Notes: generated from the sequence alone by a model not told the origin. Counted from the first letter of the stretch, positions 1-64,000 are shown. The stretch: DNA of 64,000 nucleotides from an uncultured Gemmatimonadaceae bacterium (GCA_963781585.1 CAWAGQ010000008.1:352001-416000); one strand, 5' to 3'. Program-made: numbers and translations.

Positions 1-2
1 CG

Positions 3-137
3 CGAGTGGCTGGTGATCGAGCCCCCTATCGCGTGCGGATCGGCCGATTCGTGACCCGACAAGAGGCGGCGGCGGAGCTGGCGCGCGTGCGCAGAACGAG
101 TCCGAAGGCGATTGTTGTCGAGGCAGAGCCACAATGA
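3..137 (+). CDS. C-terminal fragment of a probable SPOR-domain protein (gene begins before the window)
   Basis: Frame 3 reads RVAGDRAPYRVRIGRFVTRQEAAAELARVRRTSPKAIVVEAEPQ*; YRVRIGxF..R..A is SPOR-like; stop overlaps the mutS ATG (ATGA). Confidence 0.6.
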   Translation, partial: RVAGDRAPYRVRIGRFVTRQEAAAELARVRRTSPKAIVVEAEPQ

Positions 138-2782
138 CACGGGACGCCACGCCGCTGATGCAGCAGTATCAGGAAATAAAGGCGCGTCATGAGAACGCGA
201 TCCTGATGTTCCGGATGGGCGATTTCTACGAGATGTTCTACGATGACGCCGAGGTCGCCGCACGGGTCCTTGGATTGACACTCACCTCGCGAAATAACGG
301 CGGTGCTTCAGAGGTCCCGCTAGCCGGGGTGCCGGTGAAGGCGGTGAGCGAATACCTGCGCCGTCTGGTGCAGCAGGGCTACCGCGTGGCGATTTGCGAA
401 CAGGTGGAAGATCCGAAGTACGCGAAGGGGATTGTGCGGCGTGCGGTCGTCGAGACCGTGACACCAGGCGCTGCGTTTTCCGATGACCTGCTCCGGTCAG
501 ACCACAACAATTTCCTATGCGCGTTGCAAGTCGAGGGGGATACGCTCGGAATTGCTGCCGCGGATGTCTCGACCGGCACGTTTCAGCTGGCTGTGGCGGG
601 GCGCCGTGACTGGAGTGCCTCACTGGCGAGGTTCGCACCGCGCGAGGTGCTGCTCGCGCGTGGATCGAAGGTGCTGGACACCGACATGCAAATGGGCAGC
701 GCGCTGGTCACCGAGCGCGAGGCTTGGGAGTTCGACTCTGCTCTGGCCAAGGACGAGCTGGGACGCCAGTTCGCTATGCATGCCATCGATGGCCTCGGGC
801 TCGAGGGGGAGGCCGAATCGGCGCTCGGCGCTGCGGGGGCGCTCGTCCGATATCTTCGGGAGCTCCAACCAGGTGGGGTGCCGCATCTCATGCGGCCGGT
901 TTTCGAGCGCGATGGTCAGATGATGCCGCTCGACGAGATGACACGTCGCAACCTGGAACTTGTCGATTCGCTTCGGACGTCAGGAGATGCACCGGAAAGC
1001 CGGGCGGAAGCGGAGCAATCCGGGACGCTCCTCGGCGTTCTCGATCGCACGCTGACAGGGATGGGCGCGCGACTCTTGCGTCAATGGATGCTGGCGCCGC
1101 TGCTGACGAAGACGTCGGTCGATGCCCGACTCGACGGAGTTGCTGCCTTGGTCAGTTCGCCGATTGCGCGGGCCGCACTGCGGAGCGAGCTGGACCAGGT
1201 CCGCGACATCGAGCGGCTGGCGAGCAAAGCAGCTGCGGGCCGCTCCACTCCCCGCGAGTTGCGCGCGCTCGGCGACTCCCTCGCTCACCTGCCTGCGGTG
1301 GCCGCCCGGGCGCGTGATGCCGGCGAGGCCGGCGCGTTGGGTCCGGTGCTCGTGGCGTGGGACGACTGCGCTGACGTGGCGGAGGATGTCCACGCAACAC
1401 TAGTGGATCGGCCGGGAAGCGCGGTGGGTGATGGCGATGTGGTGCGACGCGGCGTCGATGAGATGCTGGATGAGTTGCGCGCGCTGCGCGACGGCGGCAA
1501 GGAGTCCATCGCGCGGATCCAGACAGCCGAGCGCGCGCGGACCGGCATTCCGTCGCTGAAGGTCGGGTACAACAAGGTCTTCGGATATTTCATCGAAGTG
1601 ACCAACGCCAACCGCCATCTCATTCCGGACGATTATCAGCGTCGTCAGACGCTAAGCGGGGCCGAGCGGTACGTGACGCCCGCCCTGAAGGAGTTCGAGG
1701 AGAAGGTTCTGACCGCGACCGAGCAGATAGAGGCGCGCGAAGCAGAACTGTTCGAGAACCTCCGGCGTCGGGTGGGCGCGCACGTCAGGCGGTTGCAGCC
1801 GGCGGCGGGACGGGTGGCGGTGCTCGACGTCCTGGCCAGCCTGGCAGAGGTCGCAGCCAGCGAAGGGTATACGCGTCCGGAAATCGAGGATGGGTTCGAT
1901 CTCGAGATCGTGGGAGGGCGTCACCCGGTGGTGGAGCGGATGATGGCACGGGAGCGCTTCATACCGAACGACGTGCATCTGCCCAACGATGCGCGCATGA
2001 TGATTCTGACGGGGCCGAACATGTCGGGAAAATCAACGATCCTCCGTCAGGTGGGCCTGATCGTGTTGATGGCGCAGATGGGAAGCTTTGTACCGGCGAG
2101 TCGGGCGCGAATCGGACTGGTGGATCGGGTCTTCACGCGCGTTGGGGCAAGCGACAATCTGGTGCGGGGGCAGTCGACGTTCATGGTCGAGATGTCGGAA
2201 ACCAGCGCGATTCTCCACGCAGCGACGGCTCGCAGTCTCGTCCTGCTGGATGAGATCGGCCGCGGCACCTCGACCTACGACGGCGTTTCGATCGCCTGGG
2301 CCGTCAGCGAGTATCTGCACGACCGGATCGGCGCGAAGACGATCTTCGCGACGCACTATCACGAACTGACACAACTGGCTGACGAATTAGTATCACTGCG
2401 TAACTATAATGTGACCGTTCGTGAAGTGGGCGACGCGGTGGTCTTCCTGCACCGGCTGCAACCTGGGGGCGCCGACCGTTCCTACGGGATCGAGGTGGGG
2501 AGATTGGCCGGTTTGCCGGCGCCGGTCCTCGATCGTGCGCGCGAGGTCCTGCGGCTTCTCGAAGGCGAGCAATTGGCGGCCCGTCTGCAGGAGAGCACAG
2601 GTGCGACCCGGTCGGACGCGGACGGGCCGGCGGGATCCGGGGCGGACCGAGCGGCACAGCTGCCCCTCTTTGCGGCGCGCGAGCACCCGGTTGTCGAGCG
2701 CCTTCGCGGTCTGCGCCCCGAACGGACCACTCCTCTCGATGCCCTGCAGGTGCTGGATGAACTGGTACGGATGGTACAATGA
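134..2782 (+). CDS. mutS: DNA mismatch repair protein MutS
   Basis: TPLMQQY, FRMGDFYEMF, Walker A TGPNMSGKST, DEIGRGTSTYDG, FATHYHEL, SYGIEV. Confidence 0.98.
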   Translation: MTRDATPLMQQYQEIKARHENAILMFRMGDFYEMFYDDAEVAARVLGLTLTSRNNGGASEVPLAGVPVKAVSEYLRRLVQQGYRVAICEQVEDPKYAKGIVRRAVVETVTPGAAFSDDLLRSDHNNFLCALQVEGDTLGIAAADVSTGTFQLAVAGRRDWSASLARFAPREVLLARGSKVLDTDMQMGSALVTEREAWEFDSALAKDELGRQFAMHAIDGLGLEGEAESALGAAGALVRYLRELQPGGVPHLMRPVFERDGQMMPLDEMTRRNLELVDSLRTSGDAPESRAEAEQSGTLLGVLDRTLTGMGARLLRQWMLAPLLTKTSVDARLDGVAALVSSPIARAALRSELDQVRDIERLASKAAAGRSTPRELRALGDSLAHLPAVAARARDAGEAGALGPVLVAWDDCADVAEDVHATLVDRPGSAVGDGDVVRRGVDEMLDELRALRDGGKESIARIQTAERARTGIPSLKVGYNKVFGYFIEVTNANRHLIPDDYQRRQTLSGAERYVTPALKEFEEKVLTATEQIEAREAELFENLRRRVGAHVRRLQPAAGRVAVLDVLASLAEVAASEGYTRPEIEDGFDLEIVGGRHPVVERMMARERFIPNDVHLPNDARMMILTGPNMSGKSTILRQVGLIVLMAQMGSFVPASRARIGLVDRVFTRVGASDNLVRGQSTFMVEMSETSAILHAATARSLVLLDEIGRGTSTYDGVSIAWAVSEYLHDRIGAKTIFATHYHELTQLADELVSLRNYNVTVREVGDAVVFLHRLQPGGADRSYGIEVGRLAGLPAPVLDRAREVLRLLEGEQLAARLQESTGATRSDADGPAGSGADRAAQLPLFAAREHPVVERLRGLRPERTTPLDALQVLDELVRMVQ

Positions 2783-3276
2783 CCGATCGTACGCGCGGCC
2801 GGGTTGGAGGAGGGACGGGGGGAGCGCCAAGGGTGGCCGGATGGCCGGCGAGGCGATTGGCACGTGGTCTAGCTGGCAGCCTGGTGCTCATGCTGGGGCT
2901 TGCGTGCGCTGATGCGCGGCGTACGTGGGATCGCTTCCGCGGCGGTGACGAGGCGGTACAGCTTCCGGCACTGCTGAACGAGGATTTGCCGTTTCGCTAT
3001 CCACCGGACCTATACATGCTGCAGGTACAAGACAACGTGACGTTGCGGCTGCATATCGATTCGCTTGGCATGGTGGTGCCGGAATCCACGGTGATCGCAG
3101 AGCACGCGGCCAGCGCGGCCTTCGATGCGGCGGCACTTGCGGGTGCCGCGCATTTGATTTTCCGGCCGGCGCGGCGGGGCGAGCGCCGGATCGGCTACAC
3201 GGTGCTCTTCCCGATCAAGTTTCGCGTGCCCGGTGCACGTCCCCTACCGGGTGATTCAGCGGCCACCAGACAATGA
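2779..3276 (+). CDS. TonB C-terminal domain protein, possibly a lipoprotein
   Basis: Hydrophobic stretch ending LGLAC; YPP...V.LRLHIDSLG.V...FDAAAL...FRPARR..PIKF is TonB_C-like; ATGA overlap with mutS. Confidence 0.7.
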   Translation: MTDRTRGRVGGGTGGAPRVAGWPARRLARGLAGSLVLMLGLACADARRTWDRFRGGDEAVQLPALLNEDLPFRYPPDLYMLQVQDNVTLRLHIDSLGMVVPESTVIAEHAASAAFDAAALAGAAHLIFRPARRGERRIGYTVLFPIKFRVPGARPLPGDSAATRQ

Positions 3277-3313
3277 CGCTGCCCCATCCGGTTCTCGCAC
3301 CCGGAGCCGTTCA

Positions 3314-4732
3314 ATGACTTCTTCGACTTTGACTCCGCCATCTGTGACGCGGAACCGCACGCCGTATGAATCGGTGCTGGAGACGATCGGCTGGACGCCG
3401 CTGATCCGTCTTACGAGAGTCACGCGTGGCATGCACACCCCGGTGTACGGCAAGGCGGAGTTCTTCAATCCGGGCGGATCCCTCAAGGATCGCATCGGCC
3501 TGCCCATCATCGAGCAGGCCGAGCGCGAGGGACGACTCAAGCCGGGTGGGGTGATTGTCGAAGGGACCAGCGGCAACACAGGTGTTGGTCTGGCGATCGC
3601 AGCGGCGATCAAGGGGTATCGTTGCGTATTCACGCTGCCGGACAAGATGTCCCAGGAGAAGGTCCGGTTGCTGAAGGCGTTCGGGGCCGAGGTGATCATT
3701 ACACCGACTGCGGTCCCCCCGGACCATCCCGACAACTACGTGATGGTCGCGAAGCGTATCGCGGCGGAGACGCCGAATGCGGTTCTCGCGAATCAATTCT
3801 ACAACCAGGCCAATCCAGCTACGCACTACGCGACGACCGGGCCGGAGCTGTGGGAACAGTCGGAAGGGCGAATCACGCACTTCGTTTCGGCGGCTGGCAC
3901 CGGGGGTAACCTGACCGGTGTGGGCCGCTATCTGAAGGAGCGGAATCCCCGGGTTCAGATAATCGCCGGTGACCCACAGGGCTCGATACTGGCGGAGCAG
4001 TGGCGCAGCCAGGGGCAGTCGAGTGTCGAGGGAGCACCCTACAAGGTGGAGGGCGTGGGCCAGGACAAGCTTCCCGGAACGCTCGATATGAGCGTGATCG
4101 ACGAGTTTCAGACGGTGAGCGACAAGGATGCGTTCGCGATGGCTCGGCGCCTGACACGCGAGGAGGGATTGTTCGTGGGCGGGTCCAGCGGACTCATCAC
4201 CTGCGTGGCGCTGAGCGTCGCGCGGCGCGTGAACGATCCCAAGGCGTTTGTGGTGACACTGCTGTGCGACACAGGGGAGCGTTACTTGTCGAAGCTCTAC
4301 AACGATGAATGGATGCGTGAGAACCAGTTGCTGAATGTCGAGCGCGTCACGCTGGAACACGTCCTCCTGGGGAAGCTGGACGGGATGACGGCCGTGGTGA
4401 GTGCGACGCCGGGAGCGACGGTACGGCAGGCGCTACGGTTGATGACGTTGCACGACGTGTCGCAGTTGCCGGTGATGGATGGTACAACCTGCGTAGGGTC
4501 GGTGAGCGAGGCATCGCTAACGGCACGGGCGCTGGAACGACCCGACCTGCTGGATGCCGTCGTGAGCGACGCGATGGACGCTCCCTTTCCCATCGTTGAT
4601 GCAGCGATGCCAGCGGACGCGGTGGCCAAGGTGCTCTCGAAGAGCAACCCGGCGGTGCTCGTGCAGACCCAGGGCGCAGTGGAGGGAATCGTGACGCGCT
4701 CGGATCTGCTGCATTTCATGATGTCACGCTGA
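3314..4732 (+). CDS. Cystathionine beta-synthase family PLP enzyme with C-terminal CBS pair
   Basis: IGWTPL, KAEFFNPGGSLKDR, TSGNTG, GTGG, VEGVG, GGSSG, DTGERYLSK, then two CBS domains. Confidence 0.92.
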   Translation: MTSSTLTPPSVTRNRTPYESVLETIGWTPLIRLTRVTRGMHTPVYGKAEFFNPGGSLKDRIGLPIIEQAEREGRLKPGGVIVEGTSGNTGVGLAIAAAIKGYRCVFTLPDKMSQEKVRLLKAFGAEVIITPTAVPPDHPDNYVMVAKRIAAETPNAVLANQFYNQANPATHYATTGPELWEQSEGRITHFVSAAGTGGNLTGVGRYLKERNPRVQIIAGDPQGSILAEQWRSQGQSSVEGAPYKVEGVGQDKLPGTLDMSVIDEFQTVSDKDAFAMARRLTREEGLFVGGSSGLITCVALSVARRVNDPKAFVVTLLCDTGERYLSKLYNDEWMRENQLLNVERVTLEHVLLGKLDGMTAVVSATPGATVRQALRLMTLHDVSQLPVMDGTTCVGSVSEASLTARALERPDLLDAVVSDAMDAPFPIVDAAMPADAVAKVLSKSNPAVLVQTQGAVEGIVTRSDLLHFMMSR

Positions 4733-4868
4733 ATCGCGGCGTCATGGGTTTGATTCGCGTCTTCTGGTACCGCGTGACGCGGGTCGACACGGTCCGGCGG
4801 GTGGGGCGATCCCACTTGTCTGTTCGTGGTCGCGTCGCACGCAACGAAACCGTACGCTGCGTCGCGAC

Positions 4869-5918
4869 GTGAAGATCACGGTGCTCATGGGCGGAACATC
4901 CGCCGAACGAGACGTCTCCATAGCTTCGGGGCTGCGTATCGCGCAGGCGTTGCGCGGCCGCGGTCACGAGGTGACGTCGCTTGATACTGTGCTTGGCGTG
5001 ATCGATGTGACGGAGGAGCGGGCGCTGCTCCATTCAGGTGTGGGAACGGCTCCCCCGTCGCTCGACACCCTGGCTTCGATGTCCCGGTCGGCGATCTGGC
5101 CAGCGTTGGGGTCGCTGCCCGTGATCCGGGAAGTGGACGTCGTCTTTCTCGCGCTTCACGGAGGGGACGGTGAGGATGGCACGCTCCAGGCGTTCTTTGA
5201 CCTGTGCGGGGTCCGATATACCGCCAGCGGACCCCTCGGTAGCGCGCTGGCAATGGACAAGGAGCTGTCCAAGAAGTTGTTTCGCGCGGACGGCATACGG
5301 ACGCCGGATTGGCTGATGGCGCCGACGGCGCGAGGAGCGGACCACGGCTGGGATTCGACCGCCTTTCTCGACACGGTCGACCAGCACTTGCGGTACCCGG
5401 TGATCGTGAAGCCGTCGAAACAGGGATCAACGGTGGGCCTAACGCTGGTGAAGAAGCGACCGGACCTTGTCGCGGCGATGGACGAGGCGTTTCGCTACGA
5501 CGATGAGGTCATGCTGGAGGAGTACATTCCCGGACGTGAACTGACGGTGACGATTCTTGGCGACTCGGCATTGCCGGTGGGGGAGATCATTCCGGAGCAC
5601 GAGATCTATGATTATGAGTGCAAGTACACGAAGGGCATGGCGGTAGAGGAATTCCCTGCCCGGCTTCCGCCGGAGCAGGCCCGTGTGGTTCAGGAAGAGG
5701 CGAAGCGCGCATTTGCATCGCTGAAGCTCCGGGGGTACGGGCGGATCGACTTCCGCCTGAGCCCGCAAGGTGGTTTTTTCTGTCTGGAGGCGAACACCCT
5801 TCCGGGGATGACGGAACTGAGTCTGGTGCCACAAGCAGCGGCCGCAGCGGGGATGTCATTTCCGGAGCTCTGCGAGCGCATCGTACAGCTTGCATTCAAC
5901 GACAGGGGCGATCGGTAA
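4869..5918 (+). CDS. ddl: D-alanine--D-alanine ligase
   Basis: GGTSAERDVS, LHGGDGEDG, GSTVG, YDYECKY, LEANTLPGMT. Confidence 0.95.
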   Translation: MKITVLMGGTSAERDVSIASGLRIAQALRGRGHEVTSLDTVLGVIDVTEERALLHSGVGTAPPSLDTLASMSRSAIWPALGSLPVIREVDVVFLALHGGDGEDGTLQAFFDLCGVRYTASGPLGSALAMDKELSKKLFRADGIRTPDWLMAPTARGADHGWDSTAFLDTVDQHLRYPVIVKPSKQGSTVGLTLVKKRPDLVAAMDEAFRYDDEVMLEEYIPGRELTVTILGDSALPVGEIIPEHEIYDYECKYTKGMAVEEFPARLPPEQARVVQEEAKRAFASLKLRGYGRIDFRLSPQGGFFCLEANTLPGMTELSLVPQAAAAAGMSFPELCERIVQLAFNDRGDR

Positions 5919-5919
5919 C

Positions 5920-6579
5920 ATGGGAGCCACACCGGTACTCGCTGCGGCCCTGGCCGGCATTCCGGCGGGCATACAGAGACAGGGCATCTGCGCTGGGCGG
6001 CGACAGCTATTCGTGCGGTTCGCCGGGCCGGCAGAGACCGCGCAGATGTACACGGCAGACGCATTGGCCCGTGAGCTGAATCGCGCCCTGTCGCGGACGG
6101 TATTCCATTCCGTGTGCGTCACGGGGCGGGACGCGCTGGGCAATCCGGAATTCCTAGCCGCCGCGTTTCGACAACTCCCGCCAGGATGCGAAATCGTGGT
6201 CGATACGGACGGGCAGCGTCCGGAGTCACTGGCCGCGTTGCAGCCATTTGTGAAGCTCCTGCAGCTGACGGTGGAGCCGCCAGTTTCGGCCGCCGTACTC
6301 GAGCGCGGGATGGAGACCATTCGCACGGCAGCCCGCGCCGGTTGCGCCCATGCTGTGACGATCGCCGGTACCGACGAGGCCAGTGACGCGGATTATCTAC
6401 AGATCGTCGAGTTGACGCATGACGCCAGTGCGGCGGCGGCGATCGTGATTCACCCCGGCCCAGGCGCGGAACGGGGAGCCCTGGACAAGCGTTGGAGCGT
6501 GCTCATGGAGCATGCCTCGTCCCGGCATCGCGACGTCAGGCTGGTGTCGCGGTTGACCGGGCCGTCGACCATGCGGTAG
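5920..6579 (+). CDS. QueE/NrdG-like radical-SAM-fold protein lacking the CxxxCxxC motif
   Basis: IQRQGICAGRRQLFVRFAG resembles QueE IQGEG..G...FVR.AG; SVCVTGRDAL resembles ITGGEPL; VDTDG resembles ETNG; cysteine triad absent. Confidence 0.65.
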   Translation: MGATPVLAAALAGIPAGIQRQGICAGRRQLFVRFAGPAETAQMYTADALARELNRALSRTVFHSVCVTGRDALGNPEFLAAAFRQLPPGCEIVVDTDGQRPESLAALQPFVKLLQLTVEPPVSAAVLERGMETIRTAARAGCAHAVTIAGTDEASDADYLQIVELTHDASAAAAIVIHPGPGAERGALDKRWSVLMEHASSRHRDVRLVSRLTGPSTMR

Positions 6580-6675
6580 CCGGCATTGGGTTGCAAACCG
6601 CGTCGTGAGGGTGGAGGAACAGATGTCCGACGGACGTGATAGAAGGATGGAAGTCTTCAGTCATTCCCGTGCCGC

Positions 6676-7593
6676 ATGACCGCCCTGTCTGTCGAAGATC
6701 TCGAAAGTTCGCGCCCTCCGCGCGCGGTGCAGTGGCTGATCGCGTTGAACGTCGCGGTCTTCTACCTGCAATGGAATCTCGTGGGCTCCGGCAACATGGA
6801 GCACGCGCTCGGCTTCACATCGCGGAACCTGTCCGACGCGCCGTGGACGGTGGTTTCGCTCGTGACGTACATGTTTGTGCATGCTGGCGTGTGGCAGCTG
6901 GTGCTGAACATGTACATGCTGTGGCTGTTTGGTCCCCGGCTCGAGCGTGTCTGGAGCGCCGGTGAATTCTCGCGCTACTACATCCTATGCGGCCTCGGGG
7001 GCTGGCTGTTCCATCTCCTGTTTGCGCGTGACAGTCTTCTGGTGGGGTCGTCGGCGGCGGTCCTGGGGGTGATGCTGGCGTATTCGGCGCGGTGGCCGGA
7101 CGACGAGGTATACCTGTTCGGCATGGTGCCGATACGGGCTCGGTGGCTCGCGCCGCTCATGGGCGGCGTGCTGGTGGGCGCCGGCATGATTGCTGGTGGG
7201 GACGCTGCTGGGACCGCGTATCTGGCGCACGTGGGCGGGCTTGCGGCCGGATGGCTGTATCTCCGGTCGTCGATGTCGACCAGCATCGACCGACTGCGGC
7301 AGCGGGTCTCACAGCTCCCCGATGTCCCGGAGGAATTGCCGCGCGCCATTCCCCGTTCGATGCCACGTGTGCGTGAGCGCGGTGGGGTGATAGACGACGT
7401 TGTCGCGCGGAGCAACGCTGCGCTCGGCCAACGGTCGGCCAAGGCGTCCCCGTCGCCTGGTCGGGAGGGGCGTCGGCTGACCGATCTCAACATGGTCCTG
7501 GACAAGATCTCGCAGCAGGGGATCGACAGCCTAACGAGCGACGAGCGCAAGCTGCTGGAGGAAATGTCGCAAGAATTGCGGCGGAAGGAATAA
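6676..7593 (+). CDS. Rhomboid intramembrane serine protease with C-terminal soluble (DUF6576-like) domain
   Basis: TYMFVH, NMYMLWLFG..LE, catalytic GSS and AHVGG; tail LDKISQQGIDSLTSDERKLL. Confidence 0.88.
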   Translation: MTALSVEDLESSRPPRAVQWLIALNVAVFYLQWNLVGSGNMEHALGFTSRNLSDAPWTVVSLVTYMFVHAGVWQLVLNMYMLWLFGPRLERVWSAGEFSRYYILCGLGGWLFHLLFARDSLLVGSSAAVLGVMLAYSARWPDDEVYLFGMVPIRARWLAPLMGGVLVGAGMIAGGDAAGTAYLAHVGGLAAGWLYLRSSMSTSIDRLRQRVSQLPDVPEELPRAIPRSMPRVRERGGVIDDVVARSNAALGQRSAKASPSPGREGRRLTDLNMVLDKISQQGIDSLTSDERKLLEEMSQELRRKE

Positions 7594-7866
7594 GGGGGAC
7601 CACCGCAAACTCGTCCTGGCGGTCGTGTTCCGCCACTGGCCGCAGACGTCGATCAGCCGGAGCACCCAAGAAAGAGCCCCCCGGACATGCCGGGGGGCGG
7701 GTGCCGCCACGCCGTTCTCGCGGCGGCGTCTGCTGGCGCATACGCGCCAGCTTCCGGAAGGTACGGATGGGTGCCCGGGCTGTCCATCCCGCGTGGCGCG
7801 ATTTCCGGAGGTGTGTGCGGCGGCCCGCAGCTGGCGTGACGAATACCGAGGATAGATTGTAGCGTC

Positions 7867-8280
7867 ATGCCCCAACCGGATCTCCTGGAGACCTTTCCCA
7901 ATCCCCACCCGGGCAGACCATACGAGGTTCATCTCGTCTGCACGGAGTTCACCTCGCTCTGTCCGATGGGAGGAGTGGAGAGCGACGCCGCCGAGCTGTC
8001 GCTGCTCAATGGAGGGGCGCCGGATTTCGGGGTCATCGACATCACGTACATTCCCGCCGAGCGATGCGTGGAGCTGAAGAGTCTAAAGCTGTATCTGTGG
8101 AGCTATCGAAACGACGGGGTTTTCTACGAGCGCGCCGTGAACCAGATCCTGGATGATCTCCAGGAGCGGCTGGTGCCGCAATGGATTCGCGTGACGGGAG
8201 ATTTCAACGTGCGCGGGGGAATCAAGTCGATCATCAGCGCAACGGCGGGAGCCCCACCAGTCGAGAACGAGCGTCGTTAG
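7867..8280 (+). CDS. queF: NADPH-dependent preQ0 reductase QueF (unimodular)
   Basis: LETFPNP, EFTSLCP...PDFG, QueF motif ELKSLKLY, FYE, RGGI. Confidence 0.92.
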   Translation: MPQPDLLETFPNPHPGRPYEVHLVCTEFTSLCPMGGVESDAAELSLLNGGAPDFGVIDITYIPAERCVELKSLKLYLWSYRNDGVFYERAVNQILDDLQERLVPQWIRVTGDFNVRGGIKSIISATAGAPPVENERR

Positions 8281-8414
8281 GCCGAGACGGGACCCGGCCT
8301 GGCCGGTCGTTCGGCTGCGGTGCGGGGTGGGCGAGCGCCAAGCCAAACCGGGTGCGCGCGATCGCCGGGACGACTTGGCGAGGTGCGTGGGGGCTGGTTA
8401 CGTTTCTCGCCTCC

Positions 8415-8487
8415 GGCTAGGTAGCTCAGTTGGTAGAGCAGCGGACTGAAAATCCGTGTGTCGGCAGTTCGATTCTGCCCCTAGCCA
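8415..8487 (+). tRNA. tRNA-Phe (GAA); CCA not encoded
   Basis: Acceptor GGCTAGG/CCTAGCC, D-arm GCTCAGTTGGTAGAGC, anticodon arm CGGA-CTGAAAA-TCCG, T-loop TTCGATT. Confidence 0.97.
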
Positions 8488-9060
8488 CTCCTCGAGCAGC
8501 CCGTCGGACGGTCCGATGGAGCCGTGCGCCCGCGGTCATGGTGGTGCCAACTGACTGAGGGCCGCGCGTCCTGGGCCGCGATCCGCGGACGAGGTGTGGC
8601 GCGCACATGCCCGGTGGTGGAACTGGAAGGACATCCGCGGCCGGTGCCAATCGAGAGAGACATCGCTGCGAGAGCGCCGGCGCGGGGGAAAAGCCTCGCG
8701 CAATACCTAACGTGGGTCGAGCAGGGAGCGCCTCGCAGCATGGGGTTCTGGCCGTTCCGCCCCGGATCGTCGGCATCACGTCCGCGTGTCTCGCGACATC
8801 GAGGGAACGCGGTGGAGGCCCGGGTCAGATGGGGAAGGCGGTGAAACGGTTTGTGGGGCAGCTGGGGCAACCGTGACTGAACTGACTGGCCCGCACGTCG
8901 ATCGGGCTGGTCCCGATCGAGCCTCCGTGCCGCTCGCTCACGCTGCGGGAAGCGCCGCCAATCCGGTGTCCGGCGGCACGCCGGGCCGGGTTCGAGGCGC
9001 CCGATCCGTCCACCCGCCAACGTGGTAACCGATTGTGCGCGAGGCCGCTGGTTGCACATG

Positions 9061-9081
9061 ATTATCGCAGAGTGAGAATAT
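9061..9081. promoter_or_regulatory. Imperfect 21-bp AT-rich palindrome, candidate repressor operator for pncB-pncA
   Basis: ATTATCGCAGAGTGAGAATAT, overlapping a possible promoter TTGCAC(9052)-N16-GAGAAT, 10 nt before the ATG. Confidence 0.35.
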
Positions 9082-9091
9082 TGCACGGCCG

Positions 9092-10363
9092 ATGGCTCAC
9101 ACCCTGCACATGAAGTTGCCACCGTTGCGGTCAAGTTCCTCGCCGGTGGAGGTCCGTGATCCCAGAGTCCACGCCTTTCACCGGGCGCTGGCGTCGTTTC
9201 CCGCGGCGTTGTTCCAGTTCGACCCGCGGATGCGCGACGGGTGGTACACCGACCGGTATTTCGTACGGACGGCGGAAACGATTGCCCTGAACGGGGGTGA
9301 TCCGGTGGTGACGATGCAGGTGTTCGCCAAGCAGTACGGCGTGATCGCCGGTCTCTACGAGGCGATTCGCATGGTGCAGACCCAGCTGGCTCCGCATCCC
9401 GTGAGCGGCCAAGTGCATGCACCCGAGGATTTCACGATTGACGCGCTCATGGATGGCGACGCGGTCGCCCCGTTCGAGACAGCGCTGGTCATCAGCGGAC
9501 CGTACCTGGCCTACGCGCACCTGGAGACTGATTATCTCGGTGTTCTCGCCCGCCGGTCGCTGGTGGCGTCGAATGTGCGACGTGTCATCGATGCGGCGAA
9601 CGGAAAGCCAGTGATCTTCATGGGTGCGAGGCACGATGACTGGCGGGTGCAGACTCCCGACGGGTACGCTGCGCGGGTGGGTGGTGCCGGCAGCGTGTCG
9701 AGTGATGCGGGTGGAGCGTGGTGGGGCGCCTCGGGCGTCGGCACCATGCCGCACGCGATGATCGCGGCTTTTCGTGGCGACACGGTGGCGGCGACCCTGG
9801 CATTCGCTCACTATTGCCGGCAAGTGGAACCGGATGTGCGGGTCGTGAGTCTCGTCGACTATGCGAATGATGTGGTGGGTGATGCCCTGGCTGTAGCGCG
9901 GGCGATGCGCGACACCTTCAAGGCTGGGTCGCTCGCCGCAGTCCGGGTAGACACGAGCGAGAGTCTGGTGGACGTGTCCCTCGCTGAAGAAGCATCGCGG
10001 CGAGGTCCCGAGGGACTACTCGGGGTGAATCCGAAACTCGTCAGGCAGCTGCGTTCGGCGCTCGACGGCGCGGGCTTTCCGGATGTGGGGATCATCGTCT
10101 CGGGCGGGTTCACCCCGGCGAAGATTCGCCGCTTCGAGAAGGAAGGTGTTCCGGTTACCGGATATGGTATCGGGTCCAGCCTTCTCGGCCACAACGACGG
10201 CGTGGTGGACGGATTACTGAACGATTTCGACTTCACTGCGGATGTGGTTGCGGTCGACGGCCAACCGGAGAGCAAGGCGGGGCGGGGACGATCGCCCAAT
10301 CCACGCCTGATCCGATTGGATCCCGGCCTGCTCAACGAGATCGAGCGCCAAGGCGTGGCATGA
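9092..10363 (+). CDS. pncB: Nicotinate phosphoribosyltransferase family protein
   Basis: YTDRYF, HLETDYLG, FMGARHD, GTMPHA, LVDYAND, VRVDTS, IIVSGGF, YGIGSSL; adjacent to a pncA remnant. Confidence 0.8.
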   Translation: MAHTLHMKLPPLRSSSSPVEVRDPRVHAFHRALASFPAALFQFDPRMRDGWYTDRYFVRTAETIALNGGDPVVTMQVFAKQYGVIAGLYEAIRMVQTQLAPHPVSGQVHAPEDFTIDALMDGDAVAPFETALVISGPYLAYAHLETDYLGVLARRSLVASNVRRVIDAANGKPVIFMGARHDDWRVQTPDGYAARVGGAGSVSSDAGGAWWGASGVGTMPHAMIAAFRGDTVAATLAFAHYCRQVEPDVRVVSLVDYANDVVGDALAVARAMRDTFKAGSLAAVRVDTSESLVDVSLAEEASRRGPEGLLGVNPKLVRQLRSALDGAGFPDVGIIVSGGFTPAKIRRFEKEGVPVTGYGIGSSLLGHNDGVVDGLLNDFDFTADVVAVDGQPESKAGRGRSPNPRLIRLDPGLLNEIERQGVA

Positions 10364-10797
10364 AGTCAGAGGCGCGATCAGGGGGACCTGCGCCGGGTTG
10401 GCTGGGTGGTGGATGTGCAGAATAACTTCATGCAGCCGTCGGGACGGCTCTATGTGCACCACCTGTCGGATGCGCGTGATCCCGGTGCGACACTTGTTGT
10501 GGCCGCGATCGAGCGAGCAATGACCTGGATGCGAGCTCATTGCGCGGTGACGGTATTCACCGGCGACTGGCACAGCCACGGGGATCGCGAGATCGATCCG
10601 GGCATCCTGATGGGACCCGTGGCACGAGTATGCGTGAAGTCAGCCGTGGAGGGGCTGCTGGATCGGCGGTTTCGAGTGCGGGTAGTGCCTGACGCCACAT
10701 GGGGCTGGGGCTGCCGGGTTGGGACGAGACATTCGGGCTCCGGGAGCAGCCTGGCGCCGCGCTCACGCCCGTGGCGCAACTGGAGCCTAACGATTGA
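10360..10797 (+). pseudogene. pncA: Degraded nicotinamidase/isochorismatase-family gene
   Basis: Retains VVDVQNNF..PSGRLYV, TGDWH and VA..CV..AV.GLL..F.V.VV.DA; coupled ATG 10360 is out of frame with this core; central segment missing; second apparent frameshift near 10702. Confidence 0.7.
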
Positions 10798-10884
10798 GTC
10801 AGCTCCACCAACGGCCTGGTGCTCGGGCGGACACGGCCCCACCGGCTCCCCGATGTGCGACGCCTGACTCTGATTCCCGGAAGC

Positions 10885-11478
10885 TCAGAAGGTGATCGCG
10901 ATACGCAGGCCGTTGCGTGGTCCGGGAAGGAGCGACACTCGTCGCGGCAGCGGAACACCGACCCACTGTTCCGCGCGAAATCGCGAGCCGATAAATCCAC
11001 CAATGACGGCTCCAGCCAGCGCACCCAGTCCGGCTGTCAATGGCCGGCTGTACTTTCGCGAGGTGTCAGAGGGCGTGAAGGACGCCGCAAAGAGCAGCCC
11101 GCCCGCGGCACCGCCGGCAGCGCCAATGACGGCGCCGCGTCGAATCAACGGGCCGTACGAGCGCCGCTGTCCGATGCTGGTCTCGATACGCTGTACCTGG
11201 TCGAGCGTGACGGACCAAAGGCCTCGACCGGCGCCTTCTTCGACCAGCACCAGGGTATCGGCGCGCATCTCGACGTAGTTGGCAACAAGGGGCGTGACAA
11301 AAACGGTGGCATGCACCCGTACACGCGCCCCGGGAACGAGCGGTGTGCCGCCTGGGGCGACAGGGTCCCCCTGCTGCGCAAGTGCACGGTGGACAGGCAC
11401 CGCGAGGCACACGGCCGCCATCACTAAGGCTTGCAGACGCAAAAGGTTAGTCCTCGGCAGCGATCGACTCGGAGACAC
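10885..11478 (-). CDS. Hypothetical exported protein with glycine-zipper segments
   Basis: Signal-like ALAQQ; GAVIGAAGGAAGG and GALAGAVIGGFIG; terminal Phe; start uncertain. Confidence 0.7.
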   Translation of the reverse strand: MSPSRSLPRTNLLRLQALVMAAVCLAVPVHRALAQQGDPVAPGGTPLVPGARVRVHATVFVTPLVANYVEMRADTLVLVEEGAGRGLWSVTLDQVQRIETSIGQRRSYGPLIRRGAVIGAAGGAAGGLLFAASFTPSDTSRKYSRPLTAGLGALAGAVIGGFIGSRFRAEQWVGVPLPRRVSLLPGPRNGLRIAITF

Positions 11479-11831
11479 ACACGCGGGGCCTACCGCGAAT
11501 AGTAAACCGTGTACATGTCAAATCGTGGTGGCCAGCAATCCGTACTAGGACGGTCCAACTCCCTGGAGCGTAATTGCGGCTGCCTCATCGCGCCCGGGCC
11601 ACGACAGTGGTGCGGACCAATCCGGCCGCCGGGACATCCGTCTCGTATCCCACGGTACTAGCAGCATGCCGCGAACTCGAGAACCGCCACCGACGGCGCC
11701 AACCATGACGGGGCTGGAATGGAGCTGGACCGACGCCCCTGGATATTGAAACGTAAACCTGCCAGCCGGCGAGTGCCGGACAAGTGACCGGTGCGCAGTT
11801 CACGATGGTGTGCCCGAACACAGGTGCCCGC

Positions 11832-11873
11832 GCACACATGCTCGCGCACACATGCTCGCGCACACATGCTCGC
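11832..11873 (+). repeat. Tandem repeat 3 x 14 bp (GCACACATGCTCGC)
   Basis: Exact units at 11832, 11846 and 11860. Confidence 0.9.
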
Positions 11874-12083
11874 GCGAACCGGCCTGGTGAGAATCCGCCG
11901 AAGTGCGGGACGTACGAGCGGATGAAGTCCACTGTCCAGCCTTAAGTGGACGGCTGATTCCACGCTCCTCACCGGATGGCATCGCAGTGTGCAGCGCGAA
12001 CTCGCCTCATGATTGGTGTGCGGGCCGTGATCGCTCTAACTTGGGTTGACCAGAATCGCTCTCAGCCCCCGGATCCAGAAGAC

Positions 12084-13403
12084 ATGGCCTCGCTCCACGC
12101 GCTTACCGACGTTCGGACGATTGTCGAACAACAGCCTGCCAGCCCCGGCGACGTGGCACCGGTTGCCGGGTCCCTGGAAGGGTCGGAGATCCTGAGAATT
12201 GCGGCCGACGTCCGTGCTCGCATCGCGGCAGGCGAGCGGGTCTGCAACCTCACCGTCGGCGACTTCGATCCGCGCCAGTTCCGGATTCCGAAGGTACTCG
12301 AAGACGAGACGATCGAGGCACTTCAGCAGGGACAAACCAACTACCCACCCTCGCCGGGAATGCCGGTGTTGAGAGAGGCCGTAGCCACCTTCTACGAGCG
12401 TGAGCTCGGACTCCGATATCCGGTGGACTCGATTCTGATCACCGCGGGGTCGCGCCCGGGTGTGTACGGCACCTATCGGACGGTGGTTGGAGAGGGTGAC
12501 CGGGTGGTCTACGGAGTCCCATCCTGGAACAACAACTACTACTGCCATATGGCGTGTGCCGCCGAGGTCCCGGTCCCATGCGAGCCAGCGGCCGCATTCC
12601 TGCCGTCACGGGAACGACTCGAGCCAGCTTTGCGTGGGGCCAGAATGCTGGCGCTCAATTCGCCGTTGAACCCCTGTGGCACCGCATACGACGCGGAAAC
12701 GTTAGGCGACATCTGTGACCTGGTTCTGGAGGAAAACGTCCGGCGCGCTCCGGGCGAGAGGCCTCTGTATGTGCTGTACGATCAGGTGTACTGGCAGCTC
12801 ACGTTCGGTACCACGCGGCATGTCGATCCAGTGTCGCTACGCCCCGAGATGGCGCGGTACACGGTGTACGTTGACGGGATCTCCAAAGCGTTTGCCGCCA
12901 CCGGCATGCGGGTGGGCTGGGTGATCGGGCCGAAGCACGTCATCGGCGTGATGAACAACGTGCTGGGACACATCGGCACATGGGCGCCGCGTGCCGAGCA
13001 GATAGCCACAGCGCGATTGCTGGGGTCGCCCGAGGCAATCGCAGAGTTCCGCGCACAGCTCGTAGCTGGCGTGCAGGCCCGCCTGGACCGGCTCTTCCGG
13101 GGCATTCGCGAGCTTTGCCGGGCGGGACACCCGGTTGACGCCATCGAGCCGATGGGTGCGATCTACCTCAGCGCGAAAATCGACCTGATCGGCAGGACTA
13201 CGCGTGAGGGTGTGCCCCTCCGGTCCAGCGACGATATCCAGGGGTGGCTGCTCCGGGAGGCCGGACTGGCCGTGGTTCCATTCAGTGCGTTCGGTGCGCG
13301 TGACAAGAAGGCCTGGTTCCGGCTGTCTGTAGGATCGGTTTCGCCAGCCGAAATCGAGGCCGCGCTTAGGCGACTTCATGCTGGTCTCGAATCCCTTCGC
13401 TAA
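12084..13403 (+). CDS. PLP-dependent class I/II aminotransferase
   Basis: NLTVGD, TNYPPSPG, NSPLNPCG, DQVY, DGISKAFAATGMRVGW. Confidence 0.9.
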   Translation: MASLHALTDVRTIVEQQPASPGDVAPVAGSLEGSEILRIAADVRARIAAGERVCNLTVGDFDPRQFRIPKVLEDETIEALQQGQTNYPPSPGMPVLREAVATFYERELGLRYPVDSILITAGSRPGVYGTYRTVVGEGDRVVYGVPSWNNNYYCHMACAAEVPVPCEPAAAFLPSRERLEPALRGARMLALNSPLNPCGTAYDAETLGDICDLVLEENVRRAPGERPLYVLYDQVYWQLTFGTTRHVDPVSLRPEMARYTVYVDGISKAFAATGMRVGWVIGPKHVIGVMNNVLGHIGTWAPRAEQIATARLLGSPEAIAEFRAQLVAGVQARLDRLFRGIRELCRAGHPVDAIEPMGAIYLSAKIDLIGRTTREGVPLRSSDDIQGWLLREAGLAVVPFSAFGARDKKAWFRLSVGSVSPAEIEAALRRLHAGLESLR

Positions 13404-13473
13404 CGCCCCCCCGAACCTGGTCCGTTCGCAAGCGCGGCGGCTCTCATGGCGAGTTCACAAAGGAGAAATGTCA

Positions 13474-14067
13474 ATGTCCAGACGGTCTTTAGCTGCGGCC
13501 TGCGTGGGGGCGCTCGCGCTGACGGGCGCGCCGATCGCCGCTCAGAGTGCGCGCATTCCGCCGCGCGACGAACAGATCGCGGCCGCGGTTCTGCCGTTGC
13601 CCCCCCAACTTCGGGCGCCGGCGACAGTGCTGGGATACAGTTCCAATGGAAAGTTGATCGTGCTACGGAAGGGCACGGGAGACATGACCTGCCTCGCCCA
13701 CAATCCGAACGAGAAGAGCTTCCACGTCGCGTGCTATCACAATTCACTCGAGCCGTTCATGGCGCGCGGCCGAGCACTGCGAGACCAAGGTGTGAAGGAC
13801 CCCCAAGTTGACACCGTGCGATTTGCCGAGGCGAAGTCGGGGAAGCTGAAGCTCCCTTCAGGGCCGGCGAGCCTGTACCAGCTTTTCGGTGGCACCTTTG
13901 ATCCGAAAACGGGCACTGTGACGGGGGCTCAGGCCTTGTACGTGGTCTACATCCCTTATGCCACCGGTGCCACCACCGGCTTATCGGAGCGGCCTATCGA
14001 GGGCGGACCGTGGCTCATGTATCCAGGCACTCCCAAGGCTCACATCATGTACACGCCGAAGATGTGA
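13474..14067 (+). CDS. Hypothetical secreted protein
   Basis: AAGGAG RBS 8 nt upstream; signal peptide ending IAAQ; two Cys in the mature part. Confidence 0.75.
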   Translation: MSRRSLAAACVGALALTGAPIAAQSARIPPRDEQIAAAVLPLPPQLRAPATVLGYSSNGKLIVLRKGTGDMTCLAHNPNEKSFHVACYHNSLEPFMARGRALRDQGVKDPQVDTVRFAEAKSGKLKLPSGPASLYQLFGGTFDPKTGTVTGAQALYVVYIPYATGATTGLSERPIEGGPWLMYPGTPKAHIMYTPKM

Positions 14068-14240
14068 GTTTGGTTGACATTACTGTTGAAACACTTTACG
14101 TGATAGTGAGTTAGACGATACTCCCGCCGAGTTTGTGCAAACAGCGTCGCTCAGTCCGTGGCTGGGTGACGCTGTCGCTTATTCAGATGATGCTGTCGCG
14201 ATAGCGTCGGATTGCGTTCCTGGGCACACGATTCTAGCGT

Positions 14241-14261
14241 TATATCCGGATATAGCGATAG
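14241..14261. promoter_or_regulatory. Candidate SahR operator directly before the sahR start
   Basis: Perfect palindrome TATATCCGGATATA (14241-14254) nested with ATATC-N10-GATAG (14242-14261). Confidence 0.55.
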
Positions 14262-14262
14262 A

Positions 14263-15201
14263 ATGTCAGCACGACCTCTCGTACACGACCACCTCAGCAC
14301 ACTGGCCGAGCCGACTCGGGGGCGGGTTCTGCTTACGCTCGAGAGCCAGGAACTCACCGTCAGCGAGCTCTGCTCGGTTCTGCGACTTCCACAGTCGACG
14401 GTGAGTCGACACCTCCGCGTGCTCGGCGATGAGGAATGGATCGTCTCACGCCAAGAGGGCACGAGCAGGTACTACGCACTAAGTCCCGGCCTCGACGGCG
14501 GTGCCAGGCGGCTGTGGGAAGTGGTGCGCGACGATCTACGAGACAGCCGGGCGGCGGTGCAGGATCGGCAACGGCTGGAGCGGGTGCGTGACGGACGAAG
14601 TGCAAAGTCTCGTGCGTTCTTCGCCAAATCGGCGTCACGCTGGGATTCCATGCGGGCCGAGCTCTATGGTGATCGAGCCGATCTCATCGCCCTGTTCGGA
14701 TTGCTGAATGACCAGTGGGTGGTAGGCGACCTTGGCTGCGGAACCGGGAGATTGAGCGAAGTGCTGGCTCCCTATGTGTCGCGTGTCGTGGCGGTTGACG
14801 CCTCGCCGGAAATGCTGTCGGGAGCCCGCCTCCGACTCGCGCCATACCAGAATGTGGATTTGCGTGGCGGCGAGTTGGAGGCGCTGCCGATCGATTCAGC
14901 GTCGCTGGACGCGGCGGTACTTTCGCTCGTGCTTCACCATACGGTGGATCCGGTACGCGTGCTCGCCGAGGCTCAGCGTGTGGTGCGTGCCGGGGGCCGG
15001 CTGCTGATTGTGGACATGCTTCCGCACGATCATGAGGAGTATCGGCAGCAGATGGGGCACGTGTGGCTCGGGTTCGCGGAGGGCCAGGTTCAAGAGTGGC
15101 TGCACGATACTGGATTCACGAGCGCGATCATACGACGTCTGACGGCCGATTCAGCCGCAAAGGGCCCCGCGCTATTTGCCGCGTCGGCACGCCGAACGTG
15201 A
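14263..15201 (+). CDS. sahR: ArsR-HTH plus SAM-methyltransferase-fold regulator (SahR-like)
   Basis: ELTVSEL...LPQSTVSRHLRVL HTH; DLGCGTG SAM motif; GHVWLGF; directly upstream of ahcY. Confidence 0.8.
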   Translation: MSARPLVHDHLSTLAEPTRGRVLLTLESQELTVSELCSVLRLPQSTVSRHLRVLGDEEWIVSRQEGTSRYYALSPGLDGGARRLWEVVRDDLRDSRAAVQDRQRLERVRDGRSAKSRAFFAKSASRWDSMRAELYGDRADLIALFGLLNDQWVVGDLGCGTGRLSEVLAPYVSRVVAVDASPEMLSGARLRLAPYQNVDLRGGELEALPIDSASLDAAVLSLVLHHTVDPVRVLAEAQRVVRAGGRLLIVDMLPHDHEEYRQQMGHVWLGFAEGQVQEWLHDTGFTSAIIRRLTADSAAKGPALFAASARRT

Positions 15202-15408
15202 GCCCTGTGGTTCGACAGGGTGCTTCATCCTGCATGATCAATACTGGGGCGGGCGAGACCAGATACGCCGCGCGCCCCGGATGAGGCGCAAATCAGAAGA
15301 CAGTGCAGTACGAGGCACCGCCGGAGAACCTGGAGTGAAAAACGCGAGTGTCGAACCGACCAAGTGGAGACGGGAAAGTCGGTCCATAAGACCTGCCGAG
15401 GAAGAGCA

Positions 15409-16893
15409 ATGACCACGACACTTCAAGCGAATGTGAATGCCGCGGACGCGGTGGATCGGCCTCCCTTCAAGGTCAGGGACCTGGCCCTGGCGGAGTGGGG
15501 GCGGAAGGAGATTCGGCTTGCCGAGCACGAGATGCCGGGTCTGATGGCGATTCGATCGGAGTACCGCGATCGCAGGCCGCTCGCAGGCGCGCGGATCATG
15601 GGTTCCCTGCATATGACGGTTCAGACCGCGGTGTTGATTGAGACGCTGGTCGAGCTGGGTGCGGAGGTTCGCTGGGTTTCGTGCAACATCTTCTCGACGC
15701 AGGATCACGCGGCGGCGGCAGCTGCTGTTGGACCGGAGGGCACACCGGACAGTCCGCGCGGTGTTGCGGTATTTGCGTGGAAGGGGGAGACGCTCGAGGA
15801 ATACTGGTGGTGCACGGAACAGGCGTTGATGTGGCCGGACGGGGGTGGTCCGAACCTGCTACTGGACGATGGGGGTGACGCCACACTGCTGGTTCACAAG
15901 GGGGCGGAGTTCGAGCGAGCAGGCCGGGTGCCGAGCTTCAATGCCGCGGTGGAACCTGAAGAGTGGGGCGTGATTCTGGATCTGCTGAGCAAGGAACAGC
16001 GATTGCGTCCCGGCCGCTGGACAGAGGTCGTGGCGGGGATTCGCGGAGTCTCGGAAGAGACGACAACTGGCGTTCACCGGCTGTACGAAATGATGCGTGC
16101 GGGAACGCTGCTTTTTCCCGCGATCAACGTGAATGACTCCGTGACGAAGTCCAAGTTCGACAACATCTACGGCTGCCGGCACTCGGTGGTAGATGGACTG
16201 AACCGAGCGACCGATGTGATGATGAGCGGCAAGGTGGTGGTGGTTTGTGGGTATGGCGAAGTGGGGAAGGGATGCGCGCAGGCGCTGCGCGGGCAGGGCG
16301 CCCGGGTGGTGGTGACGGAGATCGACCCGATCTGCGCGTTACAGGCCGCGATGGAAGGATTCGAAGTAACGACCGTGGATGACGTTGTGGATCGCGCCGA
16401 CATCTTCATTACCGCGACGGGCAACAAGAACGTACTCACCGTCGGACACATGCACCGAATGAAGGACAAGGCGATCGTCGGGAACATCGGTCACTTCGAC
16501 AACGAGATCGACATGGCCGGGCTCAAGCGGGTCCCGGGTATTCGGCGGATCAACATCAAGCCGCAGTACGACGAGTGGGAGTTCCCGGATGGCCACGCGG
16601 TGCTGATTCTTGCCGAGGGGCGGCTGCTCAATCTCGGATGCGCGACGGGGCATCCGAGCTTCGTGATGTCGGCGTCATTTTCGAACCAGGTATTGGCGCA
16701 GATGGAGCTGCATCAGCATGCAGACCGGTACAAGCGTGAGGTCTACACGCTCCCGAAGCATCTGGACGAACAGGTGGCACGCCTGCACCTGCCGAAAATC
16801 GGTGCCAAGCTCACGCGTCTGACCGAAGAGCAAGCAGCGTATCTGGGGATTGCCCAGGACGGACCCTTCAAGGCGGATCACTACCGCTACTAG
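15409..16893 (+). CDS. ahcY: Adenosylhomocysteinase
   Basis: [55 protein letters not shown] end. Confidence 0.98.
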
Positions 16894-16895
16894 AC

Positions 16896-17435
16896 CTAGC
16901 GGGGCGTGAGAACGGGGAGGCGGCTTGTAATGGCGGCGAGCGCGTTTGCAAGGCGGGCGGATCCGAGTCCCTGCACTGCGGCTACGGGGGCAGCCAGTCG
17001 CTCCAGCGTTTTCACGAATCCGGCATGGAGTTCCGCGCGCGAGAAGGGGCGATCGCGCACGTCGTCGGCCTCCCAATCGATGTCGGTGTCCAGGAGGAGA
17101 TAGAGATCACCGAGACGCGCGCGTGCAGTGGACATGAGCCATGGCGGAGCCTCAGCGAAGTAGTGCTCGGCGTAGACGATTGTACTCACGAGATCAGTAT
17201 CGTGTACGGCCAGGCCGGACGCAGCTGCGATCACGGTGTCCTCCAGTGCGATCTGGCCGCGCGCGATCGGTTCGATGTCGGCGGCAGTGAGCGTCCTCCC
17301 GACTGACGCCGCGAACTGGCGTGAGTACTCTGGCGACCAGGGTGCGCGGAAGTGATCAGCGAGGAGCCTCGCCAAGGTCGTCTTCCCGGTGCACTCGGAC
17401 CCGGTGACCACGATACGGAGGGGCCGGGCGTTCAT
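16896..17435 (-). CDS. NadR-type P-loop kinase (ribosylnicotinamide kinase-like, AAA_28)
   Basis: IVVTGSECTGKTT, EYSR, DTD, YLLLD.DI.WEAD.VRD; follows pnuC. Confidence 0.85.
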   Translation of the reverse strand: MNARPLRIVVTGSECTGKTTLARLLADHFRAPWSPEYSRQFAASVGRTLTAADIEPIARGQIALEDTVIAAASGLAVHDTDLVSTIVYAEHYFAEAPPWLMSTARARLGDLYLLLDTDIDWEADDVRDRPFSRAELHAGFVKTLERLAAPVAAVQGLGSARLANALAAITSRLPVLTPR

Positions 17436-17478
17436 TGGGCGCGCGGGTTGTTCACCGTTTGCCCCGTGCGCGGCGAGA

Positions 17479-18084
17479 TCAGGCAAGAGCGGGAGCGCTC
17501 TCTTCCTGCGGCTCCACGGTTCGCGCCGTGCGGTACGATCGCAGCCACTGCAGGTGACCCATCGCAGCAAGGGCGAGGAAGGCCGTGTACTGGATGGACG
17601 TGAGGTAGAGGTGCTTCAGCAAGATGAACATCCCGACGTACACGACGTCGAGGAGAATCCAGAGCCCCCAGTTTTCGAGAATCTTCCGCGTCATCATCCA
17701 CTGGGCCACGAGGGAGAAGACAGAAAGGAACGCGTCGAGATACGGAAGCGCCGCGTCGGTGGACCTGCGCAGAAACGTGCCGAGGGCGGCCGACGCGAGG
17801 AATCCAATTGCGGTGAGGACGGCCGCCTGGCGCAGCGCCAGGCGTGAGACATGGAGCTCGCTGCGGTTCTCCCCGCCGTACAGCCACTGGTACCAGCCAT
17901 AGAAGGAAAGGACGAGATACACGACCTGGAGTCCCATGTCGGCATACAGCTTCTCGCGGTGGAAGATCAGCGTGTACAGGCCAACGTTGACTATCGCGGT
18001 GGGCCAGCTCCAGATATTCTCGCGCGTGCCGAGAAAGACGCTGACCAGGCCGAATGCAACGGCGCATATCTCGAGCGGGGACAT
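17479..18084 (-). CDS. pnuC: Nicotinamide riboside transporter PnuC
   Basis: RENIWSWP, LYAD..LQ, YGWYQW, SLVAQWMMTRKILENW. Confidence 0.92.
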   Translation of the reverse strand: MSPLEICAVAFGLVSVFLGTRENIWSWPTAIVNVGLYTLIFHREKLYADMGLQVVYLVLSFYGWYQWLYGGENRSELHVSRLALRQAAVLTAIGFLASAALGTFLRRSTDAALPYLDAFLSVFSLVAQWMMTRKILENWGLWILLDVVYVGMFILLKHLYLTSIQYTAFLALAAMGHLQWLRSYRTARTVEPQEESAPALA

Positions 18085-18156
18085 TGTTGCTGGCAGGATT
18101 GTCAGGCGGGCGCGATGCGAAAGTCGTGGAAAGGCGGGGAGGGTGCTGATGTGGGG

Positions 18157-18645
18157 TCAGCGGGGTCCGGTCAGCAGCTGCCGCAGAATGGTTCCGGCGT
18201 GCTGCGCTGAATCCGCGAAGTGAACAGCGGCAGTTGCGTCGAGCCGCCGGAAGAACGAGCGGGTGCCGGCATCGGCAGCCACGAAGACGATCGGACGCCG
18301 AGCTCGCAGGGCGTGGGCGGCCTCGACGGCAGTGCCGGGACTCATTCCGCAGACCGCGAGGGCGTCGCTGGAAAGGACAATAACGTTGTTGCGAGCCTGA
18401 CCCATCGCGGTGACGATGGCCACCGACAGAAAGGGGCTGGCGGCGGCATCGTTTGCATCGGGGAGAATGCCGATCACGGTGCCGCCAGCGGAGCGGGCTC
18501 CCCGACTGGCGGCGTCCATCACGCCGCTGGCTACACCACCGTTCACGACAATCCATCCTTCGCCAGCGGCCAGGGCGCCTAACGTGGCCGCATTTCGCAG
18601 GTCGTCGGGACTGGCGCTCTGGCCCGGCCCAACGATGGCCAGCAC
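18157..18645 (-). CDS. LOG/SLOG family protein (TIGR00725-like); start uncertain
   Basis: VVNGG..GVMDAASRGA...GG.VIGILP, TAMGQARN, PGTAVE. Confidence 0.8.
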   Translation of the reverse strand: MLAIVGPGQSASPDDLRNAATLGALAAGEGWIVVNGGVASGVMDAASRGARSAGGTVIGILPDANDAAASPFLSVAIVTAMGQARNNVIVLSSDALAVCGMSPGTAVEAAHALRARRPIVFVAADAGTRSFFRRLDATAAVHFADSAQHAGTILRQLLTGPR

Positions 18646-18688
18646 CGGCGCCCGACCGCGGTCACCCGCGGAACCCGAGGTGGACGCC

Positions 18689-18808
18689 TCAGGACTTGGG
18701 CGGGGGAGTCGGGGGCGCGGGCGCCTTGCGCTTCTTGTGGCGTCTGGTCTTTCCATAGCTGCCACGGTTGATCTTTCCACGGCGTGAGCGTTGGTCTCCC
18801 TTTCCCAT
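18689..18808 (-). CDS. 30S ribosomal protein bTHX (39 aa)
   Basis: MGKGDQRSRRGKINRGSYGKTR matches the THX signature; GGAGA RBS upstream. Confidence 0.88.
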   Translation of the reverse strand: MGKGDQRSRRGKINRGSYGKTRRHKKRKAPAPPTPPPKS

Positions 18809-19106
18809 CGACGAGTCTCCAAGCGGGGGGGGGGTGGGCGAAATTGGCAGCCGCCTATCGAGTGACTGAGGAACGAGTTGACAAGGTATGGAGTTGAGCG
18901 GAAGGCTGGCAGTGGCGATGTCCCGCGCGCGTCTGTTCCATGTTGCGAAACGCGCGGGAGAAATGTCCTCATTAAAGCGGGCCGCCCGGCTCTCATCGTA
19001 AGCGTATGTCATCCAACAAGAAAGACCATGCGGGCCCAGTCGCGGGGTACTACGCCAGCGGCTGGGACCGTTTTCATGCGGGTGGAATCCCGCCCACGGA
19101 TCGAAC

Positions 19107-20435
19107 GTGACCGACCCCAGGGTTTCATCAGATCGTGCGCGTCGAACGCCGCCGATGAATCGGCGGCTCGAGGAGCGCCGCACGCCGGTTGGTGTGCCAT
19201 CGGCGCCGGTGGGCCACCGGAAGCGAGTGTGCGTGGTGATCGGAACGCGTCCGGAGGCGATCAAGATGGCCCCGGTGATTACGGAGCTCGAGCGTCACGC
19301 CGAGGAATTCGAGACCGTGATCGTCGCCACGGCACAGCATCGAGAGATGCTCGCGCAGGCGATGTCGGCGTTTCAGCTGCGGCCGCACATCGATCTGGGC
19401 CTGATGGCGACCCGTCAGGCGCTGTCGGACTTCACGTCGCGTGCCCTGCTGGCGCTGTCGAGCTGCTTCACCGAATTGCGGCCGGACCTCGTGCTGGTGC
19501 AGGGGGACACGACCACGGTCCTCGCGGCGGCTCTGGCAGCGCGGTATCTGGGCATTCCGGTGGGGCATGTCGAAGCGGGGCTACGCTCCGGGAGTCTGCA
19601 CAATCCATTTCCCGAGGAATTGAATCGTCGGCTGGCGAGCGTGATCGCGGAGCTGCATTTCGCGCCGACCGAAACGGCGCGCGCCAATCTACTGCGCGAG
19701 GGCATTCCGAACGATCGCATTCTGGTGACCGGCAATACCATCGTGGATGCGCTGGCGCGGATTCCGCGTCGGGCAGGATTTGACGAGCCGCGGCTGAACC
19801 TGTTGCCGTGGGTGTCGCAGCGGATGGTGTTGGTCACGGTGCATCGACGGGAGAGCATCGGAGATCCGCTGCGCGGCATGTGTCGGGCGTTAGGCGCGCT
19901 GGCGGATCGATATCGCGACCTGCTGATTCTCTTTCCGGTGCACCTGAATCCGCGGGTGCGAGAGATCGTGCTCGAGGAGCTGGCGGGGCGGGCGGGTGTC
20001 GAGCTGCTGGACCCCCTGAGCTATCCCGACCTGCTCGAAGTCGCACGTCGCAGTCTGTTTGTGATGACCGACTCGGGCGGGATCCAGGAGGAGTGCCCGT
20101 CGCTGCGCAAGCCGGTACTGGTACTCCGCGAAACCACGGAGCGCCCGGAGGTGATTCAGGCCGGATACGGGCGTCTGGTGGGGACCGATCCCACGGCGAT
20201 CGTCTCGGCGGCGTCGCAGCTTCTGGACGATCCTCTGGCACTGGCAGCGATGATTGATGGGGACAACCCATTTGGCGATGGGCTTGCGGCGGTTCGCATC
20301 GTACAGGCGCTGCACCGGTGGGCGCGCGAGGGTGTGACGGCGGGGGCAATTCCACGGGTGGTGCCGGGCGTAGGAACCCTGAGTCCGCTGGAGCAGGATC
20401 CTGCGGGAGCGGTCCGCAAGGCGACGGCCTTATGA
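19107..20435 (+). CDS. wecB: Non-hydrolysing UDP-N-acetylglucosamine 2-epimerase
   Basis: GTRPEAIKMAP, VQGDTT, GHVEAGLRS, PFPEE.NR, TGNTIVDA, HRRE, TDSGGIQEE, ERPE. Confidence 0.95.
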   Translation: MTDPRVSSDRARRTPPMNRRLEERRTPVGVPSAPVGHRKRVCVVIGTRPEAIKMAPVITELERHAEEFETVIVATAQHREMLAQAMSAFQLRPHIDLGLMATRQALSDFTSRALLALSSCFTELRPDLVLVQGDTTTVLAAALAARYLGIPVGHVEAGLRSGSLHNPFPEELNRRLASVIAELHFAPTETARANLLREGIPNDRILVTGNTIVDALARIPRRAGFDEPRLNLLPWVSQRMVLVTVHRRESIGDPLRGMCRALGALADRYRDLLILFPVHLNPRVREIVLEELAGRAGVELLDPLSYPDLLEVARRSLFVMTDSGGIQEECPSLRKPVLVLRETTERPEVIQAGYGRLVGTDPTAIVSAASQLLDDPLALAAMIDGDNPFGDGLAAVRIVQALHRWAREGVTAGAIPRVVPGVGTLSPLEQDPAGAVRKATAL

Positions 20436-21250
20436 GAGGGAGGGGACTGGCTGTCGCTGCCCGACTGGCGATGGTCTCGGCGACGTGTGGCGCGCTCGCC
20501 GGGCAGCTGCTTGCCCAGTCGCCCGACAGTTCGTCGGGCCGCAATCGTCGGATCGACCTTTCCGTGGACCAGCATCAGGTGAGCCATGGACTGGGAGATT
20601 GGCACAGCGCCGAACTGCGTCTGGTAATTCCACAAGCAGCGGGGCGCACCGTGTGGTATGGGGACGCGTTGTGGCGGCAGGCGTTCCATGACGAGGGTGT
20701 GTATGCGTCGGTGGCCGTTCAGCAGGTATTGTCGCGGGACTGGTTCGTCTTCGTGAGTCTGGGCGGCGGCAGCGGCGATTTCCTCTTTCCGGATCTCCGC
20801 GCGGACGCCTCCTTGTCGTACAAGTGGCTCGCCAGCCAGCGACTGGTGACGACGGTGGGAGGGACGATGGTTGACGCGAAGCGCGGCTATCGTGAAGAGA
20901 GCGTCTTTGCGGCGTTCGATGCATATCCAGTGGCGGGGATGGTCCTCGAAGCCGGAGTCCGTGGGAGCCGGACCTCGCCGGGGGGCGTGGATTCCCAGCG
21001 GACGTTTGGCGCACTCACGTTAGGCAGCGAAGGAACCCGCTATGTCACGTTTCGGGGCTCCACTGGCACCGAGGGATACCAACTACTGGGTCCGAGCACG
21101 GTGATAGCCAAGTTCACCAGCCACGAGGGCGCGGTGGGGTGGCGTGAGTGGCTGGGACGGACATGGGGAGCGCTGGCCCAGGGCGAGTACTACACGAACC
21201 CCAGCTATCGGCGGACGGGGGTGACGATCGGTGTCTTCGCGCACTGGTAG
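20432..21250 (+). CDS. YaiO-like outer-membrane beta-barrel protein
   Basis: Signal peptide, amphipathic strands, C-terminal YYTNPSYRRTGVTIGVFAHW; ATGA overlap with wecB. Confidence 0.75.
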   Translation: MRGRGLAVAARLAMVSATCGALAGQLLAQSPDSSSGRNRRIDLSVDQHQVSHGLGDWHSAELRLVIPQAAGRTVWYGDALWRQAFHDEGVYASVAVQQVLSRDWFVFVSLGGGSGDFLFPDLRADASLSYKWLASQRLVTTVGGTMVDAKRGYREESVFAAFDAYPVAGMVLEAGVRGSRTSPGGVDSQRTFGALTLGSEGTRYVTFRGSTGTEGYQLLGPSTVIAKFTSHEGAVGWREWLGRTWGALAQGEYYTNPSYRRTGVTIGVFAHW

Positions 21251-21266
21251 GACGCCGCCGTATGTG

Positions 21267-22106
21267 ATGATGGCGAAGGGTCGCGAGCGCCTGCTCGCGG
21301 AGCTTCGCCGGCGCGGAGCGCGTGGCGGCATCATCGGGCCGCACCGCGCCCTGGTAAAGGGGCGTCTCACGCCCTGGCGTCTTACGAGCATGGTCCTCAT
21401 TCCGGTGCTGCTCGCGAGCGGGACGGGATTGCTCCTGGCGCCGCTGAGCGACTGGTGGACGTGGGTGCTGACACTGCTGCAACGGCCACTGGGTCTGCCC
21501 GGCACGGTAGCGCGCGACGCGGTCACGATCGCCGGCCGCTTTTCCTTGGCGGTGCCGTACTTCACGACAGACGCGCCGCTTCCGGGCCCATCGCACTACT
21601 GGCTGGTTGGAGGGATCTGCGCCGTGGCGCTGGGTGCCTCGTTCATCCTGTCGCGCCGCTTCACACCGCTCATCTATTTCCTGCGCTTCGCGGTGCTGAT
21701 CCAGCTCACCGCCGTTCTCAATTTCGTGCTCAGGGGAGGCTCCTTTCCCTACGACCTCCCCCGATATCTGGTCAGCCTGTTCCACATCGGCGCCGCGGTC
21801 CTGATTCTCATGCCACTGGTGCTGGGCTTCACGTACTTCCCGTTCAACATCGCGACCTGGCGCAAGGTTCTGGTGACGGCACTCTGCGTGGGCCATATCG
21901 CGGTCCTGCTTCCCCTGCAGGTCACGGTGCACGCCTACCTCATCCATCACCTGTCACTGCTGGTGATGCCGACCCTGTTCTTCCTCTGGGGGATCCTGCT
22001 GCACCTGTTCGTGTTCGTGGCCCTCTACGCTTGGGCGATGAGCTGGCCGGACGTGACGCCTCGAGTTTCGGCGCGCGGTATGGCCACATCCACGGGCCGG
22101 GTCTGA
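21267..22106 (+). CDS. Multi-pass membrane protein of unknown function
   Basis: About six hydrophobic helices; sits inside the wecB-GT2 operon. Confidence 0.75.
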   Translation: MMAKGRERLLAELRRRGARGGIIGPHRALVKGRLTPWRLTSMVLIPVLLASGTGLLLAPLSDWWTWVLTLLQRPLGLPGTVARDAVTIAGRFSLAVPYFTTDAPLPGPSHYWLVGGICAVALGASFILSRRFTPLIYFLRFAVLIQLTAVLNFVLRGGSFPYDLPRYLVSLFHIGAAVLILMPLVLGFTYFPFNIATWRKVLVTALCVGHIAVLLPLQVTVHAYLIHHLSLLVMPTLFFLWGILLHLFVFVALYAWAMSWPDVTPRVSARGMATSTGRV

Positions 22107-22108
22107 CG

Positions 22109-23455
22109 ATGGTCATCACCGTCCTGCTCGTCCTGCTCTACGTTGTGGTCGCGGTGCTGGTGGCATATACCATCCGCCACTACGTGTTCACGCTCAATCG
22201 ACTGTTCGGTCGGCAGCGCCAGCCGTACGTGGACGTCACGGAGGCCGATTGGCCGCAAACGGTGGTGTTCATCCCGTGCCACAACGAGGAGAAGGTCATT
22301 GCCGGATCGCTGGATGCGCTTCTGGCGAACGACTATCCGCATGACCGCCTGACGATCATCCCGATCGACGACCGGTCGACGGACAGCACCGGTGAGATTC
22401 TCCGCGACTTCGCGGAGCGGCACCCGAATCTGGTCAAGCCGGTCTTCCGCAACGAAGGCCAGGCAGGAAAGGCGGCGGCGCTCGCGGAGACCGGTGCGCG
22501 GATTGGTGGCGATGTACATCTGGTGTTCGATGCCGACTACATCCCCGGGCCGCGACTGCTCAAGCAACTCGTAGCGCCGTTCTTCGATCCCGAGGTGGGG
22601 GCTGTGATGGGGCGTGTCGTCCCACATAACGTGGGTGACGGACTCCTGGTGCGGCTGCTCGATCTCGAACGGGCCGGCGGATACCAGGTGGATCAGCAAG
22701 CCCGCATGAATCTCGGTCTCATTCCGCAGTACGGTGGGACGGTGGGAGGCGTGAGGCGGGAGGCGCTGGCGAGCGTGGGTGGCTGGCGGACCGATACCCT
22801 GGCCGAGGATACGGACATCACCTACCGGCTCTATCTGCGCGGATGGGAGGTCGCCTACCAGAACCGCTCCGAATGCTATGAGGAGGTGCCGGAGACCTGG
22901 AATACGCGCATCCGGCAGATCCGGCGGTGGGCACACGGGCACAATCAGGCGCTGGGACGCTACCTGGGTGCGCTGTTGCGGAAGCCTCGTCATTTTCCGC
23001 TGTCGAGGGCCGCCGATGGCATCCTGCTGCTGGGGGTGTTTGCCGTGGCACCGGTGCTCCTGTTCGGGTGGGCCGTTGCGATTGCGCTCTACTACCTGGG
23101 ATACCAGCTGCCTACCGGTGTCCTGGCTGTCCTGATCGTCTCGGCGTTCAGCACGCTCGGTAATTTCGCGGCGTTCTTCGAGGTGGCGACGGCGACGCGT
23201 CTGGACGGCTCGCGGCACCGGGTGCGTCTGCTGCCGTTCCTGTTCTTCGGATTCCTGGTGAGTCTGATCTCGGTGTCCCAGGAGTCCCTGCGCCAGTTGT
23301 TCCGCTGGCCGGGAAAGCGCGCCGTCGTCTGGCACAAGACCGAGCGCTACCGCGCCAATAACCACGTTGTCTCCGGGAATGGCATGACGAACGGTGCCGT
23401 ACGGGCGAACGGCGATGCCTTGAAGCGCCGCCCGGACGACGAGGAGAAAGCGTGA
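22109..23455 (+). CDS. Processive GT2 glycosyltransferase (synthase type)
   Basis: DDRSTD, FDAD, LAED and QIRRW (D,D,D,QxxRW) with flanking TM helices. Confidence 0.92.
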   Translation: MVITVLLVLLYVVVAVLVAYTIRHYVFTLNRLFGRQRQPYVDVTEADWPQTVVFIPCHNEEKVIAGSLDALLANDYPHDRLTIIPIDDRSTDSTGEILRDFAERHPNLVKPVFRNEGQAGKAAALAETGARIGGDVHLVFDADYIPGPRLLKQLVAPFFDPEVGAVMGRVVPHNVGDGLLVRLLDLERAGGYQVDQQARMNLGLIPQYGGTVGGVRREALASVGGWRTDTLAEDTDITYRLYLRGWEVAYQNRSECYEEVPETWNTRIRQIRRWAHGHNQALGRYLGALLRKPRHFPLSRAADGILLLGVFAVAPVLLFGWAVAIALYYLGYQLPTGVLAVLIVSAFSTLGNFAAFFEVATATRLDGSRHRVRLLPFLFFGFLVSLISVSQESLRQLFRWPGKRAVVWHKTERYRANNHVVSGNGMTNGAVRANGDALKRRPDDEEKA

Positions 23456-24552
23456 GCGCGCTGGTCTTCGCCGTTCTGCTGCTGGGCACCGCGGCGTGGT
23501 TCCTTCTGCCACTGACACCGGCGCTCAAGGAACTCCTCCGGCCGAGCGATGCCGAACCGCTGACGATGGTCGGGCAGGACTCCGGCGATCTGATGATCTT
23601 TGCGGAGGGGTTTCGGAACTATCTGCGGAGCCAGGTTCCGGAAGCAGTCTCGCCGGGCATGATGATGTCCGGCGCGGCGGATCACCTGCCTGACGGAACG
23701 CCGTTCGTCCACGTGAACGGGCGACCCGAAGTGCTTCAGGAGGCAGCAGACGCACAGCGGCTCATCTCGCAGCTGGTTCTGGCGAGCGGACCGGTACAAC
23801 TGCCGGGCGGGGAGACGTTTCTCCTGGAGCTGTACGCCCGCGACACGTTCATGGGTGGGCCGGGAGCGGTGTACCGCGCGATTCTCGGTGAGAGCGACGT
23901 GAGAATCGGCGAAGGATCCACGGTGCTGCGCTGGGTCCACGCCGAGCACGATCTCACGATCGGCGACGGGTCGCACCTCTCAAGCCGTGCCAGCGCCGTG
24001 GGCGAGATGCGGCTCGGTGAAGGCGTTCGCTTCTCGCGGGTGCGCGCCACACGTATCGTCGTGGGCGGTGAGAATCCTCTGCCTCCAGAGATCCCGGCGC
24101 CGCTTCTGGCAGGCACCATGAAGATGCCGCGGAGCGCGCGACAGGAGCGGGGATTCATTCGGGTCGTTGGTGATCTTTCGATTCCTCCTGGTGCATCGGT
24201 TCTCGGGACGCTCGTCGTGCGTGGATCGCTGCGGCTCGGCGCGAACGCGCGAATCTGCGGCAGCGTGAAAGTCCACGGCGCGTGTCATCTGGAGACCGGC
24301 GCGATCGTGGACGGGAGTCTTGTCTGTCGTGGTGACATTGATCTCGCGAAGGGTTGCCGTGTGGTGGGTCCAGTGATTGCCGATGGCGACGTGTGGCTCG
24401 GCGAAGGATGTTCGGTCGGCGCACCAGGTCATCCGGCGTCTGTCGTTGGTGCCGACGTGGTGTGCGGAACGGGGTCGCAGATCTACGGCGCGGTCACGGC
24501 ACGGGCGGACGGACAGACCGCCACTGCGCGACCCACCGCGCGCGCTCGCTGA
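23452..24552 (+). CDS. Membrane-anchored beta-helix / bactofilin-like repeat protein
   Basis: N-terminal TM FLLPLTPAL.E; repeated V.G.L...G.L.L/IG units; GTGA overlap with GT2. Confidence 0.7.
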   Translation: MSALVFAVLLLGTAAWFLLPLTPALKELLRPSDAEPLTMVGQDSGDLMIFAEGFRNYLRSQVPEAVSPGMMMSGAADHLPDGTPFVHVNGRPEVLQEAADAQRLISQLVLASGPVQLPGGETFLLELYARDTFMGGPGAVYRAILGESDVRIGEGSTVLRWVHAEHDLTIGDGSHLSSRASAVGEMRLGEGVRFSRVRATRIVVGGENPLPPEIPAPLLAGTMKMPRSARQERGFIRVVGDLSIPPGASVLGTLVVRGSLRLGANARICGSVKVHGACHLETGAIVDGSLVCRGDIDLAKGCRVVGPVIADGDVWLGEGCSVGAPGHPASVVGADVVCGTGSQIYGAVTARADGQTATARPTARAR

Positions 24553-24842
24553 AACAACGAACAGCGCGCAGAGCACTGCTCGGCCAGCTCCATCCATGCC
24601 CCGCCCGTCGAGTCGTGGACAGGCGGGGGCCACGTCATGGACGCGGATTTGGCGCGCGGTCACGCGCGACGCACTGGCGCATCCGTCGTGGCATCAGCAC
24701 CGCAGGAGTTGCGTTGCGTGCGTGCCACACAACGGCGATCACGTTCGCACGCGGTGAGTTCTGACGCGCAGTCGGGGACTCCATCCGGTGGCGGATTGGT
24801 GGTTGCGCATGGCCGCCGGATCATTTGATTTGTCCAATGCCT

Positions 24843-24857
24843 GGGCACAGGGATTGC
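24843..24857 (+). promoter_or_regulatory. Putative sigma-54 (-24/-12) promoter for the PEP-CTERM gene
   Basis: GGGCACAGGGATTGC = GG-N10-GC with GGCAC and TTGC. Confidence 0.5.
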
Positions 24858-24992
24858 GAGCCAGGTCACCGGGTTCGTGTGCGCTTTCGCGTCGAACTCG
24901 AGTTGTGTGAGGCGGCGAGGGCGTAAGGCGCGAACAGTCGCCCTGATCGTGCAATCGGCACGACCGTGATGCGGCACTTGAGGTCTTGTTCC

Positions 24993-25859
24993 ATGCTGAC
25001 CAAGCGATGTTACCGGGTTGCGCTGTGTGCGACGCTGGTTGCGCCCATCGTCGCGAGCGCGCAGCGAGTCGTAACGAACGGCGGCCCGTGGGTACCTGAC
25101 TCACGCGGCTCGTCGGTCTTCGGGCTCATTACCGGCGCGAATCCCCGCTACGGAAATGGGTCGCTCCAGCTGAGCCTGACCGGCCAACTGACGGACTGGT
25201 CGTGGTTCAACCTGTTTTCGGGGGATCCGTATCTCACTCAGGGGTGGGGGCTGCTATCCGACGTCAGCGCCGTGGGCTTTGACTGGTACCGGGTAGGGAT
25301 GCCGCCGGCTGGTGACGTTCCGTGGCAAGAGCAGACGCCGGCACTCAGGCTCTACATCCGGAGTGGCGATCCGAGCTCCCCGGAATTCTCCGAGCTCGTC
25401 TGGGAGCGCTATTACAACGTGGCGAGTCCGACTCCGACCGATCAATGGGTCGTTGAGAACCTGCTGGCGGACGAGGTTTTCTGGCGATTCGTGACGGGGG
25501 AAGGGTACACGATCGCGGACTGCAGCAACCCGTCGACGATCACTCCGGGGATACCGTTGAAGACGGAGACGCCCGCTGATTGGGGCAACGGGTCGAACTG
25601 TTTTCCCTCCAACGCGGTCGTCTACGGGATCGGTGTCGGTCTTGGGAGCAACTGGCCGTACCCATATGAGGCATTTGTGGACAACGTCCGGCTCGGCTTC
25701 GGGGACCAGAATCTGACGGTGTGGGACAACTTCGAGCTGGCGGATGCGAACTCGACGCCCGAGCCCGCGTCGCTGGTGCTATTGGCCAGCGCGCTGGTGG
25801 GCGTTGGTGGTGGGGCCATGGCCCGGCGTCGGCGTCTCCGGGCGAACGCGCGAGCGTAG
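24993..25859 (+). CDS. PEP-CTERM sorting-domain surface protein
   Basis: Signal ending ASAQ; C-terminal TPEPASLVLLASALVGVGGGAMARRRR; GAGG RBS. Confidence 0.88.
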   Translation: MLTKRCYRVALCATLVAPIVASAQRVVTNGGPWVPDSRGSSVFGLITGANPRYGNGSLQLSLTGQLTDWSWFNLFSGDPYLTQGWGLLSDVSAVGFDWYRVGMPPAGDVPWQEQTPALRLYIRSGDPSSPEFSELVWERYYNVASPTPTDQWVVENLLADEVFWRFVTGEGYTIADCSNPSTITPGIPLKTETPADWGNGSNCFPSNAVVYGIGVGLGSNWPYPYEAFVDNVRLGFGDQNLTVWDNFELADANSTPEPASLVLLASALVGVGGGAMARRRRLRANARA

Positions 25860-25966
25860 GCCCTTCCGTTCTCATCTCCGCGGCTGGCTCCCGGGCCAGG
25901 CTCCGCGCCAGGCTGTCGCGTGCTGCGGAGCGAGCGCTACCGCGCCTAACGATTCCAGAGACCGAG

Positions 25967-26014
25967 ACGGGCTGCGGCGCCAGGATCCCCGGAGATCCTG
26001 GCGCCGCAGCCCGT
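25967..26014. repeat. Perfect 21-bp inverted repeat with 6-nt loop between convergent genes
   Basis: ACGGGCTGCGGCGCCAGGATC-cccgga-GATCCTGGCGCCGCAGCCCGT. Confidence 0.9.
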
Positions 26015-26319
26015 GAACGGCGACAACCCAGTCGCCAGCGTACAACGTAAGACGAACCACGCATTTGCGCGAGTCCGTGGTGCGGAATCGCGCCGGCATC
26101 TCTGCCGTACGGCTGCCACTCTGATGCCGTCCTCCGGTGCGGTGCCCGACCAGCCGCCGTCGCGATCGCACCGCTACCATGACCAAGGACCTCGGCTGGT
26201 GGCGATTTGGTCACCGGTTCACGAGGTGCTCACGACGGTACGCCCCGGCGGCTGGTCCCGGATGCCCTCCCCGAAGGCAGTGCCTAACGAGGCTGCCGCC
26301 AGGCGGGGAGGCGTCGCGT

Positions 26320-26796
26320 CTACTGCAACAAGCTCACCTTGACCGCAAAGGCAACCGAATTGACGCCTTGAGCAACCATCGTGGCCGAGATGAAATAGTC
26401 GCCTGCAGGGAGACGCTGCGCAGATCCCGGGGGGTAAAAGGCGGAGCCACCTTTCCAGACAAAGATCTGCTCCACCGTGCCGTTGCTGGGGAGCACCATC
26501 TGCGACGGTATCGGAACGCAGTCATATCTGCCGCCCGGTGGCACCACGGTCTGCGAGGTCGTGTTGCGAATGAACACCTCGATCTGGCACGATGTGGGGA
26601 AGAGAATGCGAACCTGATCAGCCGTGGGATTCATGGCGCTCACGGTGATTGTGTCTGTTGCTCCCGGCGCGAGCTGGCTCGAACTCACACGGATCTGCAG
26701 CCCGAATGTCTGTTCCGGCGCTTTCGGAACCGTGCTTTGCTGGACGCAGGCTGCCGAGACGATAATCAGAGCTGGGACGAACGGACGTCGCGCCAT
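26320..26796 (-). CDS. Lipoprotein with Ig-like (BsuPI-like) domain
   Basis: Lipobox SAAC; ILFPTSC, VWKG...LPAGDY. Confidence 0.65.
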   Translation of the reverse strand: MARRPFVPALIIVSAACVQQSTVPKAPEQTFGLQIRVSSSQLAPGATDTITVSAMNPTADQVRILFPTSCQIEVFIRNTTSQTVVPPGGRYDCVPIPSQMVLPSNGTVEQIFVWKGGSAFYPPGSAQRLPAGDYFISATMVAQGVNSVAFAVKVSLLQ

Positions 26797-26979
26797 GCTT
26801 CCATACTACGGTGGATGGGAACGACGCGACACCCATGCGGGGGCCGCACGCACTCAGGCGCCCCTTGCAACTGCGGGCCCTCGGGGAAAGTTCCGCCAGC
26901 AGGACAGGAGGAAGATCCAATTGCTCCCCTCGATGCCTGACACGAGCGCCGAAGGCCGGCGCGGTAACGCAGGACAGGT

Positions 26980-27795
26980 GTGAACACGGATCGAGCAGGG
27001 TCCAACCGTGGCGCGCCGTCAGGTCAGCCGGAGATCCGGCGTCTCTCGCACGACAGCACCAACCGCAGAATGTTCGAGTTGGCACGTCCCTTCCTTGTCG
27101 CAGGGGCGCGGGTTCTCGACCTCGGTGCGGGTGAGGGCTACTTCTCACGGCTGGTTGGCGACCATCTCCGTCATGGCATCGGCGTGGATCCGTCGGCGGT
27201 GCTCTCGGCGTGTGACGCGGTTCCCGGGCAGTTCCGGTACGCCGACGTGGCGTGTGACGGGATCGGCGATGCCGGCGATCTGCCCTACGCCGACCAGAAG
27301 TTCGATCTGGTCTGCAGCCTGGAGGTGATCGAACATGTGGAAGATCAGTTCGCGTTCCTTCGAGAGGCGCACCGGGTGCTCAAGCCTGGCGGTATGCTGG
27401 TCGTGAGCACTCCAAACGTGCTCAACATGAATTCGCGGTGGCGGTATCTGCACTCGGGGTTCGCGCAGCTGTTCGATCCGCTTCCGCTGGACGAGCGAGA
27501 CATCGTGCATACGTCCGGTCACATTCATCCGGTGTCGTACTACTATCTGGCGTACGCGCTGCGAGCCGCCGGATTCCGTGGAGTCGGCGTGACCTACGAT
27601 CACTACAAGCGATCGGCTGTTGCGCAGCTGGTGCTGCTGGCGCCGCTGATCGGGCTTGGACGCCTCGGGTTCCGGCTGCGCATGCGCCGCAAGCGTCGCC
27701 GCGAGATGGAGCAGAACCGCGACTTCGTGAAAGCCATGGATTCGTTCGCGATGCTGACGTCGCGGAGCATCATCGTTTCGGCACGTCGGGCCTGA
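26980..27795 (+). CDS. Class I SAM-dependent methyltransferase
   Basis: [35 protein letters not shown]. Confidence 0.9.
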
Positions 27796-27821
27796 AAGCG
27801 CACTCGCGCGCAGATCGATTC

Positions 27822-28703
27822 ATGCCCGAGCTGCCCGACATCACCGTCTATCTGGAAGCGCTTTCGGCGCGGATTCTGGGCGCGCGGCTGAACGGGATCC
27901 GGGTGGTTCGCCCATTCGTGCTGCGATCCGTGGATCCGCCGCTCGCCCGGGTGGCAGGATGCCGCGTGGAGGGCCTGCGCCGAATCGGGAAGCGCATCGT
28001 GCTGGCGTTCGAGGGCGACATCTTTCTGGTAATCCACCTGATGATCGCGGGCCGGCTGCGCTGGCGCCCGCCGGGCAAGGCGATCCCGCCGTCTCTGGTG
28101 CTCGCCTCCTTCGATTTTCCGGACGGCACTCTGGTCCTGACGGAAGCGGGGAAGAAACGTCGTGCATCGCTGCACGTGGTGAGCGGGGAGGAATCGCTTC
28201 GCCAATTCGATCGCGGCGGCCTCGAGGTCTTCGACGCCTCAATGGCGGCGTTCGGGGCGCGCCTGCGGAGCGAGAACCACACGGTGAAGCGGTCCCTGAC
28301 GGATCCGCGTCTTTTCAGCGGCATCGGGAACGCGTACTCGGATGAGATCCTGCATCGAGCCCGCCTCTCGCCGCTCGTGCTCACGTCTCGACTCACGGAT
28401 GACGAGATCGCGCGCCTGCAGGCAGCCACAAAGCAGGTACTGGAAGAGTGGACGGCACTGCTGCGTGAAGAAACAGGCGGCGGTTTTCCGGAGCAGGTGA
28501 CCGCCTTTCGTGAAGGAATGGCGGTGCATGGTCGTTTCGGGAAACCGTGTCCGGTATGCGGCGCGCCCGTGCAGCGGATTCGCTACGCCGACAATGAGAC
28601 GAACTACTGCGCACGTTGCCAGACTGGCGGACGCCTCCTGGCCGACCGCGGACTTTCGCGGTTGCTGCGAGCGGACTGGCCGAGGTCGATAGACGATCTG
28701 TAG
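27822..28703 (+). CDS. Fpg/Nei family DNA glycosylase
   Basis: MPELPD start, HLMIAGRL, H2[13 protein letters not shown], zinc finger CPVC...CARCQ. Confidence 0.92.
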
Positions 28704-28734
28704 GTGCGCCGGCGCGCTGCCGCGACCACGGCGT

Positions 28735-30420
28735 TCACTCCCTGTTCAACATCGAATCACGTTTTGCCTTGAACTCCGTTCCGGGCTTCCACTCGGGCCA
28801 GGTGGTGCCTTGCGCGACCCGATACCCCACTTCGAACAGCAATCGCGCGTCGTCAACCGCACCGCTCAGGTCCCAGTCCGGTTTCACCTCGTCGCCTGGC
28901 TTGTGGTAGTCGTTGGCCGTGTATTCATCGCGCTTCGTCCTGCCATAGTCGGCCGGCTTCCCGATGTAGTCGATTCCGGCGTCGGTGTAGAGCGCGGGAA
29001 CACCCTGCTTCGCGAACTCGAAGTGATCCGATCGATAGAAGTAGCCCTTTTCGGGCTCGGGATCGGCAGACAGGGTGCGTTGCTGGGCCTCAGCGGCGGC
29101 GCGGAGGTCGTCGTCGAGGGAAGAGTTCCCGAGTCCGATCACCACGATGTCTGAAGTACGACCCCATTGGTTGATGCCGTCCATGTTGATGTCCGCGAGG
29201 GTGCGATTGAGCGGATAGAGTGGATGCTGTGCGTAATACTTCGAGCCCAGCAGTCCCTTTTCCTCACCGGTCACGGCGAGGAACAGAATGGAGCGTTTCG
29301 GAGCCGTGGGGAGGGCCCGGTAGGCCTTGGCGATCTGAAGCAGGGTGGCGACGCCCGACGCGTTGTCGATGGCGCCGTTGTAGATCTGATCGCCCTTGAG
29401 CGAACTGTCCCTGCCGAGATGATCCCAGTGCGCGGTGTAGATCACGTACTGGTCCTTCAGCGCCGGATCGGAGCCGTCGAGCTTCGCAATCACGTTCCTG
29501 GACTGGATCCGGCGGACCCTGTTCCGGAGATGGAAGGTCGCTGTGCCAAAGAGCGAGAGCGGAACGAAGCTCTTGTCGCGTGCGGCCAGTTTCACAGCAC
29601 CGAAATCCCGACCGGCTGCGGTGAAGAGCTCCCTGGCCTTGTCGGCGGTGATCCAGGCTTCAACGAGGACGCGACTGCTGGCGCCATCGTCGACAATGTC
29701 GAAGTTCTCCCGTGACCAGCTTCCCTTGACGACCTCGTACGGATATCCGGCGGGACCGGTCTCGTGCACGATGATGGCGGCTGCGGCACCATGGCGGCTC
29801 GCCTCCTCGTACTTGTACGTCCAGCGTCCGTAGTAGGTCATCGCCCGGCCCTTGAACATGGTGGAGTCGAGCGACGACGAATCGTCAGGATCGGGGATGG
29901 GCGGGTCGTTGACCAGGATCACGACCGTTTTCCCCTTGACGTCCGCGTCCTTGTAGTCGTCCCACCCGTACTCGGGCGCGACGACGCCGTAACCGACGAA
30001 CACGAGATCGGAGTTGACGACATCCACCTGGGGCTGGTCGCGCCGCGAGACCGCGACGAAGTCGTCGGGAAAAGACGCGCCGACCTTATAGCCGCGGAAG
30101 TTGAACGCCACCGTCGGCGTGCCGGCAAAGCCGATCATCCCCACGTTCTGAATGAACGTGCCGTCGGGATTCCCGGGCTGGAGGCCGAGGGCCTGGAACT
30201 GCCTGGTGAGGTAGGCAACGCTGCTGTCTTCGCCGACGGTGCCCGGGGCGCGTCCTTCGTAGCTGTCAGAGGCGAGCACCCTGATATGGCCAAGCAGACC
30301 GTTTGTGGAAATGCTGTCGAACCCGGGCTGCAAGGCGTCGCGACTCACTGCGGCTCGCTCGCATGCCGAGAGTGCACTGACCAGCACGGCGAAGGCGAAG
30401 AAGAGGGATGGAGTACGCAT
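28735..30420 (-). CDS. M28 family metallopeptidase with PA domain, lipoprotein
   Basis: LSAC lipobox; [38 protein letters not shown]. Confidence 0.92.
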
Positions 30421-30682
30421 GGCTGACATCTGGAACGGGAGGGGTGATGGGTTCAGGTGGCCCGGGAATCGCACGGCGCATTGTCCCCGGGCCAGCGGGG
30501 ATGGCGCGAGGACGCAGGTGCACCATGACGCGCTGCGCCGGATTGGCCACTCGACGCGTACCCATACTGGTATTGCAATTCCGGCGCGGAGACAACCCGG
30601 AGCGGTCTCCAGCAGGCCGCAGCGGCTACATTTCGAGCGGCCGCGGGTTTCCGATACGCCACCATGAGCGGGACAATCACCC

Positions 30683-31147
30683 ATGTACCTTGTCGTCCTC
30701 GGGCTGCATAACCTGATGCGCTGGGTGGTGATCATTACCGGCGGCTGGGCGGTGGCGCTCGCCTGGCGAGGATGGCTGCGGCGCTCGATGTGGTCCGCCA
30801 GGGAATCGCGAGCAGCACGGGTGTTCGTGAGTGCGCTGGATCTGCAGCTGCTCCTGGGGCTGCTCCTGTACGCGGTGCTGAGTCCGTTGACGCGGCGCGG
30901 CTTCGCCGATATGGGCGCGGCGATGCGAGACCCCTCTGTTCGGTACTTCCTGGCGGAGCACGTCGCCATCATGCTGCTTGCCATCATCGTGGCCCACATG
31001 GGCGTGGCGAGAGTGAAGCGGGCCGAGGGTGACGCCGCGAAGTTCCAGACGGCGGCCATCTGGCTCGGCATCGCGCTCGCCGCGATCGTGGGGTTCGTGC
31101 CCTGGGCTCGGCCACTCTTGCCGAGCTTCGGAGGGGTTCCGGGGTAG
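30683..31147 (+). CDS. Four-helix membrane protein with conserved-looking His residues
   Basis: [20 protein letters not shown]...M...AH, PW. Confidence 0.7.
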
Positions 31148-31222
31148 CCGAGGTGCACCGGGCCCGGCCCGGGGGAAAGGACGTCCGACAGCAGGCCGGC
31201 CAGGGTGGGGTATCTTACGGAC

Positions 31223-32722
31223 ATGCGAGGATTGTTCGTGGTGGGCCGGCTTTTTCCGTTCGTGATCTCGTTTCTGCGAGACCGACGCCGGTGGCTCATT
31301 GCGGGGAGCCCGATGGCTCGACCGGCGGCGTTTCACGAAGCACGCGCGGAGCGCCTGGTTGCTACGATCGCCGAGCTTGGACCTTCGTTCGTGAAGCTCG
31401 CGCAGGTCTTTTCCGCCCGTGCGGACCTGATCCCCGAACCCTACGTCAGTGTGCTCTCGTCGCTGACGGATCAGGTGCCACCGGTCCCCACTCCACTCAT
31501 CCGGCACGAGGTGGAACGCGCCTACGGCCGCCCGATCGAGGAGGTGTTCGAGCGCTTCGACAACGAACCGCTCGCGGCGGCGTCACTGGGTCAGGTCCAT
31601 CGCGCGCGCTATCGCGGCGAGGAAGTGGTGGTCAAGGTGTTGCGCCCCGGTGTGGAGGCGCTGGTCAGGAAGGATCTCGCAGCGGCGCGGCCGCTCATGC
31701 GGTGGCTCGAGCGCTGGTTCCCGAACGCGCACGTGCGAAACGCGCGGGCGGTGATCGAAGAATTCGCGGTTCGAATCTGGGAGGAGATGGACTTCGTGCA
31801 CGAGGCCGCCAATGCCGAAGAGATCCGGCAGAATTTTCGAGGGAATCGGCGGGTGCTTGTGCCTCGGGTGGTGCACGAACTCGTGCGTCCGCGTGTGCTC
31901 GTGCTCGAGTATCTGGAGGGCACGCGTGTGGACCGTCTGACGCCACCTCCTGGGAATGGGGCGCATGATCCGTACGGTGTGGTAAGCGGGGTGATGGAGC
32001 TGTACCTCGAGATGATGCTGGTGCACGGCTTTTTTCACGCGGATCCGCACCCGGGGAATCTGCAGGTGTCGGCGGACGGAAGGCGGGTGGTCCTGCTCGA
32101 TTTCGGCATGGTGGTGCGCGTGCCCCGGGAGATGCGCTGGCATCTGGTAGCAACGGTCTTCGCGGCCATACGACGAGATGTCGACGGAGTCGTGGCCGGA
32201 TTCAGGGCGCTAGGCGTAATCGAGCCCGGAGCGGATCCGGAGCAGATTCGCGAGCTGGCCGTGCGACTCATGGCCATCGCCTACGATCCGTCGTCGATGC
32301 AGGAACGGATTCAACTGCTGGCGGATGAGGTGATGGCAACTCTCTACGACTGGCCGGTGCGGCTGCCGAGCGAACTGGTATACTTTGCCCGAACCACGAC
32401 GCTGATCGAAGGGCTTGGGGTGCGCTACGATACCCATTTCAACCCGATCACCTTCGCCGGGCCGATCGCGCTCCGGCTCCGTGGTCGGATCCTCCACTCG
32501 TTGGGCCAGGGCGACCCGCCACCGATCGACATGGCAACGGTGGTAGGTGAAGTCCTGGGCCGAGTGGCCGGGTATATGGTGCGCGCCGGAAGGGACCTGG
32601 CTTCGCGGCTATCACGGGAAATCCGTTCAGTGGGAGAGCAGGCCCTTGCTGGATCGCCGCCAGGTCAAAACGGCGACGGCCGCGGCGCGGACGACATGCC
32701 CAAGCTGTTAGCCGGCGACTAG
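31223..32722 (+). CDS. ABC1/UbiB family atypical kinase
   Basis: [43 protein letters not shown]. Confidence 0.92.
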
Positions 32723-32725
32723 TGG

Positions 32726-34027
32726 ATGCAGCAGCCCCCGTCGACACCCTCCATGACCAGCCTGGCGGCTCCGCGAACACTCTGGCGACGTGCATCGCGA
32801 CCACTTCTCGCGGCCGCGATCTGTGTCCTGACGGCCGCGCTCCGCGACGCGCCAGTCGGCCCCACGCCGAGGGAGGGAGCGACGCACGCGCGGGTTCGAC
32901 TCGGGATCGAGGTGCTGCTGACGGACTCGCTGGATCTGGTGCGGGGGAAACGGGTAGGCCTCATCACGAATCAGACCAGCGTCACGCCCGATGGCCGGAG
33001 TACGATCGACCTGCTGTTTCATGCACCGGGTGTGCGCCTGACCGCGCTGTTCGCCCCGGAGCATGGCCTGCGTGGCCAGGGGGCCGCGGGCGAGCGAATC
33101 GAATCGGGTACGGATTCAGCTACCGGCGTGCCGGTGTATTCGTTGTACGGCGAGACTCGCGTTCCCACGCCGGAGATGCTCCGGAACGTGGATGTCCTGG
33201 TCTACGACATCCAGGATGTGGGCGCGCGCGTGTACACGTTCGAGTGGACGATGGCGCTCGCGGCCCAGGCCGGAAAGCGGAAGTTCATCGTACTCGACCG
33301 TCCGAATCCGATACGTGGCGATCGAGTGGAAGGCGGCGTGCTGGATACCGCGTTTCGCTCGTTCGTGGGCCAGTATCCAGTGGCGATGCGTTACGGTCTG
33401 ACGCCGGGGGAGTTGCTTCGGTATCTGGTCGGTACCGGGCAGGTGGACGCCGATGTCACAGTCGTGCCGATGCAGGGATGGCATCGCGCGATGTGGTGGG
33501 AGGAGACGGGCCTTCCCTGGCACAACCCCTCTCCCAATATCCGTTCGGTGGATGCAGCCCTGGTGTACAGCGGCACGGTCTTCTTCGAAGGCACCAACCT
33601 GAGCGAGGGTCGCGGAACGGCGTTTCCGTTCCAACTCGTCGGAGCCGGGTGGCTTGGCGATGCCGGCGCGATTGCCCGTGAACTGAACGGCAAGCGCATT
33701 CCGGGCGTGGTGTTCGACTCGAGCGTGGTCACGGTTGAGGAAGGGCAGAAGTGGGGTGGACAGCGGATTCCCATGCTTGTCGTATCGGTGGCAGACCGCA
33801 CGGCCCTCAGGCCGCATCAAGTCGGCTTGGAAATGCTTCGCGCGATCTATCGGCGGCACCCCCGGGAATTTCAATGGAATCGAGCGGCGATCGACCGGCT
33901 CGCGGGCTCCGATCGAGTGAGGAAGGCTGTCGAGACGGATGGCGGGATCGAGGCGTTGATACCGCTGCTCGATGCCGAGTCTCGTGAATTTGCGGACAGC
34001 GTGCGGCCCTATCTGCTGTACCCGTAG
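32726..34027 (+). CDS. namZ: Exo-beta-N-acetylmuramidase NamZ (DUF1343) family
   Basis: VGLITNQT, LFAPEHG, YSLYG, DIQDVGAR.YT, LDRPNP, PSPN, EGTNLSEGRGT. Confidence 0.9.
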   Translation: MQQPPSTPSMTSLAAPRTLWRRASRPLLAAAICVLTAALRDAPVGPTPREGATHARVRLGIEVLLTDSLDLVRGKRVGLITNQTSVTPDGRSTIDLLFHAPGVRLTALFAPEHGLRGQGAAGERIESGTDSATGVPVYSLYGETRVPTPEMLRNVDVLVYDIQDVGARVYTFEWTMALAAQAGKRKFIVLDRPNPIRGDRVEGGVLDTAFRSFVGQYPVAMRYGLTPGELLRYLVGTGQVDADVTVVPMQGWHRAMWWEETGLPWHNPSPNIRSVDAALVYSGTVFFEGTNLSEGRGTAFPFQLVGAGWLGDAGAIARELNGKRIPGVVFDSSVVTVEEGQKWGGQRIPMLVVSVADRTALRPHQVGLEMLRAIYRRHPREFQWNRAAIDRLAGSDRVRKAVETDGGIEALIPLLDAESREFADSVRPYLLYP

Positions 34028-34369
34028 CAACCCTCGTCCGGCCTGGCGTTGTGCTGGCCGCACGGGGAGGTGTCGCGTCAGCTCGCCCGGGGCAGTTCCC
34101 GCGCCCTCGCATACGGCATGGCGTTGCGATCGACGACGGGCGGTCGGACGAAGTTGACGTCTGACATGGGTCGAGGGTGAGCAGCGTTTCGGTCCTTGGT
34201 ATCGGCTCGTCGTTTTGATGACTGGACTTCCGCGGACCGGACACCGAAGATGGGGTGCTTGGGGTTGGCGTTACGCCGTGGTCCGTGTTAGCAGCCGCCA
34301 ATATTGCCGGGCCAACGCGCTTGGAGGCCCGGTGTTCTCATTTCCCAGCGTGCGACCCGGTCGCCATTC

Positions 34370-35251
34370 GTGAAACTGAGCTTCGTGAGCTTGGCCCCGT
34401 GGATCGCGCTGGTGGTCGTCCTCGGCATCACGGGGATGCTGGCGATCGTGCGGCGCCCGAAGCGCGGGTCGGCTCAGCGCCCCTCGGAGCCGACTGTTGC
34501 GGCGACCGAGACAGACGACCGCATGGTCCAGCGTTCATATGCACTGGATGCATTGGGAGAGGGTGTCCTGATCCTGGATCGTGATGGGCGGGTGAAAGAC
34601 TGCAACAGCTCGGCGTTGACGCTGTTCGACAGGCATCGGGCGGGCATGGAGGGGCAGTTCGCGGTCACGCTGCGCCGCTTCGAGGGTCTGGACCAGAGTG
34701 ATCCGCACCGGGTGGCGTCGGAGCATGCAGTGTGGGCGGGAGAGGCGTGGGCGCGCCAGCCCGATGGAGGTGTGAAGCTCTGTCTGTCCCGTGTGATCGC
34801 GGTGCGCGATGGCCGGGCCCGGGTGACCGGGTACGTTGAGTCATTTCGCGATGTGACGGCGGAGCGCGCAGTGAGCGAGGAGTTCCGGGATCTGTTGTAT
34901 GGGGTACGGGCTTTCGATTCCATTTCGTCAACGCCGCAGGAGTCGGTACGGGCAGTTCAGGATGAGCTTCGGGTGCTGAGCGAGGCATTTCGCGATCTCG
35001 ACCTCGTCGTCCGGCAGTATGAGCGGTTGCTGCCGGCCCTGCGCGCCGATGATCCGCTCACCGAGTCGATCGCGGGGCTGGCTCATGAGGCCCGTGCGGT
35101 AGTTGCATCGGTGGGGGTTCCGGCGCTGCTCGAGGAAATCCCTCGCGCGCTCGCCCGCCTGCGCAGCCACATGCAGCGGGTGGCGCTGGACGCCACGACG
35201 CCTGATGCGGAGCCGACCCAGCTGGATGGAGGGGTTCGGGAAGAAGACTGA
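34370..35251 (+). CDS. Membrane-anchored PAS-domain protein with helical C-terminus
   Basis: N-terminal TM; LDALGEGVLILDRDGRV..CN; W.GE...R.PDG; FRDVT; start uncertain. Confidence 0.75.
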   Translation: MKLSFVSLAPWIALVVVLGITGMLAIVRRPKRGSAQRPSEPTVAATETDDRMVQRSYALDALGEGVLILDRDGRVKDCNSSALTLFDRHRAGMEGQFAVTLRRFEGLDQSDPHRVASEHAVWAGEAWARQPDGGVKLCLSRVIAVRDGRARVTGYVESFRDVTAERAVSEEFRDLLYGVRAFDSISSTPQESVRAVQDELRVLSEAFRDLDLVVRQYERLLPALRADDPLTESIAGLAHEARAVVASVGVPALLEEIPRALARLRSHMQRVALDATTPDAEPTQLDGGVREED

Positions 35252-35328
35252 CCGGGAGGTGGCTGCCGATTCACCGGAACGGCGCCTAGGTTCCCGGTCT
35301 TGCCGCGTCGGCACCTACTTTCCGGCCC

Positions 35329-37029
35329 GTGCTCGCGTCCCTTCCCGAATCTCCGCAAGCGATTGCCGCGGCCTCCTGGCCCGACCTGGCGCCCTACTAC
35401 GACGGGCTCGCCACCGTTGGTCTGGGGCCTAACGATGCCGAGTCGTGGCTCCGGAGCTGGTCGTGCCTGGAGGAGGTGATCGACGAGGCCGGTACGTTGG
35501 CGATGATCGCGTACACGTGTGACACGACCGACCTGGAGAAGGAGGCTGCGAATCTCCGCTGGTCCGCCGAGATCTTTCCCAAGGTCGGAGAGCAGCAGGT
35601 ACGGCTGGCGAAGCGGCTGATCGCGCTCGGCTACACGCGGCCGGATCTGGAGACCGTGATCCGCGGTTTTCGCACGGACATCGAGATCTTCCGCGAGGAG
35701 AACGTGCCGCTGTTCTCGCAGATCGAGGAATTGGTGGCCGCGTACCAGAAGATCACCGGAGGGCTGGAGGTGGAGTGGGACGGCCAGAAGAAGACCGTTC
35801 CGCAGCTGCAGCCGTATCTCAAGGAGCGAGATCGCGGGATCCGGGAGCGGGCGTTTCGGGTGGGGACGGAGGCCTACGCAAGCCGGCGGCAGGAGATGGC
35901 CTCGTTGTTCGACCGGATGTACGAGCTGCGGCAGCAGGTTGCGCGCAACGCGGGGTTCCCGGACTACCAGGCGTATGTGTTCAGGGCCAAGCACCGGTTC
36001 GACTATTCGCCCGCGGATTGTGCGACGTTTCACCAGGCGGTCGAGGAGACGGTCGTCCCTGCAGTGGAGCGGCTGATGGACTACCGTCGGCAGCGACTCG
36101 GAGTGGACGCGTTGCGGCCATGGGATACGCAGGTTGAACTGGAGTCGTCACGGCCGGTGAAGCCTTTCGACTCGATCGGGGGATTCATCGGACCGGCGAT
36201 CCGGATGTTCCGTGCGCTCGACGGTGAGCTCGGGGCGGCGTTCCAACGCATGGCCGACGAGGGTCTGCTCGACCTCGAGAGTCGGTCAGGCAAGGCACCT
36301 GGCGGATACTGCACAAAACTCGCCTGGCGCGGCGTGCCGTTCATCTTCATGAACGCGGTGGGGGTTCCGGATGATGTGAACACCCTGGTGCACGAGGCGG
36401 GTCATTGCTTCCACGACTTTGCCGCCCACGGCCAACCGTTCATCTGGCAGCGCAGTGTGGGACATGAAGCCGCCGAGCTGGCCTCGATGAGCATGGAGCT
36501 GCTGGCGGCCGCCCATCTGGCAGAGCCAACGGGATATTACACGTCGGATGAGGCGCGGTCGGTTCAGATCGAGCATCTCGAGGACGTGCTGGTGAGCCTG
36601 GCCCACATCGCGAGCGTGGATGCCTACCAGCGGTGGATCTACACCAGCGGACAGGGAGGCGATGCTGCGGCACGTGACGCGGCATGGCTGGCGATCCGGG
36701 CCCGCTTCGAACACGGCGTGGACTGGCGTGGCCTGGAGCGTGAGCGCGTGGCACGGTGGTATCGGCAGCTGCACATCTTCGAGTATCCGTTCTACTACAT
36801 CGAGTACGGGATCGCCCAGCTGGGCGCGTTGCAGCTGTGGCGCGCGAGCCTCGGCGACCCCGGGGGGGTGGTGGAGCGGTACAAGCAGGCACTCGCGTTA
36901 GGCGGTACCCGCTCCCTGCCGGAGATCTACCGGACCGCGGGGGCGCGGCTCATTTTTGACGCCGCCGGCATGGGGGAGCTGGTGGCGCTGGTGGAGCGGC
37001 GGATCGCAGAGCTTCGGGCCGCCGGGTAG
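35329..37029 (+). CDS. M3 family oligoendopeptidase
   Basis: GKAPGGY, HEAGH, AELASMSME, HIF..PFYYIEY. Confidence 0.93.
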   Translation: MLASLPESPQAIAAASWPDLAPYYDGLATVGLGPNDAESWLRSWSCLEEVIDEAGTLAMIAYTCDTTDLEKEAANLRWSAEIFPKVGEQQVRLAKRLIALGYTRPDLETVIRGFRTDIEIFREENVPLFSQIEELVAAYQKITGGLEVEWDGQKKTVPQLQPYLKERDRGIRERAFRVGTEAYASRRQEMASLFDRMYELRQQVARNAGFPDYQAYVFRAKHRFDYSPADCATFHQAVEETVVPAVERLMDYRRQRLGVDALRPWDTQVELESSRPVKPFDSIGGFIGPAIRMFRALDGELGAAFQRMADEGLLDLESRSGKAPGGYCTKLAWRGVPFIFMNAVGVPDDVNTLVHEAGHCFHDFAAHGQPFIWQRSVGHEAAELASMSMELLAAAHLAEPTGYYTSDEARSVQIEHLEDVLVSLAHIASVDAYQRWIYTSGQGGDAAARDAAWLAIRARFEHGVDWRGLERERVARWYRQLHIFEYPFYYIEYGIAQLGALQLWRASLGDPGGVVERYKQALALGGTRSLPEIYRTAGARLIFDAAGMGELVALVERRIAELRAAG

Positions 37030-37217
37030 GCACGCGATGGTCGTGCCCGAGCGCACGGCGATGGTCCTGTGGCTGGAAGAGATGCTTGCCGCAACCGCGG
37101 CCGCGTGACAGGCTATCGTGGTGATTGTTCGCTGTGCCGGCCGGTGACGGACCGACACAGCACGTTGCCGGCGGACCCGACCCGTCGCCGGAGTCTCAAC
37201 CTGAGCGCGCATCGTCC

Positions 37218-37727
37218 ATGCTCACCACCACAGTCGCCGGAATGCTGACCCGCGAGCTCCGCACGTTTCAGCGTGAGTTGGAGGCATACCCGGACGAAGC
37301 CCAGATCTGGCAGATGCACCCGGCACTTCCCAATACCACGGGGACACTCGCGCTGCATGCGGCCGGGAACCTGCTCCACTTTGTCGGAGCGGTGCTGGGG
37401 AACACCGGGTACGTCCGGAACCGCGATGGCGAATTTCATCGCCGCGACGTGGCTCGTGCGGAACTGATCCGCGAACTGGAGCGGGCGGTCGAGGTGGTGC
37501 AGCAGTCGCTCGCGTCGGTGACCGATGCAAAGCTCGAGGACTGGTATCCACTTCCCGTGGCAGGATGCCGGGTACGGACCGGTGAGTTCCTGGTGCATCT
37601 GGCGGTGCATCTCGGATATCACCTTGGCCAGGCCGATTTTCATCGCCGCATCATTACGGGCGAAGCTCGAGGAACCGGCGCTGTCTCCCCGACTGAGCTT
37701 CCGGGCGCGGTTCCGGTTGATGCATGA
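37218..37727 (+). CDS. DinB/DUF1572-like protein
   Basis: N..GTLALH..GNL.H, Y.RNRD.EF, HL..HLGYHLGQ. Confidence 0.82.
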   Translation: MLTTTVAGMLTRELRTFQRELEAYPDEAQIWQMHPALPNTTGTLALHAAGNLLHFVGAVLGNTGYVRNRDGEFHRRDVARAELIRELERAVEVVQQSLASVTDAKLEDWYPLPVAGCRVRTGEFLVHLAVHLGYHLGQADFHRRIITGEARGTGAVSPTELPGAVPVDA

Positions 37728-37815
37728 CCATGCCACATGCCACCCCAACATCGCTCCGGGGTATGTGGCGGGCTCAGGTTGCACGCGTTTTCTCACCACG
37801 ACAGGATTGGCGGTC

Positions 37816-38271
37816 ATGCGCATGCTGCGGAAAGTCCTGATGCCGGCGCTGGTGCTGGCCGGCACATCGTGCCTCAACCTCGACAGCCCGCCGGAAGACA
37901 ACGTCGTGCTGAGTATCGGCGTCTCCAATCAGACGCCTCAGGTGGGAGAGCAGATCGACATCACCATCACCGCCACCAACGATGCGAAAGAGGGGGTGAC
38001 GTTGCAGGGGGCGAGCGACTGCCTTCTGTTCTTCCAGGTACGTGACTCCCGGAACGGAGTGCTGATGTACGCGTCGACCGACGGGTGCACGGGCGCCACG
38101 ACCTCGGAGGCCCTTCCTGCCGGCGGCCACCGATCGGGGACATTGCAATGGGATGGGCGGACGGGTGCTGGCTCGTTCGTTCCTCCCGGATCGTATATCA
38201 TCGTTCCCGGCGCCTCGCTCTCGACTGGCGCGATTCTCGGTCTGCCGATCACGGTGCAGCTGGTGGACTAG
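37816..38271 (+). CDS. Lipoprotein with Ig-like (BsuPI/FlgD-like) domain
   Basis: LAGTSC lipobox; WDGRTGAGSFVPPGSY. Confidence 0.65.
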   Translation: MRMLRKVLMPALVLAGTSCLNLDSPPEDNVVLSIGVSNQTPQVGEQIDITITATNDAKEGVTLQGASDCLLFFQVRDSRNGVLMYASTDGCTGATTSEALPAGGHRSGTLQWDGRTGAGSFVPPGSYIIVPGASLSTGAILGLPITVQLVD

Positions 38272-38432
38272 CGCCCTGTCGGCGGCGTGCAGCTGTCGGG
38301 GTGAGGAGGAAGCACGGTTCCGTGCCGGTGGGCCCGCGGCGCGGTGGATGGGGCCGGCGTCGCCGGCGACGGGCGGATTGCAGCCGGGCTGCGCCCATTT
38401 CGGGTCGGCATACCTAACGAGGACAGGAGACG

Positions 38433-38771
38433 ATGCGAGCATCCATGGTGACAATGTCGATGTCGCTGGACGGGTACGTGGTGGAGGAGACGCTTGGCGT
38501 GGTGCGCGGCATCGTGGTGCGTTCCCGCTCGGTGTTCGGGACGGTGGGGGCGAAGCTCCAGACGTTGCTGGGCGGGAACATCACGCTGCTGACCGAGCTC
38601 TGCGAGCGAACGCGCGCCGACGCCTTCGCCCAGATGATCAGCCACGCCGAGTTGTTAGGCGCGAACGCGGTGCTCTGTGTGCGGTACGACGCCACGGAGA
38701 TCATGCAGGGCGTGACCGAGGTGCTGTGCTACGGCACGGCCGTTCGGGCGGCCCCGGCCCCGGTGCGGTAG
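38433..38771 (+). CDS. YbjQ/UPF0145 family protein
   Basis: LGVVRG, GG.I...TEL...R..A, GANAV..VRYD, YGTAV. Confidence 0.9.
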   Translation: MRASMVTMSMSLDGYVVEETLGVVRGIVVRSRSVFGTVGAKLQTLLGGNITLLTELCERTRADAFAQMISHAELLGANAVLCVRYDATEIMQGVTEVLCYGTAVRAAPAPVR

Positions 38772-39000
38772 CGGGGACGGCGGGGGGCGGGGCGGTTCGG
38801 GAGCGGCGGTTCCCCGGGCCGGGGGACCTAACGGTGGCGTGCCTCACGAGAGGCGGCGGCCGGGTTCGCGCGCCAGCCGGGGATGGTGTATACTTGTGCC
38901 ACACGGATCGGGTCCCGGAGTTGCGGGCCGACAGGCGGTACTCACCTTCACTCGCCGCTCTGCCGTCGTAAGGCGGAAGCGGCACTTCCGGAGCACTGTC

Positions 39001-39276
39001 ATGGCGAAGCGCAAGGCGAAGGCCGCGAAGCGCGGCACCGGGGCGGCGAAGCGGACGACACGCAGGGCCAGGACCGCGTCGATTGCCGGCATCAGCCGGA
39101 TCGATCAGGTGTCGACTCGCACGCACGGCTACTTCGTCCGCGTCGGCTATCATCGCACCCGGGACGGCGCCTGGCGGCCCCGCCATCGGGCGTTCTTCGG
39201 GGACGCGAGCCACGGCGGCAAGATGAAGGCACTCAAGGCGGCGACCAAGTGGCTCAAGAGCGTCTCGAAGAAGTAG
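39001..39276 (+). CDS. Small basic protein with AP2-like DNA-binding domain
   Basis: K/R/A-rich N-tail, then GISRID....HGYFVR...FF.D..HGGK.KAL.AA..W. Confidence 0.7.
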   Translation: MAKRKAKAAKRGTGAAKRTTRRARTASIAGISRIDQVSTRTHGYFVRVGYHRTRDGAWRPRHRAFFGDASHGGKMKALKAATKWLKSVSKK

Positions 39277-39389
39277 CGTGATGACCCGCGCGCCCGCCGG
39301 ATCGCGCGCGGGCGATCGGGATTTTGCGACACCGCCTGATCACGAGTTCTGCCCGGGCCGCTTCCCCGGCGGCCCGGGGACGTGATGCC

Positions 39390-39713
39390 ATGAGCCTGGA
39401 AGGTGGCAGGCCGGTGGACGAGTCGCCCGAACGCCTGCTGGGACGCTGGCGGCTGCTGCGCGCCGACGCCTCGCTCTCCTTCGCGCCGGACGTGCGGATG
39501 GAGTTCCGCAGTGGCGGCCGGTTGCTCTACGAATTCGCGGCGGGGGCGCGACGCCAGGTGGTGCGGCTGCTCTATCGCGTCGATGGCGAGACGCTGCGCA
39601 CCGATAACCCCAGCGCCCAGCACGAGCTCAGCACGCACTTCCACTTCGGCGCAGGCGGGGTTCTGGTATTCGATTTCGCCGGCGCATGCGCCTGGTTCGT
39701 ACGGGAACTGTAA
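39390..39713 (+). CDS. Hypothetical protein (lipocalin-like strand pattern)
   Basis: LLGRWRLL, MEFRSGG.L.Y, YRVDGETL. Confidence 0.6.
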   Translation: MSLEGGRPVDESPERLLGRWRLLRADASLSFAPDVRMEFRSGGRLLYEFAAGARRQVVRLLYRVDGETLRTDNPSAQHELSTHFHFGAGGVLVFDFAGACAWFVREL

Positions 39714-39944
39714 CGACGCGCCAGTCCCTGGCCGCGAGGGGTGATATGCCGTCTCGCATCGGCGATCCGGGGTCCGGGCTGCGGACAGGATCGGCCGCGG
39801 GGGGTCTGCTGGTGCCAACGGGCTCCGGGTAAATTGTGTCGGAGGGCTCCGTGAAGTGGATGCACGCCGCGGTCTCCCTCCCGCCGTGCCAGCTGGTCCG
39901 GGTGACAGTGCGGATCTCCAACAGCCGCCTTCCGCGGTCCATCC

Positions 39945-40166
39945 ATGGCCATCTTCCGTAAATCGATCTTCAAGACCGAATGCGATGAATGCGGGAAGCC
40001 CTTCCCGATCAACAGCGGAGGGGTGTGCGAGCGATGTCGCCGCATTCTCTGCAACCAGCACCTGCACGGGTCGGTGGCAAGGCGCGCCGCGATCGCCTTC
40101 GGCGCGCCGTACGTCTGCGTTCAGTGCCGGATGGGGGGCGCAGGGGGGCCGGAGCAGGGTCGATGA
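39945..40166 (+). CDS. Small Cys/His zinc-finger protein
   Basis: CDEC, CERC, C..H, CVQC; ATGA overlap with the next gene. Confidence 0.65.
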   Translation: MAIFRKSIFKTECDECGKPFPINSGGVCERCRRILCNQHLHGSVARRAAIAFGAPYVCVQCRMGGAGGPEQGR

Positions 40167-41332
40167 CCGAGCGGCTGTACTACGGGGATGCGTACCTCGC
40201 CGATTTCACCGCAAGCGTGGTGGATCGCGCGGTCGACGGCCGGCGGATCTATCTCGACCGGACCGCGTTCTACCCGACCTCCGGCGGCCAGCAGCACGAC
40301 CTGGGCACGCTGTCGGGCGTCGAGGTCATCGATGTTGTCGATGAAGGCGACCGCATCGCACATCTCGTGGCGGGGCCCGTGATCGACGCCCTGGCGCATG
40401 GCCTGATCGACTGGCCGCGCCGCTTCGATCACATGCAGCAGCACACGGGCCAGCACCTGCTCTCGGCGATCTTCTCCGATGCGTTCGGGCACGCGACGGT
40501 GAGCGTGCACTTCGGGGAAGAGACGTCCACGCTCGACCTCGACTGTGAGCATGTCGCGGAGGGGACTCTCCGGGACGTCGAACGGCGCGCCAACGAGATC
40601 GTGATCGGAAACCGGGTGGTCCGCGTATCGTTCATCGATGAGGGAGCCGCCACCGGGCTACGCAAGGCGACCGAGCGGACCGGGACGCTCCGGGTCGTGG
40701 AGATAGACGGCATGGATCGAAGCGCGTGCGGTGGTACGCACGTCCGTTCCACGGCCGAAGTCGGTGTGGTGCTGCTTCGCCGGCAGGAACGGGTTCGGAA
40801 GACCGCTCGTGTGGAGTTCGTGTGCGGGCATCGCGCGGTCAGACGGGCCAGGCGGGATCTCGAGGCCCTGGCACAGGTGGCGCACGATCTCTCCTCGTCG
40901 CTCGACGGCGTGCCGGATCTGGTGAGAACGCAGGCGGAACAGCTGCGCGACGCGGAGGGCCGTATCCGGCGACTCGAGAGCGCCCTGTCGGAGTATCGCG
41001 CGCGCGAGCGCTTCCAGACGACGGACCCTGATGAACGCGGCCTGCGTCGCAGCGTCGAGCGGCAGGCAACGGGTTCGCCTGACGAGTGGCGGGCTCTCGC
41101 GACCGCGTACTGTGCGTTACCGAAGACCGCCTTTATCGGTGTATCGGAGGACCCGCCAGCGATCCTGCTCGCGGTCTCGGACGATAGCGGCATCGATGCC
41201 GGGAAGACGCTGCGTGCCGCGCTGCAGGAGGTCGGGGGGCGTGGTGGCGGCTCACCCCGACTTGCCCAGGGGTCGGTCCCGTCGCCCGAAGCCCTCGAGC
41301 GGGTGCTGCGTTCCCTGGGGGAAGTGGTCTGA
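40163..41332 (+). CDS. Alanyl-tRNA editing protein (AlaX) with DHHA1 domain
   Basis: TAFYPTSGGQ, HMQQHTGQHLLS, ACGGTH, GGRGGG...AQG. Confidence 0.92.
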   Translation: MTERLYYGDAYLADFTASVVDRAVDGRRIYLDRTAFYPTSGGQQHDLGTLSGVEVIDVVDEGDRIAHLVAGPVIDALAHGLIDWPRRFDHMQQHTGQHLLSAIFSDAFGHATVSVHFGEETSTLDLDCEHVAEGTLRDVERRANEIVIGNRVVRVSFIDEGAATGLRKATERTGTLRVVEIDGMDRSACGGTHVRSTAEVGVVLLRRQERVRKTARVEFVCGHRAVRRARRDLEALAQVAHDLSSSLDGVPDLVRTQAEQLRDAEGRIRRLESALSEYRARERFQTTDPDERGLRRSVERQATGSPDEWRALATAYCALPKTAFIGVSEDPPAILLAVSDDSGIDAGKTLRAALQEVGGRGGGSPRLAQGSVPSPEALERVLRSLGEVV

Positions 41333-41504
41333 TCCCGGAGAATGAGCACGGCGCGGCCCGGCCACCCTTCCCGGCGACGGCATGGAGGTACTCGCGCGAC
41401 GCGCCAATTCGCGCTACACTGAGCCGCATCCCGTGCGCTCCCGCTTCGCAGTATTCCGGGATCGATACCGCTGCAGGAACAGAACTGGCATCAGGAGGTT
41501 CGCC

Positions 41505-41840
41505 ATGGCAGCCGTAGTCGTCGAATGGCTGGATCGTATCGGGAAGACTGCCTTCACCTACTCGGCGTGGAGCTTTGTCCTCCTCAACGGATTCGGCATC
41601 GCGATGGTCGCGCTGAAACGCGACCGTGCGATGGTGAATCGATGGACGTCGCGGTTTCTGGCGGTGAATGGACTGTTGCTGGGTACCGGGCTTGGCGTTC
41701 CCATCGTCACCATGGCGATGCGGAGCGCGATCGTCGCGATTGCACCTGCGCTGCACGTCCGGTCGAGTGCTGCCGAGGCGCGGGACAGCAATGGGCCGAA
41801 CGCTGGCGTGGACCAGGGGGCCGTGCCACTCCGGCCATGA
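41505..41840 (+). CDS. Hypothetical two-TM membrane protein
   Basis: AGGAGG RBS; two hydrophobic segments. Confidence 0.65.
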   Translation: MAAVVVEWLDRIGKTAFTYSAWSFVLLNGFGIAMVALKRDRAMVNRWTSRFLAVNGLLLGTGLGVPIVTMAMRSAIVAIAPALHVRSSAAEARDSNGPNAGVDQGAVPLRP

Positions 41841-42387
41841 GCACGGTCCCGACCCCGGTCCGCGTCGCCTGGGCGACCGGGTTCCGGCTACGCTGACTCT
41901 CACGTCGCCGGCGTTTCGGCACGGGGAGGCCATTTCCCCGCAATTCACCTGCGATGGGGAAGACCGCAGCCCTCCCCTGGCGTGGCGCGATACGCCGGAG
42001 GGAACACAGACGTTTGTCCTGATCATGGACGACCCGGACGCTCCCAATCCCGCTGCGCCCAGGCGCGTGTATGTGCACTGGGTCCTGTACGACATTCCGG
42101 CAGTCACGACGCATCTGGAGCCCGGGTCTGGAAACGGCGCCGCGCAAGCGGGAAGCCGGGACGGGAAGAACGACGGCGGGCGCACCGGATACACCGGCCC
42201 CTGCCCGCCGATCGGGCGTCACCGCTATTTCTTTCACCTGTACGCGCTGGATGCTGCGTTAGGCGATCGACGGGAGCCGACGAAGGCCGAGGTTCTGAAG
42301 GCGATGGACGGCCACATTCTGGCGCAGGCGGAGCTGGTCGGCACCTATGCGCGGGGCGGGAAACAGTCGCCGCTCGCCTTGCCGTAG
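41791..42387 (+). CDS. YbhB/YbcL (PEBP) family protein; start uncertain
   Basis: LTSPAF, TCDG...SPPL.W, DDPDAP, HWVLY, YTGPCPP.GRHRYFF.LYALD. Confidence 0.88.
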   Translation: MGRTLAWTRGPCHSGHEHGPDPGPRRLGDRVPATLTLTSPAFRHGEAISPQFTCDGEDRSPPLAWRDTPEGTQTFVLIMDDPDAPNPAAPRRVYVHWVLYDIPAVTTHLEPGSGNGAAQAGSRDGKNDGGRTGYTGPCPPIGRHRYFFHLYALDAALGDRREPTKAEVLKAMDGHILAQAELVGTYARGGKQSPLALP

Positions 42388-42505
42388 GCCGCGAAATCCT
42401 GCATCGTCTGTCGCCGCCGGCGGGCGGCCGGGCGCTCCGCATTCCCGCGTCGCGCCGGCACGGTGGGCGTGGGGTCCTGCCAATTCGGGAGTTGATGGAG
42501 AGCGT

Positions 42506-43465
42506 ATGTCGATACGGTTGATACGGCTGCTGTTCCTCGGTGTGGCGCTGGCAGCCTGCAACAGGGCGCCGACCACGCGCGCCGGCGAGCCGGACACGGG
42601 GATTGCCCTAGCGCGTTCGTCGCGCGCCAAGGACTCGCTCATCCGCGTGAAGGACAGCGTGATCGCCGAAAAGTCCCGGCAGCTCAGCGAGCAGAGCCAG
42701 CTCATTGGCGACGCGGCCACCAGTGCGCGGCTCGTCTCCGAGATCGACCGTGACCTTTCGGCGGTGCGCGGGCTACGCGTGAGCGGCGATTCGATGAAGA
42801 GCGAGGGAGCGGTCCCGAACGCGTCGGAGCAACTGGCCCGGGTCCAGAAGAAGGTGACGGCGCTGCTGACCCGGCTGACCGCGAGTGAAGCGCGGGTGCG
42901 CCGTATGCGCGCCGACAGCACCACACACGCGTCGCAGGACTCGACGGTCGCGGCGCAGCTGCGCGACTACGAGCGCCTGATTGCCGATTTGCGTGCCACT
43001 GGTGATCGCCAGCGACAGGAGATCGCGGTTCTGACGCAGCAGGTGGACAGCGTGGCCAAGGTGGCTGCTGAGCTGACGGCACGGAACGAGGCGATCACGG
43101 CGCAAAACGAGGCGATGGCGGCGCACGAGGATTCGGTGTTCGTGGTGATCGGCAGCGAGAAGGAGTTGATTCAACGCGGTGTCGCCCGGAAGGAGGGCGG
43201 CAACAAGCTGCTGCTCGGCATGGGCAAGACCCTGGTGCCGGCACGGGCGCTCGATCCGGCGGCATTCCGCGCGATTTCGAAGTCGCACGATCTCGAGATC
43301 ACACTCCCCAGGACTGACAAGAACTACGCGCTGGTTTCGCGTCAGAGCCTCGCCTACGTGGATCCGCCCAATCCGAAGGGCGGCGTGGTGCGCGGGACGC
43401 TGCGGATCGCGGATGCCGATGCATTCTGGCGGGCCTCGAAGTTCCTGATTCTGGTGGAGCGGTGA
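42506..43465 (+). CDS. Coiled-coil lipoprotein, Cbp1-like C-terminal domain
   Basis: LAAC lipobox; long heptad region; IGSEKEL...G...KEGG and I.D..AFW..SKFLI. Confidence 0.6.
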   Translation: MSIRLIRLLFLGVALAACNRAPTTRAGEPDTGIALARSSRAKDSLIRVKDSVIAEKSRQLSEQSQLIGDAATSARLVSEIDRDLSAVRGLRVSGDSMKSEGAVPNASEQLARVQKKVTALLTRLTASEARVRRMRADSTTHASQDSTVAAQLRDYERLIADLRATGDRQRQEIAVLTQQVDSVAKVAAELTARNEAITAQNEAMAAHEDSVFVVIGSEKELIQRGVARKEGGNKLLLGMGKTLVPARALDPAAFRAISKSHDLEITLPRTDKNYALVSRQSLAYVDPPNPKGGVVRGTLRIADADAFWRASKFLILVER

Positions 43466-43785
43466 CGCCGGGGGCCGGCAGCGGGCTGCCTGACGAGTCC
43501 GGTCGGGGGGGCGCCTCCGATCGGGAGACGCGCCTGCGCGAGCTGGCGCGGGCGCGGTGGAGGGTCGCCGTCACGCTCACGGTGTGCATGGTGGCGGTGT
43601 ACTTCGGCTTCATCCTGCTGATCGCCTACGACAAGGCATTGCTGGCGACCCTGATCACGCCGGGGCTCACCTTGGGGATCCTGCTGGGCGCGCTGGTGAT
43701 CGTGGTCGCCTGGCTGCTGACGTGGGTGTACGTGCGGTGGGCGAACGCCCATTACGATCGGGCGCTCCAGGATCTCGGACAATAG
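43462..43785 (+). CDS. DUF485 (YjcH-like) membrane protein
   Basis: YFGFILLIAY, YVRWAN..YD; precedes actP. Confidence 0.88.
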   Translation: MTPGAGSGLPDESGRGGASDRETRLRELARARWRVAVTLTVCMVAVYFGFILLIAYDKALLATLITPGLTLGILLGALVIVVAWLLTWVYVRWANAHYDRALQDLGQ

Positions 43786-43795
43786 CCGCCCGCTG

Positions 43796-45370
43796 GTGAT
43801 CGTACTGCTGCAGTCCATCGTGCCCCAGCCGGCAACCCGGATCGGCGAGCCGAATCGGGTGGCGATGATCTTCTTCTTCGTGTTCATCGCCATCACCCTG
43901 CTGATCACCTACTGGGCGGCGCGGCGCACACGGACCACCGAGGAGTTCTACGCCGCCGGTCGCACCATCAGTGCCGGACAGAACGGGTTTGCCCTGGCCG
44001 GCGACTACATGAGCGCGGCGTCGTTCCTCGGGATCGCGGGGCTGGTATCGACGAAGGGATTCGACGGGCTGATCTACTCGACCGGATGGTTGGTGGGATG
44101 GCCGGTGGTGCTGTTCCTCATCGCCGAGCCGCTGCGCAACCTGGGCCGATATACGTTCGCGGACGTGGTGGCGGCCCGCCTGCGTCAGGGCCCGGTGCGA
44201 ATCGCTGCGGCGCTCGGCACGCTGGCCACCGTGTCGCTGTATCTGATCGCGCAGATGGTTGGGGCGGGCGGACTGATCAAGCTCATGTTCGGTCTGTCGT
44301 ACGAGAGTGCGATCGTGATCGTGGGGCTGGCGATGATGGCCTACGTGCTGTTTGGTGGGATGATCGCGACGACGTGGGTGCAGATCGTCAAGGCGGCGCT
44401 GTTGCTGTGCGGCGCGGTGCTGCTGGCGCTGCTGGTGCTGGACCGATTCGGCATGAACCCGATTGCGCTGTTCCGGGCGGCGGCGGCCTCGTATGGCGAT
44501 GGCGTGCTGGCGCCCGGCGGGCTGGTGTCGAAACCACTCGATGCGGTGTCGTTAGGCATGGCGCTGATGTTCGGCACCGCGGGCCTGCCCCACATTCTGA
44601 TGCGGTTCTACACGGTTCCCGACGCGCGGGCGGCGCGGAAGTCGGTGTTCTACGCCACCGGGCTGATCGGGTTCTTCTATCTGATGACGTTCGTTCTCGG
44701 ATTCGGCGCCATGGTCCTGGTCGGGCCGTCGGCGATCACGGCGGTGGACAAGGGTGGCAACATGGCGGCGCCGCTTCTGGCGGAGGCGCTGGGGGGGACG
44801 CCGTTCCTGGGCTTCATCGCGGCGGTGGCGTTCGCGACCATTCTGGCCGTGGTGGCCGGACTGACCCTTTCCGGGGCCGCGGCCCTGTCGCACGATCTGT
44901 GGGTGAGCGTGGTGCGTGGCGGGCGAGCCACGCCGCACGAGCAGCTGCGGGTGGCGCGCATCGCGACGGTTCTGCTCGGGGGGCTGGCGATCCTGCTGGG
45001 GATCACCTTCAAGGGGCAGAACGTGGCATACATGGTGTCGCTGGCGTTTGCCATTGCCGCCAGCGGCAACTTCCCGGCGCTGGTGCTGTCCATCTTCTGG
45101 CGCCGATGCACGACCAGCGGCGTGGTGTCGAGCATGGTCGTGGGCACGGTTGCCTCGCTCGTCCTGATCTATCTCTCGCCGACGATTCAGGTGGACATCC
45201 TCAAACGCGCGGGTGCCGCCTTTCCACTCCGAAATCCAGCGCTGGTGACGATTCCCTTGTCTTTCCTGACGGCGATTGTCGTGTCGCTCCTCACCGGCAA
45301 CCGGGCCACCCGCGATGCCTATTCGCGGGTGGAACGGCAAATGCACGTCGGCGTGAAAGCGGAGGCGTGA
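43796..45370 (+). CDS. actP: Cation/acetate symporter ActP (SSS family)
   Basis: NGFALAGDYMSAASFLG, GTAGLPHILMRF, AFATILAVVAGL, HDL. Confidence 0.93.
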   Translation: MIVLLQSIVPQPATRIGEPNRVAMIFFFVFIAITLLITYWAARRTRTTEEFYAAGRTISAGQNGFALAGDYMSAASFLGIAGLVSTKGFDGLIYSTGWLVGWPVVLFLIAEPLRNLGRYTFADVVAARLRQGPVRIAAALGTLATVSLYLIAQMVGAGGLIKLMFGLSYESAIVIVGLAMMAYVLFGGMIATTWVQIVKAALLLCGAVLLALLVLDRFGMNPIALFRAAAASYGDGVLAPGGLVSKPLDAVSLGMALMFGTAGLPHILMRFYTVPDARAARKSVFYATGLIGFFYLMTFVLGFGAMVLVGPSAITAVDKGGNMAAPLLAEALGGTPFLGFIAAVAFATILAVVAGLTLSGAAALSHDLWVSVVRGGRATPHEQLRVARIATVLLGGLAILLGITFKGQNVAYMVSLAFAIAASGNFPALVLSIFWRRCTTSGVVSSMVVGTVASLVLIYLSPTIQVDILKRAGAAFPLRNPALVTIPLSFLTAIVVSLLTGNRATRDAYSRVERQMHVGVKAEA

Positions 45371-45511
45371 GCTTCGCTTCTGCCCGGCGCACCGCGACCT
45401 GCGGCGCGCGCCGAACCGGCACCAGGATGATGGCGGACATGTCGCGCGCGTGCTCTCAGCACGTGACGGGCGTCGCCGTCCTGTCGCGCCTCCATCGTTA
45501 ACTTCCCCGCC

Positions 45512-47671
45512 ATGGCCGTTGATCGGACAAGGATTCCATACCTCCCGGAGCGCATCGAAGGCCTCGCCATCGTCGCCACGAACATCGCGTGGAGCTGGAA
45601 CAGGGACGTCCGGCGTCTCTTCCAACTCATCGACGACCCGCTGTGGCATCTCACTCGCCACAATCCGATCGCCATTCTCCGCCGGATCGACCCGCAGCGG
45701 CTGAACGACTGTGCGCGGGACCCGGTGTTCCTCGAGCTCTACGACCGCGCGATGGCGGAGCTGGATCTCATCCGCACAACGCACGGCACGTGGATGGAGC
45801 GTGAATACCCGGACATCGATCCGGCCAATCCGGTGGCGTACTTCTGTGCCGAGTTCGGGCTGCACAACTCGGTGCCCATCTATTCCGGAGGGCTGGGTGT
45901 CCTGGCCGGCGATCACTGCAAGAGCGCCTCCGATCTGGGTGTCCCGCTGACCGGCGTGGGACTGTTTTACACCAAGGGGTACTTCGATCAGCAATTACGA
46001 CTGGACGGCTGGCAGGAAGACTCGGACGAGCAGTTCGACGTGACGAACGCGCCTCTCGAACGGGTATACGGCGCCGGACGCGAGGCGCACCTCACGAGTG
46101 TGCTCACCAGCGGCCGTGAAGTCTTCATCGGCGCCTGGCGGATGCTGGTGGGGCGCGTGCCGGTGTACCTGCTCGATACCGATCTCGAGCAGAATCACCC
46201 TGACGATCGTGAACTCACGTCGAAGCTGTATGCCGGCGGCCCTGAAGTGCGGCTCAAGCAGGAGTGGATTCTGGGTGTGGGCGGTGTGCGCGTGCTGCGC
46301 GCGATGGGCGTCGCGCCGGCGGCCTGGCATGCCAACGAGGGGCATGCGGCGTTCATGATGGTGGAGCGCGCGCGCGAACTCGTGGCCTTGGGCGAGACCT
46401 TCGAGGGGGCGATGGGGCAGGTGCGGGCACGCTCGATCTTCACCACGCACACACCGGTTCCGGCGGGACATGACACGTTTTCGGTGGAACAGGTGGAGCA
46501 ATGCACGGGGGCGGTATGGGAGACGCTGGGCGTGGGTCGCGAGACGTTCTTCGCGATCGGCCGGCACCCGGAGCAGGCGCAGGATCAGTTTCACATGACG
46601 GTGGCGGCCATCCGGATGTCGAAGTTCGTGAATGGCGTGTCACGGCGGCACGGTGAGGTCTCACGCCAACTGTGGGCGCCACTCTGGCCGGGCCGTTCGG
46701 TGGAAGAGGTCCCCATCGGGTGCATCACCAACGGCGTGCACCTGGCCACCTGGATGACGCGGGACATGATGGGCCTGCTTGATGTCCAGTTCGGGGCCGA
46801 CTGGGGACAGCAGGTTGACGACGCGCAGTTCTGGGAACGGATGCTGGAGCTGGACGACGGGCGGCTATGGTCGTTGCGCACAGCGTTGAAGTCGGCGCTC
46901 CTGAACTTTGTGCGCGAGGAAGCACGACGTCGCTGGGCACGACACTGGAAGGAGGCCACCCACGTCGTCGGTGCGGGGACGCTCCTGAATCCGCATGCGC
47001 TCACGATCGGGTTTGCGCGACGATTCGCGACGTACAAGCGCGCGGACCTCATTTTCCGGGACATCGAACGTCTGCGCGCACTGCTTGTGAACCCCGCGCG
47101 CCCGGTGCAGATCATCCTTGCCGGGAAAGCGCACCCGGCCGATACGCCGGGGAAAGAGGTATTGCGCACCGTATACGGGTTCACGCGCGACCCGCGGTTG
47201 GAAGGACGGGTGGCTTTTCTCGAGGACTACGAGCTGCATCTGGCGCATCGCCTGGTGGAGGGTGTGGACCTGTGGCTCAACCTGCCACGGGTGCCATTCG
47301 AAGCGAGTGGGACGAGCGGCATGAAGGCGGGACTCAACGGGGTGCCGCAGGTCTCCACACTCGATGGCTGGTGGCACGAGGGGTACGAAGGACTCAACGG
47401 GTGGGCGATCCCGCCGGCGACGTCGCGGTCAACGCCTGACGAGTGGGACGCCGATCACCTGTATCGGCTGCTGGAAGAACAGGTGATTCCGCTCTACTAT
47501 ACGCGAGACGAGCGGGATGTCCCGGTGGGGTGGGTGGAGAAGATGAAGCACGCCATCCGCGTCTCGGGCCAGCGATTCACGGCCCGTCGCATGCTCCGGG
47601 AGTACGTGACGCGGTGTTATGGGCCGGCCATGCGCGGCAATAACATCCCCGATGATCCGCCCGGAGGCTGA
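45512..47671 (+). CDS. glgP: Alpha-glucan phosphorylase (GT35)
   Basis: YSGGLGVLAGD, NEGH, FTTHTPVPAGHD, ARRFATYKR, EASGTSGMK. Confidence 0.96.
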   Translation: MAVDRTRIPYLPERIEGLAIVATNIAWSWNRDVRRLFQLIDDPLWHLTRHNPIAILRRIDPQRLNDCARDPVFLELYDRAMAELDLIRTTHGTWMEREYPDIDPANPVAYFCAEFGLHNSVPIYSGGLGVLAGDHCKSASDLGVPLTGVGLFYTKGYFDQQLRLDGWQEDSDEQFDVTNAPLERVYGAGREAHLTSVLTSGREVFIGAWRMLVGRVPVYLLDTDLEQNHPDDRELTSKLYAGGPEVRLKQEWILGVGGVRVLRAMGVAPAAWHANEGHAAFMMVERARELVALGETFEGAMGQVRARSIFTTHTPVPAGHDTFSVEQVEQCTGAVWETLGVGRETFFAIGRHPEQAQDQFHMTVAAIRMSKFVNGVSRRHGEVSRQLWAPLWPGRSVEEVPIGCITNGVHLATWMTRDMMGLLDVQFGADWGQQVDDAQFWERMLELDDGRLWSLRTALKSALLNFVREEARRRWARHWKEATHVVGAGTLLNPHALTIGFARRFATYKRADLIFRDIERLRALLVNPARPVQIILAGKAHPADTPGKEVLRTVYGFTRDPRLEGRVAFLEDYELHLAHRLVEGVDLWLNLPRVPFEASGTSGMKAGLNGVPQVSTLDGWWHEGYEGLNGWAIPPATSRSTPDEWDADHLYRLLEEQVIPLYYTRDERDVPVGWVEKMKHAIRVSGQRFTARRMLREYVTRCYGPAMRGNNIPDDPPGG

Positions 47672-47711
47672 CCGGCAGGCGCGATGACCGAGGGTGAGGG
47701 GGAGACGGGCG

Positions 47712-49331
47712 ATGCCAGGCAAGCGGAAGACTCCGGGGAACACACCGGGAGCGCCGGAGCAGCCGCGGCGACAGCGGCGGCCTCGGGAAGTCGTGCCGGT
47801 GGCGCCGGTGCCGCGTCCCGCACTTCCTGACGACCCGCCGCTGGTGGCACCATCCGGCAAGCCGGTTACGATCGTCCACCTTGCGGCCGAGCTCGCCCCC
47901 TTCGCGCGGACGGGCGGTCTCGGCGAGGCGGTGTCGAGTCTTGCGCACTATCAGGCCCTGACCGGACTCACCTCCGTCATCGTGATGCCCCTGTACCGGC
48001 AGGTTCGGGAGGTGGCGACCGATCTGGTTCCCGTGGGCGAGCCATTCCCGGTGACTGTGGGGCCGAGGACCGAGCTGGCCCGGCTGCACGAGTCGCGCGC
48101 GCTGCAGTCGAACCCGGCAGAGGGCAAACCGCGCATCCTGTTCATCGAGAACGCGGAGTACTTCGACCGGGACCACATCTACGGAACGGCGCAGGGGGAC
48201 TATCCGGACAACCATCGGCGGTTTGCCTTCTTCTGCTTCGCCGCCCTGAATGCGCTACCCTCGATCGCCAGCATGCCGGTCATTCTCCACGCGCACGACT
48301 GGCATGCGGCCCTCGCGCCGGTGTACCTGCGCGTCTTCGACGGTGGCCCGGGACGCGAGTTCTATCGTAACACGTCTTCGGTGCTGACCGTTCACAACGC
48401 GGGCTTTCAGGGACAATTCGCGCCCGACGTGCTCTCGGATCTCGGGCTGCCGTGGGATCTGTACAATTTTGCGCAGCTGGAGTGGTACGGACGGGTGAAC
48501 ATCCTGAAAGGTGGCCTGGCGTTCGCTGATGCGGTGTCGACGGTGAGCCCCACGCATGCGCACGAGTTGCGCACGCCAGCCGGCGGGTTCGGCCTGCACG
48601 ACGCTTTCATCAGTCTGCGCGAGCGCTTCGTGGGCATCGTCAACGGCATCGATCAGCGCGAATGGAACCCCGAGACCGATCCCGTCATTACCGCGCGCTA
48701 CAGCCGGGACGACCTGTCGGGCAAGAAGCGATGCAAGAGTGCGCTACAGCGGATCTTCGGGCTGCCGCAGCGGTCGCGCGTGCCGATCTTCGGTATGAGC
48801 GCCCGGATGGTGTATCAAAAGGGCCTCGACCTGATCCTGGGCAGCCCCCGGTTTCTGTCGCTCGACGCACAGTTCCTGTTCCTGGGGCAGGGCGAGAAGC
48901 GGTACGTGGATACGCTTACCGAGCTGGCGCGCATGGCCCCGGGACGGATCGGCGTGCAGACGGATTTCACCAGCGTGCAGGAACATCGATTGATGGCCGG
49001 TGCCGATGTGATCATCATGCCTTCCCAGTACGAGCCGTGCGGCCTCACCCAGATGCGGGCGCAGCGCTATGGCGCGCTGCCGGTGGCGCGGCACGTTGGC
49101 GGGCTTGCCGACACCATCGAGGACGGAATCACCGGATTCCTGTTCGATGCCTTCAGCACCAGCGACTTTCTCACGGCATGCGTGCGCGCGATTGACCATT
49201 ACCAGGATCCCACCCCCTGGCATCACATGCAGCGGGAAGCGATGTCGCGCGACTTCGGATGGGAGCGATCCGAGCAGAAGTATCTCGAGCTGTACCGCAA
49301 AGTGCTGGCTTCGCCGCGTTTTCGCCGGTGA
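47712..49331 (+). CDS. glgA: Glycogen/starch synthase (GT5)
   Basis: RTGGL, HAHDWH, TVHN, NGID..WNP, QKG, EPCGLTQM, GGLADT. Confidence 0.92.
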   Translation: MPGKRKTPGNTPGAPEQPRRQRRPREVVPVAPVPRPALPDDPPLVAPSGKPVTIVHLAAELAPFARTGGLGEAVSSLAHYQALTGLTSVIVMPLYRQVREVATDLVPVGEPFPVTVGPRTELARLHESRALQSNPAEGKPRILFIENAEYFDRDHIYGTAQGDYPDNHRRFAFFCFAALNALPSIASMPVILHAHDWHAALAPVYLRVFDGGPGREFYRNTSSVLTVHNAGFQGQFAPDVLSDLGLPWDLYNFAQLEWYGRVNILKGGLAFADAVSTVSPTHAHELRTPAGGFGLHDAFISLRERFVGIVNGIDQREWNPETDPVITARYSRDDLSGKKRCKSALQRIFGLPQRSRVPIFGMSARMVYQKGLDLILGSPRFLSLDAQFLFLGQGEKRYVDTLTELARMAPGRIGVQTDFTSVQEHRLMAGADVIIMPSQYEPCGLTQMRAQRYGALPVARHVGGLADTIEDGITGFLFDAFSTSDFLTACVRAIDHYQDPTPWHHMQREAMSRDFGWERSEQKYLELYRKVLASPRFRR

Positions 49332-49469
49332 ATGGGCAATGCATCGGTTTCAGGCCTTTGTTGACCGGTGGCTGACCGCGATTGCCGTCAGCCAAGGTCT
49401 CGACGGCGGCGACTGCAGTGCAGGTCCCGCCGTCGGATCCGATGACTTCCTTGAACGCGGGACGCCCCC

Positions 49470-50612
49470 ATGAAATGGTCGTGGCGAATCGGCCGCGTGG
49501 CGGGGATCGTGATCGAAATCCACGTCACGTTTCTCTTCCTTCTGCTGTGGATCGCACTCGTCGAGCAGCAGCGCGGTGGGACGGCGGCGTCGATCGCCGG
49601 GGCCCTCCTGTTCACGGTGGCGGTGTTCGCGTCCGTCGTGCTGCACGAGTACGGTCACTCGCTCACCGCCCGCCGTTTCGGCGTCCGGACCCGCAGCATT
49701 ACGATCCTTCCCATCGGTGGTGTGTCGTCGCTCGAGCGCATTCCGTCCGAGCCGCGCCAGGAACTCGCCATTGCCCTCGCGGGACCTGCGGTAACCGTGG
49801 GAATCGTGGTGGTGTTGTACCTGCTTCTCGTGATCACCGGACAGCCGGTCGCTGTGAAGGATCTGAGCTTCGGCGGTGGCCAGTTCCTGGCCCGGCTCAT
49901 GTGGGTGAACATCGTGCTGGCGGTGTTCAACGTCCTCCCGGCATTCCCGATGGACGGTGGGCGGGTGCTACGTGCCGCACTGGCGCTGCGGATGGAGTAC
50001 GCCCGCGCCACCAGAGTGGCCGCCACGATTGGACGCGCATTCGCGGTCCTGTTCGCCATCGCAGGGTTGTTCAGCAATCCGTTTCTCGTCTTCATTGCGA
50101 TCTTTGTCTGGATGGGCGCAACTGGTGAGAACTGGAGCGCTCAGCTGCAGTCGGCGTTGCGCGGCCTTCCCGTGGAGCGCGTGATGATCAGCGACCTTCG
50201 CACGCTCGCACCGAACGACACGCTGGGACGTGCGGTGGAGCATCTCCTGGCCGGTTTCCAACAGGACTTCCCGGTGCTGGATGGAGAACACCTGGTGGGC
50301 GTCTTGCCGCGCACCGACCTGATCAAGGCGTTGGCGCAGCGCGGCCCTGATGCGATGGTTCACACGGCGATGCGCTCGGATTTCCCGATCGCGCACCCCG
50401 GGGAGCCACTGGACGAGGCATTCAGGCGCCTGCAGCAGGCGAAGTGCCACACGATGCCCGTGGTGAAGGGCGACGTGCTGCAGGGGGTGCTGACGCTGGA
50501 CAACGTGGGTGAGTTCTTCATGGTGCAGGGAGCCGCCGGGAATCAGCACGCGCATTCAGAGGGTCGGACGGCAGCGGCCGACCGCCCGCATCCGGCTGTC
50601 AGTCACCGGTAG
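49470..50612 (+). CDS. Site-2 protease (M50) with CBS pair
   Basis: LHEYGH, AGP, FN.LPAFPMDGGR; two CBS domains. Confidence 0.93.
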   Translation: MKWSWRIGRVAGIVIEIHVTFLFLLLWIALVEQQRGGTAASIAGALLFTVAVFASVVLHEYGHSLTARRFGVRTRSITILPIGGVSSLERIPSEPRQELAIALAGPAVTVGIVVVLYLLLVITGQPVAVKDLSFGGGQFLARLMWVNIVLAVFNVLPAFPMDGGRVLRAALALRMEYARATRVAATIGRAFAVLFAIAGLFSNPFLVFIAIFVWMGATGENWSAQLQSALRGLPVERVMISDLRTLAPNDTLGRAVEHLLAGFQQDFPVLDGEHLVGVLPRTDLIKALAQRGPDAMVHTAMRSDFPIAHPGEPLDEAFRRLQQAKCHTMPVVKGDVLQGVLTLDNVGEFFMVQGAAGNQHAHSEGRTAAADRPHPAVSHR

Positions 50613-50699
50613 GCAGTGATCGGCTGGTTACCGATCAGTGGGCGATCCTTGATCTTTCGCTCCTGATCACTACGGCCGCTGGTTCTGTGGTTACGGTTC

Positions 50700-50761
50700 C
50701 CGACCTCCGACCTCCGACCTCCGACCTCCGACCTCCGACCTCCGACCTCCGACCTCCGACC
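50700..50761 (+). repeat. Heptamer tandem repeat (CCGACCT) x 8 plus a partial copy
   Basis: Eight exact units followed by CCGACC. Confidence 0.95.
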
Positions 50762-50763
50762 CA

Positions 50764-52881
50764 TTGGCATCTCTCGTCATTCACGGCCACTTCTATCAGC
50801 CGCCGCGCGAGAATCCGTTTCTCGACGAGGTCGAGGCGGAGCCGTCGGCCGCACCGTATCACGACTGGAACCAGCGGATCGAGCGTGAATGCTATCGGGC
50901 AGTCGTTGCCGCTCGCGTAACGGGGAACAACGGCCGGATCGCGCGCATCGTCAATACGCTCGAATGGATCTCCTTCGACTTCGGCCCGACTCTGCTCGAA
51001 TGGATGGAACGTGAGGCGAACGACACATACCGCTCGATCCTGGCTGCTGATCACGCGAGCCGAAGTCGGCTCGGGGGTCACGGCAACGCCATAGCCCAGC
51101 CATATCATCACACGATCCTTCCACTGGCCTCACGGCGCGACAAGCAGACCGAGGTGCGGTGGGGCATAGCAGACTTTCGCCGGCGCTACGGTCGCGACCC
51201 CGAGGGCATGTGGCTCCCCGAGACCGCGGTCGACGATGAAACGCTGGACGTCCTCGCCGCCGAAGGAGTCCGCTTCACCATTCTCGCGCCACACCAGCTG
51301 GTGCCAGTGCCACCACTGGGTCGCCCGGGCCGGTACCGTACGTCGGGAGGCCGCAGTATCGCCCTCTTCACCTACGATGGGTCCCTCTCCCACGGGATCG
51401 CCTTCGGGGGACTCCTCCACGACGCCGATGCATGGGTGAGCCGGATGGCCATGGCCGGGGCGCACCTGGCCATGGAAGGCGGAATGGCAGCAGCCACGGC
51501 TGAGGCGTTCGAGAGCCGGCAGGGACTCGGCCCGGAAGAAGGCCCGCAGGACGCGGCCCCGGCCCCGGAGCTGCTGCTCGCCATGGCAACGGATGGCGAA
51601 ACGTATGGACATCATCACCGATTCGGCGAAATGGCGTTGGCGCATGCACTGGAGAAGATGGGTGCCGAGCAGTGGCGGGCCGAGAACTTCGCGTTCTTCC
51701 TCGCGCGCTCCCCCGCCACCTATGACGTGGCGATCGTCGCACCAAGCGCCTGGAGCTGTGTGCACGGTGTGGAGCGGTGGCGATCGAACTGTGGCTGCCG
51801 GCTCGACGGCGGGCGCAATCCGAGTCAGGCGTGGCGCACACCGCTGCGACAGGGTCTGGAGAAGGTCGCCGCCGAAGTGCACGCTGTTTTCGATCAGCAG
51901 GGGCGGGCGCTGTTCGGGGATCCGTGGCGAGTGCGTGACGCGTACGGTGCGGTCGTGGCGGGAGGGACAGACGAGCTTGAACGATTCGCGAAAGAGACCA
52001 TCCCGCATCCGACTTCCGCGGAGCAGCTCGTGCGGGCGCGGGAACTGCTCGAAATGGAGCGCGATGCGCTGCGCATGTTCACTTCGTGTGCCTGGTTCTT
52101 CGACGACATCGGAGGATTGGAAGCACGGCAAGTTCTCCGGTACGCGGCGCGCGCGATCGACCTGGCGGGAGGGGACCGCGGCCGGCTCGAGGCAATGCTC
52201 CTGGACGAGCTCTCGATCGCACGCAGCAATGACGTTGCGATCGGAACCGGCAGCGACGTGTACCGCACGGCTCTGCTGCCGGCTGTGCCCGCTCCGGTCC
52301 GGATTGCCGCCGCGGCGGTGGCCGGATTGCATGCCGGTGCGCAAGCCCTGGTACGCACCGGGAACGCCGAAGTGGAAATCGCCGGGGACACCGTTCGTGT
52401 GACGGAGTCCCGCACGGGTCGCGGGCACCAGGTCCGCGCGTGGGTCGTGCGGTCCGCACATACCGAGGTCGTGACCGAGGTGGTCGACGAGAGGGGCGCC
52501 CGGTACCGACTATCGCTGGCTGACCTGCCGGAGCGCCCGCGCCACGCCATTCGATCCCGGTTGAGGCGGTCCATTCTGCCCGGCTGCCTGACGCCGGGCG
52601 AAATCGAACTGCTGCTGGCGGGTGACGTGACGCTGGGCGGATTGGTGCGCGTGGCCCTGGTTCGGACGGTCAGGCGGCTGGAGCACGATCACGATGGGGA
52701 CGCGCTGCACCTGGTCAACGCGCTCCTCGATCTGATCGAACAGTCCGAGGGCAAGTTTCCCTTCGACGCGCAGACGGCCTTCTGGCGTATCTGGCAGGGC
52801 GCCAACCGGCAGCGACGCGCGGATCTGCACGAGCTCTTCCTGCGTATTGGGTTCGTGGACAGCGACGCAGCCGGCGACTGA
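50764..52881 (+). CDS. GH57 family protein (DUF3536 type)
   Basis: HGHFYQPPRENP, HTILPL, GMWLPETA, TDGETYGHH, WSCVHGVERW, MFTSCAWFF; TTG start. Confidence 0.9.
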   Translation: MASLVIHGHFYQPPRENPFLDEVEAEPSAAPYHDWNQRIERECYRAVVAARVTGNNGRIARIVNTLEWISFDFGPTLLEWMEREANDTYRSILAADHASRSRLGGHGNAIAQPYHHTILPLASRRDKQTEVRWGIADFRRRYGRDPEGMWLPETAVDDETLDVLAAEGVRFTILAPHQLVPVPPLGRPGRYRTSGGRSIALFTYDGSLSHGIAFGGLLHDADAWVSRMAMAGAHLAMEGGMAAATAEAFESRQGLGPEEGPQDAAPAPELLLAMATDGETYGHHHRFGEMALAHALEKMGAEQWRAENFAFFLARSPATYDVAIVAPSAWSCVHGVERWRSNCGCRLDGGRNPSQAWRTPLRQGLEKVAAEVHAVFDQQGRALFGDPWRVRDAYGAVVAGGTDELERFAKETIPHPTSAEQLVRARELLEMERDALRMFTSCAWFFDDIGGLEARQVLRYAARAIDLAGGDRGRLEAMLLDELSIARSNDVAIGTGSDVYRTALLPAVPAPVRIAAAAVAGLHAGAQALVRTGNAEVEIAGDTVRVTESRTGRGHQVRAWVVRSAHTEVVTEVVDERGARYRLSLADLPERPRHAIRSRLRRSILPGCLTPGEIELLLAGDVTLGGLVRVALVRTVRRLEHDHDGDALHLVNALLDLIEQSEGKFPFDAQTAFWRIWQGANRQRRADLHELFLRIGFVDSDAAGD

Positions 52882-52894
52882 AAGGCGCGAGCGG

Positions 52895-54967
52895 ATGACA
52901 GCGATCCGGTTCTGCTTCGGGCTGCACCTGCACCAGCCGGTGGGCAACTTCGACCACGTGATCGCGCAGCACGTGCGCGATGTGTACCGGCCTTTCCTCG
53001 AGCGAATACGTGTGCATGGGTTCGTGCCGGTGGCGCTGCACATCTCGGGACCACTGCTGGACTGGTTGGAGAGACGCGATCACCGGTTTCTGGACCTCCT
53101 GGGTGATCTGACGGCGGATGGGAAGCTCGAGTGGCTTCTGGCCGGCTACGAGGAGCCGGTGCTGGCATCGCTGCCGCGCGAAGACCGCGTGGAGCAGATC
53201 GCGTGGATGCGCGAGGCGCTTCGTACACGCTTCGGAGCCGCGGCCACCGGACTGTGGCTCACCGAGCGGGTGTGGGAGCCGGACCTGGCCGCCGACCTGC
53301 ACGACGCCGGTGTGCGCTTTGCGCTGGTCGACGACCGTCACTTCGTGGTCACCGGTTTCCGGCGCGACCAGCTGCACGCACCGTACTGGACGGAGCACGG
53401 AGGCAAGCGGCTGGCGCTCTTTCCGATCGATGAGCGACTGCGCTATCTGATCCCTTTCGAAGCGGTGGAGGAAACGGGGAACTACCTGCGCGGGCTGCGA
53501 GAGGCTGGTCATCGGTTGGCGGTTCTGGCGGATGACGGGGAAAAATTCGGGGGATGGCCTGGAACGAAAGAATGGGTCTACGATCGCGGATGGCTGGATC
53601 GGTTCCTCGCGGCGATGCGCGAGCAGGTCTCGAATGGCGACGTGGTTCTGTCGACCTTCGCCGAGGCGCTCGCGGCGGTGCCGAGCGGCGGCATCGCGTA
53701 TCTGCCGACCGCGAGTTATCGCGAGATGGAGACGTGGTCGCTGCCGACGACGCAAGCGCAACGCCTCACGGCGCTCGAGCAGCAGCTCGGCGCAGAGCGC
53801 ATGGCCGGGCCGGATGGAGCGCTGGTGCGGGGCGCGCACTGGAAGAACTTTTTCGTCAAGTATCCGGAAGCGAACCGGATGCACAAGAAGATGCTTGCGC
53901 TTTCGGCGCTGTGCCGCGAACGGGGCAATCCTGCCACTGCCCGGCGCGCGATTGGTCGTGCGCAGTGCAATGATGCGTACTGGCACGGAGTCTTTGGCGG
54001 CCTCTACCTGCCCTTTCTCCGGGCGGCCGTGTGGCGGAATCTGGCTGAAGCGGAGCGCCTCCTGCGGGTCGACGAACAGCTGCGGGCGGAGGAGACCGAC
54101 ATCGACGGCGATGGTCACGTGGAGGTGTGGATCCACTCGGCGCATTTTTCGGCGATCGTGAGTCCGTATCGTGGCGGGGCGATCGAGGAGCTGACCCGGT
54201 TCTCGGTGGAGCCGGAGGTCGTCATGAGTGCGACGCAACGGACCCGGGAGGTTGCAGCATCCACCGGCAGTGACGGGCGCGACGACGCGCCCGGAGCGGC
54301 AGACGGCTCACCGGCAGGCGCGAATCATGCCGATGTACTCACGCGGCGGCGGGAAGCGTATCACGTGCTGAGCGAGCACGGGCACGAGGCACCGATGAAC
54401 ACCGAGCCATCCGTGGTGGGGGGTGCAACCGCACCCGACGAATCTCTGGTGGCGGCGGGTACGCCCAGCATCCACGAGCTGGAGCACGGCTTTCGCCTGC
54501 GCGCGTTGCCGGCCGCGGACCTGGACGATCGGGCGATCTTCGTCGAACGCGTGATCCCGGGCTCGGTGACGCGGGATCAGTTCGCTGGTGCGCAATATCA
54601 ACCGGTGGCGTCGGCGGCGAGGATCGCGATGACCTGCCGCCTGCGTCAGTCGGAATCCCGTGTGGAGGTGGCGCTGGAAGCCCCGGACGGCCGGCTGCGC
54701 AAGACCCTCACCTTTCTGCCGGACGGTCGGGTGCGCGCGGAATTCGAGTGGGACGGGCGGGTGTTTGCGGAGAGCGATTGCTTCACGGTCGAGCTGTCCC
54801 TGGACCGTGCGCTCCCCGTGGCGTGCACGCCGGGCGCCGAGCTGTGGGAGTATCCGATCGAGACGGTATCCAAATCGGAGAAGGGACTGGATCGGGTGCG
54901 GCAGGGTGTCGCGCTGGTGGTGCGGTGGCCGGTGGCGCAGGGGCGGGGCAGCGTAGACCTGGGGTGA
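52895..54967 (+). CDS. GH57 4-alpha-glucanotransferase/alpha-amylase
   Basis: HLHQPVGNF, GLWLTERVWEP, DDGEKFGGWP, SYREM..W, QCNDAYWHGVFGGLYLP. Confidence 0.92.
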   Translation: MTAIRFCFGLHLHQPVGNFDHVIAQHVRDVYRPFLERIRVHGFVPVALHISGPLLDWLERRDHRFLDLLGDLTADGKLEWLLAGYEEPVLASLPREDRVEQIAWMREALRTRFGAAATGLWLTERVWEPDLAADLHDAGVRFALVDDRHFVVTGFRRDQLHAPYWTEHGGKRLALFPIDERLRYLIPFEAVEETGNYLRGLREAGHRLAVLADDGEKFGGWPGTKEWVYDRGWLDRFLAAMREQVSNGDVVLSTFAEALAAVPSGGIAYLPTASYREMETWSLPTTQAQRLTALEQQLGAERMAGPDGALVRGAHWKNFFVKYPEANRMHKKMLALSALCRERGNPATARRAIGRAQCNDAYWHGVFGGLYLPFLRAAVWRNLAEAERLLRVDEQLRAEETDIDGDGHVEVWIHSAHFSAIVSPYRGGAIEELTRFSVEPEVVMSATQRTREVAASTGSDGRDDAPGAADGSPAGANHADVLTRRREAYHVLSEHGHEAPMNTEPSVVGGATAPDESLVAAGTPSIHELEHGFRLRALPAADLDDRAIFVERVIPGSVTRDQFAGAQYQPVASAARIAMTCRLRQSESRVEVALEAPDGRLRKTLTFLPDGRVRAEFEWDGRVFAESDCFTVELSLDRALPVACTPGAELWEYPIETVSKSEKGLDRVRQGVALVVRWPVAQGRGSVDLG

Positions 54968-55773
54968 GACAGAATCTGCAATACCTCCGGAAGTGGATTG
55001 CACGCCGGCGCGTGCCCCCTGGGGCACTGGACGTGATTCCCGATGTGGAGAGCCGGGAACTCGGGAACCGGCGCGATGTCCTGGTCTATCGTCCGAGTTC
55101 GTATGATCGAACGGATGGAGCCTATCCGGTCATCTACATGCAGGATGGCCAGAACCTGTTCGATCCGGCCACCAGTTTCGCGGGCGAATGGGGAGTGGAC
55201 GTCGCCCTCGACAAGACACCGCGCAAAGGTCGGCGGGCACTCATTGTCGGGATTCCCAACACCGGAATCGACCGCGTTCGCGAGTACTCGCCGTTCGTGG
55301 ACCCGCGACACGGCGGCGGGCTGGGCGACGCCTATCTCGACTTCGTGGTGGGGACCGTCAAACCGCTGGTCGACGCCCGGTATCGCACGCTCACGGATGC
55401 GTACGGAACCGGGATCGCCGGGTCGTCACTGGGTGGTCTGATCAGTCTCCACGGTTTCTTCCGGCAGCCGTCGCGCTTCGGATTCGCGGGGGTGCTGAGC
55501 CCGGCCCTCTGGTTCGCGGATGGAGCCATCTTCCACGCGGTCGAGGCGGCGCCGTATGTTCCCGGGCGCATCTACCTCGACGTGGGCGCCCGGGAGGGCG
55601 CCACCTCGGTGCACGATGCGCGCCGGATGCGCGACCTGCTGATCACGAAGGGATACCGTCCGGGGAGGACACTGCTCTGGCGCGAGGATCGGACCGGGCT
55701 GCATAACGAGGCGGCGTGGGGCCGTCGGTTTCGCAGCGCGCTGCCGTTCCTGCTCAGCGGCGACATCACCTGA
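54964..55773 (+). CDS. Alpha/beta-hydrolase (putative esterase family)
   Basis: YPVIYMQDGQNLFD, nucleophile GSSLGG, HNEAAW; GTGA overlap with GH57. Confidence 0.88.
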   Translation: MRQNLQYLRKWIARRRVPPGALDVIPDVESRELGNRRDVLVYRPSSYDRTDGAYPVIYMQDGQNLFDPATSFAGEWGVDVALDKTPRKGRRALIVGIPNTGIDRVREYSPFVDPRHGGGLGDAYLDFVVGTVKPLVDARYRTLTDAYGTGIAGSSLGGLISLHGFFRQPSRFGFAGVLSPALWFADGAIFHAVEAAPYVPGRIYLDVGAREGATSVHDARRMRDLLITKGYRPGRTLLWREDRTGLHNEAAWGRRFRSALPFLLSGDIT

Positions 55774-55774
55774 C

Positions 55775-56509
55775 ATGGGAACACGGCTCCATGGGCAGCA
55801 TCATGCCTGGTACAGTCCGGTGGTCGGGCGCACGATGCAGGTGCGTTGGTTCGGGCACGCGGGCGCCCGGGTGATCGCCTTCCCCACGACCCTGGGGAAC
55901 CACAACGAGTGGCCGGATCGATCGATGCCCGACGTGCTGGGCGAGCAGATCGAAAAGGGGTGGATTCAGCTCTGGTGCGTGGACCACAATCACGATGCCA
56001 GCTGGTATGACAGGACGGCCCATCCGGGACACCGCGCCTGGCTTCACCTGCAGTACGATCGCTATCTGTACGAAGAGCTGCTGCCGTTTACCGCGTACAT
56101 CAACGCAACCCCATTCGTGATCGCCACCGGTGCCAGTTTCGGCGCGTACCACGCCATGACATTCGGCTTGCGCCATCCGCACCTGGTACACCGCGTCATC
56201 GGGATGAGCGGCTTCTACGACATCAAGGAGATGACAGAGGGATACTCCGACGAGAATGTGTATGCCTGCAATCCTTTCGACTTCATGCAGCACGAACACG
56301 ATCCGGAACGGCTTGACGCCTTCCGGCGGCAGGACATCATCATCGCAACCGGGCGGGGAGATCCGCACTACGCGGAGAACGCCGACTTCTCGGCGGTGCT
56401 TTGGAACCAGGGGGTTGGCAACGCCCTCCGCGTGTGGGACGGCTGGTGCCACGACTGGCCGTACTGGGAGCGGATGATCGTGACATACATCGCGGGTGTT
56501 CGGCCGTAG
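55775..56509 (+). CDS. Alpha/beta-hydrolase (esterase family)
   Basis: FGHAG..VIAFPT, GASFG, MSG.YD, HDWPYW. Confidence 0.85.
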   Translation: MGTRLHGQHHAWYSPVVGRTMQVRWFGHAGARVIAFPTTLGNHNEWPDRSMPDVLGEQIEKGWIQLWCVDHNHDASWYDRTAHPGHRAWLHLQYDRYLYEELLPFTAYINATPFVIATGASFGAYHAMTFGLRHPHLVHRVIGMSGFYDIKEMTEGYSDENVYACNPFDFMQHEHDPERLDAFRRQDIIIATGRGDPHYAENADFSAVLWNQGVGNALRVWDGWCHDWPYWERMIVTYIAGVRP

Positions 56510-56527
56510 GTCGTGGCGAGAGGCGAG

Positions 56528-56572
56528 AGTTCAAAGCCCAGAGGCCAAGGGCCACAGTCCAGAGACCACAGA
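56528..56572 (+). repeat. Degenerate heptamer array
   Basis: AGTTCAA AGCCCAG AGGCCAA GGGCCAC AGTCCAG AGACCAC AGA. Confidence 0.55.
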
Positions 56573-56613
56573 TTTTTCACTTCCAACGCACGGTTCACGG
56601 AGCCTGACGCCAC

Positions 56614-57579
56614 ATGTCCAAACGCATCGGCCTCTTCGTGGGCAGAGAGTGGTCCTGGCCGCCCGCCTTCATCGAGGAAGTGGAGAAGCGCGACCAGGGG
56701 GTGACCGCCGAATACGCGAAGATCGGCGGCGAGCATCACGACACGCCGGCGCCGTACGACGTGCTCATCGACCGGATCTCTCACGAGGTGCCGATGTATC
56801 GCTCGTACCTGAAGAAGGCGGTGCTCGACGGTCGGATGGTGGTGAACAACCCCTTCATGTGGACGGCCGACGACAAGTTCTTCGGCGCGGCGCTGATCCG
56901 CCGCCTCGGCGTGGTGTCGCCGAAGACCGTGCTCCTGCCGAACAAGGATTACGTCGAGGGTATCGTTCCGCACGAGAGTCTGCGAAACCTCCGATATCCG
57001 CTCGACTGGAAGGAAATCGTCGCCTGGGTGGGGCTGCCGTGCGTGCTGAAGGATGCCCACGGCGGGGGGTGGAAGGAGGTGCACGTCTGCCGCTCGCTCG
57101 ATGAGTTGATCAACCGGTACGATCAGTCCGGCCGTCTGACGATGATCGTGCAGGAATTCATCGAATGGGATCAGTTCGTTCGCTGCCTGTGCATCGGCCG
57201 GCAGGGGGTACTGCCCATGAAGTACGACCCCGGTTCGCGGAAGTACCTGGTCGAGCACGAGCACCTCACGCCGGAGCTGGGTGCCCGGGTCGTGAACGAT
57301 TCGCTGACCATCGTCCGGGCGTTAGGCTACGACATGAACTCGATCGAATGGGCCATTCGCGATGGGATTCCCTACGCGATCGATTTCATGAACCCGGCGC
57401 CGGACATGGACGTGTATTCGCTGACGCCGATGTACTTCGAGTGGGCGGTGGAGAAGATGGCGACGATGGCGATTCGCCTGGCGAAGACCCCCCATCCGCA
57501 GGTTGCCGAGCTGCACTGGAGCCGGATGTTCAGCCAGGACGCACGTCACGGCGCGGTGCACTCGCCGGGCGCGCCATGA
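56614..57579 (+). CDS. ATP-grasp ligase (RimK/GshB-like fold)
   Basis: VVNNPF..DDKF, PKT, LKDAHGGGW, VQEFI, IDFMNPAPD. Confidence 0.85.
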   Translation: MSKRIGLFVGREWSWPPAFIEEVEKRDQGVTAEYAKIGGEHHDTPAPYDVLIDRISHEVPMYRSYLKKAVLDGRMVVNNPFMWTADDKFFGAALIRRLGVVSPKTVLLPNKDYVEGIVPHESLRNLRYPLDWKEIVAWVGLPCVLKDAHGGGWKEVHVCRSLDELINRYDQSGRLTMIVQEFIEWDQFVRCLCIGRQGVLPMKYDPGSRKYLVEHEHLTPELGARVVNDSLTIVRALGYDMNSIEWAIRDGIPYAIDFMNPAPDMDVYSLTPMYFEWAVEKMATMAIRLAKTPHPQVAELHWSRMFSQDARHGAVHSPGAP

Positions 57580-57655
57580 TCGGGCGTGGACGAGCCGCGC
57601 CGATGCGCGGCCGGCGTGCGGACGTGCCGGCGTGCGGAGCGAATCGGGTCGGAGT

Positions 57656-59038
57656 GTGGATCGCCCCGCCCCTCTCCTGGTGCCCGCCGTGCTGCACGAC
57701 GCCGTAGCGCGGTACCACGACCTGCTGACGCCGGAACTGGCGGAAGCATCGGCCGAGCACCTCGACCATGCGCTCCGGAGGCATGGGCTGGTGTTCGGCG
57801 ACCGGGCGTTGTGCACCGTGCTTCGGCCGCGCCTGCTGACCGGCGATGCCTATCGGCGCCTCCAGGGGCGCATCGTGCCGCTGCTGCGGGCGTTTCGCGC
57901 CGCCCATGAGCGCGCGATGGCCGACCGCGAGTTCCGGGCGCAATTCCGGCTTGGCGAATGGGAGGAGTCACTCCTCGCCGCGGACCCCAGGTTCGATGCG
58001 CCAAGCCCGACGTCGCGGCTGGATTTCTTCTACGCGCCCGATACGGATGTCCTGGGGCTGACGGAATACAATGCCGAGACGCCGGCTGGTGCGGCCTATA
58101 GCGACGCGCTCGCCGAGGTGTTCCTCGATCTGCCGGCGATGCGCGCTTTCGCCGCCGAATACGAGATCCTGCCAGTGCCCTGTCGGCAGGGTGTGGTCGG
58201 CGCATTGCTGGACGCCTACTATCAGTTCGCCGGCTCGCGCGACCGTCCGCGGATCGCGATCCTCGATTGGCCCGACGTGCCCACGGTGACGGAGTTCGAG
58301 TTGTACGCCGAGCACTTCCTGGCCCTTGGAATCGAGTGCCTGATCGGCGACCCGCGCCAGGCGGATTATCGACAAGGACAATTGTGGATCGGTGGGACCG
58401 CGGTCACCCTGATCTACAAGCGCGTGCTGATCAGCGAGCTGGTGACCCGGTGCGGGCTCGACTCGCCAGTGGTGCGGGCGGTCCGGGACGGCGCGGTGTG
58501 CATGGTGGACGGGTTCCGGTGCAAGATCCTGCACAAGAAAGCAAGCCTGGCGGTGCTGAGCGACGAACGAAACGCGCGTCTGTTCGGAGGCGCCGAGCGG
58601 CGGGCGATTGCGGACTGCATTCCCTGGACCCGGGTGGTCGAGGAGCGCCACACGACGTACCGGGATGAGTCGGTGGACCTGGTGCCGTTCATCATTCGTG
58701 AGCGGGAACGCTTCGTGCTCAAGCCTAACGATGACTACGGCGGGCGGGGAATCACCCTGGGCTGGCGCGTGGACGGGAGCCAATGGGAGGCCGCGGTGCG
58801 GAATGCGCTGGCCGAACCGTTCATCGTGCAGGAGCAGGTGGCCGTACCATCGGAACCGTATCCGGCGTGGGTCGACGGCCGGCTGCAGATTCTGGAACGC
58901 CAGTACGACACCGCGCCGTTCATCACCAACGGCGCGTACATGGAGGGCATGCTGGCACGGCTGTCGACCGACCCGTTGCTCAACGTGACCGCCGGTGGCG
59001 GAAGCACGGTACCCATGTTTCTGGTGGAGAAGCGATGA
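57656..59038 (+). CDS. Circularly permuted ATP-grasp ligase; start uncertain
   Basis: [47 protein letters not shown]. Confidence 0.82.
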
Positions 59039-59048
59039 GGGCATCCGC

Positions 59049-60257
59049 ATGAAACGCCCAAGCCTGACGATCGGGGTCGAAGAGGAATATCAGATCATCG
59101 ATCCCCGCACCCGGGAGCTGCAGTCGTACATCACGCAGATTCTCGAGGCCGATCACCTGATCATGGGACAGGTGAAGCCCGAGCTGCATCAGTCGATCGT
59201 GGAAGTGGGAACCAAGGTCTGTCACACGCCGGGCGACGTGCGCGACCAGCTGGTCGCGCTGCGGCGCGGTGTCATGGAACTGGCGGCCAGGAACGGGCTC
59301 AAGATCGCAGCTGCCGGAACGCACCCGTTCTCCCACTGGGCCGAGCAGGAGATCACGCCGCTGGAACGGTACATCGGGACGCGTGAGGCGATGGCCCAGC
59401 TCGCCCAGCAACTGCTGATCTTCGGCACCCACGTCCACATCGGCATCGAGGATCGCGATTTCCTCATCGACTGCGCGAACGTCTCACGCTACGTGCTCCC
59501 TCATATCCTCTGCCTGTCCACCAGCTCGCCCTTCTGGATCGGACGCAACACCGGCCTCAAGTCGTACCGGAGCGCCATCTTCCGCGCGTTCCCGCGCACC
59601 GGCATCCCGCGATTCCTCGCGTCGTGGAACGACTACCAGTCATACGTGCGTACGCTCGTCGCCACCGGTTGCGTCCCCGACGGGTCGAAGATCTGGTGGG
59701 ACGTGCGCCCGCATCACCAGTTCCCCACCCTCGAATTCCGGGTCTGCGACGTCTGCACCCGCGTCGAGGAAGCAGTTTGCATCGCCGCCATCCTGCAGGC
59801 CCTGGTCTTCAAGCTGTGGAAGATGCGCCGGGACAACGTCACCTTCCGCATCTATCCCGCCGAGCTGATCGAAGAGAACAAGTGGCGCGCCGTGCGCTAC
59901 GGTCTCGATGGCAAGCTGATCGACTTCGGCCGGGAAACGGAACTGCCGGCGCCGGCGCTGATTCGCGAGTTCCTCGACTGGTTTCTGGGCGACGTGGTCG
60001 ATGAGCTGGGGAGCCGGCGGGAGGTGGAATACGCCCAGCACATCCTGGACCACGGCTCCAGCGCTGATCGCCAACTGGCTACCTTCCGTGAGACGGGGAG
60101 TCTGCAGGCGGTCGTGGACCGGCTCATGACCGAGACGGAGGAAGGAGTGCACCCTCCGGACAAGCCGGCGGGCGCCGTGAAGGACACACACTATCGCGCG
60201 GTTTCACAGTCCAGACCGGAAGCGCTGGCCCCGGAGATCGGGCCGCCGCCGAGCTGA
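59049..60257 (+). CDS. Carboxylate-amine ligase (GCS2/YbdK glutamate--cysteine ligase family)
   Basis: [54 protein letters not shown]. Confidence 0.93.
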
Positions 60258-60271
60258 CGCACACTCAGTTC

Positions 60272-61045
60272 ATGCGACCGATTATCGGAGTCACCACCCA
60301 GACCCTCCACGCGATCGACGGCATTCCACCCGGGCTGCCGGCGTCGGTGGTGATGAATCAGCGATACTATGACGCGGTAGCCGACGCCGGCGGAGCGCCC
60401 ATCCTCATTCCACTGCTCGACGATGCCACTGAGGCGTTGCGCGGTGTGTACGACGTGTGCGACGGGATTGTCATCCCCGGGGGTGTGGACATGCACCCGG
60501 CCTGCTTCGGGGAAGCGCCGCACGAGCACCTCGGTCGCACGGACGAAGTCAGGGATCGCGTGGAGCTGCAGCTCACGCGGTGGGCCATCGACGACGGGAA
60601 ACCGCTGCTGGGACTGTGTCGGGGACTGCAGGTGATCAATGTGGCGCTCGGAGGCACGCTCTATCAGGATCTGGGAACAGAGCGCCCAGGCTCCATTCGC
60701 CACGACTACTTCCCGACCCACGGCTACGCGCGCGACTACCTGGCGCATGAGGTCGCGCTGCACGCGGGGACGCGGCTGTTCGATGCGATGGGTGGTGATC
60801 GAATCGCGGTGAACAGCATGCACCACCAGGGCATCAAGGACCTTTCTCCCACGCTCGTCACGGCGGCCACGGCGCCCGACGGACTGGTGGAGGGGGTGGA
60901 GGGCCCGGGCGATCAGTACCTGGTGGGCGTGCAGTGGCACCCCGAGGTGTTCGAGTCCGCCGACGTACACACACGGCGCCTGTTCGAGAGCTTCCTGGCA
61001 GCGGCCCGCAACTTTCGCGATCGGAGCGTCGCACGAACCGCGTAG
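60272..61045 (+). CDS. Gamma-glutamyl-gamma-aminobutyrate hydrolase family (peptidase C26)
   Basis: RPIIGVT, PGG.D, LGLCRGLQ, VNSMHHQG, GVQWHPE. Confidence 0.92.
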   Translation: MRPIIGVTTQTLHAIDGIPPGLPASVVMNQRYYDAVADAGGAPILIPLLDDATEALRGVYDVCDGIVIPGGVDMHPACFGEAPHEHLGRTDEVRDRVELQLTRWAIDDGKPLLGLCRGLQVINVALGGTLYQDLGTERPGSIRHDYFPTHGYARDYLAHEVALHAGTRLFDAMGGDRIAVNSMHHQGIKDLSPTLVTAATAPDGLVEGVEGPGDQYLVGVQWHPEVFESADVHTRRLFESFLAAARNFRDRSVARTA

Positions 61046-61159
61046 GGAGCGCGGTGCTGGTCGGGACGTTCGTGTTGACGCTGCCAGCGTCCCGCTCCCC
61101 GGCCTGGTCGAGGATACGGCGACGCAATCGCACGGTGATGATGGAGGCTGGGCCGGTGT

Positions 61160-62881
61160 CTACCTCGGCCGTCGCGTCCGGAGGGTCCGTGCCGAGATCT
61201 CGCCCTCCCCGAGCGTGATCTGCGTGATGTGCACCGTGCGATCGTTGGCACGCACCGTCTCCACCTCGATCGGGATTTTGGTGGGGACGTTGCAGAACAC
61301 CACGATGCCCTTGGCGTCGGTGCGTGATTGCTGCCCGGGGAACCTCACACTCGCGGGCTCCGACGCGGCCACGTCGGGAACCGTCCAGTGAACCCAGACC
61401 CCCATCGTATCGAGCGGCGCATTCCGGTCGGCGTCGATCAGCGTCAGATGCAGCGTGCCGTGTCCCCGGGCCGGTGTCCTGCCGTCACACAACCGTGCCG
61501 CAATTTCGGATGTAGTCGCCGCGTGGAGCGTGATACGCTGCGTTTCCCCCTCGTCGAGCGAGATCGTCTCGTCCGCCGCCGGCATGCCGAGCGCCGCGTA
61601 GGCCGGGTGTTCGGCGATGATCGTGTGACTCCCCGCGGGCAGGCTGTCCAGGCGGAAACGCCCCCCACTGTCCACCGCGGTGGTAAATGGCGTCCCCGCC
61701 AGGCGCACGGTGGCGCCGGTCATCGGCGCTCCGGTGCTGTCGACCACCACACCGGCGATGGTCGCCGGCTTCTCGAAGATCCGGATGCCCTCGGCGTAGA
61801 CGTCGCCGCCTTCCTCGATGAGACGGTAGATACCGGGGCGGATCAGGACGGTGGGCATGCGAGGATCGACTCCCACCGGCGCGTCGCTGTAGTGGGCGAA
61901 CTGTGGCATGCGAATGAACCACCGCCGCACGATCCAGGCACCGCTCTTGAGGCGGGCGAAATGCACCTCGCCTCCCACATGCGACGTGTCGCCTGACGTC
62001 TGGAGGCGCGTGTAGTGGAACTCCACCAGTCGCAGTTCGAAGGTCTTGGCATCGAGCCAGATGGTGCCGCGCACATCCGGGAGCTGGCGGGTCTTCACCG
62101 GTTCGAACGTGATGCCGACCATTCCACGCCGATCCCGGCCGCCGTTGACCGATGTATAGCAGTGATCGTGCAGGAAGGCGTCCGACCTGAGCACGTCGGC
62201 GTCTGGCGCATTGAAGATGGTGGAACCGTCCGGCATTTCGCGCCAGTAGCCCACCTTGGAGAGCGAGTCGCCGCTGATCCCCGAGAATCCCTTGTCCAGG
62301 ATGCCCTTCATGTCGGAGCGGCTTTCGCTGAGCACACGGAGATTGTGTGGATCCAGTTCGCGCACATAGCGCGAGATGCGGCCGTTGAAGAGCCGGTCGC
62401 GCAGCGAGATCTGGGTCGCGGTGAGCGCGGTATGGGCTTCGTCCCAGAGTGACGCGACGCGCTCGGCCTGGTTCGAGCGCGTGAGGCAGAGCGAGCTGGC
62501 CGCCGAAACGACGACTTCGGGCAGCGTGTACAGCACCGCATCGAGTTCGACGTCGATCCGTTGCGTCTCGCCGGAACTGAGGGTGAGGACTGGTGAGACG
62601 AAGCGGCGGACCCCGATGCGTTTCGCCGTCACGACGTACTGTCCGGGCCCGGGGGCTTTCACCGAATACTCACCTCGTTCGTTGGTGAGCACGGATGCCA
62701 GAAGGACCGGTGGTGCCTTGGAACCGGCAATCGGCGGGCGTTCCAGCGACACCAGCACTCCCGAGAGCGCCAGGGTGGAGGTGCGCTCGGTTACCGTGCC
62801 GCGCACGAGCTGGGCCGAAGCCGGTGCGGCCGGCGCGCAGAGCGCGAGGATGACGAGGAGTCTCGGCAACCGCTGGTTCAT
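61160..62881 (-). CDS. Exported protein with two carboxypeptidase-regulatory-like domains
   Basis: Signal ending ASAQ; VRGTV...T..RG.Y...PG.Y...KRIG; second IAGVVVDSTG.P..GATV...G.FRLDSLPAG. Confidence 0.8.
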   Translation of the reverse strand: MNQRLPRLLVILALCAPAAPASAQLVRGTVTERTSTLALSGVLVSLERPPIAGSKAPPVLLASVLTNERGEYSVKAPGPGQYVVTAKRIGVRRFVSPVLTLSSGETQRIDVELDAVLYTLPEVVVSAASSLCLTRSNQAERVASLWDEAHTALTATQISLRDRLFNGRISRYVRELDPHNLRVLSESRSDMKGILDKGFSGISGDSLSKVGYWREMPDGSTIFNAPDADVLRSDAFLHDHCYTSVNGGRDRRGMVGITFEPVKTRQLPDVRGTIWLDAKTFELRLVEFHYTRLQTSGDTSHVGGEVHFARLKSGAWIVRRWFIRMPQFAHYSDAPVGVDPRMPTVLIRPGIYRLIEEGGDVYAEGIRIFEKPATIAGVVVDSTGAPMTGATVRLAGTPFTTAVDSGGRFRLDSLPAGSHTIIAEHPAYAALGMPAADETISLDEGETQRITLHAATTSEIAARLCDGRTPARGHGTLHLTLIDADRNAPLDTMGVWVHWTVPDVAASEPASVRFPGQQSRTDAKGIVVFCNVPTKIPIEVETVRANDRTVHITQITLGEGEISARTLRTRRPR

Positions 62882-63260
62882 GAAATCCCGTCGGCCGGCG
62901 ATGAGGGTCACGACTTTCAGCGGCGGCGCGACGGCGCCGCACAGATCGGCCCATCGCCGCGTCCACATGGCTCCGCCGCGCACGCCAGCCAATGGGTCAC
63001 ACTGTCCCAAATGGCGGCGGACCGCAAGCAGCAAATCACTTCTTCATCGAGAATTCATCTTCGTGTAATCCGTTGCTCATGGCCCTCACCTGCCGGGTGA
63101 ACCATGACGGAAGCGCCGCGGACGCTTGTCTCTGCTCACCCCGGCTTCGGAGGGTACCATGCAGCTCCAGTGCGGCCCCGGCTCCTCCGGACGTGGTGCC
63201 CATCCAGCTCCCGGTCATCCCGGCGGTACATTGGGGTGAAATCCCTCAGCCATCGTGCCC

Positions 63261-64000
63261 ATGTTCACGCTCTCGCTTCGCGAATTCGAGGAAACGCGTG
63301 CGCGCATCGCGCCGCACATCTACCGGACACCGCTGCTCGGGTCGCGCCAGCTGAGTGAACTCTCGGGGTACGAGGTGCGTCTCAAGGCGGAGCTGTTCCA
63401 GCGTGTGGGGTCGTACAAGATCCGCGGCCCGCTCAACAAGTTCGCCCTCATGCCTGACGAGCAGAAGCGGCGGGGTGTGGTATGCTCGTCGGCGGGGAAC
63501 CACGCGCAGGGGGTGGCGCTGGCGGCGCGGATCCACGGCATTCGGGCCGTGGTCTGCATGGCGGAGAACGCCACGCCCTCGAAGATCGCGGCAACCCGTG
63601 GCTACGGCGCCGAGGTCGTGCTCCACGGCACCATCTGGGACGAGGCCAACGAGAAGGCCAGGGAACTGGTGCGCACCGAGGGTCTGACCTACGTCCACCC
63701 GTTCGACGACGAACAACTCATTGCCGGGCAGGGCACGCTGGGACTGGAGATCGTGCAGGACTGGCCGGAGGTAGACGTGGTGGTGGTGCCGATCGGCGGC
63801 GGTGGTCTCATCTCCGGCGTCTCGATGGCCGTGAAAGCCCGCAATCCCGGCGCGCGAGTGATCGGCGTGGAGTCGTCGGATGGACCAGCCATGAGGGAGA
63901 GCATCCGCGCGGGGAAACTCGTGACCATCGACTGCAACACGATCATCGACGGCCTGCGGGTGAAACGGGTGGGAGAGCTCAACTTCTCGGTGGTGCAGCG
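63261..64000 (+). CDS. Threonine/serine dehydratase (partial, runs off the window)
   Basis: Own translation from ATG 63261: RTPL, LKAELFQRVGSYKIRG, SAGNHAQG, HPFDD, GQGT, PIGGGGL. Confidence 0.92.
   Translation, partial: MFTLSLREFEETRARIAPHIYRTPLLGSRQLSELSGYEVRLKAELFQRVGSYKIRGPLNKFALMPDEQKRRGVVCSSAGNHAQGVALAARIHGIRAVVCMAENATPSKIAATRGYGAEVVLHGTIWDEANEKARELVRTEGLTYVHPFDDEQLIAGQGTLGLEIVQDWPEVDVVVVPIGGGGLISGVSMAVKARNPGARVIGVESSDGPAMRESIRAGKLVTIDCNTIIDGLRVKRVGELNFSVVQ

Follow-up and report, generated by a model that had tools for sequence, protein, structure and literature searches.

Copies of the octamer in the 64-kb window

The window, by which we mean the whole stretch of 64,000 nt that was analysed, carries 16 exact copies of the octamer GCCTAACG, 8 on the + strand and 8 on the - strand, where a copy reads CGTTAGGC on the + strand; an earlier note on this DNA had given the coordinates and strands of all 16 correctly. 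Most copies had been said to lie in genes, and 14 of the 16 are indeed wholly inside ORFs, whose proposed names (ddl, rhomboid, wecB, an actP-type SSF and an M3 peptidase) agree with Pfam. The association with rare leucine codons held as well: 12 of the 14 in-ORF copies are centred on a Leu codon, 8 as xCG-TTA-GGC and 4 as xGC-CTA-ACG (hyphens mark codon boundaries), and the remaining 2 read G-CCT-AAC-G.

The four CTA copies are on the + strand and in sense, namely in the Ddl ORF (5437..5444, GGC-CTA-ACG, Gly-Leu-Thr), in the rhomboid ORF (7529..7536, AGC-CTA-ACG, Ser-Leu-Thr), in ORF 10406-10867, which has no Pfam match (10785..10792, AGC-CTA-ACG), and in ORF 26137-26940, which has no assigned family (26282..26289, TGC-CTA-ACG). 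The Ddl copy aligns to the GLS/GMS of solved Ddl proteins, a conserved motif in which homologues have Ser where the word-bearing Ddl has Thr. TTA copies were found, by mRNA sequence, as ACG-TTA-GGC (Thr-Leu-Gly) in an aminotransferase ORF (12700..12707, -), in a SLOG/LDcluster4 ORF that is itself on the - strand (18577..18584, +) and in a YaiO-barrel ORF (21018..21025, -); as GCG-TTA-GGC (Ala-Leu-Gly) in the UDP-GlcNAc 2-epimerase (WecB) ORF (19888..19895, -), the M3 peptidase ORF (36896..36903, -), a PEBP-family ORF (42257..42264, -) and ORF 56614-57579, without assigned family (57320..57327, -); and as TCG-TTA-GGC in the sodium:solute symporter (ActP-type) ORF (44550..44557, -). The two G-CCT-AAC-G copies (Pro-Asn) are in sense in the M3 peptidase ORF (35427..35434, +) and in ORF 57503-59038, without assigned family (58723..58730, +). 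Of the last two copies, one (8275..8282, -) supplies the TAG stop (8278-8280) of a QueF-like ORF (7867-8280), the stop frame being taken from the ORF end coordinate, and the other (25944..25951, +) falls outside the called ORFs, in the gap that separates 24966-25859 from 26137-26940.

Four one-mismatch copies noted earlier are also present: ACCTAACG (position 1, G>A) at 8705..8712, at 38412..38419, shortly upstream of the start of ORF 38433-38771, and at 38826..38833, intergenic and downstream of the same ORF, all on the + strand, and GCCTAACA at 38653..38660 on the - strand, inside that ORF (TG-TTA-GGC, Leu-Leu-Gly). The three copies of ACCTAACG compare with 0.34 expected in the window.

We compared the observed counts with several null models. 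In 100 dinucleotide-preserving shuffles of the window the mean was 0.94 copies and the maximum 3, none reaching 16; the 2-3 copies previously estimated by composition were thus somewhat high, and the enrichment exceeds what had been claimed. The codon-aware null proposed in the earlier note was run as 1000 within-gene synonymous-codon shuffles of 45 window ORFs (55,083 nt), yielding a mean of 0.72 and a maximum of 5 copies, so that the 14 observed in ORFs were reached in 0/1000. Under an order-3 Markov model GCCTAACG is the top over-represented 8-mer of the window (obs/exp 35.6), and the runner-up that does not overlap it scores 6.8, so the enrichment also survives comparison with other TTA- or CTA-containing octamers. 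TTA is the rarest Leu codon in the window ORFs (19/1821), and 8 of these 19 TTA codons sit in the CG-TTA-GGC of the word; xCG-TTA-GGC is also the most frequent coding of [ATSP]-Leu-Gly tripeptides (8/46), and 8 of the 18 CG-Leu-GGC contexts tallied use this rarest codon.

The word would be an artefact if it reflected mere chance, the usage of codons or dipeptides, or the copying of some repeat or mobile element. Codon usage does account for the commoner variant GCCTGACG, whose excess (15 copies vs 3.85 expected in the window) arises because the codon pair CTG-ACG is frequent. For the word itself, the two sets of shuffles rule an artefact out; its central codons are the rarest for Leu, its flanks are unique apart from codon periodicity, and it is enriched in three further independent sequences (below), which together leave this explanation with a negligible probability. 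The information content outside the 8 bp is nil, both in 30 copies from the window and the related L041 sequence and in 777 copies from the plasmid described below. A REP, MITE or other dispersed repeat element was ruled out, as there are neither conserved flanks nor a hairpin beyond the core.

Distribution, strictness and strand

Beyond the window, the word is also dense in L041, a Gemmatimonadaceae MAG syntenic with it (12.7 kb with 6 exact copies and 11 occurrences of CCTAACG), and in both plasmids of Gemmatirosa kalamazoonensis. Plasmid 1 (1.1 Mb) has 777-778 copies where Markov models of order 1 and order 2 predict 15-16, and a 50-kb chunk of plasmid 2 has 33 copies and zero attC-like pairs. 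In 14 other Gemmatimonadota loci (211.8 kb) there are 2 copies, which is background. Orthologues across the word-bearing genera share only ~50-76% protein identity and the word is nevertheless conserved; an AdoHcyase tree gave no resolution on whether the motif-bearing lineages form one clade. The earlier suggestion of a genome-wide signal therefore stands in two respects: the signal is one of DNA, not of a repeat element or of codon usage, given the unique flanks and the codon shuffles, and L041 and plasmids 1 and 2 show it to be genome-wide and common to a lineage. The HIP1-like, methylation-linked part of the suggestion was not supported: a palindrome with a methylase site does not fit, as the word differs from its own reverse complement.

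On plasmid 1 the word occupies all six frames, TAA and TAG stops included. Of the 777 sites, 307 read CG-TTA-GGC, 173 G-CCT-AAC-G, 41 C-GTT-AGG-C and 26 GC-CTA-ACG, with stops in 57 (GCC-TAA-CG) and 44 (CGT-TAG-GC), and 129 have no convincing ORF. In a crude set of 531 ORFs, 16/38 TAA stops and 22/131 TAG stops are in the word, and copy density is 0.83/kb outside this ORF set vs 0.60/kb inside. Perfect copies far outnumber one-off copies; among the 24 one-off variants, strong enrichment is confined to changes at position 8 (GCCTAACA, 77 copies, 20-fold; GCCTAACT, 21 copies, 5.5-fold), which leaves a strict core of 7 nt, GCCTAAC / GTTAGGC. Copies are spaced more evenly than chance: the CV is 0.85 vs 0.998 +/- 0.036 at random, none of 2000 simulations came down to the observed value, and gaps shorter than 200 nt are too few (53 vs 91).

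With a density of ~1 per 4 kb in the window, this over-represented octamer resembles Chi and KOPS/SRS, 8-mers read by DNA-processing machines, and Chi has a density close to that in E. coli. Chi and KOPS/SRS are, however, strongly skewed with replication. Our word is split 8:8 although GC skew is positive in 16/16 bins of the window, and on the 1.1-Mb replicon there is no polarity once gene strand is allowed for, in agreement with the argument against Chi and KOPS made earlier. Its orientation on plasmid 1 tracks gene strand and not replichore, CGTTAGGC being on the inferred leading strand at 99/176 and 127/254 gene-assigned sites (GC skew is weak and the replichore assignment uncertain); a strand skew that switches with replication direction was thus seen neither in the window nor, within that uncertainty of replichore assignment, on the plasmid. 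In parts of plasmid 1 CGTTAGGC is in mild excess on the G-rich strand, as a Chi-like hotspot read by RecBCD or AddAB might require, but the 17- to 50-fold enrichment is far above that of Chi. We consider such a hotspot, or another polar motif such as KOPS, very improbable.

Identity with the integron core site

GCCTAACG is the integron inverse core GCCTAAC (core G-TTAGGC, the hyphen in core sites marking the crossover point) plus one base, a point that the earlier note missed. The integron consensus is RYYYAAC for the inverse core and GTTRRRY for the core; GTTAGGC fits the consensus G-TTRRRY at 7/7 positions, and by our arithmetic the chance that a random 8-mer matches GTTRRRY, whatever the register or strand, is roughly 0.4%. 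Gemmatirosa kalamazoonensis has an integron array of 62 attC sites adjoining an integrase. From its sequence this integrase is a genuine IntI, with 54% identity to class 3 integrases and a TIGR02249 score of 423 bits (cut-off 265). Of 45 scored attC sites, 15 have GCCTAACG as R'' and 27 have CGTTAGGC as R', and in the predicted attC fold the word and its complement form the 8-bp stem. The same core was found in the attCs of Aquabacterium olei and Thiodictyon plasmids (proteobacterial integrons with related integrases), and it is present in attI1 and attC_aadA7 oligonucleotides (PMC2811028, PMC12614218).

The scattered copies are identical in sequence to this attC R-box and different in context: they have no partner core, L boxes, hairpin or nearby integrase, and they occur at hundreds per Mb in housekeeping genes. 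The window has 17 copies of GCCTAAC, each of them solitary and without an inverted partner, and neither an integrase nor an attC was found in the 64 kb; the arrangement of an attC (R''/R' cores 50-150 nt apart, L boxes, a bulged hairpin) was not seen around scattered copies, and only the Gemmatirosa array, with its inverted R''/R' cores and imperfect hairpin, fits the attC definition. Outside the array, a single isolated attC (at 881.7 kb) and one half-site (at 810.3 kb) were seen on the 1.1 Mb. Cassette interiors are depleted of the word (5 copies vs 23.5 expected in 36.2 kb).

The identity with the integron core changes the set of candidate readers. To our knowledge the only protein family that reads this word is the integron integrase, which favours the possibility that the solitary octamers are secondary integrase targets, that is, attG- or attI-like single R-boxes bound by IntI with crossover at G-TT, their abundance having arisen by host-integron co-evolution, either as landing or crossover sites or through conversion tied to abortive strand exchange. 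Several observations are in keeping with this: the resident attCs and unrelated integrons have exactly this word as their R-box, its strict 7 nt cover just the core site GTTAGGC, and an IntI is at hand. The depletion in cassettes would fit selection against internal integrase sites, and the scarcity of closely spaced copies an avoidance of deletions between neighbours. Integrases do insert cassettes at many solitary genomic sites, known as attG, but the consensus reported for IntI1, IntI2 and IntI3 is only GWT, with hotspots unlike attI (bioRxiv 10.1101/2022.09.11.507474). The scattered copies are also far stricter than the attC R-boxes of the same replicon, whose R' variants GAC, GGT and GGG have 35, 14 and 7 copies plasmid-wide vs 778 of the exact word. 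There is hardly any lone attC on plasmid 1, the window itself yielded neither integrase nor attC, and the Aquabacterium olei and Thiodictyon plasmids show no scattered copies despite related integrases and the same core. Insertion at word sites would moreover disrupt housekeeping genes, and we know of no mechanism by which an integrase multiplies its own target word. Taken with these objections, a role as integrase targets appears unlikely.

Candidate readers of the word

We are highly confident of the following description. GCCTAACG/CGTTAGGC, with the 7-mer core GCCTAAC = GTTAGGC, is a lineage-specific DNA word present as solitary double-stranded copies in ordinary genes of some Gemmatimonadaceae, and it is the same as the integron core, the 8-bp R-box stem of attC. 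Both strands and six frames are filled by recoding (Leu as TTA/CTA, Pro-Asn as CCT-AAC, Val-Arg as GTT-AGG, and TAA/TAG stops), and therefore a directional force on DNA maintains the word. It constitutes a new genome-wide signal, at hundreds of copies per megabase, in one group of soil bacteria; in the literature searched we found no description of a scattered integron core word.

As to the nature of that force, we tentatively prefer, by analogy, a DUS/USS-like word that has the sequence of the integron core and is maintained by a drive acting through uptake or recombination. Like DUS and USS, the word is short, non-palindromic and hyper-abundant on both strands without orientation bias; it lies mostly within ORFs, perfect copies dominate, spacing is even, and in the sequences compared the word may likewise be confined to related genera. 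PMC1939737 describes DUS and USS as largely in ORFs, non-palindromic, without orientation bias and noted for even spacing. The differences are that the host belongs to the Gemmatimonadota, in which neither competence nor a receptor or biased uptake has been described, that the core is only 7-8 bp without flanking AT-rich segments, and that it coincides with an integron core site. Inverted terminator pairs are typical of the Neisseria DUS, whereas the window has none, and on plasmid 1 outside the integron array inverted pairs spaced 40-130 nt do not exceed expectation (~7 vs ~12, by our estimate).

Under such a drive, a sequence-specific reader would recognise the word on any fragment and in either orientation. 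This reader could be a DNA receptor of transformation or of a recombination pathway, with a specificity that agrees with the integron R-box or was originally seeded from it. Word-bearing alleles would then be favoured upon uptake and recombination of homologous DNA, in a manner akin to biased gene conversion, and the drive would be expected to saturate every tolerant site, giving a large excess of perfect over one-off copies and even spacing, and leaving mobile cassettes poorer in the word. Since each attC has two inverted copies, cassette DNA might itself be a preferred substrate. A pure uptake model needs an extra assumption, seeding or co-option, for the identity with the integron core. Among 56 window ORFs scanned with Pfam, none was recognised as part of an uptake machinery, as a competence gene or as a possible receptor, and a literature search for uptake sequences together with Gemmatimonads gave no match.

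A different host protein might be the binder, each copy being under weak selection in the way supposed for HIP1 or for architecture-imparting sequences. Such a protein could be nucleoid-associated or organise the chromosome, could belong to a defence or repair system that reads the word as a marker of self versus non-self, or could be an integrase-like DNA binder that was domesticated. The independence of the signal from orientation and replicon position, the even spacing, the very strict specificity and the conservation across genera of low protein identity are all consistent with this. There is also a precedent in cyanobacteria, HIP1 (GCGATCGC), likewise a hugely over-represented octamer found mostly in genes, which PMC5861425 gives as 15- to 300-fold over-represented and without known function; HIP1 differs in being palindromic, and our word in having a cognate in a recombination system. 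The saturation is, however, very high for weak per-site selection (the CG-Leu-GGC contexts above), at the conserved Ddl motif the word falls where homologues have Ser and not Thr, the window revealed no protein that could be the binder, and only a reader descended from an integrase would account for the identity with the integron core. We regard such a binder as rather doubtful.

DUS are known to exist as dialects (PMC3630211). Among the Gemmatimonadota sequences, the locus L010 has four copies of GCATAACGA, which is marginal as a possible dialect of the word.

The octamer in the window and in related loci

The earlier note had listed 16 copies of the octamer GCCTAACG (CGTTAGGC on the other strand) in the window, eight per strand, and every coordinate proved exact. 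In 100 dinucleotide-preserving shuffles the word was found 0.94 times on average and at most 3 times. It was the top over-represented 8-mer of the window under an order-3 Markov model (observed/expected 35.6), the best 8-mer without overlap to it reaching 6.8. The octamer has sharp edges, since GCCTAAC occurred only 17 times and CCTAACG 19 times. A commoner neighbour word, GCCTGACG, was present 15 times vs 3.85 expected, and its excess comes from the commonplace codon pair CTG-ACG. Around the 16 copies, the flanks had nothing in common, and a repeat or mobile element as their source was ruled out by the uniqueness of these flanks. The four one-mismatch copies reported alongside are also real (ACCTAACG at 8705, 38412 and 38826; GCCTAACA at 38653 on the minus strand). 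Three of these four lie within 420 nt (38412-38833), around a small ORF (38433-38771, 112 aa, GC3 0.92): one before the ribosome-binding site, one inside as TTA-GGC and one downstream.

The window represents ordinary chromosomal DNA (65% GC) and encodes MutS, Ddl, rhomboid, QueF, AdoHcyase, WecB, glycogen-metabolism proteins and others, as well as one tRNA-Phe. GC skew was positive in each of the sixteen 4-kb bins and nearly all genes are on the plus strand, so that the whole window belongs to a single replichore and is strongly co-oriented. A scan of 56 window ORFs gave no integrase.

Fourteen of the 16 copies are located within ORFs and are read on the mRNA as xCG|TTA|GGC (8), xGC|CTA|ACG (4) or G|CCT|AAC|G (2), and one further copy provides the TAG stop of a QueF-like ORF. 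In 45 window ORFs (55,083 nt), leucine was encoded by CTG 936, CTC 551, TTG 144, CTT 126, CTA 45 and TTA 19 times, with 8 of the 19 TTA codons inside the word. The suspected excess over a codon-aware null was borne out: 1000 within-gene synonymous-codon shuffles gave a mean of 0.72 copies and a maximum of 5 vs the 14 observed, which rules out a codon-usage artefact; to an artefact of any kind we give very little probability. Among [Ala/Thr/Ser/Pro]-Leu-Gly tripeptides, xCG TTA GGC was the commonest single coding (8 of 46), and xGC CTA ACG encoded 4 of the 36 [Gly/Ser/Cys/Arg]-Leu-Thr tripeptides. In a single case, the Ddl copy falls within the conserved GSxVG(L/M)S stretch and encodes Gly-Leu-Thr, with Thr at a position that is Ser in solved homologues.

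To find relatives, we performed one search of genome contigs with AdoHcyase, too conserved a query, yielding at least 599 matches, from which 80 loci were kept, the source genome being absent among them. The closest to the window protein among the matches listed were from Gemmatimonadales MAGs (77-79% identity). In all, we covered 64 kb of source-genome sequence, 12.7 kb from a syntenic Gemmatimonadaceae MAG (L041), a complete replicon and 50 kb of another. The word was present in 13 of the 80 loci, 12 of which had 1 or 2 copies. The remaining one, L041, had 6 exact copies and 11 of CCTAACG, and was the only locus kept that shared the window gene order beyond the ArsR-methyltransferase and AdoHcyase genes, with proteins only 52-76% identical to those of the window. 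Most of its copies read CG|TTA|GG(C/T) and two read C|GTT|AGG|C, at positions that differ from those of the window; at the one orthologous site that could be used, TLG of L041 is aligned to VIA of the window. Together, the other 14 Gemmatimonadota-labelled loci (211.8 kb) had 2 copies. An AdoHcyase tree of 20 rows, one of them (L046) mis-framed, left 12 of 17 inner branches open and did not show whether the motif-bearers form a single clade. An 8.4-kb piece of another Gemmatimonadales MAG (L010) carried four copies of GCATAACGA (at 1068-7972), marginal after multiple testing, three of them reading CGT|TAT|GC (Arg-Tyr-Ala); this is possibly a dialect form that differs by one letter.

The Gemmatirosa plasmids and their integron

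Plasmid 1 of Gemmatirosa kalamazoonensis KBS708 (1,106,233 bp, 72.7% GC), read in 23 pieces, contained 777 copies (374 on the plus and 403 on the minus strand; 778 with one overlapping pair), or 0.70 per kb, where order-1 and order-2 Markov models predict 15-16 copies. Of its 916 CCTAAC hexamers, 777 belonged to the octamer, and the flanks of these copies showed codon periodicity only. One-off variants were at or below expectation except for a few, namely GCCTAACA (77 copies, 20-fold), GCCTAACT (21), GCCTAACC (16) and some others mildly raised, partly through their occurrence in attC sites (the integron cassette recombination sites). From these counts we defined the strict core as the 7-mer GCCTAAC (= GTTAGGC), with an eighth base that is strongly G. 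An apparent avoidance of G at the ninth position (2 of 30 copies in the window and L041) was dropped, as 216 of the 777 plasmid copies have G there. A 50-kb piece of plasmid 2 held 33 copies and no attC-like pair.

Using crude, GC3-based gene calls, we found the 777 sites in all six frames: CG|TTA|GGC (307), G|CCT|AAC|G (173), C|GTT|AGG|C (41), GC|CTA|ACG (26), the stops GCC|TAA|CG (57) and CGT|TAG|GC (44), and 129 sites in no convincing ORF. In a crude set of 531 plasmid 1 ORFs, 16 of 38 TAA and 22 of 131 TAG stops lay inside the word. An association with start codons (ATG-CCT-AAC-G) was ruled out, most cases being the antisense reading ..TTA|GGC|AT. Orientation tracked the gene strand, with CGTTAGGC on the mRNA in 55-70%, and no replichore effect on orientation was left on this plasmid, where GC skew is weak. 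Set beside the skew values of Chi, this leaves very little probability to a Chi signal. The 716 copies outside the integron were more evenly spaced than random (CV 0.85 vs 0.998 +/- 0.036, with 0 of 2000 simulations as low), with 53 gaps shorter than 200 nt vs 91 expected. Five motif sites at 3666, 8387, 24625, 31613 and 51807 (L081-L083, ~0-106 kb) repeat at +53,060 in identical 88-nt contexts, which points to a ~53 kb duplication or an assembly repeat.

While checking other over-represented words, we found a family of ~94-nt repeats confined to 810-882 kb of plasmid 1, each starting with ..CTAACGC.GGAGTTCAGCTGCG.. and ending with ..CAGCTGCAACGATTCGTTAGG... Sixty-two of them lie at 813.5-855.6 kb (L097 13500-L098 5600), separated by 61 short intervals totalling 36.2 kb. 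The array is adjoined on its right by an integron integrase ORF on the minus strand (856,827-857,786; L098 6827-7786), which matched NCBIfam TIGR02249 with 423 bits (cut-off 265) and shares 54% identity with plasmid-borne class 3 integrases; the 16 ORFs scanned on the left yielded only an ATPase, an FMN reductase and a SnoaL-like protein, and no integrase. Single-strand folding of the repeats gave z of -3.1 to -5.6. In the predicted fold, the octamer pairs with its complement in an 8-bp stem; the other parts are an unpaired spacer, another stem that has single-base bulges, and a variable loop. This matches the general attC architecture (R''/L''/L'/R'). On this modelled structure, the repeats are attC sites, described elsewhere as having R and L boxes, a conserved AAC triplet and extra-helical bases (PMC12614218). 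Forty-five sites fitted a strict pattern, with first cores GCCTAACG (15), GGCTAACG (10), GTCTAACG (9) and ACCTAACG (4), and second cores CGTTAGGC (27), CGTTAGAC (10), CGTTAGGT (4) and CGTTAGGG (3). Compared as sequences, the scattered word and the integron R-box, the core of the attC site, are identical.

Cassette interiors held 5 copies vs 23.5 expected at the plasmid rate, and cassette ORFs had a lower GC3 (median 0.75). The longest ORF was on the minus strand, that of the integrase, in 40 of 61 cassettes, and the integrase 3' end faces the array; integrase and cassettes are thus co-oriented, a layout termed inverted, the usual one having the integrase divergent from the cassettes. The far end of the array has a half attC (810.28 kb), and another attC stands alone at 881.7 kb. 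In the window no attC-like pair was found, and the first 80 loci gave two unconvincing matches (L031, L080). The integron itself was already known: IntegronFinder 2.0 counts the one on this replicon among the two largest 'plasmid' integrons (PMC9024848), and integrons are known in Gemmatimonadota (PMC8618304).

Integrons in general have the consensus RYYYAAC (inverse core) and GTTRRRY (core), and by our own arithmetic on this consensus a random 8-mer would fit GTTRRRY in some register or strand with a chance of ~0.4%. Aquabacterium olei pTB101 and Thiodictyon pTs485, two control plasmids from Proteobacteria, encode integrases 53-55% identical to the Gemmatirosa enzyme, and their attC sites start with GCCTAAC and end with GTTAGGC. 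Primer tables show oligonucleotides with the same core for the class 1 attI1 (..AAAGTTAGGCATC.., PMC2811028) and for attC_aadA7 (..GCGTTAGGT.., PMC12614218). As the same core is found in unrelated integrons, the integron did not copy it from its host. The two 50-kb control pieces contained 10 and 14 GCCTAAC, mostly in or next to attC pairs; solitary ones amounted to 0.08 and 0.16 per kb, vs 0.27 in the window, 0.55 in L041, 0.77 on plasmid 1 and 0.84 on the plasmid 2 piece. The integron core is general and the genome-wide scatter is not. Both control plasmids have annotated IS110-family transposase genes close to their attC sites or between them.

Possible readers of the word

The signal acts at the DNA level, independently of orientation, and the directional force behind it is strong enough to prevail over codon preference and, at times, over the amino acid. 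Perfect copies are the dominant form, they are evenly spaced, and lineages with the word are patchily distributed. To our knowledge, the sole established process with this set of traits is a drive by uptake plus recombination, as for the DNA uptake sequences DUS and USS, and DUS has a receptor. The same properties are listed for DUS/USS in PMC1939737. A pure uptake model leaves the identity of the word with the integron core without explanation. The scattered copies could alternatively be integrase sites, which would account for the shared core, but an integrase has no known way of multiplying its own target, the scattered copies are far stricter than the adjacent attC cores, almost no lone attC was seen among ~700 scattered copies, and related integrons elsewhere lack the scatter; we regard this as unlikely. 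That the word is kept by selection for some other reader seems somewhat doubtful. Given the match with DUS/USS and these four points against the integrase, we tentatively favor a DUS-like drive, a possible reading in which we infer a reader, an uptake bias and competence. The reader would share or have inherited R-box specificity. A large resident integron, with its many attC copies, may have been what seeded the word.

We consider it quite improbable that the scattered word is where integrons and the remaining genome meet, in one of two forms. In form (a), the DNA-uptake or recombination machinery would read the integron R-box, so that R-box-marked DNA would be preferentially imported and kept; this would include cassettes of any donor whose attC sites share the core. 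The scatter across the genome would then be a by-product of the drive. In form (b), solitary R-boxes within ordinary genes would be real integrase substrates, and chromosomal segments could enter or leave the cassette pool, which would offer one way for gene cassettes, whose origin is unsolved, to arise. The formation of new cassettes is described as an outstanding question (PMC8618304), and, according to a recent report, chromosomal integrons receive cassettes through natural transformation (PMC12614218).

We found no prior description of the scatter. Literal octamer matches, among those listed, were primers and the like only; searches for uptake sequences in Gemmatimonad found none, those for integrons and attC in Gemmatimonad gave nothing on this topic by title and abstract start, and integron, attC and uptake sequence together gave only an unrelated match. 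Scattered cores are without mention in the excerpt of the IntegronFinder 2.0 paper (PMC9024848), and the PMC2843746 survey mentions neither Gemmatimonas nor the word. Hyper-abundant genomic words are few (DUS, USS, HIP1, Chi), and each started work on uptake, recombination or genome maintenance. The present word is of this kind, but unlike all members known to us it is the core of a recombination system, which ties a genome-wide signal to the assembly of cassettes. It sits in a little-studied soil phylum, makes up a large share of the rare codons, and accounts for otherwise odd codon and stop-codon choices. In practice, the word sharply marks the lineage, which is of use in binning and in detecting foreign DNA within these genomes, and as G. 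kalamazoonensis KBS708 is cultured, uptake, binding and recombination are directly testable.

Short tandem arrays

Over-represented words of other loci were rejected as scattered words, being mostly local tandem 7-8-mer arrays or double-counted palindromes. The window itself has a tandem 14-mer (TGCTCGCGCACACA x 3.6, 11825-11875) upstream of an aminotransferase ORF, and a perfect tandem heptamer ((CCGACCT) x 8.9, 50700-50761) in the gap between an M50-CBS peptidase ORF (ending at 50612) and a GH57 gene. Similar arrays of 7-8 nt units were found in L001, L004, L008, L013, L038 and L053, frequently as an inverted pair of arrays with 30-200 nt between them, and GGACTGAAG arrays, like the heptamer array of the window, occur on the Gemmatirosa plasmid. 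Such arrays look like a recurrent intergenic structure of these soil phyla.
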